Below, one piece after another: positions 1 through 64,000 of a DNA stretch of 64,000 nucleotides (position 1 is the stretch's first letter; the number at the start of each line of letters is the position of its first letter). The notes below the pieces were generated by a model, which was given only the letters and a program-made list of their open reading frames with translations, was not told the DNA's origin and searched no databases. The translations under genes were made by a program, and so were the position numbers. The stretch is taken from contig JASVEC010000019.1 in the NCBI GenBank assembly GCA_030770535.1, positions 496,001 through 560,000 on the forward strand, given 5' to 3'. The DNA comes from Batkoa obscura. Its lineage: Eukaryota.

Positions 1-2793
1 GTTAGGTGGTTGATGATAATGCTGAGGTGGCATTTGGTAAAATTGAGGTGGTGGTGGGTGGCCCATAGGATGACCCATAGGATGAAATGGTGGCTGATGT
101 TGATAAGGTGAACACCCTGGTGGTAGTTGGGGGTAATGAGGATGGTTATTGGATGGATAGCTGTTAGGAGCATGAGTGTGAGGCGGTTGGCTTGTTTGAT
201 TTTGATTGTAATGGGGTGATTGTGATGAATGGGGTGGAGTTTGTTGGTTGCCGCGTGGCTGATAATGATAATGTCCATCCATGTTTGGACGCTGAACATT
301 AGGATCGTTTGGTGGAGCATAACGCATCATGTTTGGGTTACTATTAGGCGCTCCCATATAGGTACCTTGTGGTCCGGATTGTGGAGGTCCTTGAGGCTGT
401 GGTGGGGGCTGTTGTGGTTGAGAAGGGCCGCGTCCTTGAGGTGAATGAGAATAGTTATTGCTACTATTGTTATCGCTATTATTACTGGTATTGGTATTGG
501 TATTAGTATTAGTATTGGCATTGCTGTTGTTATTGTTGCTATTCTCGTGAGGTTGTTTGTTATAATAATTTTGTGGAGTTGGTCCTGGTGAAGGATGGTT
601 AAGCATAGGTTGATTGTTTTGTTGTGGATATGGATATGGCGGAGGAGGATTGTGTTGTGGATGATTCATATAAGGCATACCCTGAGGTGGTATACCCATC
701 ATTTGAGGATATGGCATTTGGTTGGGATAGCGATAGGCCGGATAAAATGGTGGCTGTGGGTACATATTAGGTGGTATGTTTGGGTATTGAGGATCGGCAT
801 GTGTAACGTTGAATTGTTGACGGTATGGTTTACCTTCAGTGGGCCAAGTAGGTGCTTGAGTAGAAGGATCATTAAATACCTTCTGTTCAATAACTTCAAA
901 CTGCCAGTCAACAACGTCTTCTTTAACTTCAGGTTTGCCATTCAAGAAGAAAGCATTAACTTCTTTTTTAGCTTCAATGGTTGCATTTGGATTGAATGGT
1001 TTGGCAGATGGATTAGGCTTGAATTCGGGTGCTTTTACATTGAGTTTAGCAGAAGCTTTAACTGATGATGTTTCAGATTTTGCATCATCTTCACTTTTCT
1101 CACTTATAGCTGGTAAATGATCACCTGTTTTATTATCATTACCTTTTGAGATAATATCCTTGATATCGCTTGGTACCGGAGTTTTAAGTTTAAAAGTTTG
1201 AGAGAATTTAAGTAGTTCAGCGACCTTACCATCTTTATCCTTTTTGATTTTGGCTTGTTGTCCAAGCTTAACTCGCTCCTTTTCAGTTGATACAAATTGA
1301 CGGAAAGTGCCCATAAGTTCTTCTTCAATTGGTTTAGATGCCCTTTGTTTACCTAATAATTTCTTTTGAGTAGGAATTGAGAGTGCTAATTTATTGGAAG
1401 AAAATAACTGAAGTATAGCATCTGCTTTCTTTTGTGAAATAGGTTGTCCAGTTGTGACTTTTTTAGTTGGAATAGGAAGAGGTTGATGTTTCTCGGCTGC
1501 CATAGCATGCTTCAAATTTTTATCACGAAGCGCCATAGCTTCCAAAAAGCGTGCCGTGTTTGATTTCTTAGAAAGATCCTTCGATTCATTACTTTCAGCA
1601 GTTGGCTGGTTGATAGTGGCTGGTTTTGATGTTTCCACTTTCTTGGACTCATCCAAAGGATTTGTTTGGGCGCTCGGCTGGGCAGTGCCTGCCTTTGGTT
1701 GTGTTTCAAGCGATGTAGTTTGAGCTTCTTGACCTTTGGCTTGCATTACTTGCTGATATTTTGCCCTTACACTTGGTGGAACATATTTTCCTTCTTTAAT
1801 AGCTCTAGCCACTGCAGAATATTTTTCTTCTTCATCTTCATCGTTATTAGTTTGGTGACCACGTTCTTCACTAATATGAGGGTTAGATGAAGACTTGTTT
1901 AAAATTTCATTAGCTATACGCTCAGCATTACGTTCAACTTCAGCAAAGTTTGGAGCAGAGCGATCAATCTTTGTTGTATAAATAAGCTCATCGTAGTTAG
2001 TCTCAACATTGAACAATGCCTTATTTGCAGCAAATTGATCCCATTTACCATTCTCATCCAAAAACTGATTATTGATATCACTTCCAGTGGTATCAGGTAT
2101 ATTTTCATCTGGTACCCATGAAACTAATTCTCGTTCATAAACTTCACCAGAATGACCAGAAATTCCAGTATCAGTACGGAAACTCTGTCTACGATGTGCC
2201 TCTTTGATATTTGGAGGATTAAAGTCCACATTTTCTACCTCTATACATTCTAAATCTTTAGCTAAAAAGATCATTTGTTTCAAAACATCGTTAGAATCAT
2301 TTTCTTCTTCGGTTGAATTTACCTTTTTTGAAAGCTGTAAAGCCACACCAAGGTCTGTATCAACAGTCGCTGCTTCAAATAGGCCCTCAAATGAATCACC
2401 ATGAACTGTTGAGACACCAACTTTTTGACCTATCATATTACTTAAAAGGAACATTGTACGTTCGTGCATAATGCGAGCTACTTTCGCTTCAGGAGATTCT
2501 GAAGTGCTTCCTAACTTTGGATTCTGCTCTTTTTGCTGAGGAGGAGGAAAATTTGCTTGGAGATCGATAGGAGGATTGTTGGGTTGGTATTGATGTTGTT
2601 GAGAAATATTAAAATTTTGCCCTTGATTTGGATATTGGCTTGTATGGTTCCATTTACCACCACGTCCTTTACTTGGTCCTTGACTTGGTCCATGATTACC
2701 ACTGATGTTATTTGGGTTACTTTGACCTACTCCACCATGATTGGAATAAAACCCACGCCCATTTTTAAAGTTTTTATTACCTCGGTAGGCCAT
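1..2793 (-). CDS. PBP1: Ataxin-2/Pbp1-like poly(A)-binding-protein-binding protein; partial, runs off the window start
   Basis: ATG at 2793 (MAYRGNKNFKNGRG...); the segments I translated are open and in one frame down to position 1. Lsm region (MHERTMFLLSNMIGQKVGV...FEGLF), FRTDTGIS...ERELVSW, LsmAD (WDQFAANKALFNVETNYDELIYTTKIDRS...AERIANEI...NPHISEERG), PAM2-like KLNVKAPEFKPNPSAKPFNP near 990-1050, then a P/Q/H-rich tail. Absent from the ORF track because there is no stop in the window. Confidence 0.93.
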   Translation of the reverse strand, partial: MAYRGNKNFKNGRGFYSNHGGVGQSNPNNISGNHGPSQGPSKGRGGKWNHTSQYPNQGQNFNISQQHQYQPNNPPIDLQANFPPPQQKEQNPKLGSTSESPEAKVARIMHERTMFLLSNMIGQKVGVSTVHGDSFEGLFEAATVDTDLGVALQLSKKVNSTEEENDSNDVLKQMIFLAKDLECIEVENVDFNPPNIKEAHRRQSFRTDTGISGHSGEVYERELVSWVPDENIPDTTGSDINNQFLDENGKWDQFAANKALFNVETNYDELIYTTKIDRSAPNFAEVERNAERIANEILNKSSSNPHISEERGHQTNNDEDEEEKYSAVARAIKEGKYVPPSVRAKYQQVMQAKGQEAQTTSLETQPKAGTAQPSAQTNPLDESKKVETSKPATINQPTAESNESKDLSKKSNTARFLEAMALRDKNLKHAMAAEKHQPLPIPTKKVTTGQPISQKKADAILQLFSSNKLALSIPTQKKLLGKQRASKPIEEELMGTFRQFVSTEKERVKLGQQAKIKKDKDGKVAELLKFSQTFKLKTPVPSDIKDIISKGNDNKTGDHLPAISEKSEDDAKSETSSVKASAKLNVKAPEFKPNPSAKPFNPNATIEAKKEVNAFFLNGKPEVKEDVVDWQFEVIEQKVFNDPSTQAPTWPTEGKPYRQQFNVTHADPQYPNIPPNMYPQPPFYPAYRYPNQMPYPQMMGIPPQGMPYMNHPQHNPPPPYPYPQQNNQPMLNHPSPGPTPQNYYNKQPHENSNNNNSNANTNTNTNTNTSNNSDNNSSNNYSHSPQGRGPSQPQQPPPQPQGPPQSGPQGTYMGAPNSNPNMMRYAPPNDPNVQRPNMDGHYHYQPRGNQQTPPHSSQSPHYNQNQTSQPPHTHAPNSYPSNNHPHYPQLPPGCSPYQHQPPFHPMGHPMGHPPPPQFYQMPPQHYHQPPN

Positions 2794-3720
2794 TCTTTTA
2801 AGAGTTAAAATGGTTTCGTAATTTGAATTGATTTATTTTTCAAAGCTCAACTTTCTCCATTTTCTCATATCCACCACTAAAAAGCGCTTTATTTATATAA
2901 ATACGATTTCATTGGTCTAATTCATAAATTATATTGAATTCCACGAATCATGTTGAACTTATTGAATGCATACTATATTTTAACCTTTGAAACTTGTTTT
3001 TTATTCATGTTTGAATTTTCAAGTATTAAAAGCTAATTTTAAAACTAAACAAAAAATAATAATAAAATTCAACATTTTACTTTTTATTTTAGTTAGTTCA
3101 AATTTAAAATGGTTTTAATTTTTCAACAAAAAAGCATTCCTCATTTTCGCACTGTTTATATTTAATTCACTAGAAGGTTCTTTCAAAAGATGCTAGATTT
3201 TAATATAAAAAAATAGGCTAATCATTAATTACAACAGATATTGATCTTTTTGTATAAGAGCAATCTTAATTAGTAGTAAAATACACATTAATGTTCCAAT
3301 CGTACACCTTTAGGATTAGTTATCGAAAAAGACTAAAATTATTTTTATAAATCAAAGCTGAGGAAAAATTGAACTTTGGGTTAAAATTAACTCAATATTT
3401 TAAGATTAAATTGAAGTTACTATTATATACTATACTTCGTTGTTTCAATAGTGCCTTTCTAAACTTGTATACATTAAAATGTTTCCATTTAAGTATTGAA
3501 TATTATCCTATTAATTGAGTTGTATTGCTAAAATAAATTTAATTGTATTCTAGTTGAATTTTTATAAATATTATTTTTTTCATAGATTAGTCGTAGTTTA
3601 AAATATCTAACTTAGATGGACGTAAGTCTATATCCACTTCAGATGTGATAATTTATAATCAATTTCAAATACAAAAAATCATGTTAATTATTAGTAACTA
3701 CTTTATTCACATTAGAAATA

Positions 3721-4110
3721 TTAACAAGAACCATATCTATTCAACTTAATAAACACAGACCCAGGGCAAGCTTTTGTTGAATTTAGATTAGCTGAACCAC
3801 CCATCATTTGATCAATTACATGGCCTACACAATCTTTACCATAATGAAAAGTGATTTGAGTAGTGGCTGTAGACAATAAGGATTTAATAGCGAAGTCGGG
3901 AATATCATTAGTACATCCATATATCCCTTTAACTGAGACAGTCTTTGTAGTTCCTTTAAAGTTTGAATCCGAATAGAAAGTTGCCTCCATAGTAGTATTA
4001 CTATTTGGTGGTAAACTTACATTTCCACAATTGTCATAAATTGGTAGACATTTATCTGCATTGACTATGGTAAATGTTAAAATAGTTAAAAAGATAGAGT
4101 TAAATTGCAT
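3721..4110 (-). CDS. Small secreted six-Cys protein, possible beta/gamma-crystallin-like fold (paralog A)
   Basis: 129 aa, hydrophobic N-terminus, six Cys, FYSDSNFKG motif resembling the crystallin Greek-key signature. Colinear paralog of the genes at 6600 and 10504. Confidence 0.8.
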   Translation of the reverse strand: MQFNSIFLTILTFTIVNADKCLPIYDNCGNVSLPPNSNTTMEATFYSDSNFKGTTKTVSVKGIYGCTNDIPDFAIKSLLSTATTQITFHYGKDCVGHVIDQMMGGSANLNSTKACPGSVFIKLNRYGSC

Positions 4111-4843
4111 TTTTTTGCTATATCAATATTAAATTGTTGTTTTTAATATTTTATTACTTATATTTCTATTGTTTATATAGTATGGAATTTTTTAGATCAG
4201 TAAAACAGTTAAAAATAACTTCAAAATTAAGTATGAAATAATTTGACCCCTTCTAAGCAGTTATTTTTAAACTTTGACGTATATTAGTAAAACTATTTTT
4301 AATTAATTTTTTGTAATATTGTTTTATGCACATAATAGTAGAACTTAATGTCTTATATCTTTTTTCATAAAGAATTCAAGTGTTATAGTGGAATGCCTGT
4401 AGTATCCAACCTAGTATTAAGAATAAAGTATTAACTTAAACCTTTAATGCTATAATGTAATAATGCATTGTATAATATTAAAGATAGTTAGTTACCTAAA
4501 AACACTACAATATCAAACACATTAAATTAAATGTACTTTTGATAAAATTTAAAGGATAGTAGATTGTACTTCAGTTAAAACTGATTGGTTATTATTTTCA
4601 GTGAGTTTTAATAATTGAAAGTATTTTAAGTTGCCACTAACAGATAAATTTAAAAATTCAACCCAATATTCTTATATAACTAGTACTTTATCCTTCCTCA
4701 ATTGAAGCTTACCTCGTCGTTACCCTTTTATATTCTTTTTTATATGGGTAAGTTTAAAAGCTCAGTAAAAATTAGAAATAAAATTTTCCAATTTCACTCT
4801 GTCTATTTTCTAATAGTGCACAATTTTGAAAAAAATATTAAAT

Positions 4844-4940
4844 GGGAATGTATTTTTGTGTTCAAGAATTTTACTAACAAATTTTCTGCTTGAATAGCGC
4901 TTAAAAAATGGAGAAAATAATGGTTAAAAAAAACACTCTC
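4844..4940 (+). mobile_element. ~99-bp MITE copy
   Basis: GGGAATG...CACTCTC with the family core (AAGAATTTTACTAACAA...ATAGCGCTTAAAAAATGG), flanked by AAAT on both sides. Confidence 0.85.
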
Positions 4941-5159
4941 AAATAGTGAATAAAAAAACGTTCCTATATAAACAACTTTAGATATTAGATAAGCAAAAGT
5001 AACCAATTTCATAACGTCTGCTTAATTTATAATTTTCCATTAAAAATCTAAACTGGATAAAGGTTGAACTGAGCTTTTAAACTATTCTGATACTTACAAA
5101 TTAGTAAATCAAAAAAATCAAAAAAATGTAAATAATCGTTTATAAACAAAGAAAAAAAT

Positions 5160-5232
5160 GGTCCCGTGGCCCAATGGACAAGGCGTCTGACTACGGATCA
5201 GGAGATTCCAGGTTCGATCCCTGGCGGGATCA
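5160..5232 (+). tRNA. tRNA-Arg(ACG)
   Basis: Cloverleaf: GGTCCCG/CGGGATC acceptor stem, TCTGA-CTACGGA-TCAGG anticodon arm, GGTTCGATCC T arm. Confidence 0.95.
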
Positions 5233-5515
5233 TTATGACTTTTTTGTAAAATTTTTAATAGCTTTTAGGTTAGAAAAATGGATCAATTATTTAAAATTCT
5301 TTATTTAGTTGTAACTATATCTGTGTTATTTTTAAATTGATTTGTTGATTTTATTTTACTATTAAAATTAAAAACATCTTTATATGTTCAAACTTATACA
5401 TAATTAATTTAAAGTTTTTTTTAGATTTTTTAACTTATTCCAAATAATTAATTGAAAAGCTTTATAGTTTTTTTTATTAAATATAAAATAATAATATTTT
5501 TTAAATTAAATTATT

Positions 5516-5985
5516 AGGTGAAATCTGGTACTCAGTGATTGGAGTCAAGGCAGTTTTTGCTTGATCGATTAGCCGTAAGTTGGAAGGCTTTAGTTTATGT
5601 AACTAAGACAAACTTAGATTATGGAGGATAAGACTTAGTAGGCTACAAACTATATAAGATAAATAGAATAGACAATACTACTGTAAAATCTACTCAAAAT
5701 GCTATCAGAAAGATTTACTGGCTTTATTAAAGATACAATATCAGGGAATAATTCAATCAAAAAACCTTGAGCTACTATGTTCTAGAATCTCTTTTATACT
5801 TCAACAAGTATGGATATCAAAACAGAAAGATAATGTCCTTCGGAATTACATGGCAGAAATTCTCATAACAAATCAAAATCAAAATCAAAATGAAAGGCTT
5901 GGGATTGATTGTGTCTAAACTCGAGAACACAACAACTTAAGCGGTTATTATGTTATAATCAATCATGGAGCTGACAAAGCGATAT
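5516..5985 (+). mobile_element. Diverged partial copy of the decayed element at 17703-18370
   Basis: Shared blocks such as GTGAAATCTGGT, GAATAGACAATACTACTGTAAAATCTAC, GGGATTGATTGTGTCT and ATAATCAATCAT.GAGCTGACAAA. Lacks the two MITEs present in the 17.7-kb copy. Confidence 0.7.
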
Positions 5986-6309
5986 TCCACATTAGTAAAA
6001 TTCTTGAACAAAAAAACACATCCTCATATACCGAGCACATATATTATATAAATCTATTTTGTTATATTTTTAAAATTACTTAGTATATATTTTTTTAAAT
6101 ATTAACTTGGCTATTGCTATTAATAATTATGTCAATTTTTACTTATATTAAATTTAACTTATATTTGTTGAAAAGATATATTAAATCTGCAATTAGTAAT
6201 AATACTATTTACTGTCTTTTATTTATTATTTTCTTTAAAGCATTAATTTTATACATTGGTTGATTAAGTTTGTTATTAATAATAAATTTTGATATCTAAT
6301 TAAATATAT

Positions 6310-6408
6310 GGGGATGTATTTTTACGTTTAAGAATTTTACTAATAAATTTTCCGCTCAAATAGCGCTTAAAAGGTGGAAAAAGTAATGAAATGAAAAAAA
6401 TCATCCCC
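6310..6408 (+). mobile_element. ~99-bp MITE copy with a matching empty site
   Basis: ATAT-GGGGATG...CATCCCC-ATAT. The partner arm near 11080-11086 has a single ATAT and no element. Confidence 0.92.
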
Positions 6409-6599
6409 ATATAGTGATGTGTTTTTTGTTTAGTAATTTTACTATTAATCTTTCATCCCAAATTGTACTTAAAAAACGGAAAAAATAAAGAAACCAAAAA
6501 AAACACCTTCTTCATATGTAAGGTTGTACTTACTAAACAAAAAATAAGAGATAAAAAACAACTCATAATAATAACAAAATCATTTATTCACATAGAAAA

Positions 6600-6989
6600 C
6601 TAACAAGAGCCATAACGATTTAATTTGATAAAAACAGAGCCTGGACATCCTTTTTTGGAATCTAAGTCAAATGACCCACCTTGCATTTGATCAATTACAT
6701 GACCAATACAATCTTTACCATAATGAAGGGTAATCTGGGTGGTACCTGTAGATAATATCGATTTGATAGAGAAATTAGGTACATCATTAGTACAGCCATA
6801 GATTCCTTTGATTGTTACATTTTTATTTTCACCTTTAAAATCAGGCTCAGAATAAAAGGAAGTGTCCATGGTAGGATTGGAATTTGGAATCAAACTGACA
6901 TCTCCACAATTATTGGTAATGGTTGGACACTTTTCACAAGTGAAGAGATTATAAGATAAAATAGTTAAAAAGATTGATTTTAATTGCAT
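6600..6989 (-). CDS. Small secreted six-Cys crystallin-like protein (paralog B, copy 1)
   Basis: First ATG at 6989 (the track start is TTG) gives 129 aa, the same length as paralog A; FYSEPDFKG motif. Confidence 0.8.
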   Translation of the reverse strand: MQLKSIFLTILSYNLFTCEKCPTITNNCGDVSLIPNSNPTMDTSFYSEPDFKGENKNVTIKGIYGCTNDVPNFSIKSILSTGTTQITLHYGKDCIGHVIDQMQGGSFDLDSKKGCPGSVFIKLNRYGSC

Positions 6990-8518
6990 CTTAAATTTCA
7001 ATTGTATTGAATTGATAAATGGTTTTTATTTTCTTTGATAAATATTTCTTTTGTTTATATAACTTATTGATGTTTGTATGCTATTATATAATTATCATAA
7101 TGTAAATCTTCACTTTTTTTCAAAACATTTATTTTTAAATTTTATTTTTATGCTAATTAATTATTTTTAATTAGACTATCATATACATAAAATATTTAGG
7201 CCAATATGTTTTATTTCGCTACAAGCTTCTCAATTGATTCCTCACTGTTTTTTCCTAGCTACTTTCAAGTCCTTCTCCCTGATATAGAGCCCACTTTTTC
7301 ATCCACTTTCATATCCTCAGCCCTTTGGATTATTATTACTCGTACTGTAAACATTCACATGAGCTCAGATGCTGATTTGTTAGCCCCTAATCTCTTTCTT
7401 GAATGACAGGTATCGTAGCCTACTGCTACTCATTTAGCCTCTTCTTGCCTTAACTATGATTCTAAGGTAAATCAGCCAGAGTCAAACAGCTTTTTAACTT
7501 CTCTCTTTATTGTTTTATTAATAAGCCACTTGCTTGTAAAGGTTCAAGGTTTAAAAAAATTAAAATGTAAAAGCTATAAATTTTGTTTGTTATAATAACT
7601 TTTAAAAACTTATTGATTCTATTTTAAAGAATTAATTATTAATGTTAATAGGATCTGAATCTAATTTAAAACAATATCAAAAGTTGAAAATACTTGAGTT
7701 TCATTTACATTAGATGAGTAATATACCGTACTTGTTTGAATTGTTATCTTCAAGGCTCATATTCTTGAACGTGATTATTTATGCCATTTAATTAAATTAA
7801 GTTATTTTTTGGTAAAAGTTAATTAAATGCTATAAAAATATTAGTAAACTAATAGATCCACTTTATTGAAATTTAATAATATGCCAAGAACTATTCAAAA
7901 AAATACTTCGAAAAAACTCAATATTATAACGTTTATAATATTAAATTACTGGCTTATCTATAATGTTTTTATGTTACATGATTATATCATATCTTTAAAG
8001 TTCATTTCTTTATAGTCTTAAACTAATTTATATTTTGCTATTGAATTTAATATTCTAGCATATGACTTTAGGGATGGTATAATATTTTATTAATTTTATC
8101 AATTCTCCAATAGCTTGGTGGGAATAAAATTTGAGTATAGCTGTTAGAATTCAAATGCGCAATTTTTTACAAATTAAATTTAGTCATAAATCGGGCATTT
8201 ATCTTTTCCATTTGATAATTTAGTTATAACAGTTTTTATATTTTTATACTGAGTAAAATGTAAAATAAAAATGCCCACTTTAGGTTGAGATTGAATTTAG
8301 TAAAAAATGGCAACTAAATTTTAATAACTGTACCTCAATAAATTTAGTGAATGATCAAAAAAGCGGTAATTTAAGGAATGGAATAACTTAACATTTTATA
8401 GAAAGAAACTCATGATTTATCGGATGACTATTGCATTATAAATAAGAAAAGTATATAAACAAGAGGTTTGTTATATTGTAAACAAATTAATTTTTTAATT
8501 TTGTTTAATTTAAAAAAT

Positions 8519-9958
8519 ATGAATATCAAATTAATATTAACCTCCTTAATAGCATCTGTTGTATACTCCAAACTACCTTTAGTTAGTTTAAAAATTGATG
8601 ATCGAGTGTTGGATGAATTTAATTCTAGATTAGCCAATCCAAGTACTGAATTATGGTTTAATCAAACCTTAACACATAAAGGCGGACCTGATAGTAAAAA
8701 GTATTGGCAGCAAAGATACTTTGTAAATGATCAATTTTATAAACCTGGTGGTCCAGCCTTTTTATTTATTGGTGGTGAAGGTGAATTAGATGCCCGTTGG
8801 ACTGAAGTTTCTATTTTAGCTAAAGCAGCTGAAAAACATAATGGAATAGTTTATGCATTGGAACATCGATTCTACGGTAAATCGTATCCAAAACCAGATT
8901 TATCTACTAAGAGTTTACAATATCTTAGTTCCGAGTTAGCTGTCGATGATTTGGCTAACTTTGCTAAAACTGTTAAATTACCTCAATCAGATGAACCTCA
9001 TTATGATCTTGGCAAAACTAAATGGATTATTTCTGGTGGTAGTTATCCAGGTAATTTAGCTGCTTGGACTCGTTTCAAACATCCTGAGGTATTTCATGGT
9101 GCAGTTGCTTCTTCAGCTCCAGTTGAAGCTAAAGAAGATTTTTTTGAATATGATCAACAAGTTCAAAGGTCTTTAGAATTTAATGGTGGTAAAGATTGTT
9201 TGAATTATTATATTGAGAACTTTAAGAAAATCGATAGTATTATGTTTAGCAGAAATCGAAAAGATATTGATGCATTAAAATCCAAATTTACTTGTGAAAA
9301 AGTCAGCGATGAATTATTTGTTGATGCATTAACTTATGTATCCGGTACTGTTCAATATAATAATAATAATAAACCTGGTAATGTAGTGGATTATTGCAAA
9401 TCATTAAAATTAAACGGTACTGCTAGTGAAAAATTAGATGATTTTGCTAGAGATTTTAAAAAAGTATTAAATGGCGCTACCTGTGAAAGCTTTGTTGATT
9501 TAACTCCTTTTAAATCAGAAAAGAAGGGTGATCCTACTGCAGCTACTCGTCAATGGTTATATCAATGTTGCACTGAATTTGGTTATTGGCAAGTAGCCCC
9601 TCATTTTGGCTCTTCTGCTACCAGATCTCGTTTACCAAGAGTACCTTTCTATCAAGATTTATATTGTAAGAATCTCTTTGGTCCAGCTGGTCCAAAAAGA
9701 CCAAATACTTATGCTACTAATTTAAAATATCGTTCTAAAGATATTTATATTAAGAACTTATTATTTGTTAATGGTGAATTAGACCCTTGGATGCCTCTCT
9801 CTGTTTCCAAATCTTATTACAAATCGATGCCTTCCATTATTGTTAAAGGCGCCTCCCATTGTTCGGATGCTACTGTTCCAAGAGGTATAGATTCTAAAGA
9901 GGTTGCCGAAGCTAAAGTCAAAGTTTTAGCTTTCATTGATGAACTTTTGAAAAACTAA
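8519..9958 (+). CDS. Secreted serine peptidase, family S28 (prolyl carboxypeptidase/DPP-II/thymus-specific serine protease family)
   Basis: ATG at 8519 then a signal peptide. Motifs QRYFVN, FLFIGGEG, LEHRFYGKS, GGSYPG (Ser), ASSAPV, RQWLYQCCTEFG, NGELDPW (Asp), GASHCSD (His). Confidence 0.95.
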   Translation: MNIKLILTSLIASVVYSKLPLVSLKIDDRVLDEFNSRLANPSTELWFNQTLTHKGGPDSKKYWQQRYFVNDQFYKPGGPAFLFIGGEGELDARWTEVSILAKAAEKHNGIVYALEHRFYGKSYPKPDLSTKSLQYLSSELAVDDLANFAKTVKLPQSDEPHYDLGKTKWIISGGSYPGNLAAWTRFKHPEVFHGAVASSAPVEAKEDFFEYDQQVQRSLEFNGGKDCLNYYIENFKKIDSIMFSRNRKDIDALKSKFTCEKVSDELFVDALTYVSGTVQYNNNNKPGNVVDYCKSLKLNGTASEKLDDFARDFKKVLNGATCESFVDLTPFKSEKKGDPTAATRQWLYQCCTEFGYWQVAPHFGSSATRSRLPRVPFYQDLYCKNLFGPAGPKRPNTYATNLKYRSKDIYIKNLLFVNGELDPWMPLSVSKSYYKSMPSIIVKGASHCSDATVPRGIDSKEVAEAKVKVLAFIDELLKN

Positions 9959-10322
9959 CTTTATTGATTGTTAGTATTAAAATTTAATAAAATTAATGTT
10001 ATCTTATGCTACCAATTTAGTTATTTTTAAAACTATGTCTATAAAAATAGTCAAAATAAAATTTTTTATTAAGTGAATTTTTAACATATGATTTAACATA
10101 GTATTCCAAAACAATATAATCTCTAATGTTTCTATCGTATTGTTACATCACAACATAAAGCATTTGTAAATTCATATTAATAGTTCAATTGATATAATTG
10201 TTCTAATTTTTAAAATTGATACAATACCATTTTTATAATATACCATTTTTAACATTCTATTAGAACATATAAAGATAAATTAACTTAACTACTATGTGCA
10301 TAAAATACTATTTATAGTTTAG

Positions 10323-11108
10323 TTAAAAATAATTAATTAGCATAAAAATAAAATTTAAAAATAAATGTTTTGAAAAAAAGTGAAGATTTACATTATGATA
10401 ATTATATAATAGCATACAAACATCAATAAGTTATATAAACAAAAGAAATATTTATCAAAGAAAATAAAAACCATTTATCAATTCAATACAATTGAAATTT
10501 AAGATGCAATTAAAATCAATCTTTTTAACTATTTTATCTTATAATCTCTTCACTTGTGAAAAGTGTCCAACCATTACCAATAATTGTGGAGATGTCAGTT
10601 TGATTCCAAATTCCAATCCTACCATGGACACTTCCTTTTATTCTGAGCCTGATTTTAAAGGTGAAAATAAAAATGTAACAATCAAAGGAATCTATGGCTG
10701 TACTAATGATGTACCTAATTTCTCTATCAAATCGATATTATCTACAGGTACCACCCAGATTACCCTTCATTATGGTAAAGATTGTATTGGTCATGTAATT
10801 GATCAAATGCAAGGTGGGTCATTTGACTTAGATTCCAAAAAAGGATGTCCAGGCTCTGTTTTTATCAAATTAAATCGTTATGGCTCTTGTTAGTTTTCTA
10901 TGTGAATAAATGATTTTGTTATTATTATGAGTTGTTTTTTATCTCTTATTTTTTGTTTAGTAAGTACAACCTTACATATGAAGAAGGTGTTTTTTTTGGT
11001 TTCTTTATTTTTTCCGTTTTTTAAGTACAATTTGGGATGAAAGATTAATAGTAAAATTACTAAACAAAAAACACATCACTATATATTTAATTAGATATCA
11101 AAATTTAT
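10323..11108. repeat. Right arm of the inverted duplication (partner 6282-7170)
   Basis: Reverse-complement match to 6282-7170. Confidence 0.92.
10504..10893 (+). CDS. Small secreted six-Cys crystallin-like protein (paralog B, copy 2)
   Basis: Protein identical to 6600-6989; ATG at 10504. Confidence 0.8.
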   Translation: MQLKSIFLTILSYNLFTCEKCPTITNNCGDVSLIPNSNPTMDTSFYSEPDFKGENKNVTIKGIYGCTNDVPNFSIKSILSTGTTQITLHYGKDCIGHVIDQMQGGSFDLDSKKGCPGSVFIKLNRYGSC

Positions 11109-12326
11109 ATTGAGAAATCATTTAATATAACTAAAAAACAAAAAATATTTTATAGTAAAAAGCTGAGGACGTAAATAAAGTTTAGGATTTAGCTATATAG
11201 TAAAACATTATATTTCAAGAAAGATAACTGTTTATATAGCATTATAATCTTAAATAAAGCTAACAACCATGTTTTAAATTATATAGTTAAAATAAACTAT
11301 AATTTATAAGTATAAAATACTCACTGATAAATCAAACAAAATAACAAATATAAATGTAATAAAAGTAAAATATAATGAATATTTAAATATTTGAAGTACA
11401 GGCTATAAAAGTAGTTCCTATAATTTATATTGCTTTGTTAGATTACTCGAAACTTTGAAAATTTGAATTAATTTAATAAAAAACAATACTCAATTATAAC
11501 TATATTTATAACCAAATAACTATTTTCATTGAAATAAACAAGATCTTAAAAAGCCCTCCTTATTGATTGACTAAGCCGTGGATGGGAAGTTTGACTTCTG
11601 AGAAAATAGATATTTCAACCTGGGCTATGAATAAGTTAAAGTTTTACGGTTGATTTGGTTTAGTATATAGAGGGGTGTTTTTTTGACTTCGCTATTTTTC
11701 CCATTTTTTAAGCATCATTTGAGAGGGAAATTTGTCAGTAAAATTCTTAAACGTAAAAATATATCCACATATAATAAAATCCCAAGTAAAAGCAGTGGGG
11801 GTAATGGTTATATGGAAAGAGGTTTTATTAAAGTGAAAACTATGGGGACTGCTAATACAAAATCTTTAGATAATATGATAACAGAGGCACAATGTTGTAA
11901 AAAAGTCCTTTTGACACAATATTATTAAATATTTGTAAGCTAAGTATGAAATACTTTAAATCACTTAAAAAACATCTATTGATCCATTAAATTAATATTT
12001 GATAATCCATGGACTCCTTCTGAGTATGTATATTTTGTCTATAAGCATTTTATTGTTTTACTAGGTCAAAATCATAGATTTAATACAAAATCAGTGTGCA
12101 TTAAAGAAGTTCTTAATGGAGGCAAGCGTTATATTTAAAATAGAAAATGAAATTTATGCCCTGGTATCTAGGAGGGTTCTCAGACAAAACCATATTTCTT
12201 TGGAAGACCAATATGTAAATTGATCTTTAGACTTTTTGAGTACAGCAGAAGGTATTGAGTTCATATTATATACGTTTTGGACTCAGACCTATCATTAAGT
12301 ATTTGACCAAAGGAAAGTTTATACTT

Positions 12327-13742
12327 TTAGTCATAGACAACTCTATTTACTTTAAGTTCTATTTTAACAGGTAATATAGTACTATGGTTATCAATCTGTT
12401 GAGAATAACTAAAAATATCTATACTGTGATGGTCATATTTATAATTTAAAGGGCTAATAGATTCAATGACAATACTATCGGTTATTGTACTTGGCGGTCT
12501 TCCTTTCTTCTTTCTATACTTATAAAACATCAATAAGACGATTGAAGTTATTATTATAGCTTATATTTAAAAACTAACGGTGTATCCTATTTCTATATTG
12601 CTGTAATCATTATGATTTGCTTGTTTATCATAATTACTATTACTTAATGATGAAGGTAGATAATCAATTTGTTCCCAATTAGACATATTTGTTAGTAATA
12701 TTTTATTTGAGCTTTCTACTGATTTTTTCCTTTCTTTACTAATAAAATATAAACCAAATGAGTTTATTAGATAATCCTTATAAACAGAAAAACACTCACT
12801 GTTATTTATTCTAATTTGTTTTATCTTTTTAAATGAAAACGGACCCAACTTTAACTCATACACGTCACCTAAAAAATTAGCATCTTCACCTTTTTCATAC
12901 CCAATAAAATAAATTGATTGATTATATTTTATGGGCTCAAAATGATCATTGTGTTTGATTTTTATATCATATTCTTTTACATCCTTTGACTTCAAATCTA
13001 ATTCATATAGCTTATCTTGACCACTTTTCTTACGATCTTCCAACCCTAAATCTAAAAAATAATACAGTTTATTATTTAAAATAAATAATTGATGGATGAT
13101 CATATTATGGGGCGGCTCAAATATAGGTTTGATTTCCTTAGTTTCTATATTGAAGTATTTCAATTGTAATGCTTTTGTTACTCTGGTGCTTATATTGAAA
13201 CAATAGCCAGAAACATAAAACAATTTATCCCTATTCTCATCTTGCAAGATAAAATATCTCTAATAACACGCTATATTTCCCTTACTATCTGTAATAGACT
13301 CCAGATACATACTTTCAATACCATCTTCACCATACCATTCATTTTTTTCAATACTAAGAGAGTTAAATAATAGCCATTTTTTAAATCTACTCTGGTAAAT
13401 GCTTCCAATAGTTCTTACTCCATTCTCAGTTGTAGAATAAAAAAGTAAGATTGTGCCTATTCTTGGATGATTAGCTACTTCATTTATTTCCCATTCCATC
13501 GAATTATCGATCCCTTTAAGCCCACTTCTTAGATTTAACGTAAATACATTATGGTTTTGGTCTCCTGCTTCTTTCATATTAGGTGTATATGTATACCCAC
13601 CTAAATAATACACTTTGTCTTGAACTACAATGCATCCTTCGTCTTGTAACCTTGGCAAATATGCAATAACTCTATGAAAAGAAAAAAACAACGAATAGCG
13701 AACTGAACATTAAAAGATAAACTAATAGAGCAAAAAAAACAT
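12327..13742 (-). pseudogene. Kelch/beta-propeller-like single-pass membrane protein pseudogene
   Basis: Three track ORFs (13260-13691, 12567-13247, 12327-12533) share one frame and are separated by in-frame TAG/TAA stops. CIVVQDKVYYLGG motif, TM remnant followed by KYRKKK; the signal region is disrupted at poly-T runs. Confidence 0.8.
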
Positions 13743-15952
13743 TTTAATAATAATTGCTGTAATTAATATTATATAAACGAATTATAAGGTATTGTACACA
13801 AATATTTGATCAGTAAGCTTTATTGATTTTTAAGAATAAAGTAGAATACTATAAAAATAAATCTAATTCGCTTTGCTGTTTATAAGAATTTAGTCTCTTT
13901 ATTAACCTTTGTAACCTTTCTAATAAATAGACAATGGTACTCTATTGAACAGGGTAGTATTCTTTATTAAGTTTTGGATAAAGAATCAATTTTTGTGACA
14001 CAAAAAATTGATACTAAAGTTACTTTATTTTATGAATTATTATTTCTACCTTTTATAACACTATATAAACGCCCTATTAGCAAAATCCCAGTCAAAAAAT
14101 TAAAATTTAATGATCTTGGAGTGGCTATAATTAAATATTTTAATTTATGATTAAAAAAACCTATAGTGTAATCCAATGATATTAAAACTTTAACTCTTAT
14201 TTCATGCTGAAAAAAACTAGTTATAAATTACAGTTAGCAAATGACATCTAGGTATAACTTGTTCTATTAGTCAAATTGAAACTGAACCTATTTTCATTAC
14301 AGCTTTCAACAAAAATTGCCTCAGTTTTTTTCAATTGAAATGTTTTTCCTAAAACGTGGCTATGATCTGCAAAACACAATGGATACTGTAAAGGGCCTCA
14401 GACATAACTTTAATGTCAACGGTAGGGTACAATGGTCAAATAGGTACAATTTTTTTAATAAAGTATAGGTTTATATGAAATAAATTACTAATGAATTTTA
14501 AACTTACATCCTATCTCTAACTTGAGCCTAATCTAACTTTATTAAAAGTTAGTAGTAACTATTTAATTCAACATTTGGTTTTTTCGATTGGAATTAAACT
14601 CTAAAAATGGCCTTTTTTGTTTGAAATGTTTCATACTTAGCTGGTTACTACCTCCAATTCAAATTTTAACTTTTACAGTATTGAAAAAAAAACACGCTTT
14701 ATTCAAGTTATTAATACTTTGTGTTATAAACTTAAATTTGAACAATACTGATTCTACATCTAAATTATCATTAGGCTTGTAATTCAACCCGTGGCTCATT
14801 AATTATATTAAGAAAGTAAACTAATAAACAATACCCATATAACTAACTTGAATAGGACTAAATCGAGTACGTTTTCAAATACAAGTGAAAATTATTCATA
14901 AGGGGCTAAATATATAAGGTATTTTACAATAAAGAAGATTTAAACTTATTTTATTCTATAGCGATCATCTCTGATCTTTATCAGTATGAAACTAGACTTA
15001 ATTAAATAACCTGTTTAATTAATTATTATCTTAGCAATAACTTTTTTTATGATTTATTTATAGATATTTATAAACATCTATTATTGAAACCATGTTGCCG
15101 AGACACCATTAGTAAGTCATTAAATAATTATATATACTCTACGATTTTAGTTTTAAAGATGTAAGCCGTAAGCTTTTTATTGTTTTGTATTGAATACTTT
15201 TTAAATAAAAATCTCAAATATATTATACTAGTTTTTTTGTGGGTAACCCCCTTTTGAATTTATTAGTTTACAAAGAATTTTTTAAATTTAAAATTTTAAG
15301 ATGACTTAATTTTTGTTAAAAAACTTGAGTTTTTTATATTTATTTATTCAATTGATATCAAAATTTTTGTAAGACTAAAATGAAACAAATCTAAATAATA
15401 ATCCTAATAAAAAATTATATTTTATGTCCCTTATAAGCCAAAGCAACATTCTATAACTTTATTTAACTGTTTATATTGTTTTATTCATAACATTGATATG
15501 TAGATGAATAATGAATAAAAGGAAAATTGAGCTAGTTATTATTTACTCTCTATTAGTTAACAAAGTCGGGATAATATTATAAAATCAAATAAACTCTAGA
15601 TTTAAATAATCTATTACAGGGTGTATAAAAGTTAGCTTACTTTTATTTAGATAATTAATAAACACAAACGTAAAAAGTTCATATAAAGGATAGGTAATAA
15701 AAGTTTAATATTATAAAAATAATTCGGTACGGTACTCAGTCAACAACAATGCGTTATAACATACCATGTGTTATCAATATAATTTAAGTTATAAACAAAG
15801 CGATCCATTAAGCTCAATTTGATATGTCCATAGTATGAACTCCTTTTACATTTATAATACAGGTATACAGTGGGATTAAGAAGTATAAATAGTAGTCGCT
15901 TTACTATCCTATAATATTATATTAAATTAGATACAAATTACTTATAAATACA

Positions 15953-16078
15953 ATGCAACTTACTTTTCTTATCGCTTACACCGTTTACACTATGTCTGTA
16001 ATCACTTCAGTCCCTATTAACAACCAACCTGCTGCTGATCAAACCTATGGCTTTAAAACTCGCGGTCATTGGCCCTAG
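15953..16078 (+). CDS. HWP-family secreted peptide precursor 1: MQLTFLIAYTVYTMSVITSVPINNQPAADQTYGFKTRGHWP
   Basis: 41-aa ORF, TATAAATA about 65-70 bp upstream, AATAAA downstream; length and frame conserved among paralogs. Confidence 0.88.
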   Translation: MQLTFLIAYTVYTMSVITSVPINNQPAADQTYGFKTRGHWP

Positions 16079-17050
16079 ACACTGCACTCAACTTTAGATG
16101 ACTATCAAGAAGTTGTTTTTTACCAAATAAACATAGCTATATATGAATATATGTATTTAAAAAATTTAAATTTTATTTGACTCTTGATTTAGCCTCAAGG
16201 GCTTAGAAACAAAATATGGGAGTGTTTTTTTGACTTCATTATTTTTTCCATTTTTTAAGTGCTATTTAAGCGGAAAAATTGTTAGTAAAATTGTTAGACA
16301 CAAAAATACATCCCCATATGCTTATATTAATAATTTAGCAAGCCAGTAATTTTTTTGAAAGGGTGAAGTCTCAAGTGCTTAATTTATTAAGATAAAGAAT
16401 TGTATAAAGCGCTGTCACTACATATAAGCTTTAGTGAGGGAGTTATTATAAAGGGTGAGAACTTCTCCCAGTATGCTTCTACTTTTTTGGAACTTGATCA
16501 GGCAAAGATATCCCGCTTAACCTCAAGTCTTTGAATATTTTTCCAATCAGATAAGAGATACAATGGATACCAGAAGTGCCTAGTCTTCGTTTTCAACAGA
16601 AAGGCTATAAAACTCTTGACATTTACCAAAGACCAAGAGAAAAAAGGTAGATTTTGACATAGAGTGTATGAGACTAATATCAAAGATATGAGGAGATGGA
16701 AAATAAAAAATACATGAGGATGCTTTTTTTTGACTTTATCACTTTTTTTACCTTTCAAGCGCTATTTGAGTGGAAAAATTATTAGTAAAATTCTTAAACA
16801 CAAAAATACATTCTCATGTATATAATAAGCTTAATAGATTGATACTTAATAAAGGCAAAATTCTAATTAAACAATTTTATTTGAAATTATAGATAGATTC
16901 TTAGTATACCATATGGGGGGTGTTTTTTTGATTTCATTATTTTTTTCATCTTTTAAACGCTATTTGAACAGAAAGATTGTTAGTAAATTCCTAGACAAAA
17001 AAATACATCCCCATATTTTGTACCCAAAGAAACAAGGCTATAAAAATAGC

Positions 17051-17123
17051 TGGAGTAGCAGGGTTTCGATCCCCGTGCCCCTCGCATGCAAAGCGAGTAC
17101 TCTACCGATTGAGCTACTACCCC
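17051..17123 (-). tRNA. tRNA-Ala(TGC)
   Basis: Reverse complement GGGGTAGTAGCTCAATCGGTAGAG...CTCGC-TTTGCAT-GCGAG...CTACTCCA folds as a cloverleaf. Confidence 0.93.
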
Positions 17124-18077
17124 TAAGATACATCATTGTAGCTAATAATAGGTACATATTATTCTTTGACAGACTTTAAGGGGTCTCTTCTAAAATTAAT
17201 CAATTACAGCTTCATTTAGATAACAATTTTAGAATTATTGTAAGGGTCATTTAATTGTTTAGCATGTAATTATGTTGTAAATTTGAATCATTTAATTATA
17301 TGATAAATTTCCAAAGGTACTTGCTTAATTTTTAACTTCAAAGTTAGAAATAAGAAATGTTACTAATAAATCATTTTTTAAATAAATGCTTAAATTTTAG
17401 TTTATTATCATTTAAAATTTTACTACTAATCTTCTTAAATAGTATTTAAAGGATAAGAAAAGTAATAGAATAAAAAAACATCCTTATATTAAAATTAGTA
17501 AAATTAAAAAAAGCTTTATAATTTACAATAAAATTCAAAATCTTATTAAAGTTTTTGTTAGAATCAAACTAATATATAGGGATGTATTTTTATGTTCAAG
17601 AATTTTATTAACAATTTTTCCACTCAAATAGCGCTTAAAAGGATGAAAAAAGTGATGAAGTCAAAAAATACCTCTATATAATAATAGCTATTATTTAATA
17701 AATGTGAAATCTGGTTACCCAGTAGTTGAAATCAAAAATAGTCATTGCTTAATTGGCTAGCTATAAGCCGAAAGGTCTTAGTTTATGTGACTAAGATACC
17801 GGGATGTGTTTTTTTATTTAACAATTTTACTAACAATTTTTCCGCTCGGATAGCGCTTGAAACATGGAAAAAGTAACAAAACAAAAAAAACCATCCTCAT
17901 ATACTACTCGAATTATGAAAAGTAGCATGTAATATGTTACAGACTATGCAAGACAGATAGAATAGACAATACTACTGTAAAATCTACATAAAACATTATT
18001 AGGGGAATTTACTGGCTTTATTAAAGGTACAAGATATGAGGGAATAATCCAGTTAAAAAAGTTCTGAATTAGTATAT

Positions 18078-18175
18078 GGGGATGTATTTTTGTATTTAAG
18101 AATTTTACTGACAGTTTTTCCACATAGATAGCGCTTAAAAAATGGAAAAATAATGAAACTAAAAAAAACAGCCCC
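18078..18175 (+). mobile_element. ~99-bp MITE copy
   Basis: ATAT-GGGGATG...GCCCC-ATAT; absent from the paralogous sequence near 5770. Confidence 0.88.
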
Positions 18176-18742
18176 ATATTCTGAAATTTCTTCTATACTC
18201 CGATAAATATAGATATCAAAATGAAAGGATGGTATTTTTTAGGATAAAGTTAGAAATTCTAATAGTAAATCAAAATAAGAACATGGGATTGATTGTGTCT
18301 GAACTCGAGGACATAGCGACTTAAGTGATTATTATGTCATAATCAATCATAGAGCTGACAAAACGATATCGCAATTTTGCGTTGATACTCAAAAAACATA
18401 TTTAATGAAACTATCAAAAAATTAAACAATAAAAGTCGTATAATAGTTTTAAATTTTAAACAGAATATGGAAATAGGAACAAGACCGAACACAATATATT
18501 CAGATCATTATAAGAAACAAGCTATGTTAGTATTATGGTTTGATGTTTCGTATTTAAAAGATGTTAAAATAACAATGAAAGTTTATTTTGGCTATTTATC
18601 TGAAACATTAAATCATGATTCCGGTATACGTAGAATGTTTAATTGATTTGATTTCCACAAAGCTTTTATTTAAAGTTTACAAAATTAATATATGGGCAGA
18701 TACAGGAAATCATTTTAAATCTCAAGAGTTCCTACATTATAT

Positions 18743-18840
18743 GGGAATGTTTTTTTGGCTTCGTTACTTTTTTCATCTTTTAAACACTATTTGAGCAGAA
18801 AAATTGTTAATAAAATTCTTGAACATAAAAATACATCCCT
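18743..18840 (-). mobile_element. ~99-bp MITE copy inserted in the transposase frame
   Basis: Flanked by ATAT/ATAT. Removing the element and one ATAT restores CAT TAT ATA TTT AAA CAA (HYIFKQ) in frame. Confidence 0.88.
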
Positions 18841-19803
18841 ATATATTTAAACAAATTCCTAAAATAAATAGCAGTTTAAATATTGATCTTAATTTCTTTA
18901 CTGAGCATCATGTAAAAAGTATAGTTGATAGACATTTTGGAAATCTTTCACAATGGAAAAGTGGTTTTAAAGCATTAGATAAAATAGAAGATATTAATCA
19001 ATTAATTTCAAGATTTGAGACTTTTATTTGCGAACATAATAGGATTAATAACTTGACTGTTAATAATGGGAAAACAGATATAATTTTTTAAAAATATAAA
19101 AGAAACAAAAATACAAAAAGAACAATAGAAATGCAAGGTATTAAGAAGCATCTACACTTTATTAAACATAACAATAAGCTACACTGTTATTCAGTATCTG
19201 ATACATCAAAAAAAAGCGATATAGTTCCAATTAAAGTTATAGAGTCTATAGAAAATAGAAAAATTAAAAGATCAATCTCAGCTTATCTTACTAAAATAAC
19301 AGAGAATTAAATTTCGATGTTTACTAAGTAGTTTGTTAAATGATAGAAATCAATTGTTAAATGTTAATATTACTTAAGTTAATAAATAGTCAAAGAGCGA
19401 GTAGTTGTAGTAATAAAAACTATTATTATATTACTTGTACTATAAATCGATGGTTAATTATAGCTTTGGGGCCAACCACTCCCTTCCATGCAGTTATTTA
19501 TTAACTTAGTAATATACCAATGATGCATTTATAGCATTAAAGTAGTTTATTGAGAAATATTTATTATTGACTACTTTATAACCAACATTGCAGATTCGCT
19601 ATCAAATAGATAAAGCTTTATAAGAATACATTAACTAAAGTTATTACTTTAGCTGTATAGGTTTTTCTTAATTATGTCACTGGAGTGTTGTCTTTTTATA
19701 AAATATTTTTATCTCAGGAAAAAGCAATAAAATTAAAAACGGTCTCTATTTGTTTCTAAAATTCAAAGTCAGATTTATAGCAAAAGGGTTAAATCAAAAA
19801 ATA

Positions 19804-19875
19804 GGGCTCAGCTGGGAATTGAACCCAGGGCCTCTCGCACCCAAAGCGAGAATCATACCACTAGACCACTAAGCC
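19804..19875 (-). tRNA. tRNA-Pro(TGG)
   Basis: Reverse complement GGCTTAGTGGTCTAGTGGTATGATTCTCGC-TTTGGGT-GCGAGAGGCCCTGGGTTCAATTCCCAGCTGAGCCC. Confidence 0.95.
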
Positions 19876-22615
19876 TTATAAGTTAGGTTTTTAAAAATAT
19901 ATATACCATTTTGAGGGCTTAAAAATAATTCGATATTTAACATTGGGGATGTACCTTGTTTAAGAATTTTTCTACAATCTTTCCGCTTAAATAGCGCTTA
20001 AAAATGGAAAAAGTAATGGAATAAAAAAAACATCCTCTTTAGTATTAAACTAATTTATTCAATACATTTTACTATACTTATATCAATAGTGATAATTTTT
20101 TGAAAGGTAAAAAAACCAATGCATTTTTATTTCATGTATTTTCTAAAGTTTCGGATCTCAGGTTCCGTGAATGAACAAATTTAGTTAAATTAATAGCATA
20201 TCTTCCTTATATACTAGTGATCAGTAGATAAACTTGTATAAAGACATAATGACTATCAATGATATAAAAAATTATAAGGTTATATTATAAACATACTTCT
20301 AAATAAATAGAACAAATTTCATGAAACTCTAGAATATGTTACCTTAAACAAGCATTTACTATATATAAGATGAATTGATATTTTTTGTATAAAGTTTTGA
20401 AGGTTTCAAACTACGGTAAAGCTGAAGGAAATGGGCTTTATAATTAGAACAAAGACTCTTATTGTATTATATCTATTTTGGAATATGAAAAGCGATTTCA
20501 TATTTAATCATTTTTATTGGTATTTTATTTTTGAAACCTCAATGATTGTAAGGTACAAATTGGGGTATCATTTATAAAAATCAATTTTTTTTTACATATA
20601 GGAATCAAGCAAATTTAAAGATAACTGGCAGAAAAAGACTCTGATATATAAACCAGTATATATATATTGATGCTTGTAACTTAGTTTCAACCAAGTATAT
20701 AAGTCCCTAAGATTTAATGTCTTCAAACTATCTTAATTGTACATCCATAAAACTAGCATTTGTAAGTGTTTTAATTTGAGCTTATTTACGAAGTTATCTT
20801 GAATGGCATTTAAGAGCCAAAAAATAATTACTGGTTAATATAATTATTATCAATCCGAAATTAAGGATTAAGGATTGTTAGAAACTTTATGAACAAGACA
20901 AGTAAGAAATAACTTTATAAAACAGTTAGTAATTTTTGTAGTAAGGTTTTGTAGTATTTTTTTAATGAAAAAATAAAAGAATATTTTTCTTTTGATATCT
21001 TGAAAGAACTGGAGGTTCCCAATCATCTGTTTTATAAGTACAAGGTTTATCAAAAAGGGAAATAGAGAAAAGGTGAGTTAAAGATGAGTTAAGCATGAAA
21101 GTACTGTGGACACAAGTGAGATATGAATCAGGCAATTAATCGAAGGTAGCATAATTTAAGGGTTACTGGTCTTAACCAGATCAAAATGTATTTTAGTTGA
21201 TTTTTATCTGACTTTATATATTGGATCCAAGTGTGAAGTGATATAGGAGCGTTATTAGCTTTTTTTTAATATCTGTTAGTTGCTTATCTTTATATTGTAT
21301 AATAAATGAAACAGATCATAACGGCAGAACACACATCCATATGCTTTTTTGAATAAAAACTATACAAATTTTGTTTTCAGTTTTAAATATGAGATTAATT
21401 GTAAACTATTTTATTAATGAAATACTATTAAAATCTCATGATAATAATAAAAATAAGTCTTTTTAATGTTTAGTAATTTTAGTAATTTGATTTTATACTA
21501 TTGCTTCTACATGTCGTTTTTTTAATATATTAAAATTAATTTATTTGTTCGAATTTTTATATAGAACATACATCAGCTTAGTAACATAAAATATTCTTTA
21601 GCTCTTTTTTGTAAGATAAAACTAAATGTAATAGCATAATACTAGTTTTGATGCATTTAATTAAGATTGTGTAGGCTATTTATAATATCTACAAAACATG
21701 TGTTATTTAATAATTAATAAGATGCCACTATATTAATTCTATAACTATTCCACACTGTTAATTAATATACAGCAAATTGGAAATATTAGCAGGCGCTTAT
21801 TTATTAAAGTCTATAAGCATTTGTTTACTAAATAGACAAAATATAGGGGTGTTTTTTAGCTTCATCACCTTTTCTATCTTTTAACTGCTACTTGAGTGGA
21901 AAAATTGTTAGTGAAACTCTTAAACACAAAATTACATCCTCATATGTTTGATACAAATAAAAAGCTTAAATTAATACCACTCTCTTGGATTAAGTCTTAC
22001 TTTGATCATGAGGTATATCACAGAATTCAATTTCTAATTGTAGGTAGGAATGTAACATCCTATTATTATAGTGGTCCTGATTTACTTTTTAAAGTTTATA
22101 GTATCTATAAAGCTCAAAGTGGATTTGGCGATAATTTATATTCCAACATACATTAAAATCAGTTTTTTCTTTCAATTATTATAATTATTAGGATGATAAA
22201 TTTATATAATATCCAAATTATGGATAAATTTTAGTCGAAAACGCAATTGTTCATTAATATCACATTATATAAGTGATTTGTTTGTATAGTCAACGCTATA
22301 AAATATATAAAAATCGGAATTACATGGTTCTAGAATGGAATATACGGAAAAACAGTTCTATTTTTGATAATAGTTTAATTAAATTGGACTAAAGATTTAT
22401 AAATAGGTAGATGAATTTATTACACATGGACTCAATAAGCTCCATTTTAACCAGTATAAAAAACAAAGACATTAATATTCTTGCATTAAACCTGTTTATG
22501 CTATATTGTAACATCTACAGTCCTAGTCTGGAACAAATATATAAACCCAAAAGGTCAAATGGTTTTTGAGTTATTTTGAAAACAAACTTTTTCATTTAAA
22601 AATAATAATTAAAAG

Positions 22616-22753
22616 ATGAACTTCAATTTAATCTTCGCATTTGCCCTATCTGTTTTATCAATTAATTCTTATCTTGTTGCTCATGATAATCCCGTTATTC
22701 CAAAAACTACAGTTGTTGGTAACGACGAAGGTCCTCCTGGACATTGGCCTTAA
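22616..22753 (+). CDS. Divergent HWP-family precursor 2: MNFNLIFAFALSVLSINSYLVAHDNPVIPKTTVVGNDEGPPGHWP
   Basis: 45-aa ORF with A-rich start context, TATATAAA about 75 bp upstream and a hydrophobic signal; ends GHWP-stop. The track ORF 22641-22832 is a different frame. Confidence 0.82.
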   Translation: MNFNLIFAFALSVLSINSYLVAHDNPVIPKTTVVGNDEGPPGHWP

Positions 22754-24110
22754 ATTTACCCATATGCATATTTATTTATATGTATGTATAATCCATTTAC
22801 CTTATTCCATAACCGGTTGGCTTATATATTAGTAAAAACGAATATAGTATAACTTTGATTATTTTAAAACTTTATTTTTTAGCTACATATACTTTAGATA
22901 CTCTTGAATATTTAAGTTCAGATTATACCAAAATAAAATTAATAAATGTAGCAAATTTTTCCTCGGCTTAAAGCATTTCCTTTCAATCATTGGAAAAAAA
23001 CAATGTAATATATGAGCAGTAGGATTTGACTTTAATCACTATTAATGACACTGATTCACTAGTGAAGTTAAGAATAAAAAGTAACATCAAAGGATTTAGT
23101 TCTTGATTCATAAACATCAAATAGTTAATAAAAAGTTTCTTTTGGCATTAATCATTCATTGATTTAGTACTATTTGGTAAATTTTTTACCTTTGAGTTAA
23201 ATACATCTTTGTCTATATTAACTTTATGAAATGAACTAATTAATCAACATAATCTAATAGAATTTTATTTTTATGATGAAGTGATCTGCCGTTAACCAAA
23301 CTCAGTACAAAATCGATACATCCATTCAAGGTTTAAATTTCTGGACCACAATTTTTAATGGGTTTTAAAGCTATAAAATCTTGATCTGCTATATATGTTT
23401 GATTTGTAAATTACCTTTTAAGTGGAAACTTCTAAAGTATTTATTTTATATTAATTTTTGTTTTCTACCTTGGGTTTGAAGAGCTGATCATATATCTGTT
23501 AAACTATTAATAAAAGTGGGGCTTGAAATACTGTCCCAAGTAAAATACCTCAACTTGATAAGGTTTTATTCCCCCTAAAGGGCAAAGTAGGATACATATA
23601 TATTTGATATTTCCAGTTCAATAATCAACTGGAGTAATCAGTGCAATCACTTCATAAAGACAGTTGGATACTTTTACGTTTCCATAGAGCAAGATTTGAA
23701 GGATACTTTTTCTCTGAAGCAAGTCATTTTGTTCTAGTATTACTAATACTGTTATGGAAGATTATTAATAAAATTGTCGAAATCATTGATAGTTAGAACA
23801 ATGAAATTAGTTATATTATAAAGAAATTGGGTCTACTTCCAATTCTTTATAAATTTGAGGTGGCAATAACATTTAGTAACTCATTATCTCAATAAGCTAC
23901 TTTTATTTATAATGAATATCCAGTTTACAAAACTAGTTATCCATAAAATGCTTTTGTTGCTAAAACACATTAATATCTGAACTATGATTCTAATTTAAAA
24001 TTAGATTAAATCAATGCTTAATTTCCTTAGGTCCATTCTTATATAATCTAAATAACGGGTTTATACTGGTCTCATTGATGTTTTTGTTTTTGACATTTAA
24101 TGAAGAATAT

Positions 24111-24209
24111 GGGAGTGTTTTTTTTGACTTCATTATTTTTTCCATTTTTTAAGCGCTATTTAAGCAGAAAATGTGTTAGTAAAATTCTTAGACACAAAAA
24201 TACATCCCC
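24111..24209 (-). mobile_element. ~99-bp MITE copy
   Basis: ATAT-GGGAGTG...CATCCCC-ATAT; nearly identical to the copy at 16218-16315. Confidence 0.88.
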
Positions 24210-24635
24210 ATATAATTAACTTGAAACAATATGTAAGATTTAAATAGAAAATTTGTTTTATAAAATAAGCAAAATAAATAAATTAGTATAAATATTCAAT
24301 ATTTATTAATAAACTTAGATGAAAAAGAAATGTACAGAGATGTCTTTTTTTGGTTTTATCACTTTTTTCATTTTTTTAAAGGTTGTTTGAACACAAAGAT
24401 TATTAGTAAAATTGTTACAAAAAAGTACATCCTTGTATATTATTTAAAATGAGGTTGTGATGTTATAATCATGCTTTACAATGCAACTTGGAGTCAAAAT
24501 AATGATATTGAGATATTTGAATTTTCAATTCTCCTTTACTTTAACTAAATGTTGTGGAAAATTTTATCATTTAAACCTAAATAACAATAACAATAGTAAT
24601 TTAAAGACCAGCTTTTAAATTATTATTGACATTAA

Positions 24636-25544
24636 TCAATTAGATTGTTTCAATTTAATAAAGTAAGTTTTATCAAAGAAGGAAGAATCGCTATACCATT
24701 CTCCCACTTGATTAATTTCTTTTAAAAAGATGCTATTAGTTAAAAATAGTAGTGAATTAAAAAAACCTTGTAAACCAGAAAAAAAGGCGCCAATATCACC
24801 AATAGTAGAAACGGTCATCTTATTCAATTCAATTTTAAAGATAGCAAATATAAACACAACCATATAAAACACATAGCTAATTAAAGGTATTAATGGATAA
24901 ATGAATAGTCGTATAAAGGCTCTATATTGTATTGAAGAGCCATTACTTCCACTACCGATTCCTGATCGACTTAACATGCGCTTCTTTAATGCTAAATAGT
25001 AGATGATTACAATATAAATAATGGGACATATAAACACGGTAATAAAAGTAGCTCCAAACTTAGTAGCTAAAATCCAAACAACTCCATTGTTTTTCATATT
25101 AAAGCCACATCCATCTGCTGTCCTTATCCTATCAAAAGCTAGTGGCAATGTACTTAATATTATAGATAGTATTGGTGCTATACTGTACGTTAATACCCTC
25201 ATTGTTAAAGTTAATCTTAGTTCATATTTGATTGCTAATAAGAATATAATTGATATAGTAGCTGCATAAAACATTGATAAGGATATGGATAAAATTTCCA
25301 TCCATTGATAGATTTTACACGCTATTGGTGGCAAATCAATAAATATAAACCCTATTTGACATATTGAATATAATAAATCACTTATTAATATGAATACGGA
25401 AATTAAATAAGGTATATTATTGTTGACTCGATTGTTGATAAAAGATACAGTAATAAATAAAAGTAATGAATATAATGTTACTATTATGGATAGTGAGTTA
25501 GCATAGTATTGTAACATATACTCTGTAAATTGTGATCTAAACAT
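24636..25544 (-). CDS. 7TM GPCR-like receptor (cAMP-receptor/Git3-like)
   Basis: 302 aa, about seven hydrophobic segments, SDLLY in TM2, Cys before TM3 and in ECL2 (DGCGF), RLFIYPLIP in TM6, LQGFFNSLLF in TM7. Confidence 0.85.
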   Translation of the reverse strand: MFRSQFTEYMLQYYANSLSIIVTLYSLLLFITVSFINNRVNNNIPYLISVFILISDLLYSICQIGFIFIDLPPIACKIYQWMEILSISLSMFYAATISIIFLLAIKYELRLTLTMRVLTYSIAPILSIILSTLPLAFDRIRTADGCGFNMKNNGVVWILATKFGATFITVFICPIIYIVIIYYLALKKRMLSRSGIGSGSNGSSIQYRAFIRLFIYPLIPLISYVFYMVVFIFAIFKIELNKMTVSTIGDIGAFFSGLQGFFNSLLFLTNSIFLKEINQVGEWYSDSSFFDKTYFIKLKQSN

Positions 25545-26999
25545 TAGTGAAAATGGATTCTCAGTTTTTATTTATTTTTTATTTATAGTATAGTTCAATT
25601 AATAAATTGAAATTCTATAAAAGCTTAATTTAGTAATTGAATTTAACTAATTAATTGAATTCATTATTATCGTTGTTTCGCGAACATTTAAATTATATTT
25701 AGAAATAACATTTGAGATGTGTTTTTTGTTGAAGAATTTTACTAATAGCTTTCTACTCAAATAGTGCTTAAAAGATGGAAAAAGTGATGAAATAAAAAAA
25801 CACCCCCATTTGTATTATCAAACATTGATACATCCCATCATTATTACTATATAAGGTAATTTTAATTATTTAATATTATTAGTGTTATTAAAGTTATTAA
25901 GTTAAATGTTAAGCTTATAGTATTAAGGCTGTTATTTGTTAGTTCTTAATGATATTATAACATTGCTTGATTTTAAATTAAGAACTTAATTTATTCACTC
26001 TTATCATCTATAACTTATATTTTATTATTAAAATAATACCAACTCAATGTATTTTAAACCTATAAATACAAAAAAAGAAGTAATATACAAGCTAACTAAC
26101 TCCTTTTACTAATACAAAGAGTGTCATCTAATAGATCAACTTTTATTTATAAAAAGAGGGACTCAAATTGAAATAGTTTATTATTAATATTTAATACTAT
26201 TTTATAAAATAAAAACCTTAATTTTAAATCTTTCATTTCATTGGTTTGTTGAATTAAATTCTTCAATACCACGTTACTTTAAAATAATTCGATGTATATT
26301 TACTTTGTTTAGAATGTTGATATTACAATATAGAGCTGTAGTAAGATGTTGAATATTATTAATGTAGTTGAAGTTTTCTAATTACTTAAAAAAATAATAT
26401 TTTTTAAAGAATATTATTGATGTATCATCAGTTACTTGTTTTTTGGTCTTAAAGCTATTGCTTTAATTGAAGATAAACTGATTATTGAAATAGATCTTAT
26501 GAGTGTAATAATTCAACTCTACTCTACTCTACTTCAACCAGTTTCTCTATTCATTTTGAGTTAACTTTTTCTTGAAATATGAGCTTAAAAAGTTCAATAA
26601 ACTAATTTCAAGATGACATTTTGTTTTTTTTATTAAAATTAAAATAGAGCTAAGTTGAAATGCTTCAGAAGTGAGAACAGCTTAGATAATACTTATCACT
26701 ATAAAATCATCAACAAAAGAATAACTTGAATTTAAACTCCTATTAACATAAGCAACTAAAAAGCTACATTATACTCTGAATTTCATATTTAACTTATTTT
26801 TGTATTACTTTTAATTTGCTTTATAGCTTAGTTTTTGATCATTAATGTAAAATTTATTAAAAGTTTATAAAACTTAAAAGTATAATAATTTAGTATTAAA
26901 ACTATTACCTTGTTAAGCAGTCAAAAAGGCATTAAATTATACTCCTAAATTATTTTTTTAATAAAAATTACAAAAATTTATAGTGAACTTATAATATTT

Positions 27000-27098
27000 A
27001 GGGATGTATTTTTGTATTTAAGAATTTTACTAACAATTTTTTTACTCAAATAGCGCTTAAAAGATGGAAAAAATAATGAAACCAAAAAAAACATCCCC
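27000..27098 (+). mobile_element. ~99-bp MITE copy
   Basis: ATTT-AGGGATG...CATCCCC-ATTT. Confidence 0.88.
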
Positions 27099-27967
27099 AT
27101 TTTCTAATTTTAAAGAAAGATAATTAAGTAATTAAGTTATTTAATTAAATCTTTTTTAATAAAAGTAAATATCAACTAATTTTGCTTTATTATTAGCTTT
27201 ATATCATATTATCATTTAAATATTTAAATAAAATAATACTACACTTTTATAAAGTATTTCCTACTGATAAATAGATAACAAATGACATTTTAATTAGTGT
27301 TTGATAAGGTAAAATAAAAGAAATAATATATGAGGATTCATTTTTATATTTAAGAATTTTATTGGGAATCCTTCCACTCAAATAGCGCTTAAAAATGGAA
27401 AAAGTAATGAAACTAAAAAAACAAACCCCATGTTATTAAACTATTTAATATTAAATCAAATAATAAAAGTCCTTTTTGAAGGATTAGTTTTGTAATTTCT
27501 AATCATTTATACTTTGATAAGATAAATAAAAAAAGCGATTTAATTGTTTTAGACCTAAGAATATTAAAAAAATTTATAAAAACGGTTAATTATAAATTGA
27601 ATAAAAATAGTAATCAATCCCTTGCCAAACCTAAGATAAATAAAATACGAACTATTTTCATTACATAAATCATAGGCTTATTATCCAATTGATAATTCAA
27701 TATACTAGTAAATATTACTATTTATCTGTAATAACTAATTATCGCTTTTAATATAGACTGAAGATGCAAGCACAAGCTTAATAACTTGTTGTGTTTTATA
27801 GAATAAACAAGTAATCTAATTATAAAATATATCATTTTCTCATCTAAAGAATAACATAAATAAGAATCTAAATTTCAATAAGTTTCAATAAATTAGTATA
27901 AATTAATATAAAAATGAATTCAAATTGCATTGATTTCTATTTTAATTAAAATCAAAATTAAAGAAAA

Positions 27968-29374
27968 ATGAATTCAATTTATAATCTCCTTTTCTTTTTA
28001 TTTCCACTGTTCATTCATAGCAATTTCTTATATTTTAAATACAGAGATCCATCACCTACTCAATTAGCTCATAATAGTCGATTACTTAATTCAGTACAAC
28101 AATTATGGTTTAATCAATCTTTATCCCATAATAATTCTGAATTAGAATCTGGTTATTGGTCCCAACGTTATTTTATAAATGATCAATATTATCGTCCTGG
28201 AGGTCCAGCTTTCTTATTTATTGGTGCGGAAGGAGAATTATATGGGGATTATTGGACGACTAATTCAATCTTAACAACGGCAGCAGAACAACAAGGAGGT
28301 ATTATCTATGCATTAGAACATCGATTCTATGGTGAATCTTATCCAAAACAAGATTTATCTTTAAATAGTTTAAAATATCTAACATCTGAATTAGCTATTT
28401 TAGATATTGTTAATTTTGTTAAAGATATAAGTGAGAAAAATAAGAATACTCAATGGATTTTACATGGCGCTAGTTATGCAGGGAATTTAGCTGCTTGGGC
28501 AAAATACAAGTATCCAGATACATTTCATGGGGCTATTGCTTCATCAGCTGCATTAGAAGCTAAAATAGATTTCTTTGAATATGATTTAATGGTTCAAAAA
28601 GCATTATTAACTCACGGAGGACAATCATGTTTAAATTATCATTTAGAAAACTTTGAATTTATTAATAATATATTATTGAATGGAAGTATAGAAGAGAAGT
28701 ATGAATTGAAAAAGAGATTCACATGTGAAACTGTTAAAGATGATGAGTTTGGTTTAGCTTTTTTATATTTATCTGCTTTAGTTCAATATAATGAAAAAAA
28801 TAATTTAAAAAATTATTGTAATTCATTAATGTTAAATGGGACATCAAAAGAAAAGTTTGAAGATTTTATTAGAGATTTTAAACTCCGTTTAAATAACAAG
28901 AAATGCGGAGAGGACTTCAATTATTTAAAATACAGTTCAATTGAAAAACCGAATCGTGGAGATGCTTTTAGACAATGGATGTATCAATGTTGTACTGAAT
29001 TTGGATATTGGCAAACAGCCCCATTAAATCAATTACCAGTAAGATCGAAATTATTAACTATTAATTTTAATATGGAATTCTATTGTAAAAATACATTTGG
29101 AATTAATAATAATTTAATATTAAATGTAACAAAAACAAATTTAAATTATAACAGTAAAAATATTAAAGTTAATAATTTATTATTAGTTAATGGTCAATTA
29201 GATCCTTGGTCTTCATTATCTATTATTAATTCAACATATGATTCAATGAAAATTATTAATGTTATTAATGGCTCACATTCAATGGATATCTATAAACCAG
29301 ATAGTAATGATCAATTAGAAGTAGTAGATGCTAAACAAAAAATATTACAATTTATTAATCAAATTTTGAAATAA
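27968..29374 (+). CDS. Secreted serine peptidase, family S28 (paralog of 8519-9958)
   Basis: Signal peptide; LEHRFYGES, GASYAG, RQWMYQCCTEFG, NGQLDPW, GSHSMD. Confidence 0.95.
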   Translation: MNSIYNLLFFLFPLFIHSNFLYFKYRDPSPTQLAHNSRLLNSVQQLWFNQSLSHNNSELESGYWSQRYFINDQYYRPGGPAFLFIGAEGELYGDYWTTNSILTTAAEQQGGIIYALEHRFYGESYPKQDLSLNSLKYLTSELAILDIVNFVKDISEKNKNTQWILHGASYAGNLAAWAKYKYPDTFHGAIASSAALEAKIDFFEYDLMVQKALLTHGGQSCLNYHLENFEFINNILLNGSIEEKYELKKRFTCETVKDDEFGLAFLYLSALVQYNEKNNLKNYCNSLMLNGTSKEKFEDFIRDFKLRLNNKKCGEDFNYLKYSSIEKPNRGDAFRQWMYQCCTEFGYWQTAPLNQLPVRSKLLTINFNMEFYCKNTFGINNNLILNVTKTNLNYNSKNIKVNNLLLVNGQLDPWSSLSIINSTYDSMKIINVINGSHSMDIYKPDSNDQLEVVDAKQKILQFINQILK

Positions 29375-29465
29375 ATTTTTTAATTTTTATTATTAATTTT
29401 GATTTTCTTTAATAAAGTTAATAAACTATTTTAAATATTCAAATATTTATAGTTAATTAAAATAT

Positions 29466-29564
29466 GGGGATGTATTTTTGTGTTTAAGAATTTTACTAGC
29501 AAATTTTCCGCTTAAATAGTGCTTAAAAAATGGAAAAAGTAATGAAGTTAAAAAAAACACTCCC
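29466..29564 (+). mobile_element. ~99-bp MITE copy
   Basis: ATAT-GGGGATG...CACTCCC-ATAT. Confidence 0.88.
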
Positions 29565-30244
29565 ATATTTTGATTATTTACAGAGTAATAGCAATAAATC
29601 AATCTTATATTAATAAAACCTCTGCTTTTTAACATTTAAAATAGTATAGTAAAAAACTATTAATGATCATCCTTTTTAAATTCACAGCAAAATTATTTGC
29701 TAAATTTGAACATAGATACTAATAATTTTTTTACTTAAATAGTGCTTAAAAGATAGAAAAAGTCATGAAGCCAAAAAAACACCCCCATATTTATTTTTAG
29801 CATCTTCAATATTTCAATATATAACCTTTTTTTTTGATTTTATAGATATTACATTATATTTATTAATAATAAAAATCAGAAAATTCACTCTAATTTTTAA
29901 TTAATAACAATATAAGGTTTAATTTAATGTTTAAAGTCAGTGATAGCAAATTTTAATTACATTGCATTAGCTATATTAATAGCTAGCTAGTTATTAATAA
30001 AAATTAAATGATTATAGATAGAATATAAACAATATAAGCAATAAAGAAAGTAAGTCACATTGGATTTGTAAGTAACGTATATAATATAATATAATTTTAT
30101 AAGATAATAAAATCTTTAATATTTATATTTTAATGATATTATAATTTATAATAAAACTTTAATTAAAGTTGATAGTATAAATGTATTAATCTAATATTAA
30201 TAAAGTAGTTTGTTTAAAACTTAAACACAAAAGCACATCCTCAT

Positions 30245-31323
30245 ATTCTTATTATCTTGGTAAAAAAAGTGATACAATTATTAACTTTCATTAGCCTAAA
30301 AATAAAGGATCATTCGTTAGTTATTATAATATTAGTAAATTAAATAATGATCATAGTATGATAGCAGATGCTATATATTAGTATACTTTCAATATACAAA
30401 ATGGTTTGAATTTAAACCAATTTTATATTGGTGGTATATATGATAATGAGAGAGACTTTAAAACATCACTTTTAACATCATATAAGATTGAAACAAACGA
30501 ATTAAAGACATTATTTAATACTTGAGTAGTTACTAGGGGCGAAATGTCCACATTAAACGATAAGATTAATTATTTTGAATCAAAGAGTGAGTTTAGTTAT
30601 CAATCACGAATAAAATTTCACCAGCCATATGGATATAATTTATTAAATGGTATATTAACTATTAATAAATTTAACAATTCAAGAAAGAATGAAACAATTA
30701 AAATAGTAAAAGTGGAAAATTCTATTTATTTCAATCTACAGTTGCTGTAAATTTAGGCCCTTATAAATTAAATACCAGTTCCCTTAATCTCGAAGAAGCA
30801 AACTTTACTTTCAGTTTAGATTTTGGTTGTATGGCGTATTATAATTAATAGCTTAACTTTTTTACTCAATTGCTCGGATTTGTTGACAGTGATAGAATTT
30901 AATCAATTGATACTAATACTTGGTGTATTGTCGTTAATTTATTATTTTTTGTTATTGTAGAACTGGTAAAGTATGTACTATATTACAATAATAAGAAATA
31001 ATACTAAGGATAGTAGCAATGCTAATAAATCAATGGAATTTAGTCTAGGCGGCTCTACAGGTGTAGCTTTTCTAATACTTTTGATCTTATCAATCTATTA
31101 TAAACAAAGAACAAAGAGGAATCGACCATTTGAATGAGTAATGTATCCAATTATAACTAAATCTACTGATATGTTTAATCCATATAATAACGAAAAATCA
31201 GTTGCATTCCGATATTCTCATGATTTTAATGAAGATTTGGTTCAATCATTTGAAAAGATATACTCTAAAAAAATAACTGATATGAAGATTGTAATCGAAG
31301 GTAATAGAGAGTTACCAAACTAA
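30245..31323 (+). pseudogene. Degraded kelch-like single-pass membrane protein gene
   Basis: Fragments FYIGGIYD, LNDKINYFE, GCMAYYN and DTNTW (compare GCLAYYN and NTGTW in 40395-41519), TM segment GGSTGVAFLILLILSIYYKQRTKR and a tail; many stops. 5' boundary approximate. Confidence 0.65.
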
Positions 31324-33025
31324 AATTAATAGCACTAGATTTATTTCGTTCTCTGTATATATCTTATTATCTCTTTTATTTACTCTTTGTATTTACCTTC
31401 AAAACTAAAATGATGAACCATTTAAGACTTGCCCTATTTTGAGATTTTTTTAAAACTAATGATAGCTTAGTATTTTATTCTGCTTTTAAATAATATATAT
31501 AAAATAACTTTATACCATATTATTTCATCCAAGATTCCTACTATGCCTGTAGTTTTGCTTTTAACATTAAATTTGATTGTCCTCTATCATGGTCATTGTC
31601 TTTTGATTTTACTCTTATTTTAATTATTGAGTTAGACAACTTTAATAAACTTTTTATAGCTTTATATACTGTGTAAATTATTCAAAGGATCTTCAATAAG
31701 CTCTTTTGTTACTTTATCTCTTTATCACCATCTAAGTAAGTTCTAGTCTTTGGATGGAAAAAGCTACCATAGGAAAAACTTTTTTCATTCGTAACCAAAT
31801 CAATTCCTTTAATAATCAATTCTCTTCGTTTTAGCCGCTTAACTGGGAAAAAACAGTTACTTTACCAGCTTCCAATAGGTATAGGGCTCCTGATTGATTT
31901 TTCTTTTATATGGTTATTTCGTTCCCGTCTTTGGTTTTTTTGAATAAACTAAATCTTCAATAGGGAGGAGTAATCTAAGAAAAGGTTGATAACTAAATTT
32001 AATCAATAGAATCATCTCACTAAATACTATATAAAATAAGATTAAATGCTAATTTAAAATAACAAACTACAAAAACTTCATAAAGCAAAGGAATCAATTT
32101 AATAGTATCTAATTCAAAACTCCGTTATCAGAAAAATAATTCACAAGTGCTGTAATTAGCACTGACTTATATAACTTTGACTTCTAAATTGCATGTATCA
32201 TGTTATCTTTTATACCTAAATCGCGTGTAAAGGGAATCACTGCAGTCAAAAAACATACTAAAGCTGTTGAACGTATAACAGATGGCAATAAGTGGGTAGA
32301 TAGTACTTTTTTTGGTAAAGTATTGCTTTTTATCAGACAAATTTTAGGTTAAATTTAATTGAATATAAATACTACCCCTAACCCTAAACTCCCTAGTTTA
32401 ACCTTATTAAAAGTATACAACAGCTATGTTTCTATTCTAGATATTAGTTTTTTTATTTAGAATAAAATTCTGCCCAAAATAGGAATTCTTTGCAGTAAAA
32501 AAAAACTACTTACTTAGTCAGTACCCCCTACCAAACGGATCTCTATAACCCCAGACCTTTTTTTGGAGAAGACATATATATTAATAATCTTACACTACTC
32601 CATTGATTAGGTTTAGGCGAATAAATGGTTATAGTTTCTAGCTTATTAGATAATAGAAGGAACACAAATACTAAAGCAGTTTTTGACATCGGTGCTTCTA
32701 GATATTACAATGCTCAATGACAATGTTAAGTTGGATTTATTCATGGTGGTAAATTACAATTTTTTAGAAACTAGCTACAAATTAAGTAGGTGTTTTTTTA
32801 GTTAAATAGTAAAGTTTCTGGTTTAGATATTATAATGAAGACTATAAAGCATAGAAGCTCGCTTATTTAAATGATCTATTGTTATTAAATAGTAATATTT
32901 ATCTATTATAAGCAATAAAAAACACAAATTTTGATATAAAAAGACAAAAAATATTATTTTTTCAAATATCCTATTTATTTACAAATGAATATCCAGGTAA
33001 TAGTAGTCAAGATTTGACTTCATGT

Positions 33026-33151
33026 TTAAGGCCAGTGACGACGGATTTCAATTGCTTTGGGTTTATCAGCAGCTGGTTGGTTATTAGTAGGAACTGAAGT
33101 GATTACAGACATAATGTAAACAGTGTAAGCGATAAGGAAAGTAAGTTGCAT
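33026..33151 (-). CDS. HWP-family precursor 3a: MQLTFLIAYTVYIMSVITSVPTNNQPAADKPKAIEIRRHWP
   Basis: 41-aa ORF on the minus strand with TATAAATA upstream; first of three identical copies. Confidence 0.88.
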   Translation of the reverse strand: MQLTFLIAYTVYIMSVITSVPTNNQPAADKPKAIEIRRHWP

Positions 33152-34913
33152 TTTGTATATAGTAATTTGTATCTAGTGTAATATAATTATATAGTATGAT
33201 AAAACCACCACTATTTATACTTCTTGTTAATAGTATGTAATGATATTATAAACGTTAAATGAGTTGATAACACGGATGTATTATTTTAAGGTTAATGGAC
33301 CGGTTTGTTTATAACTTAAATGTATAGGTAACACATGGTAAGTTATAGCACATTATCAACGATCAAGTAGTTTAATCGATTATTTATGTTTATACTTAAT
33401 AATTATCAAAATAAAATAGTTATTTTTTATCCACATTTTTATACACCCTTTCCATAAATACATTGTAAATTTAGAGCTTATTTATTTTTCAATATTTCAT
33501 TGCAGTCTTTTTTACTAATAAGTAGAAAATACTAGCATCTTAGAGTGCTTTTATTTATTATTCAACTGCATGTTATTATTATGTTGAAATGATACAAATG
33601 GTTACACAAATTTATAACTTATTTAAGTATCAGTAATTTATTGTATTAGATTATAAGTTAAATGACAATTGGTTGTATATAGTCTGTTATTTCTTTGATA
33701 CTATCATAAGATTTACAAATTTATTCAAGTTTCGGTCACACTTATATAAAAAATTACCTAATAGTTATACAAGTATTAAAAGCCAAAGACTCTTAGTTCT
33801 ATTTTTTAAAAAGTAAGACTAAATGAGTTCAAAATATCTAGTAAAATTAATGTGTAATTTACCAAATCAGGTTTTCAACAAAATTGAATCCCTTTAAAAT
33901 TTAACTCTATTTAGAATTTAACTTTCATAACTGAATTCGTCAAATAAATTTACTAAACTCAATCATACCACACATGCTTAAAATCAATGAAATACATTTG
34001 ATATTTTCATAAACAAGTTATAAAATATATAAAAAAAAGCTAAGGTTTTAATAATAAAATCGTGGAGTACAAAGCTTTATTACAATTAGAAACCAAGCCA
34101 ATAAAGTAGCTGACAATACCCCAGTAACAAAATGTTAATATTAGACGATGCTTAATAACATTTGTAAATAATATTTAAAGTAATAACTAACTAAATTAGT
34201 TATGTAAATTAACCATAGTTAGTTTCATATTAAGTAAAACCAAAAACAGCTGATTTGAAATCCATTTATCTCAAATATTCTCCATTGCAAAACGTCCATC
34301 ACACCTTAACCTCCTTATAAATAATTCATACTAGATTTAAAAATGTATTCAGAATTAGCCCTATTAAAGTTAACTCTATAATTTATATTTATTCATTAGT
34401 AGATACTCTATTCTATTGATATAATCTGCTCTTTACAGATTAGAGTATGGCTTTTTGGAATGAACTAGATACAACAGTAGTTCAGTTACTTCAAAAATGA
34501 ATTTTTATTATATCGAAGATTTAAATTAATGATAAATAATCCATAGAAATTAGCAATGATAACTTCATGTAAAATTCTTAGTCCTTTAAATCACTTGAGC
34601 CTTTATATAACTTACAGAGAACATCAATTACATTAGCATAGAGTAGCTTTTGATGTTATTTTCCAAAAGCATGTTTTTGTTTCAATAATTTACTAATGTG
34701 TTTTCTAATTTTAGGCTACATAAGTAATAGACAAAATAATAAAAAAGATAATTGCTTATTTAAATGTTGTATTGGTATTAAAAAAAATTCAATTTACTAT
34801 CAATGATAACAAAGAGAAATCATAATATGAAAATTTTTGATATATATATGACATTATTATGTTTATTTATAAATAAATATCCAGGTAATAGTAGTCAAGA
34901 TTTGACTTCATGT

Positions 34914-35039
34914 TTAAGGCCAGTGACGACGGATTTCAATTGCTTTGGGTTTATCAGCAGCTGGTTGGTTATTAGTAGGAACTGAAGTGATTACAGACAT
35001 AATGTAAACAGTGTAAGCGATAAGGAAAGTAAGTTGCAT
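34914..35039 (-). CDS. HWP-family precursor 3b (identical to 3a)
   Basis: Identical ORF 1888 bp from 3a. Confidence 0.88.
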   Translation of the reverse strand: MQLTFLIAYTVYIMSVITSVPTNNQPAADKPKAIEIRRHWP

Positions 35040-36877
35040 TTTGTATATAGTAATTTGTATCTAGTGTAATATAATTATATAGTATGATAAAACCACCACT
35101 ATTTATACTTCTTGTTAATAGTATGTAATGATATTATAAACGTTAAATGAGTTGATAACACGGATGTATTATTTTAAGGTTAATGGACCGGTTTGTTTAT
35201 AACTTAAATGTATAGGTAACACATGGTGTATTATAATATATTACCGTTAATTGAGTAATGTATTTGCAGTGTTTTTACATTACAACACTTTTGTTACTTA
35301 TTCTTGATTTAAACATTTTACGATTGTATTTAATAATTGCCTAAAAATAAGAGTTTTCATTTTATACTTTTATAAACCTTACTAATATTTAAAGCAAAAT
35401 ACCAGAGTCTATCTAATTTTGAATATTTTATCACAACGATAATAACTAATAAGAATGAAATGATTTTTTTTGTAACTTACTATTTTTTATAAGATATCAT
35501 AAACAGTTATAGAATGTTATAACTAGTTCAAGTATCGGTAGTATTATTTCTTTGAGCTATGAGCCATGTAATATTCAATTCCTTATGAATCATTATTACT
35601 TTAGTGTCACTGTGTTTTCATCACTTTATTTCAGTTTTGAGTCAATTGATCGTAAAATCCTTTAGTATCAGATATATTAAATTGAAAAACTTATTAATGG
35701 TTTCTAAAAGAAACTAAAAACTAATACTACAAAAAAAATTATGCGTAATTTACCAAATTGGGTTTTCAATAGATTCGAATCCCTTTAAAATTTAACTCAT
35801 TTCGGAATTTAAATTTCATAAATGAATTCGTCATGTAAATTTACTAACTTTAGTTTTACTACACACTTAACAAATATTATACATTTGATAATCAGTAAAG
35901 TATGGGACAGTACAATAAAATCAATGGTTTATATTCATGGGGTAAAAATGTTTATTTGTGGCTATAAATTTAGTTAATAAAGTAACTGGTGATAGCCCAA
36001 CATTAAAATAACTACTGATTAGATATTTCAATAATATTTTCATTATAAATATTGTTAAACGTTGTTCAAATGATAGTTGTTAAATTGATTATTTAACTCA
36101 ATCAAAGCTAATTTTTTATGAAATAAAACAGAAATGATGGATATGAAATACACTCATCCCAAATATTCTTGATTGAAAATCGTTTATCAATTTTTACCCC
36201 TTATTGATAGCCTCAACTACATTTAAAAATATCTTCGAAATTGATCTTATTAGAGTTAATTTTATGATTAATATTTCTTTATCACTCAGCACTCTATTTT
36301 AGGAATACAAATAATGAGTTATGAGTTAAAGTACCTGGTTTAATAGATACCTAATTCGAATAATAGTGCAATTTCATCAAAGCTAATTTCATGTTTTTTA
36401 AATGTTAAAAATTAAGTAAAAAGTTGGTTTTTTCAAGTCATTATAGAAGCTAAATATTGAACTACTTTATAAAGTAATGTATAATAATTAAGATTTGCGA
36501 GAGTGAATTTATATAAAATTTAAAGCTAAGACTTTTGTTTATCACAAATTCTTGAGCTTTAGGTACTAAATTCATATATACAATATATGAAATCTTTTAA
36601 TTGTTTTAATATAAGACAGTTTTTAAGATTGTTTGTAATATGGGAATGCATATTTAATTATATGTTTTACAAACGTTTTCTAAACTTTATTCTGTTTAAA
36701 AAGAAAGAAAGAAAGAAATAAAATGTCTTTTTTTAAATAATAGATGACTATTTTTCTAACATTGATAGTAAATATAAATCGTTTTATAAAATTTTAAAAG
36801 CAAGTATATATATGATATTATTATGTTTATTTATAAATAAATATCCAGGTAATAGTAGTCAAGATTTGACTTCATGT

Positions 36878-37003
36878 TTAAGGCCAGTGACGACGGATTT
36901 CAATTGCTTTGGGTTTATCAGCAGCTGGTTGGTTATTAGTAGGAACTGAAGTGATTACAGACATAATGTAAACAGTGTAAGCGATAAGGAAAGTAAGTTG
37001 CAT
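36878..37003 (-). CDS. HWP-family precursor 3c (identical to 3a)
   Basis: Identical ORF 1964 bp from 3b. Confidence 0.88.
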   Translation of the reverse strand: MQLTFLIAYTVYIMSVITSVPTNNQPAADKPKAIEIRRHWP

Positions 37004-39343
37004 TTTGTATATAGTAATTTGTATCTAGTGTAATATAATTATATAGTATGATAAAACCACCACTATTTATACTTCTTGTTAATAGTATGTAATGATATTA
37101 TAAACGTTAAATGAGTTGATAACACGGATGTATTATTTTAAGGTTAATGGACCGGTTTGTTTATAACTTAAATGTATAGGTAACACATGGTGTATTATAA
37201 TATACTGTCGTTGGCTGAGTAAATGTCAGATTGTATTTATATCAAAATACTTTTGTTATTCTTAATTTAAACTTTTTACGATCATGCTTAATAATTTTCC
37301 AAAAAATTGGTTTGATTGTATTATTATACACCCTATTAACAAGTATTTTTAAAGCCTAGAGTCTACTTAATTTTTAAATATTTTATCGCGGATTTCTTAA
37401 CTAATAAAGAGAAAATTATAAACTTCTCAGAGTACTTTTTACTTACTATTTAAGCTTATGTCTTTATCGAAAAATATCATAGATGGTCATACCAAACAAT
37501 AAATCATTCAACTATCGATGGTTATTATTGGTCTATACGCTATATGAAATTAGTTTTATATTAGTTATTATTATTTTCAAGTTACCTTATGTTTTATAAG
37601 TTTATTCAACTTTTAATTTGATTTTATAAATTACTTTACTAGTATTTGAGTATTAGTGTGAAAAACTCTTAACATCAAATTTTAAAATATTAAAATTGAA
37701 TATACCAAATATAACTAATATACAGAGTTTAATGAGCAAATCTGGTTTTTAATAAAATTGATTCCCTTTGAAATTTAACTCAATTTAGAATTTAACATCT
37801 CTGTGCAAATTTGTCAAAAAATCTACTAAATTCAATAATCTACCCACAAAAAAACGGTATGATATATTGATATTTCCAAGCACATTATCACCATAGGAAA
37901 ATAGATGACTTACATTTTTAGAAGTAAAATCGTGTAGTATAAAATTTTATTTGTATTTATGATTTAAGTGGTAATTGATTGTTCATTTACTTTGGAAAAG
38001 TTAACATTTTCTAATCGATATTAAAAAATTAAAAGCGGTAGAACATGTTGATTAATAATACATACTTTCAAATTTGTATTTTCTCCCATAACAGTTATAT
38101 CAGTTACATACATGGGATTAATTTATCGCTTAATAAAGAAAAAGTGTAACTAAATAAAGACGGCTTTAAAGTTAACTATTATACAATTTCTAGATTACTT
38201 TTATACTGATTGATACCAATCATTATTATACTATTAATATGTTTATAAGAATTGTTTACTTTTAGGCCTTTAATTGATCTTAATTCATCTAGGAACTTTT
38301 TTGCTGATGTACAAAGATTCAAAAATATCATTATCTTATAAGCTCTATTTTTTTATTGATCAATTATTTGACTTTGATTACTTTGAATCATAATAAATGA
38401 AAATGAACTATTTTTAATGGGTAGTATTTTTTGAAATACTGAAAAGGGTGTAAATCCTAAATGTTTTATTAGTATTAGAAGTATAGAGATGATAAATTTA
38501 AGCTGATTTAAAAAAATAAAATGGTAATGTATATAAATCATCGATTAGTAACTTATTTTTACCTTGTAATATTTTATTTCTTATGAAACTTGATAGTGTT
38601 TAAGTAATAGTAAATACATATTAAAAAAGATGTAGAAAAACAAGATGGGTTGTATTGTATCTAAGACCATAGACTCATTTGAAATCTAGTTTGCTCTAAA
38701 CTTTTTAAACAAGTTGAAATTTTTTATGAGTTAAATCTAAAAGTAAGTGTTTAATTTTTAAATAGTAGAATGCTTCAACTGTGTGTTTTTTTGATCAAAA
38801 TTTTTTTATATTTTGCATGACTACCAGACATCTTGTAAATGGCTGTTAGAAACATGAACTACTTTTATTTCCTGCCAAATCATTTCTTTCCAATAAAAAA
38901 TATAAGCCAACTAATTTGTAATAAATAACCTCGGAAAAAAATGCAAATTAAAATCGGAAAACGAGTTGAGCCTTATGTTTAAGTATTATTAGACTTATCA
39001 CCTTTAGATTTTGGCTTTTAGTAGATTAAATATAGCAATATACTACATAAGATAGCTAATAAACTAAATCTAAAAATAGTTTTAATCAGCAAGGTATATA
39101 GTAGGTACAACAATACATTTTCTTCTTGAAGTCCGATGACCTTAGATATAATAATATTTAAAAGTTTCTAGAAACTTTCCTTTTATAGATTATCCATAGA
39201 TTATTTTTAAATTAGATTATACACATCGCTTCAACTTAAAATTATTATCAGTTTTGTAAATGGTTTGACAATGGCTGAATCATCAAAAACTATATAAGCA
39301 AAGAGTGCGCAGACATCCAAACTAAAAATTAAAAATAATAAAT

Positions 39344-40066
39344 ATGACTCAGAATAAAGAAACCCCAGATTATAGCAGCTTTACTTTAGAGCAAAAGGAC
39401 CAATTTAGTAGTACATGGTTCAAAATTCCCATGCCTGATAAAGAACTCAATGTGGTCGCAGTAATTGACAATGGTTTAGATACTTTTGATTTCTCTATTG
39501 CATGCACCATGCTATCTTTTATACCAAAATCACGTATTAAGACAATAGCTAAGACCAAAGAACCTATTAAAACTTTTGATGGTATTACTATAATCCCAGA
39601 TCATTCTTTTGATGAGGATATCGATATAGATATCCTTACTTTAGCTGCTGGCTCAGGTCCAAGTAAAGAACTAAGTGATTATTTAAATCGTGTTAGTGAT
39701 AAAGTAAATAAGTTCTTCTTCAGTGTTTGTCAAGGAAGCGAATGCTTAGCTGCAGCAGGTTTATTAGACAATAAAAAAGCTACTATCACTAAAGGACTCT
39801 TTAGTATTAGCGCTGCTAAATATCCAAATGTCCAATGGCAACGCCAAGCTAGATTTGTTCATGATGGTAAGTTCATAACTTCTTCAGGTGCTACTGCTGG
39901 ATTAGATGGGGTTTTCTATTTAATTAGCAAGGTTTACGATTTAGATACAGCTATGAAAATTTCTAAGTGCAATGAATATAACTGGGTACAGGATCCAAGT
40001 ATTGATAATTTTACTGATGTAGAAAAAGAATTCCCATTTCCTAACTTTAGTACTATTTCACAATAA
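39344..40066 (+). CDS. DJ-1/PfpI (class I glutamine amidotransferase-like) protein, isocyanide-hydratase-like subgroup
   Basis: GITIIPDHSF, SVCQGS nucleophile elbow, LAAAGLLDNKKAT, RFVHDGKFITSSGATAGLD, EYNW. Confidence 0.9.
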   Translation: MTQNKETPDYSSFTLEQKDQFSSTWFKIPMPDKELNVVAVIDNGLDTFDFSIACTMLSFIPKSRIKTIAKTKEPIKTFDGITIIPDHSFDEDIDIDILTLAAGSGPSKELSDYLNRVSDKVNKFFFSVCQGSECLAAAGLLDNKKATITKGLFSISAAKYPNVQWQRQARFVHDGKFITSSGATAGLDGVFYLISKVYDLDTAMKISKCNEYNWVQDPSIDNFTDVEKEFPFPNFSTISQ

Positions 40067-40394
40067 ACATTAAATCCACTCAATTGTTTTTTATATTGAA
40101 TGTTAAATCAGTTCAAATACTTTTAGAACGTATTGTAGTATTCCTGAAAATTTTTGAGCAAATTTATAAAACTTTAAATTCTAAAATGGTTCAAAATTAA
40201 TTTTGGACTTGCCCAATTAGTAACACTCGATAAAATGTTTTTTAGTATCTATATTAAATAAAAAATGGACAATTTCCAAAATCAAACATCTCCGCATCAA
40301 ATACTTTCATTTTTTTAAAAACCAAAAAAATTATTAGCTTATCGCATATGTAAATTAGGTACTATACTTTATTATGATATGAAAAAGTCATTAA

Positions 40395-41519
40395 TTAAAA
40401 TAAGAATAATACTCCCACGATAATCCCATATAGCAACATCATTTTGCTATGGTTTAGTTTAAGACCTGATGAACCTGTTTTTTCGCTTTTTAAGAAAGAT
40501 TTTAAACTTGGAAATTGGTTTTCGAGCATCCAAGTACCAGTGTTGAAAAAATGAAGATCCTCAGAGCTATTTTCGCTGATTAGAGATATAATGTTATTAT
40601 TATAATAAGCTAAACATCCATCAACGTTAATTTTAAACTTGTTTAACTTGATTTTGAATGTAAACGTTTTCAAATCTAATTCATAAACTACATTTGAGTC
40701 CACGGTTCCTTTTTCAATGAAATAAACCAAATTGTCAGCCGTTAAAAGTTTGAAATTTTGCTCCGAGTCTGGTATCTTCCCTTTCAATTTATGGGTAGTT
40801 CCACTTAAAGTATCAAGGTTGATCTCAGTTACTATATTGTTTTTAAACTTTGTTTCATTTAAATCGTAGCCACCCATTAAAAATAATTTCCCATTGAACA
40901 TAAAGGCTTCTGGACTTATAAAGTTGGGTACATTAATGGTTGCTTTAGTGGTTTTTCCGCTTAGCATATCAGTTATAATAATCGTAATTCCATCGATATT
41001 AAGTTTTTTGATTAAAGATAAATCATCTGTCGAGTACATTTGGAGATACACAAATTGATTCGCATTCATATCGCTTTGTATTACCTTCATATTGATGTTA
41101 CTAGTTTTATTTAGTTCGTTGGATCTACTTCCCTTTGAGGAACCTAAAATGGTAGAATCCTCTGATTTTAATTCCCATATTTTTTTCTCAAGATTAAAAT
41201 AAGATGTATCTAAAATGCCTTTATTTTTATAGAAGTTTATAATGGTCTTTTTATCTTTCAAATAATAAGAAACTGCATTATTCATGGCTGGTGCTAAAGT
41301 TGTAGTTTCTACTGTTCTCCATTTCATTCCTTTATCCTTTAAATTTAACTGGTAAATAACTGTTTTATTTTGAATTCCTTGATTGTTTTGAGCGAGTGAT
41401 TCTCCTTGCATATAATATAAAGCATCATCGACAACTAAGCAACTCTCTCCTTTAATTATTTGGATTAACCCTATAGCGCATAAGAAGGTATTTGTTATAA
41501 ACGAAGTAAATAAGTTCAT
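40395..41519 (-). CDS. Kelch/beta-propeller-like secreted protein with a C-terminal hydrophobic anchor (GPI signal or TM)
   Basis: 374 aa, signal peptide, CLVVDDALYYMQG, FNGKLFLMGGYD, VYELDLKTFTF; ends SSG...MMLLYGIIVGVLFLF. Confidence 0.8.
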   Translation of the reverse strand: MNLFTSFITNTFLCAIGLIQIIKGESCLVVDDALYYMQGESLAQNNQGIQNKTVIYQLNLKDKGMKWRTVETTTLAPAMNNAVSYYLKDKKTIINFYKNKGILDTSYFNLEKKIWELKSEDSTILGSSKGSRSNELNKTSNINMKVIQSDMNANQFVYLQMYSTDDLSLIKKLNIDGITIIITDMLSGKTTKATINVPNFISPEAFMFNGKLFLMGGYDLNETKFKNNIVTEINLDTLSGTTHKLKGKIPDSEQNFKLLTADNLVYFIEKGTVDSNVVYELDLKTFTFKIKLNKFKINVDGCLAYYNNNIISLISENSSEDLHFFNTGTWMLENQFPSLKSFLKSEKTGSSGLKLNHSKMMLLYGIIVGVLFLF

Positions 41520-43210
41520 TTTTAAACAAAGAGATTTTTTTTAGATAACAGCTTTTGAGTACACTCAAATTATAGAACATTTTTCTGCTTCAAAAATTAA
41601 AATTAATTGGTTAAATTGGGAATATTAGTTACCCCTCTAATAACATTTTATACCAGAAGTATGAAAATATATTTAAATTTTGCATACAAATTTATTAATC
41701 TATTTAATAAATTAATTAAAAGTCTTATTTATAAACTTTAATTATGTTAGTTATTGCCTTAAAGTTTGTAGTAAATAGGGTAGTTACGTTTATAAATAAT
41801 AAATAAAATCAGCTTTAAAGTGAAATATCCCAAAGTAAAGTAAAGGGAGTTACAAGAAAAAGGAGAGCTAGTTTGAGAAATTATGTTTCATATATTATTA
41901 TGTTGAGAGTATTAGTAGATAAATAGTCCATTATTCACTTCTATAATAAAATTTGCATCCCATGAGTTTAAAAGTTTGTTAATTTATTGAAAATTAACTT
42001 TTGTTATAATACACCATTATATGGCCATTCAAACAAATTTCTATCATTCATCATATTTATGAAATATTCTACAAACTTAGGAGTCCTAGATACAATTTCC
42101 AAATAAAGAAATACTCGAAAATGCTGGGTTTCTAAGTTCCATCACTTTTTTGGGCAAATTTACAAATATAATGGTATATAGCTGCAGCTAGTAGAAATTC
42201 GAACTTTCTGTTTATATGGTTAGTTTCGAAATAATATAACTTTTTGACTATAATCATATCAAAAGCAGTTGACTATAATATAAACATTTTTTACGTCTAA
42301 GGATGAAATGGTTTCTGTAAAAAATAAATAAATAACAACAATTCTATTAGGTATATTTTGTGTGATCAGGTTTTTCACTAGGTTTTAAAATATTTGAAAA
42401 TATAATTTTAACAAACAAGATGTATAATTTGCTATAATTCTAGGAGTGGTTTTCTTTGTTTGTTAGAGTTCTGTATTCTTTTTTGGAACTATTAATATAT
42501 ATAGGGCTGTATTTTGTGTTAAAAATTTTGCTAGCAATTTTTTCACTCAAATAGTGCTTAAGATAGAAAAAGTGATGGAATAAAAAAACATCCCTATATA
42601 TAAATGTATTTGCCCAAAAAGTTTGATTAAAAACCACCATACAACCAAAACACTCTTACTCTTCCAACTGATAACGACCACTGTTAATAAAAAAAATCTA
42701 AGTTCTATAAAGGCTTTGCTCAACTAAATTAGAAGCTGAAAATTAAATTAAAAACTTTTTAGCATTCTTTATTAGTCTTATAAAGATATGAGTTTACGAT
42801 ATAATAATACCATAAAAAAAATTATCGACCATTGAATGATTTTAATGTCTATAATATTTAGACATACATGGTCATTTTAGAAATAGCTAAAAAATATAAA
42901 GATATATTTTTTTGTTTAAGAATTTTACTGGTAGCTTTTCCACTCGAATCGTGCTTAAAAAATGGAAAAAGTGATGAGATAAAAAAACACCCTCATATAT
43001 TTTAGATCAGATTAACGTATTTTATTAAATGTTTGGTAAGGTAAGCTTTATTGAGAAGTTTGTATTATATAGGGATTGACTCTGTGTTTAACCGGCAGCT
43101 TGTATCCTTAATACCACAGGTATGAAAATAAAATTTGATAAAACTGATGTACTTCTAAACTATTCTATTTCCTCATGCTTTTGGTCTGGACTTGGATTTT
43201 AGAGCTAACA

Positions 43211-44116
43211 CTATATTTTACAAAATCTGCCTATTCTATAAGGGTCATCCAGTTCTTTCAATCCAAATATCTTGTCGTAGGCATTATTTAATTCTTTAGT
43301 TAATATTGAGTTAGTTAAAAGCAAAATGGAATTTAATAGGCCCTGTAACCCAATGAGAAAAACGCTACTGATCTTCAAAATTTTAAATATTGTGTTATCT
43401 ATCATTTTTTCAGACAACACAAAAAATACCAAAAATATCATCAAAGAGTGGGTTATAATTGGGAGTAGAGAGTAGCTAAGTAGCCTTGATAAAGCTGAGT
43501 GATTACTTTGCTTTTGGGCACTTGAACTCAAATTTGACTTTTTTCTCATTGTTTTTCTGACAAAAAAATTGGCTATTATAATATATATCACAGGTATCAC
43601 TATTATTGCAATAACCATTGAAATACTATTGCAAAAAGCTAACCATAAGTCTCCATCAAGGTCATCATAATATGAGCATTCATTATCCGTATCAATTTTC
43701 TTGAATATTATTGGTAATATGCAGGAAAGAATTGATAATATAAACGGTACTATATATATAATGTATTTTATCACCTTTCTAACTTTATATTCGTACACAA
43801 TATTTAAAAGATAAAGTATAGCTATTACTATCGAGTAATACACTGAAATTGAGAACCCAAAAGTATTGGCAGATTGAGAGAAATAACATAAATGTGAATT
43901 TGTATAGACTATTGGAAGGAGCTTTATTAGACCTCCAATATTGTAAAGCAAATCACCTGTAGCTATTAAAATAGAAATACGATATGTGATTGATTGATTG
44001 ATTTCTTTATTGACAATTGAAATACATATACATAATATAAGTGAAAACGATATGGCAGTAATTGATATTGTATTAGCGAAGCTGACAATGAAAGCTCCAT
44101 GAAAACCTAATTTCAT
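43211..44116 (-). CDS. 7TM GPCR-like receptor (paralog of 24636-25544)
   Basis: 301 aa; GDLLY, LCYF, NECSY, RLLSYSLLP, LQGLLNSILLLTNS. Confidence 0.85.
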   Translation of the reverse strand: MKLGFHGAFIVSFANTISITAISFSLILCICISIVNKEINQSITYRISILIATGDLLYNIGGLIKLLPIVYTNSHLCYFSQSANTFGFSISVYYSIVIAILYLLNIVYEYKVRKVIKYIIYIVPFILSILSCILPIIFKKIDTDNECSYYDDLDGDLWLAFCNSISMVIAIIVIPVIYIIIANFFVRKTMRKKSNLSSSAQKQSNHSALSRLLSYSLLPIITHSLMIFLVFFVLSEKMIDNTIFKILKISSVFLIGLQGLLNSILLLTNSILTKELNNAYDKIFGLKELDDPYRIGRFCKI

Positions 44117-46566
44117 TGTAGTAAAAAAAGGCTTAACTTTTAATTTTGTTTGTTTTTATAGCATGCCTTATAGAACCATTTAACATGCGCTTTTTTGGAT
44201 TTATTAGTTCTTATAACCATAATATAAAAGGTAATTTTATATGATACCTAAGTTATTTGATTAAATAAATGTTGATTTAAAAAATATATATTTTAATATC
44301 AACCTATCATGTGGGGCTTAATCAATAACTTCTTTTTGACTAGAGTGGAAACTCACAAATATAAACCAGAGATAGCCCCTGAATGCTGATTTTATGGCTT
44401 ATTAGAAGATAGTATTCAATATCGTTTCTTTGCCTATCCTGTCATTTCTTCAGTCTGGTATGGGTATTTACTTACTTGAAGCTATGGTTGTCATTTGCGC
44501 TGCTCTAATATTCAAGACATATTGTTGTCTCTCCCTCAACTAGATGAGAAGTTTATAGCTAGTTTCTGCTGCTCAATCATCTGGTTGTTTATAGGTACTA
44601 TGCTGAGCTTTCCTCTGCCACTTCTCATATCCAGTAGTCTGATTTTACTCTAATAAAAAAGGCTAAGACGTTCTCAAATATTTGCTCTACTATATTACCT
44701 TCTTTTGTTGAATAATTATACTTAAATGAACCACTTAGGAGTTCGCTCTTTCAGGAATATTAAAAAAGTATATCTTTATAGAAAGTAACTAAGACACATA
44801 TCTGAATAATAAAATAATAATAGTTGTTTCTAAACTGGCTGTGTTATATCGCTATTATTTAAATGCCATTATATTATTGATAATATAAAAACTACACTAA
44901 AGGGTTGGGTAAAAGACAAAAATAGAGAAATTACATATTTAGCTTAAGTTTGGTGCTGTTAATAGAATTTAATCTTTACTTTCAATTATCATTATTAAAA
45001 ATAAAATAAAATAATATATCAAATTTTAATTATGTTTCATTTCGCTTTGTATACAATTGCATAGCTTATTTTGGAGTAAACTTTTTTGAAAAGAGATGAA
45101 ACAACTGTAAATATTACCATTTATTTCTGATTTGTTTGAAAATTGCAACTCCTTTGACATTTAAAAACCACATTTTATTTAAACAGATAATACTTTATAT
45201 TGTATGAACTTGGATATGTAACAATATTATACCATCTGAATTACTATGAGTAGATGTACTCCGATTGTGGTTCGTTAATTATATCAATAGAGTAAAAGGA
45301 TAAAAAATAAAGGGGTATAATTCATAAAATTAGTTTAAATAGGTATAAACTAAGTACATTTTTAAAATACTAGAAAAAACTATTTATAAGGAGTTAAAGT
45401 ATAATAAACGTTTTACTACAGGTATGGGTTTGCATCATTCTATTTAAAAGTTGCCATAGTCGTTTTTATCTATATGAAATAAGACTTGAAGAATCTGTAT
45501 AACTTGCCCAATAACATATTTCATCTATATGTTTTGTTAAAGAAAGGCTTGAAGTATTTTTAAATGTTCTTTGTTGTTAGTGCCATGTCATTAGAGTTGC
45601 ATCAGTCATCTTAACTAAGTTCATTACTTTAAATGAAGCTTTATTCTTCATGACATCAGTCCTAAAGACCCAAGTTATTTATTGGTTTAAATAGGTTACA
45701 GCATTTTTACAATAAAAGCAAATATATTATACTAGTTTTTTGTGGTTAGCATTGTTGAGTTTAGTAAACTTCACAAATTTGTTCATAAGAGTCAAATTCT
45801 AAATCAAGTTAAATTTTAAAAGGATTCAATTTTATTGGAGATGTGATCTTATATCAGATCACATATTGATTATATTTGGTATATTTGTGTCTAATTTTTT
45901 GACTCCAATATCTATACCATTTACCAATTTTGCCGTTACTAGAGCTAAAAGTTGTTTAACTTTATAAAATAGATAGTGATGTCAAGCAATAATAAATAAT
46001 AAAATTAAACACTATATAACCAATAGTTTAAACCAGTAAGCTACTAGTAGCTGAATATTTTACAACACTAAATATTATTACATACTGTTTCTAGCAATAA
46101 CGCAAAGATTAGTAATCAATAAAAGGTAATACAAAACCGCTACTACTTTGTCTCTATAAGTCAATAAATATAGGATAGATACTTACGAAGTTGAATAAGT
46201 CTAGATTCCAAATATATTTATTGAAAGGGTGTATAAAATACGAAAAAGCAACTTTTTTTAGTCAGATAGTTATAAAATATAGATGTAAAATGTTTAAATT
46301 AAGGATAAGTAACAAAAACGCTATATTACAAATGTAAATCAAGTATGGTATTTGGTCAACGGCAACGTACAGTGTATAGCATGTGTCATCAATATAAATC
46401 AAGTTACAAACAAGTCATTTTTTAAAGTTTGAATTGATTCGCCCCTGGTAACAACCTACCAAGCATTTATAATACAATTATATTGTATTTTTTGAAAAGT
46501 ATAAATAGAGTAATTTTACCATTCTATAAAATTAAATTAGATTAGATACAAATTGTTATAAACGCA

Positions 46567-46692
46567 ATGCAGCTTACTTTTATCATCGTTTATACTGTTT
46601 ACATCATGTCCACAATCACTTCAGTCCCAGTCAACAACCAACCAGCTTCTAGTAATGCCTCTCATCTTGGAACTCACCCTCATTGGCCTTAG
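46567..46692 (+). CDS. HWP-family precursor 4: MQLTFIIVYTVYIMSTITSVPVNNQPASSNASHLGTHPHWP
   Basis: 41-aa ORF with TATAAATA upstream and the conserved upstream module. Confidence 0.88.
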   Translation: MQLTFIIVYTVYIMSTITSVPVNNQPASSNASHLGTHPHWP

Positions 46693-47637
46693 ATTTTAGA
46701 TTAAATATCAGACTATTATTAAAAGTTATTTCTTTATAAATAATTAAACATAATATTAATTTTTTTAAAGCATATTTTTATTCCAATCTCTATCTATTAT
46801 CAGTGATAGTACAAACGCTTCTTGCTTTATTAAAAAAATTGTAATATTTAATGTGATCTTATCTTTTTAAATTTATTTGATGTTTTCATATCATGGAGAA
46901 AATGATTAGATTGATTGGCTAATTTTCTTCATTTTACTTTTATAATGAACTATTAATCCTATGAAGTATATGTATTACAGAAGCCGAGTTACATACACTA
47001 TATCGATCATTTTGCTGGTATTGTTATTATTATTTGATTTATTTCTATTTCTATTTTTGACGCTTTGTTACTCATTTAAATCTTTCCTTTCTTTTAGGGT
47101 CGTAGATAGACTATTAAATACATCTTAAATCTATATGCTAGTTGATTGTATTATATAGCTATTATTTATTATGTCACTCGTCTAGAAAGTTTATTGATTT
47201 GATTGACAAAATGATAAATTTGGAGAACCCATTGTTGCTATTGATCTGCGGATCCTTTATAAGAGCTTTAAAATCGTTAAATACGATATCTTGAATTGAT
47301 AGCTCACGCTTTTTAATTCCTACCTTCTGCTATCTCAATGGGTATCATTCTGAAAGACAAAAGCAGAACAGATCTTATTTCACCATTTCTCTTTTTCAAA
47401 AAATATACAAATATAGATTCCAATTTCAACCTTTGTAGAATATATCTATTGATATATGCATCTTTTAAACTAATCATTTAAATTTTTTACTTTTTACTTT
47501 TTACTTTTAGAAATAAACTATTTGAAGTTTACACTTTTACATAAAAAAATTGACTATAAGGATTATACTTGCGAGTATGTTATATAATGGATATCAATAA
47601 ATAAGTAATTAATTCAATAAAACTTGCCAATAAATTA

Positions 47638-49234
47638 ATGCAATTTAATAACAATAATAATATGAACATTAAAAACCGATTACGATTTTACTTTTCATAT
47701 TTATTAACTATGATAATTCACCTGCTTTTTATTTTTTTATTATCATGTAAGGTTAACAAAATCTTACCACAAACTAGTGATGATGAATGCATAGTAATCG
47801 ATGGTGTATTGTATTATCTAGGCGGTATTATTGATAAAAAAGGTTCAGTGGATAAAAAAGTGCCTCTCAACAAAGAAGTGTTTAAATTAGATTTGAAGAA
47901 AGGTTCTAAATTAAGTATCAATATAGCCCCATGGGAAAGAAATAATACTATCAATTAATCAGAGCATATTTTAGCCTCATTTACTTCTTATATTGAAATT
48001 AAAGATAGTAAATTTATTATAAATTTTTGTAGTAGTATAAGCCATAGGTTGAGTTATTGCTATCATAATGTTTAGAAAAACCAATAGTAAAAGAATGAAT
48101 AGTCAAAAACTTAATTCGTAATATTGATTATAAAGATAAAAACACAACAGATTGTAAGCTACATCATAAAATTTCGCAAAGTGATAGCAATCAAAAGCGA
48201 TTTTATATAATCTCACATTTATACAGTTATAAATTATAGAGTATATTATCACTTCCACTATTGTTCTTTAACATTGATAAAAATAAAATTTATCATAGAA
48301 AATTCAAGGAGTAGATTTTATACAGATCCATTTATTTTAAATAACAGAATTTATTATTTTGAAGATAAAGTGAAAAAAATCAACCATAACGTTAATTATA
48401 TTATATTGTATGAGTTCAATATAAAAACAAAGTCAAAACCTACAATTCAAAAAACATCCTAGATGTATTAGCTTATGAAACTATTCTAAAATTGGGTGAG
48501 TTGGTATACTTCATGACATGTGATAGAAATATGGAGGACTATAACATATCTCGAGATGTTTCAGAATTAATATAAAAACATCTAAAATTACTATTATAAA
48601 AAAGGTTTTAATTTTAGAAATTAGAAATGTTTTTCTAACTCTATTAAATACATAATTAATTCTTTTGGCAAAAAATCTATTAGCTATGTTTATTCTGAAT
48701 ATAAATTTAATGTAGAAAGTCCAGATGGAACTCAAGTATTGGATATTGCTAAATGGGATGAAGTTAAAGGTACACCATTAACCCAAGGGATTAATGCAAA
48801 TATTGATATTGGCACTAACAATAATAAGAATAATAAAACGTATATATTACTACAAATATAAATGATAGAAACGATAAAGCATTAACAAGTGGGTGTCATA
48901 AGAGGACTAAATGAACTTATATTAATGACAAGAGCCGTGCTATATACATTTTATAAATTTAAACTAAAAAAAGAGGCCCCTAAGTATCACAATTGGGCCT
49001 ATTTTATTAAATCAGAGGACCCATCATTTGGCGTTAAAGACATGGTAATGTTTTTTCCGCTTTAATTTTTCCATTTGTAAGAGTTATTTGAGTGGAAAGG
49101 TTATTAGTAGAGTTCTTGAACAAAAAATATATCCCTCTACATGGATGATTTGAATTTGTTTAAACATTTTTATGGAATTGAAAATAGCATCACAAAAATT
49201 ATAGGATTGATTATAAAAATAGCTAGAATACTAT
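47638..49234 (+). pseudogene. Kelch-like single-pass membrane protein pseudogene
   Basis: LPQTSDDECIVIDGVLYYLGG matches LPRLQDEGCIVVQDKVYYLGG at 13.6 kb; FILNNRIYYF; eroded TM followed by YKFKLKK; multiple stops and a MITE at 49044-49138. 3' end approximate. Confidence 0.75.
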
Positions 49235-51345
49235 AATTTCATGCTGTCAAAAGTACTTTTAAATAAGATTTTAATAGACCCATAGATGCAAGTATGACCC
49301 AAACATCTTGGCTTCGTTTCTTTACTTTTTACTTTTTTAATAAATTTTTGTTATTGCTTTCAAGCTATTAATTATTTTATAAAATATGAGAATGCTTTTT
49401 TTATCTTGTCCATTTTTTATAGTCTAAAACTAAAATAAAGTACTAGTTAAGTTTTAAATAAAATAAGAGTTTCAGATATATTTGTACATTAAATTGTGCT
49501 TTTTGGAAAAAATCAATAAATACTTATTCCAAAAGCAATTGTTGAATGAACTTTAAAAACTGGTATGAAGTTCTTATGTCAAAAGGTTTTAAAAACTCCC
49601 ATCATATTAGTATTACTAGATACAATTTCAAGTTCTTAGTAAGTCTTTAAACATATTGATATTTAAAAATGCTATAGACATAATTTTTTTTACAAAATTA
49701 AATAGGCTTCTTCGTATCACTTTTTATATATAAAAATATATTTTTATACTCAAGAATTCTAACAGTCCTTTCACTCAAATAGCGCTTGAAAAATGGAAAA
49801 AGCAATGAAGCCGAAAAAAACGTCCCAATAGACTTGCTAAATTTCCTAAAGTGACCTCCAAATGCTAAAAAACAAATTTTATCAGACTGATTAGTATTTT
49901 TCTTTGTATAAGTATAGTTTTATGAAATAGGTTGTTTCTGCATCCAGGCTGATATTAAGCTATGTATTTTACCTCGTGGTTTGTCAATTACACTAATAGA
50001 ATAAAGTGGTAAATAATCAAGTAATATTAATCTCAGAATTAACTTGAATAGGATTAAACCAAATACACTTTCAAATATAGGTAAAAATTATTTATAAGGG
50101 GGCTAAAATATGATAGAAATTTTATATTAGGGGAAGTCTAAGATAAGTATATTTTGTACCATCCATTTTTATTTCATTCAATATGATCCTATGCTTGGTT
50201 AATTGATATCTTGTTTAATCAACTACCATTTAAACATATTATAATAATGTAGTTACCTAAATTATTATAAACGTTTTCTATCATTATTATTATGTTACTG
50301 GGGTATCATCTGCTGTTACATTAACTAAATTCATACTCCACAATTTTAATTTCAAAGGTATAGGCTATCTAGTTTTTATATTAGAAAGCCTTTTTATGAA
50401 AATAGCTAGTATATTATTCAAGCTTTTTTTGGACATCATTTTATTTAGTACATTTACTTAACAAGTTTGCTCACAAAAGGCAAATCCCAAAATGAGTTAA
50501 ATTTTAAAGGGATTCAATATAATGGTATCCCTGATTTATTTATTGTTAGACTGCACTTTAATTTAATTTGTTTATTTTTAGTCTATTTATAAGTATGTAT
50601 TAAAGATATTTTCACATTTATTGTAATGTCATCTAAAATGTTTATTTACTTGTTTTATATGGATATCTAAAGTTGAAAATAAAAATAAAATAATAATAAT
50701 AACCAATAAACAATTAAATATTGTATATTTTGTAATGACATCAACAAGATAAAAACCTATTTAATTGACTTTATGGTTATTTTATCGTAATAACATGATG
50801 ATAAGTTATGAATAAAAGTACCCGATGTAATGATTATTTCAATTTATTAGTTAAAAGGTGCGTTATATGGGGATACTTTTTTGATTTCATTTTTTCCATT
50901 TTTAAGCACCATTTGAACAGAAAGATTGTTAATAAAACTTTTAAAATACATCCCCATATAATATTTATAAAAGTAAATAGACACTAAAAGTTTTAGTATT
51001 TTTAAAAGGGGTACACAATAATTTATGGAATATAGCTCTTCTATTTAGACCTTTGAAGAATAAAATCGTAAAAAGTTCAAATAAAGGATGGTTAATAAAA
51101 GTATTATATTGTTAATATATTTCAAATATTATTTAATCAACAACAATGTGTCACATCTACCATGTGTTGTTAATGTAAATTAAGTTACAAACGAGGCTAA
51201 TTATTGAACTTAATTTGAGATATATACCATAAAACCAAATCAATATTTACTCACAATTATATATTGTAATCAAGAAGTATATATAGTGGTACTTTACCAT
51301 TCAATTAATTCAAATTACCTTAGATACAAATTACTTATAGATAAA

Positions 51346-51471
51346 ATGCAAGTTACTTTACTCATCGCTTACACTGTTTACATTATGTCCTCAATCACTT
51401 CAGTTCCGGTCAACAACCAACCAGCTGCTAATAAAGCCTATGGTTTTGAAACCCGTGGTCACTGGCCTTAG
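51346..51471 (+). CDS. HWP-family precursor 5a: MQVTLLIAYTVYIMSSITSVPVNNQPAANKAYGFETRGHWP
   Basis: ATG at 51346 (the track start is an upstream GTG); 41 aa. Confidence 0.88.
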   Translation: MQVTLLIAYTVYIMSSITSVPVNNQPAANKAYGFETRGHWP

Positions 51472-53464
51472 ACATTAAATCATATCTTAGATGACTATTA
51501 GAGAGATATTACTTAGAAATAAAGACAAAGATATAGAAATAACACTATTTTGAATACCTCCAAATAACAATATTTATTGTAAATCATGAAAGTTAAAAGT
51601 TTATTATTTTATTAATAGTAGAATATTTAGATATGACAATGTATTATTTTTTCACTCTTTATACACAGTAAAATTGAATAAAATTGTACTAGACCTTGAA
51701 CATATTCCTACATCAAAGATAATTTTAAATTTGCTTTATATTGATAAAACTTGATGTGTTAACGAATATGCTTGAGATTTTAGTCATATAAAACTTTAAT
51801 GTGCTAAAATAAATAGAATATTGATAAGTTTACGATTTTAACAAATTCATGTTTGCTAACATCAACTTATTATTTATTGTTTTACCACTTCACTAAAATA
51901 TATACATCTGCACTTTGGCTCTATATCTTTAAACCAAATTTCATATTTTATTGTAATATTTTGATATTTTGTATTTCATGAAAACTAAAGATTTACAAAA
52001 TTACATCATTTTTTCTAGAATACCATAGGGGGATATATTTTTGTATTTAAGCGTTTCGCTAACGATTTTTTTTACCAAATAGCGCTTAAAAGATGAGAAA
52101 AGCAATGAAGTCAAAAAACACACTCTCATAGACTTCTATCTCAACTCGTGGTTCATTAATTATATTAATGGAATAAAATAGTGAACAATAAAGGGGTATT
52201 ATACATTGTATTAACTTGATTAGGACTAAATCGATCACATTTTTAAATAAGTCAAAGCTATATACATGGGACTAAACCTTATTAGATATTTTATACTAAG
52301 GGAAACTTGTGCTTGATCTATTCTTTGATGATCATTTCTTGCTTTAACTGTAGGAAACTAAACCTGGTTAATCCAAGCAACTTGTTCAATATCTTTTATC
52401 ACTACACTTTTGCTAAAACTAAAGGATAATAATACCCAATACTTGTTGAGGTTCTTCTTGTTACTGAGATATCATTTGTACTTTATTGATTAAAACTATT
52501 ATTCTAATCAAAGTCTTGTATCCTACGCTTCTAAATCTAATGATACAAATAATCTATCTCAGATATTAATAATCTTTTTTTAAGAGTACCAAATATATTA
52601 TACTAGTTTTTTATGGATAACTTAATAAGTTTAGTAATTTGTACTCCAATTTTAAATATAAGAGCTAAATTATAAAATCAGTTAAATTTCAAAGGGATTC
52701 AATTTTAGGTTAAACTCGATTTTTTATTGGACTATAATACTTTGGTTATATTTAGTATATTTATCAATATTTCTAAAGAAACACACATTAAAAGTTCCTT
52801 CAACTTCAATGTTTGTACTTTTTTCTAATTTCGTTATTACCTGAGCTAAAAGTCAAATAACTATAAAATAGACAATGATGTCAAGGTAATAACAATTAAT
52901 ACAAGATTAGAGACCATATAGTCGACAGCTCAAAACAACAAGTTGTTAACAGTTAAGTATTTTATAATATCAAATTGTAATGAAAATAATTTTATATAAC
53001 AATAACGTGAAAATGACTAATAGATACGAAATAGCCAAAAACGACTATTAACTTATTTTTATAAGTCAATATGTACAGGATGAATATTTATAAACTTAAG
53101 TGGACCTAGGTTTTAAACATATTTATTAAAAGGGTGTATAAAAATATGAGAAATCTATTTTTTTTATTCAAATTATAAAACATAAATATAGAGTTTTTAA
53201 ATTAGAAGCAACTAATAATGATACACTATAACCGTAAATCAAGTATGTATTTGGTCAACGACAGTGGGATATATACCACGAGCTATTGACATAAATCAGG
53301 TCATAAAGAAACCAAACTATAAAGTTTAATTGAATTGTCATGGGTAGTAACACATCTAATGTTTTTAATATAGTTCTATAATTTTACCAAAAAATATAAA
53401 TAGAAGTAATTTTATCACCTTTATAAAATTTAATTGTGTTAGGTACTTATCAACTATAAACAAA

Positions 53465-53590
53465 ATGCAAGTTACTTTACTCATCGCTTACACTGTTTAC
53501 ATCTTGTCTTCAATCGCCTCAGTTTCGATCAATAATCAACCAGCTGCTGGAAAATTCTTTAATAGTGGGACTCATCGTCACTGGCCTTAA
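53465..53590 (+). CDS. HWP-family precursor 6a: MQVTLLIAYTVYILSSIASVSINNQPAAGKFFNSGTHRHWP
   Basis: 41-aa ORF with TATAAATA upstream and AATAAA downstream. Confidence 0.88.
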   Translation: MQVTLLIAYTVYILSSIASVSINNQPAAGKFFNSGTHRHWP

Positions 53591-54972
53591 ATTCTGAACT
53601 AAACACTAGATTAGTACTAGAGTCGCACTTATTCCCAAATAAACTAAATAACTTATATTTTTTATTTAAAGGCTGTAATATATTATTAATTTTAGTAAAT
53701 AAATTTCATTTTTGAAGCGAACATTTTAGCACCAAAATGCATTTTTTACAAAACAAAATCTAGAAATATCTCTAGTAAATTATTGAGGTAAAAAAACATT
53801 CTAAATAATGAAAAAATATTCTTCAAATGTAAAGCAGAAAAATCGAGAAATGATCCAGGTTTCTAACCTTTAGGTTAAGGAATTATGGCTTTCATACCGT
53901 TGCCAGCTTAGAATCAAAGATGGACGTAAGAGCATGTTTTCCTTTGCAAAGAATTAGGATCTTCCATTCCTGATGAAAACATTTCCAATTTCATCTCTTT
54001 TATATTTATTAGTATGATATTGAGATATAAATAACTGTATTGTAAAATTTTAGTAGTTGAACAATCACAAAGCTAACTTTGCAGTCCATCTATAGTCAAA
54101 AGCTAAGGCTTTGAAAACAAACATTTCTACTCGAATATCTTTAACAATGAGTTACTATCTTAGCTCTACTATATGTTTAGATAAAAATTACCAAAGCTTT
54201 ATTAAAGAAATTTTAGTAGATACATAACACAGATAATCTATAAAAAAGTTTTACAAAGTTTAGTGTTTATAATGAAGTAATACTAGAGTTTAAAAAATTA
54301 AAATTTTCTTCTGTATCTATAAAATTATCAATATTTGAATCTGGTACTTAACTGTATTGATCTTCTAAAAATTTTATAGATGTACAAAGACTATGGGCCT
54401 CATTAATCAAATAGAAAATTCTATCTACCCCAACAGTAGCTTCAGAAGAAGTTACAAGCTTGTCATCACAAATCAATCTAGCTTGATATTACCATCGAAT
54501 ATTTAGGTATTTGTCAGTCCTAATACTAAAAGATCTTTATTGATAGTAATCTTTTTTACTATGAATAACCCCTACCATCTCAATGAAAAAAAAACACATT
54601 TCATTTGCTTGTGAGATTCGCTACATAAAGATTGCTAACCTAGATTGAAGCTATCAGGATAAATAATAAAAGTTTAACAATAAATTATGTACATATTTTA
54701 AAAGCTTCTTGCTAAGCTTAAATTGATAATTTGTATAAACAAACAATAAATAGCTTTTAGTACTTTATTTTTTATAGCAGATCTTTACGAGTACTTGGTT
54801 TATTTAAACAAGGAATACAAAAAAGCTATGGATAAAATATTAGAATTGAAAGATTTTTACAAGATTGACTATATTGTATGAAATTGAACTTAGGGCTATA
54901 ATCTATTAAATGTGAATACTATGCTTTTTGAGTGAGGATCGAATTTATTGTTGATCAAAAAAACTCTACTAA

Positions 54973-55865
54973 TTATAATGATTTATAATAGTCAGATCCA
55001 AATAACTTATCAGTAAGAACATTTATCTCTTTTAAGAAGATTGAGTTAGTAAGATATAAAATTGAGTTTATAAGCCCTTGTATACTAGAAAAGAAAGTTA
55101 AAATTAAGCTCAAAATATGCACAGAGTAACTATCAATTGATATTCCTAAAAGAGCACCAATTGATAAATAAATAGTAACATCATGTGCAGTGATTGGTAC
55201 CAATGGGTATAAAGCTAATCTATAAAGGGTGTAATAGCTAATATCCAGGCCACTTCTATTTAATTTGATATTTGTCCTATTTAACTCTCTTTTCTTCTTT
55301 ATTAGATGGTAAATTATTACTGTATATGTAATTGGTATTACTATTACCCCTACAAATACTGTTAAAAAATTACATACTACTAACCAATATTCTCCTCCCT
55401 TTTCAGTTCTGTATCCGCAGCTCTTTTCTGTAGCATCAATTTTGTTAAATGCAATGGGTGATAGACTTATTGTCAACGATATCAATATTGAAATTATAAG
55501 GATTAAGCGTTTAATTAACTTTGTGATTTTGCATTGATATTTTATATTCATTAGATAGACCACTGCTATGACTATTGAGTATAACATTGAACTTCAAATA
55601 TCAAATGAAACCATCCAAATCCTTAAATAACAAACTGATGGTGACTTATATTCATAAAGTATTGTTCCAAGTATTAACCTTAAATTATAGATTAAGTCAC
55701 TTAATAGTATACATAAGGACGATTTGTAAGTAATTGAACGGTTAATCTCTTTGTTATAATATGATATAATAGTAAATAAAAAAAACAGAATAGAATGAGA
55801 GTTAATGATATTGAATTAGAGAAAAAGTTAGTTAAATTCATATTAAATTCACGAGAGATATTCAT
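54973..55865 (-). pseudogene. Disrupted 7TM GPCR-like gene
   Basis: ATG at 55865 (MNISREFNMNLTNFFSNSIS...), a 1-bp frameshift in an A8 run near 55778-55785 and an in-frame TGA at 55594-55596. The track ORF covers only the end of TM3 to the C-terminus (IQGLINSILYLTNS). Confidence 0.85.
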
Positions 55866-58624
55866 CTTCAAAGTTAAAAGTTAAAAGGAAAGTGTTTTTT
55901 TATAATTTTATATCTGATAACTTTTATTTATTTAATTGATTAACTTGTTCTATAATAAATTGTATTTATTTGATTTTTCAAATAGAACATAAAACATGAT
56001 ATGAGAGTGTTTTTTGATTTTACCACTTTTACCATTTTAAGCGCCGTTTGAGCAGAAAGATTGTTAGTAAAATTCTTGAAGAAATACATCTCTCATATAT
56101 TAAATTTTCTAGTCTATTGTTTAGTGAACTATAAAATTTAATATGGCTAGTTTAAAAGAGTATAATTAATAGTTCCATAATCATTCAACTCAAACTAAGA
56201 TTTGAATTAAGGATGGACTCTGGTATAAATGTCAAAATATATGAGAATGTATTTTTGTACTTAAGAATTTCACTAACAATTTTTCCACTCAAATAATGTT
56301 TAAAAGATGAAAAAAACAATGAAGCAAAAAAAAAAAACACCCCCATATGATCAAAGTAATTTGATGTATTTTATATAAGTTGTTAAACCTATTCAATTAG
56401 AGCCTCAAAAAACCAGCTTACTTTGATTAGAAAGCTCAAATCATCCTCCACATTTGATACTTTCAGTAAGATTATATTTGTAATCCTAATAAAAAATATA
56501 GACTTATCTTTATCTAAACTCTTTTTGTTGATTTACTCTTTTATCTAACCTTTTCCAGCTAAAAACCCTAGATGCATGTTTGCTATAACCTCTGGAAAGA
56601 TGCCTATATAGCATTTATTCTTTTGAATACCATTTCCGAATTCGAGTTTGTCTCAATCAACTGCTGCCATTACTTCCCACTAAATTCCACGCTTTCATAA
56701 GTTTTCGTAATAAATCCCTTGTGTTACCTTTATTGTTCCAGATACTATCTACATTTAACTTATCTCATTCCTCCCACTATTTGTCTAATTTTTTATTTTG
56801 GCTTTTTGATAAGGCCTTTTATCTCTTCTACACGATTATGGACTTTACATAAAAGTTGCACTTTAACTCACTTAATCCACTGACAATCCCATCATTTACC
56901 TATAATTACAATCCTCTTCTCATTTATTGAGATATCCTCCAGAAATTAGAATCAAGAAATTACTATTTTACCTTCTTATATCAACCAAATTTAAGAATGA
57001 GCTGAACTATGTCTTTGAGTTCTTAAACAGGCTGCTCTCAATGGTTCAGCGCTTTAAGTTTATTAATTTTTGATTTAAAATTTTTGTATTAAATAAAATA
57101 TTCGGAACCGATACCCGAAAGAAAAAAGACGTTTAAAGTATTTGAGAAGACACGATTTATTTGGTTTATCCTCTCTTCTATCATAAAAACTTAAATTTAA
57201 TAAAATTATTACTATACTACATTTAAGTTATAATTAGACTTGGGCTTCAACTTGTGGCTCATAATTATATTGACTGAATAGATCAACAAACAATTGCGGA
57301 GCGTTAACTATAGACTTAACTTGAATAGGATTAAACCAAATACACTTTCAAATATAGGTAAAAATTATTTATAAGGGGGCTAAAATATGATAGAAATTTT
57401 ATATTAGGGGAAGTCTAAGATAAGTATATATTTTGTACCATCCATTTTTATTTCATTCAATATGATCCTATGCTTGGTTAATTGATATCTTGTTTAATCA
57501 ACTACCATTTAAACATATTATAATAATGTAGTTACCTAAATTATTATAAACGTTTTCTATCATTATTATTATGTTACTGGGGTATCATCTGCTGTTACAT
57601 TAACTAAATTCATACTCCACAATTTTAATTTCAAAGGTATAGGCTATCTAGTTTTTATATTAGAAAGCCTTTTTATGAAAATAGCTAGTATATTATTCAA
57701 GCTTTTTTTGGACATCATTTTATTTAGTACATTTACTTAACAAGTTTGCTCACAAAAGGCAAATCCCAAAATGAGTTAAATTTTAAAGGGATTCAATATA
57801 ATGGTATCCCTGATTTATTTATTGTTAGACTGCACTTTAATTTAATTTGTTTATTTTTAGTCTATTTATAAGTATGTATTAAAGATATTTTCACATTTAT
57901 TGTAATGTCATCTAAAATGTTTATTTACTTGTTTTATATGGATATCTAAAGTTGAAAATAAAAATAAAATAATAATAATAACCAATAAACAATTAAATAT
58001 TGTATATTTTGTAATGACATCAACAAGATAAAAACCTATTTAATTGACTTTATGGTTATTTTATCGTAATAACATGATGATAAGTTATGAATAAAAGTAC
58101 CCGATGTAATGATTATTTCAATTTATTAGTTAAAAGGTGCGTTATATGGGGATACTTTTTTGATTTCATTTTTTCCATTTTTAAGCACCATTTGAACAGA
58201 AAGATTGTTAATAAAACTTTTAAAATACATCCCCATATAATATTTATAAAAGTAAATAGACACTAAAAGTTTTAGTATTTTTAAAAGGGGTACACAATAA
58301 TTTATGGAATATAGCTCTTCTATTTAGACCTTTGAAGAATAAAATCGTAAAAAGTTCAAATAAAGGATGGTTAATAAAAGTATTATATTGTTAATATATT
58401 TCAAATATTATTTAATCAACAACAATGTGTCACATCTACCATGTGTTGTTAATGTAAATTAAGTTACAAACGAGGCTAATTATTGAACTTAATTTGAGAT
58501 ATATACCATAAAACCAAATCAATATTTACTCACAATTATATATTGTAATCAAGAAGTATATATAGTGGTACTTTACCATTCAATTAATTCAAATTACCTT
58601 AGATACAAATTACTTATAGATAAA

Positions 58625-58750
58625 ATGCAAGTTACTTTACTCATCGCTTACACTGTTTACATTATGTCCTCAATCACTTCAGTTCCGGTCAACAACCAAC
58701 CAGCTGCTAATAAAGCCTATGGTTTTGAAACCCGTGGTCACTGGCCTTAG
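58625..58750 (+). CDS. HWP-family precursor 5b (identical to 5a)
   Basis: Copy within the tandem duplication. Confidence 0.85.
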   Translation: MQVTLLIAYTVYIMSSITSVPVNNQPAANKAYGFETRGHWP

Positions 58751-60743
58751 ACATTAAATCATATCTTAGATGACTATTAGAGAGATATTACTTAGAAATA
58801 AAGACAAAGATATAGAAATAACACTATTTTGAATACCTCCAAATAACAATATTTATTGTAAATCATGAAAGTTAAAAGTTTATTATTTTATTAATAGTAG
58901 AATATTTAGATATGACAATGTATTATTTTTTCACTCTTTATACACAGTAAAATTGAATAAAATTGTACTAGACCTTGAACATATTCCTACATCAAAGATA
59001 ATTTTAAATTTGCTTTATATTGATAAAACTTGATGTGTTAACGAATATGCTTGAGATTTTAGTCATATAAAACTTTAATGTGCTAAAATAAATAGAATAT
59101 TGATAAGTTTACGATTTTAACAAATTCATGTTTGCTAACATCAACTTATTATTTATTGTTTTACCACTTCACTAAAATATATACATCTGCACTTTGGCTC
59201 TATATCTTTAAACCAAATTTCATATTTTATTGTAATATTTTGATATTTTGTATTTCATGAAAACTAAAGATTTACAAAATTACATCATTTTTTCTAGAAT
59301 ACCATAGGGGGATATATTTTTGTATTTAAGCGTTTCGCTAACGATTTTTTTTACCAAATAGCGCTTAAAAGATGAGAAAAGCAATGAAGTCAAAAAACAC
59401 ACTCTCATAGACTTCTATCTCAACTCGTGGTTCATTAATTATATTAATGGAATAAAATAGTGAACAATAAAGGGGTATTATACATTGTATTAACTTGATT
59501 AGGACTAAATCGATCACATTTTTAAATAAGTCAAAGCTATATACATGGGACTAAACCTTATTAGATATTTTATACTAAGGGAAACTTGTGCTTGATCTAT
59601 TCTTTGATGATCATTTCTTGCTTTAACTGTAGGAAACTAAACCTGGTTAATCCAAGCAACTTGTTCAATATCTTTTATCACTACACTTTTGCTAAAACTA
59701 AAGGATAATAATACCCAATACTTGTTGAGGTTCTTCTTGTTACTGAGATATCATTTGTACTTTATTGATTAAAACTATTATTCTAATCAAAGTCTTGTAT
59801 CCTACGCTTCTAAATCTAATGATACAAATAATCTATCTCAGATATTAATAATCTTTTTTTAAGAGTACCAAATATATTATACTAGTTTTTTATGGATAAC
59901 TTAATAAGTTTAGTAATTTGTACTCCAATTTTAAATATAAGAGCTAAATTATAAAATCAGTTAAATTTCAAAGGGATTCAATTTTAGGTTAAACTCGATT
60001 TTTTATTGGACTATAATACTTTGGTTATATTTAGTATATTTATCAATATTTCTAAAGAAACACACATTAAAAGTTCCTTCAACTTCAATGTTTGTACTTT
60101 TTTCTAATTTCGTTATTACCTGAGCTAAAAGTCAAATAACTATAAAATAGACAATGATGTCAAGGTAATAACAATTAATACAAGATTAGAGACCATATAG
60201 TCGACAGCTCAAAACAACAAGTTGTTAACAGTTAAGTATTTTATAATATCAAATTGTAATGAAAATAATTTTATATAACAATAACGTGAAAATGACTAAT
60301 AGATACGAAATAGCCAAAAACGACTATTAACTTATTTTTATAAGTCAATATGTACAGGATGAATATTTATAAACTTAAGTGGACCTAGGTTTTAAACATA
60401 TTTATTAAAAGGGTGTATAAAAATATGAGAAATCTATTTTTTTTATTCAAATTATAAAACATAAATATAGAGTTTTTAAATTAGAAGCAACTAATAATGA
60501 TACACTATAACCGTAAATCAAGTATGTATTTGGTCAACGACAGTGGGATATATACCACGAGCTATTGACATAAATCAGGTCATAAAGAAACCAAACTATA
60601 AAGTTTAATTGAATTGTCATGGGTAGTAACACATCTAATGTTTTTAATATAGTTCTATAATTTTACCAAAAAATATAAATAGAAGTAATTTTATCACCTT
60701 TATAAAATTTAATTGTGTTAGGTACTTATCAACTATAAACAAA

Positions 60744-60869
60744 ATGCAAGTTACTTTACTCATCGCTTACACTGTTTACATCTTGTCTTCAATCGCCTCA
60801 GTTTCGATCAATAATCAACCAGCTGCTGGAAAATTCTTTAATAGTGGGACTCATCGTCACTGGCCTTAA
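60744..60869 (+). CDS. HWP-family precursor 6b (identical to 6a)
   Basis: Copy within the tandem duplication. Confidence 0.85.
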   Translation: MQVTLLIAYTVYILSSIASVSINNQPAAGKFFNSGTHRHWP

Positions 60870-62251
60870 ATTCTGAACTAAACACTAGATTAGTACTAGA
60901 GTCGCACTTATTCCCAAATAAACTAAATAACTTATATTTTTTATTTAAAGGCTGTAATATATTATTAATTTTAGTAAATAAATTTCATTTTTGAAGCGAA
61001 CATTTTAGCACCAAAATGCATTTTTTACAAAACAAAATCTAGAAATATCTCTAGTAAATTATTGAGGTAAAAAAACATTCTAAATAATGAAAAAATATTC
61101 TTCAAATGTAAAGCAGAAAAATCGAGAAATGATCCAGGTTTCTAACCTTTAGGTTAAGGAATTATGGCTTTCATACCGTTGCCAGCTTAGAATCAAAGAT
61201 GGACGTAAGAGCATGTTTTCCTTTGCAAAGAATTAGGATCTTCCATTCCTGATGAAAACATTTCCAATTTCATCTCTTTTATATTTATTAGTATGATATT
61301 GAGATATAAATAACTGTATTGTAAAATTTTAGTAGTTGAACAATCACAAAGCTAACTTTGCAGTCCATCTATAGTCAAAAGCTAAGGCTTTGAAAACAAA
61401 CATTTCTACTCGAATATCTTTAACAATGAGTTACTATCTTAGCTCTACTATATGTTTAGATAAAAATTACCAAAGCTTTATTAAAGAAATTTTAGTAGAT
61501 ACATAACACAGATAATCTATAAAAAAGTTTTACAAAGTTTAGTGTTTATAATGAAGTAATACTAGAGTTTAAAAAATTAAAATTTTCTTCTGTATCTATA
61601 AAATTATCAATATTTGAATCTGGTACTTAACTGTATTGATCTTCTAAAAATTTTATAGATGTACAAAGACTATGGGCCTCATTAATCAAATAGAAAATTC
61701 TATCTACCCCAACAGTAGCTTCAGAAGAAGTTACAAGCTTGTCATCACAAATCAATCTAGCTTGATATTACCATCGAATATTTAGGTATTTGTCAGTCCT
61801 AATACTAAAAGATCTTTATTGATAGTAATCTTTTTTACTATGAATAACCCCTACCATCTCAATGAAAAAAAAACACATTTCATTTGCTTGTGAGATTCGC
61901 TACATAAAGATTGCTAACCTAGATTGAAGCTATCAGGATAAATAATAAAAGTTTAACAATAAATTATGTACATATTTTAAAAGCTTCTTGCTAAGCTTAA
62001 ATTGATAATTTGTATAAACAAACAATAAATAGCTTTTAGTACTTTATTTTTTATAGCAGATCTTTACGAGTACTTGGTTTATTTAAACAAGGAATACAAA
62101 AAAGCTATGGATAAAATATTAGAATTGAAAGATTTTTACAAGATTGACTATATTGTATGAAATTGAACTTAGGGCTATAATCTATTAAATGTGAATACTA
62201 TGCTTTTTGAGTGAGGATCGAATTTATTGTTGATCAAAAAAACTCTACTAA

Positions 62252-63144
62252 TTATAATGATTTATAATAGTCAGATCCAAATAACTTATCAGTAAGAACA
62301 TTTATCTCTTTTAAGAAGATTGAGTTAGTAAGATATAAAATTGAGTTTATAAGCCCTTGTATACTAGAAAAGAAAGTTAAAATTAAGCTCAAAATATGCA
62401 CAGAGTAACTATCAATTGATATTCCTAAAAGAGCACCAATTGATAAATAAATAGTAACATCATGTGCAGTGATTGGTACCAATGGGTATAAAGCTAATCT
62501 ATAAAGGGTGTAATAGCTAATATCCAGGCCACTTCTATTTAATTTGATATTTGTCCTATTTAACTCTCTTTTCTTCTTTATTAGATGGTAAATTATTACT
62601 GTATATGTAATTGGTATTACTATTACCCCTACAAATACTGTTAAAAAATTACATACTACTAACCAATATTCTCCTCCCTTTTCAGTTCTGTATCCGCAGC
62701 TCTTTTCTGTAGCATCAATTTTGTTAAATGCAATGGGTGATAGACTTATTGTCAACGATATCAATATTGAAATTATAAGGATTAAGCGTTTAATTAACTT
62801 TGTGATTTTGCATTGATATTTTATATTCATTAGATAGACCACTGCTATGACTATTGAGTATAACATTGAACTTCAAATATCAAATGAAACCATCCAAATC
62901 CTTAAATAACAAACTGATGGTGACTTATATTCATAAAGTATTGTTCCAAGTATTAACCTTAAATTATAGATTAAGTCACTTAATAGTATACATAAGGACG
63001 ATTTGTAAGTAATTGAACGGTTAATCTCTTTGTTATAATATGATATAATAGTAAATAAAAAAAACAGAATAGAATGAGAGTTAATGATATTGAATTAGAG
63101 AAAAAGTTAGTTAAATTCATATTAAATTCACGAGAGATATTCAT
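62252..63144 (-). pseudogene. Disrupted 7TM GPCR-like gene (duplicate of 54973-55865)
   Basis: Same frameshift and premature TGA as the first copy. Confidence 0.85.
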
Positions 63145-64000
63145 CTTCAAAGTTAAAAGTTAAAAGGAAAGTGTTTTTTTATAATTTTATATCTGATAAC
63201 TTTTATTTATTTAATTGATTAACTTGTTCTATAATAAATTGTATTTATTTGATTTTTCAAATAGAACATAAAACATGATATGAGAGTGTTTTTTGATTTT
63301 ACCACTTTTACCATTTTAAGCGCCGTTTGAGCAGAAAGATTGTTAGTAAAATTCTTGAAGAAATACATCTCTCATATATTAAATTTTCTAGTCTATTGTT
63401 TAGTGAACTATAAAATTTAATATGGCTAGTTTAAAAGAGTATAATTAATAGTTCCATAATCATTCAACTCAAACTAAGATTTGAATTAAGGATGGACTCT
63501 GGTATAAATGTCAAAATATATGAGAATGTATTTTTGTACTTAAGAATTTCACTAACAATTTTTCCACTCAAATAATGTTTAAAAGATGAAAAAAACAATG
63601 AAGCAAAAAAAAAAAACACCCCCATATGATCAAAGTAATTTGATGTATTTTATATAAGTTGTTAAACCTATTCAATTAGAGCCTCAAAAAACCAGCTTAC
63701 TTTGATTAGAAAGCTCAAATCATCCTCCACATTTGATACTTTCAGTAAGATTATATTTGTAATCCTAATAAAAAATATAGACTTATCTTTATCTAAACTC
63801 TTTTTGTTGATTTACTCTTTTATCTAACCTTTTCCAGCTAAAAACCCTAGATGCATGTTTGCTATAACCTCTGGAAAGATGCCTATATAGCATTTATTCT
63901 TTTGAATACCATTTCCGAATTCGAGTTTGTCTCAATCAACTGCTGCCATTACTTCCCACTAAATTCCACGCTTTCATAAGTTTTCGTAATAAATCCCTTG

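What the first reader, a model, noticed from the sequence alone, without database searches (positions are those of the whole stretch)
15953..60869. Hidden family of ten secreted micro-peptide precursor genes ending in invariant His-Trp-Pro
Seen: ten ORFs of 41-45 aa at 15953+, 22616+, 33151-, 35039-, 37003-, 46567+, 51346+, 53465+, 58625+ and 60744+, giving six distinct sequences. Nine share a ~19-aa signal-like leader, a spacer V(P/S)xNNQPA(A/S) and a variable 13-aa tail: DQTYGFKTRGHWP, DKPKAIEIRRHWP, SNASHLGTHPHWP, NKAYGFETRGHWP, GKFFNSGTHRHWP. Length, frame and stop are conserved, and the HWP codons vary only synonymously (CAT/CAC, CCC/CCT, TAA/TAG), which is what selection on a peptide produces. 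Each has a TATA box about 65-75 bp upstream. Inference: these are single-copy prepro-peptides releasing a C-terminal bioactive peptide. The architecture resembles the Cryptococcus Qsp1 quorum peptide or plant CLE/CEP precursors, not CAAX or Kex2-repeat fungal pheromones. I do not recognise the family.
Basis: partly seen in the sequence, partly recalled or inferred. Interest (0 to 1): 0.92.

Follow-up and report, generated by a model that had tools for sequence, protein, structure and literature searches.

The report
HWP peptide–receptor cluster in entomophthoralean fungus
A fungus, probably an insect-infecting entomophthoralean, carries a family of tiny selected genes whose predicted secreted products all end in His-Trp-Pro and lie among orphan G-protein-coupled receptor genes, likely a peptide signalling system in a fungal group whose mating and cell-to-cell signals are poorly understood.

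Summary
Observation confirmed. Ten ORFs of 41-45 aa end in HWP-stop (chance mean 0.06); six distinct sequences, plus an unnoticed decayed eleventh copy. Codon models show purifying selection on leader (omega 0.31), spacer (0.23) and HWP (0), and a fast 10-residue variable part (omega 1.5-1.7, not significantly above 1); 0 indels in the coding part against 19 in flanks. No homologue in 5.8 billion proteins or 1.84 billion representatives. The only outside receptor relative is from Neoconidiobolus thromboides (41%), so the host is probably entomophthoralean. Best reading (0.5): secreted precursors trimmed to about 13-residue ligands, HWP as shared receptor-engaging end, variable part as address, sensed by the neighbouring GPCRs. 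Binding, secretion and the mature product are inferred, not shown. Not a member of CAAX/STE3, Kex2/STE2 or Pit2/Gpe1 systems. New peptide family of a known kind.

The parts
15953..16078 (+). HWP precursor 1 (41 aa)
   Evidence: TATA -69, AATAAA +48
22616..22753 (+). divergent HWP precursor 2 (45 aa, 20-27% identical to the others; shares M1, S15, P26 and HWP)
   Evidence: low-depth RNA-like contig over 22693-22841 in X2
29935..30060 (-). decayed HWP precursor copy, stop at codon 2 and further stops, AT-drifted
33026..33151 (-). HWP precursor 3a
   Evidence: a variant contig lies over it in X2
34914..35039 (-). HWP precursor 3b (identical coding sequence, converted tract)
36878..37003 (-). HWP precursor 3c (identical coding sequence, converted tract)
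46567..46692 (+). HWP precursor 4, head-to-head with GPCR2 (2.45 kb)
51346..51471 (+). HWP precursor 5
53465..53590 (+). HWP precursor 6
58625..58750 (+). HWP precursor 5, copy in the 7.28-kb duplication
60744..60869 (+). HWP precursor 6, copy in the 7.28-kb duplication
24636..25544 (-). GPCR1, intact 302-aa orphan seven-helix receptor
   Evidence: AF2 model pLDDT 61 with seven long helices; GPCR folds at Z 18.6-20.9, rmsd about 3-4 A, about 250 aligned; RNA-like contigs
43211..44116 (-). GPCR2, intact 301-aa paralogue (28-32% to GPCR1)
   Evidence: nearest Atlas clusters cAMP-receptor-like, score 0.96; 41% to N. thromboides P0004
54973..55865 (-). GPCR3, broken (frameshift near the 5' end and an in-frame stop)
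   Evidence: weak 7tm_1 hit, E 4e-5, below cut-off
62252..63144 (-). GPCR3 broken copy in the duplication
38079..38251 (+). possible GPCR relic, head-to-head with precursor 3c
   Evidence: nhmmer E 9e-5, tblastx E 7e-8; not seen by the protein profile
8519..9958 (+). S28 prolyl peptidase a, Ser/Asp/His motifs intact
   Evidence: PF05577 E 2e-94; motifs; PDB relatives
27968..29374 (+). S28 prolyl peptidase b, motifs intact, head-to-head with GPCR1
   Evidence: PF05577 E 3e-86
22929..23327 (-). S28 gene fragment between precursor 2 and GPCR1
   Evidence: tblastn E 4e-11

Best explanation
These are selected micro-genes whose precursors are likely secreted and trimmed to short His-Trp-Pro-ending peptides that are predicted to act as ligands for the orphan GPCRs encoded among them, a fungal cell-to-cell signalling cluster. 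Shown: coding selection, invariant HWP end, fixed length, fast-changing 10-residue part, GPCR fold of the neighbours, S28 peptidases with intact catalytic motifs, repeated co-duplication. Inferred: signal peptidase cuts near residue 19 (ITS|VP); a Pro/Ala-specific enzyme, possibly the clustered S28, cuts after the Pro26 that all six share and a dipeptidyl step removes Ala-Ala/Ala-Ser, as Ste13 does for alpha-factor, leaving about 13 residues; the free HWP end would enter the receptor pocket while the variable part would set which receptor or strain responds; the terminal Pro would slow carboxypeptidases. The S28 enzymes could equally destroy the signal. The process controlled (conjugation and zygospores, self-recognition, density, spore type) is not determined.
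For: Omega by region (MG94 codon model, five paralogues, best tree): leader 0.31 (p 6e-4 against 1), spacer 0.23 (p 7e-4), HWP 0 (p 4e-4), variable 1.70 (p 0.09); parsimony gives the same contrast, Fisher p 0.002-0.005 on three trees; 0 gaps in 126 coding columns against 19 in 375 flank columns. A conserved terminal motif plus a variable address of fixed length is the layout of paralogous receptor ligands (established knowledge). Four receptor loci of one small clade plus a possible relic lie inside the peptide array; the clade has 1 relative outside the window in two searches; paralogues are 28-38% identical, so they are old, as is the split between precursor 2 and the rest. A Cys at the top of helix 3 (3 of 3 full rows) and in loop 2 (4 of 4 rows) matches the disulfide of peptide-binding Gpe1 (PMC13652807). 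Neighbouring ligand and receptor genes are the rule at basidiomycete P/R loci (PMC5100862) and for Pit2/Gpe1. RNA-like contigs cover GPCR1 and S28b nearly whole, and a variant contig over precursor 3 has three amino-acid changes, all in the variable part, and two silent ones among the rows shown.
Against: GPCR genes are common in these fungi (125 in 44.2 Mb in Conidiobolus coronatus, PMC12387763: about a 17% chance per 64 kb by my arithmetic, more with Pfam-invisible ones like these), so co-location is modest evidence. DJ-1/PfpI, kelch and 129-aa secreted genes are co-duplicated in the same region without an evident signalling role, so this may simply be a turbulent accessory region. Described class V (cAMP-receptor-like) fungal receptors sense sugars and amino acids or have unknown ligands (PMC13308352). 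P0004 may be a paralogue elsewhere in the same species, which would mean the clade is not confined to the cluster. Variable-part omega is not significantly above 1, so it may be relaxed rather than diversified. GPCR3 is broken while precursors 5 and 6 beside it are intact. No shared promoter block between receptor and peptide genes beyond shared intergenic DNA. The runs are only guessed to be RNA, and the contig over precursor 2 (depth 3.9) is little deeper than intergenic contigs (2.2-2.3).
Confidence: 0.5

Rival explanations
1. Outward-directed secreted peptides (effectors acting on an insect host's receptors, blood cells or proteases, or on competing microbes), expanded in a repeat-rich accessory region; the GPCRs are bystanders.
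For: Fast variable part, copy turnover, pseudogenes and gene conversion that raises dosage; neighbours are mostly secreted families; 34 hits of a MITE-like repeat; probable host is an insect pathogen group.
Against: No Cys, no amidation Gly at the end, only 13-22 residues; 'HWP' absent from the main text of one insect neuropeptide survey and the supplements of another (figures not held, so weak); does not explain several old receptor paralogues inside the array.
Confidence: 0.22
2. Qsp1-like autoregulatory signals: secreted, matured outside, then imported or sensed by a receptor encoded elsewhere.
For: Same layout as described for Qsp1: secreted pro-peptide matured to an 11-residue peptide by a cell-associated protease (PMC7537855, PMC6571750); protease genes in the cluster.
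Against: No oligopeptide transporter among the window's long ORFs (genome not held); six variable tails are more than one density signal needs; receptors are on the spot.
Confidence: 0.15
3. Non-signalling products: substrates or inhibitors that regulate the clustered S28 prolyl peptidases, or small metal- or surface-binding peptides; only the last 4-6 residues matter and the variable part is a neutral tether.
For: Terminal Pro and His-Trp motif; S28 genes co-duplicated; omega of the variable part compatible with 1.
Against: Tether length is fixed at 10 in five paralogues with 44% of bases diverged; positions 36-37 keep T/I and R/H; receptors unexplained.
Confidence: 0.09
4. Repeat or non-coding element that only looks like a coding family.
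For: None of the 6 distinct precursors is in the protein collection although 5 of 11 neighbouring proteins looked up are; direct expression evidence is thin.
Against: Significant purifying selection in three regions, no indels, Kozak-like A at -3 in most copies, TATA and poly(A) signals, and a decayed copy that shows what loss of selection looks like. Gene callers routinely drop ORFs of this size (established knowledge).
Confidence: 0.03

Closest known systems
Basidiomycete P/R (B) mating-type locus (PMC5100862, passages)
   Same: Repeated subunits of one GPCR gene with one or several short peptide-precursor genes; old receptor paralogues; precursors of about 40 aa with a variable C-terminal peptide.
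   Different: No CAAX or Cys, a signal-type leader instead, receptors without STE3 hit; no strain-specific alleles seen at GPCR1 (1 silent difference in X1, none listed in X2-X4).
Ustilago maydis Pit2/Gpe1 (PMC13652807, abstract and two result sections)
   Same: Secreted precursor gene next to an orphan GPCR gene; short protease-released ligand; helix 3-loop 2 Cys pair.
   Different: Pit2 is a folded dimeric scaffold with an internal peptide cut by host proteases, one pair per genome; here 41-45 aa precursors, terminal motif, six peptides and three receptor paralogues, fungal S28 enzymes; no DUF6533 hit.
Ascomycete alpha-factor and KEX2-processed repeat proteins (PMC6339444, PMC7329392, passages and supplement searches)
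   Same: Secretory route, unmodified peptide of about 13 residues, possible X-Ala/X-Pro dipeptide trimming.
   Different: One core per precursor, no flanking KR/RR sites, no STE2 hit; GHWP/RHWP not found in the supplements searched.
Cryptococcus Qsp1 (PMC7537855, PMC6571750, passages)
   Same: Small secreted pro-peptide matured to a short peptide.
   Different: Qsp1 is imported by Opt1 and acts inside the cell; here surface receptors are clustered and no transporter is seen in the window.
Amanita MSDIN cyclic-peptide precursors (recalled, no call)
   Same: Short precursor family, hypervariable core bounded by invariant Pro, prolyl peptidase of the alpha/beta-hydrolase clan.
   Different: MSDIN has no signal peptide and needs a follower after the core Pro for cyclisation; here the Pro is the last residue and the enzyme is S28, not S9 POPB.

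Membership tests
Basidiomycete P/R pheromone locus | Receptor and precursor genes clustered in repeated subunits | tested here: met
Basidiomycete P/R pheromone locus | C-terminal CAAX, farnesylated lipopeptide | tested here: not met
   0 Cys in 6 of 6 precursors, all end HWP
Basidiomycete P/R pheromone locus | STE3-family receptor (PF02076) | tested here: not met
   no STE3 hit at E<=0.1 for GPCR1, GPCR2, GPCR3 part or P0004; Atlas neighbours are cAMP-receptor-like
Basidiomycete P/R pheromone locus | Strain-specific alleles that segregate with mating type | tested here: inconclusive
Alpha-factor / KEP precursors | Signal peptide | tested here: inconclusive
   uncharged leader, mean hydropathy 1.2-1.5 against 0.8-1.5 for secreted neighbours and -1.8 for DJ-1; no SignalP available
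Alpha-factor / KEP precursors | Repeated cores flanked by Kex2 dibasic sites | tested here: not met
   single core; one RR inside the tail of precursor 3 only
Alpha-factor / KEP precursors | Ste13-type X-Ala/X-Pro dipeptides before the core | tested here: inconclusive
   AA or AS after Pro26 in 5 of 6; motif definition; cleavage not tested
Alpha-factor / KEP precursors | STE2-family receptor | tested here: not met
   no STE2 hit
Pit2/Gpe1 | Ligand gene beside its GPCR gene | tested here: inconclusive
   adjacency shown; that the peptide is the ligand is untested
Pit2/Gpe1 | Ligand hidden in a folded scaffold, released by host proteases | tested here: not met
   precursors are 41-45 aa with the motif at the end
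Pit2/Gpe1 | DUF6533-type receptor family | tested here: not met
   no such Pfam hit
Qsp1 | Import by an Opt1 transporter and action inside the cell | not testable with these tools
   no genome held; none among the window's long ORFs
Qsp1 | Extracellular maturation by a cell-associated protease | not testable with these tools
   S28 genes present; activity unknown
GPCR superfamily (neighbour genes) | Seven-helix GPCR fold | tested here: met
   top rows are class A GPCRs, Z up to 20.9, rmsd 3.0, 259 aligned
Fungal class V cAMP-receptor-like GPCR | Dicty_CAR domain PF05462 | tested here: inconclusive
   no Pfam hit but nearest Atlas clusters carry PF05462 in 51-74% of members, score 0.96
S28 prolyl peptidases (neighbour genes) | PF05577 above cut-off with Ser-Asp-His motifs | tested here: met
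   endo- versus exo-type not resolved, E 5e-31 to 1e-26 for fungal prolyl endoprotease, DPP2 and Pro-X carboxypeptidase
MSDIN cyclic peptides (features recalled) | Follower sequence after the core Pro; no signal peptide | tested here: not met
   Pro is terminal, hydrophobic leader present

The most novel reading that the evidence does not exclude
This is the mating or self/non-self recognition locus of an entomophthoralean fungus: a third fungal pheromone chemistry (unlipidated, single-core HWP peptides read by a receptor clade unrelated to STE2 and STE3) that reached the multi-subunit layout of mushroom B loci independently, with its own S28 maturing or clearing enzymes.
Probability: 0.17. 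Interest if true: 0.92.

Novelty: new variant of a known kind. Interest (0 to 1): 0.7.

Why it matters
Most fungal GPCRs are orphans (PMC13308352, abstract passage) and mating genetics in Zoopagomycota is described as not well understood (PMC10386755, passage); entomophthoralean sex is unresolved and assumed homothallic (PMC8588673, passages). Six short, unmodified candidate ligands and two intact candidate receptors make the question directly testable with synthetic peptides and an existing yeast reporter (as used for Gpe1). A positive result would give a peptide-GPCR pair in an early-diverging fungal lineage, for which my ten literature searches listed none, and a handle on spore and resting-spore development in fungi used against insect pests. 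It also shows a gene class that annotation drops: none of the six precursors is in a 15-billion-protein collection that holds their neighbours.

Tried and rejected
Peptide homologues: none by word search with precursor 1, by hmmsearch of the six-sequence profile over 1.84 billion representatives (0 hits), by Pfam (1 of 6 with a sub-threshold chance hit), by the ESM Atlas (no usable hit), in metagenome contigs (61 pattern matches, 0 confirmed) or prokaryote genomes (38 matches, 0 confirmed). These collections hold few eukaryotic micro-ORFs, so this shows absence from databases, not from related fungi. Receptor loci in metagenomes: 513 matches, 0 confirmed, so linkage in relatives was not tested. 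No whole genome held. Complex prediction of GPCR1 (1-285) with precursor 2 (16-45): score 0.00 twice, verdict 'no answer', alignments not used, peptides untested for this tool; neither support nor evidence against. No listed run is on record as RNA. In the stretch laid (20500-34000, 4 of the 5 listed runs) X3 and X4 gave no depth in the bin holding most of precursor 3a, and X4 none in the bin of precursor 2; contigs do not show absence. Model of the 129-aa secreted neighbour: pLDDT 34, unusable. Trees of paralogue promoters had no starred branch. Earlier findings of this scan: three look-ups, nothing. Literature: ten searches; 'His-Trp-Pro' gave 6 papers, none on fungal peptides by their listing. 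RIP as cause of the decayed copy: C-to-T is the commonest change (17 of 67 ungapped differences) but without a CpA preference; not supported. MSDIN-type cyclisation rejected (no follower; features recalled).
Full report
Observation. A six-frame scan for W-P-stop returns 10 ORFs, all at the coordinates given and all ending His-Trp-Pro. The codon pattern occurs 10 times against 0.06 on average in 100 simulated windows. There are six distinct proteins: five 41-aa paralogues 59-78% identical and a 45-aa outlier at 22616 that shares only M1, S15, P26 and HWP. Two ORFs belong to a 7,279-bp tandem duplication, 99.96% identical, which may be an assembly artefact. Three are identical over about 350-390 bases around the gene while their flanks are 68-78% alike, the mark of gene conversion. 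An eleventh copy at 30060 (minus) has decayed. TATA-like boxes lie at -67 to -78 in 10 of 10 and AATAAA at +47/48 in 8 of 10.

Are they genes? On the five alignable paralogues a codon model with shared synonymous rate gives omega 0.31 for residues 2-19, 0.23 for 20-28, 1.70 for 29-38 and 0 for HWP; the first, second and fourth differ from 1 (p 6e-4, 7e-4, 4e-4), the third does not (p 0.09; 1.48 and p 0.21 on a second tree). Parsimony counts agree (17 replacement and 21 silent changes outside the variable part, 28 and 8 inside; Fisher p 0.005). The coding part has 0 gaps in 126 columns, the flanks 19 in 375. The outlier was left out of these counts because it cannot be aligned codon by codon. 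The leaders are uncharged and as hydrophobic as those of the secreted neighbours; SignalP was not on hand. So the genes are real and selected; the variable part is relaxed or diversifying, and the data cannot tell which.

Expression. Five runs hold 5-14% of the words of 15700-25600; none is on record as RNA. Four were laid on 20500-34000. Long contigs cover GPCR1 (24406-25528 in X1, one silent difference) and S28b (nearly whole in X1, X3, X4), while several intergenic bins are near zero, as expected of RNA. For the peptides the evidence is thinner: a 152-base exact contig over the 3' half of precursor 2 in X2 at depth 3.9, close to intergenic contigs at 2.2-2.3; and in X2 a contig at depth 44.5 over precursor 3a with five listed differences, three changing residues in the variable part and two silent (73 rows of that table were not shown). 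That contig is another copy or allele, and its pattern repeats the paralogue pattern.

Surroundings. The window is 26% GC with intronless genes. The left edge holds an ataxin-2/Pbp1 gene. From 3.7 kb on lies a region of repeated duplication and decay with five recurring gene types besides a 129-aa secreted family: HWP precursors, seven-helix receptors, S28 peptidases, DJ-1/PfpI and secreted kelch proteins. GPCR1 (24636-25544) and GPCR2 (43211-44116) are intact; GPCR3 (54973-55865, and its duplicate) has a frameshift and a stop; a possible relic lies at 38079-38251 (E 9e-5). They pass no Pfam cut-off, but the GPCR1 model (pLDDT 61, four-row alignment) matches class A GPCR structures (Foldseek E down to 4e-5; Z up to 20.9), and the Atlas puts GPCR2 beside cAMP-receptor-like clusters (0.96). 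The paralogues are 28-38% identical over their shared part. Two searches found one relative outside the window, P0004 of Neoconidiobolus thromboides (41% to GPCR2); these searches need shared five-residue words and miss distant kin. From this hit and the base composition I infer an entomophthoralean fungus (lineage); P0004 may be an orthologue in another species or a paralogue elsewhere in the same one. Five of 11 neighbouring proteins looked up are in the collection exactly, 0 of 6 precursors. Both intact S28 enzymes keep Ser, Asp and His motifs and are about equally close to the fungal prolyl endoprotease, DPP2 and Pro-X carboxypeptidase.

Mechanism. The layout leader, spacer, variable 10-mer, invariant free C-terminal tripeptide is that of a ligand family. 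I infer cleavage at ITS|VP, a cut after Pro26 (invariant even in the outlier) and removal of the Ala-Ala or Ala-Ser dipeptide, the X-Ala/X-Pro rule described for Ste13 (PMC6339444, passages); that S28 members cut after Pro or Ala or remove such dipeptides is recalled. The product would be about 13 residues, but a 22-mer or a very short C-terminal piece is not excluded. I give 0.5 to the clustered GPCRs being the receptors: they are a small old clade sitting inside the array, GPCR2 is head-to-head with precursor 4 and the relic with 3c, they keep the helix 3-loop 2 Cys pair, and adjacency of ligand and receptor genes has precedent at P/R loci (PMC5100862, passages) and for Pit2/Gpe1 (PMC13652807, abstract and sections 6 and 10). 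Against: a related fungus has 125 GPCR genes in 44.2 Mb (PMC12387763, passages and section 3.1), so chance co-location is about one in six or more; unrelated-looking genes co-duplicate in the same region; with eleven peptide loci in 45 kb any gene there is within a few kb of one; known class V receptors sense nutrients or are orphans (PMC13308352, passages and section 10); GPCR3 is broken beside intact peptides. Rivals are host- or competitor-directed peptides (0.22), a Qsp1-like imported signal (0.15; PMC7537855 and PMC6571750, passages), peptidase regulators or binders (0.09) and non-coding (0.03).

Comparison and novelty. It works like a pheromone/receptor locus or Pit2/Gpe1, but fails membership of each on a defining feature (no CAAX, no Kex2 repeats, no STE2/STE3/DUF6533 hit, no scaffold). 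No homologue was found in any collection searched, and ten literature searches listed no description; GHWP and RHWP are absent from the supplements held for two fungal peptide surveys, HWP from one insect neuropeptide paper's main text and another's supplements. Figures, subscription journals and bioRxiv supplements (for example of 10.1101/2023.09.13.557621, passages seen) were not seen and could bear on novelty. [quoted passage not shown]

Verdict. A real, unannotated, selected micro-peptide family in a cluster with orphan receptors and prolyl peptidases: a new variant of a known kind, cheap to test. Interest 0.7; 0.92 if it proves to be the mating or self-recognition locus (probability about 0.17).

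Noticed in passing
window 29457-29570 and 33 further blastn hits: About 110-bp dispersed repeat with terminal inverted repeats, MITE-like; present in many contigs of the RNA-like runs.
   Followed up: partly
window 50035-56721 and 57312-64000: 7,279-bp tandem duplication, 99.96% identical; recent duplication or assembly artefact.
   Followed up: partly
window 32860-37200: Three old 1.9-kb tandem units homogenised only over the precursor gene and about 200 bases of promoter: localised gene conversion.
   Followed up: yes
window 3721-4110(-), 6600-6989(-), 10504-10893(+): Three genes for a 129-aa secreted six-Cys protein without Pfam match; the last two lie in a 99.7% inverted duplication flanking S28a; model unusable.
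   Followed up: partly
window 39344-40066(+), remnants 32065-32753(+), 54273-54584(-), 61552-61863(-): DJ-1/PfpI gene and three decayed copies travelling with the cluster.
   Followed up: partly
window 40395-41519(-), 12567-13709(-), 47638-49000(+), possibly 30544-31323(+): Secreted kelch-repeat gene with a hydrophobic C-terminus and broken kelch-like relatives.
   Followed up: partly
window 1-2790(-): Ataxin-2/Pbp1 homologue (SM-ATX, LsmAD), intronless, running off the window; marks the conserved edge of the region.
   Followed up: partly
window 5159-5233 and two further sites: Three tRNA genes (Arg, Ala, Pro) inside the region.
   Followed up: no
up to 1.3 kb upstream of the 41-aa precursor genes: Non-coding blocks 65-74% alike between copies, with a conserved CATGTGT near -185 in most; possible regulatory elements, not shared with the outlier at 22616.
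   Followed up: partly
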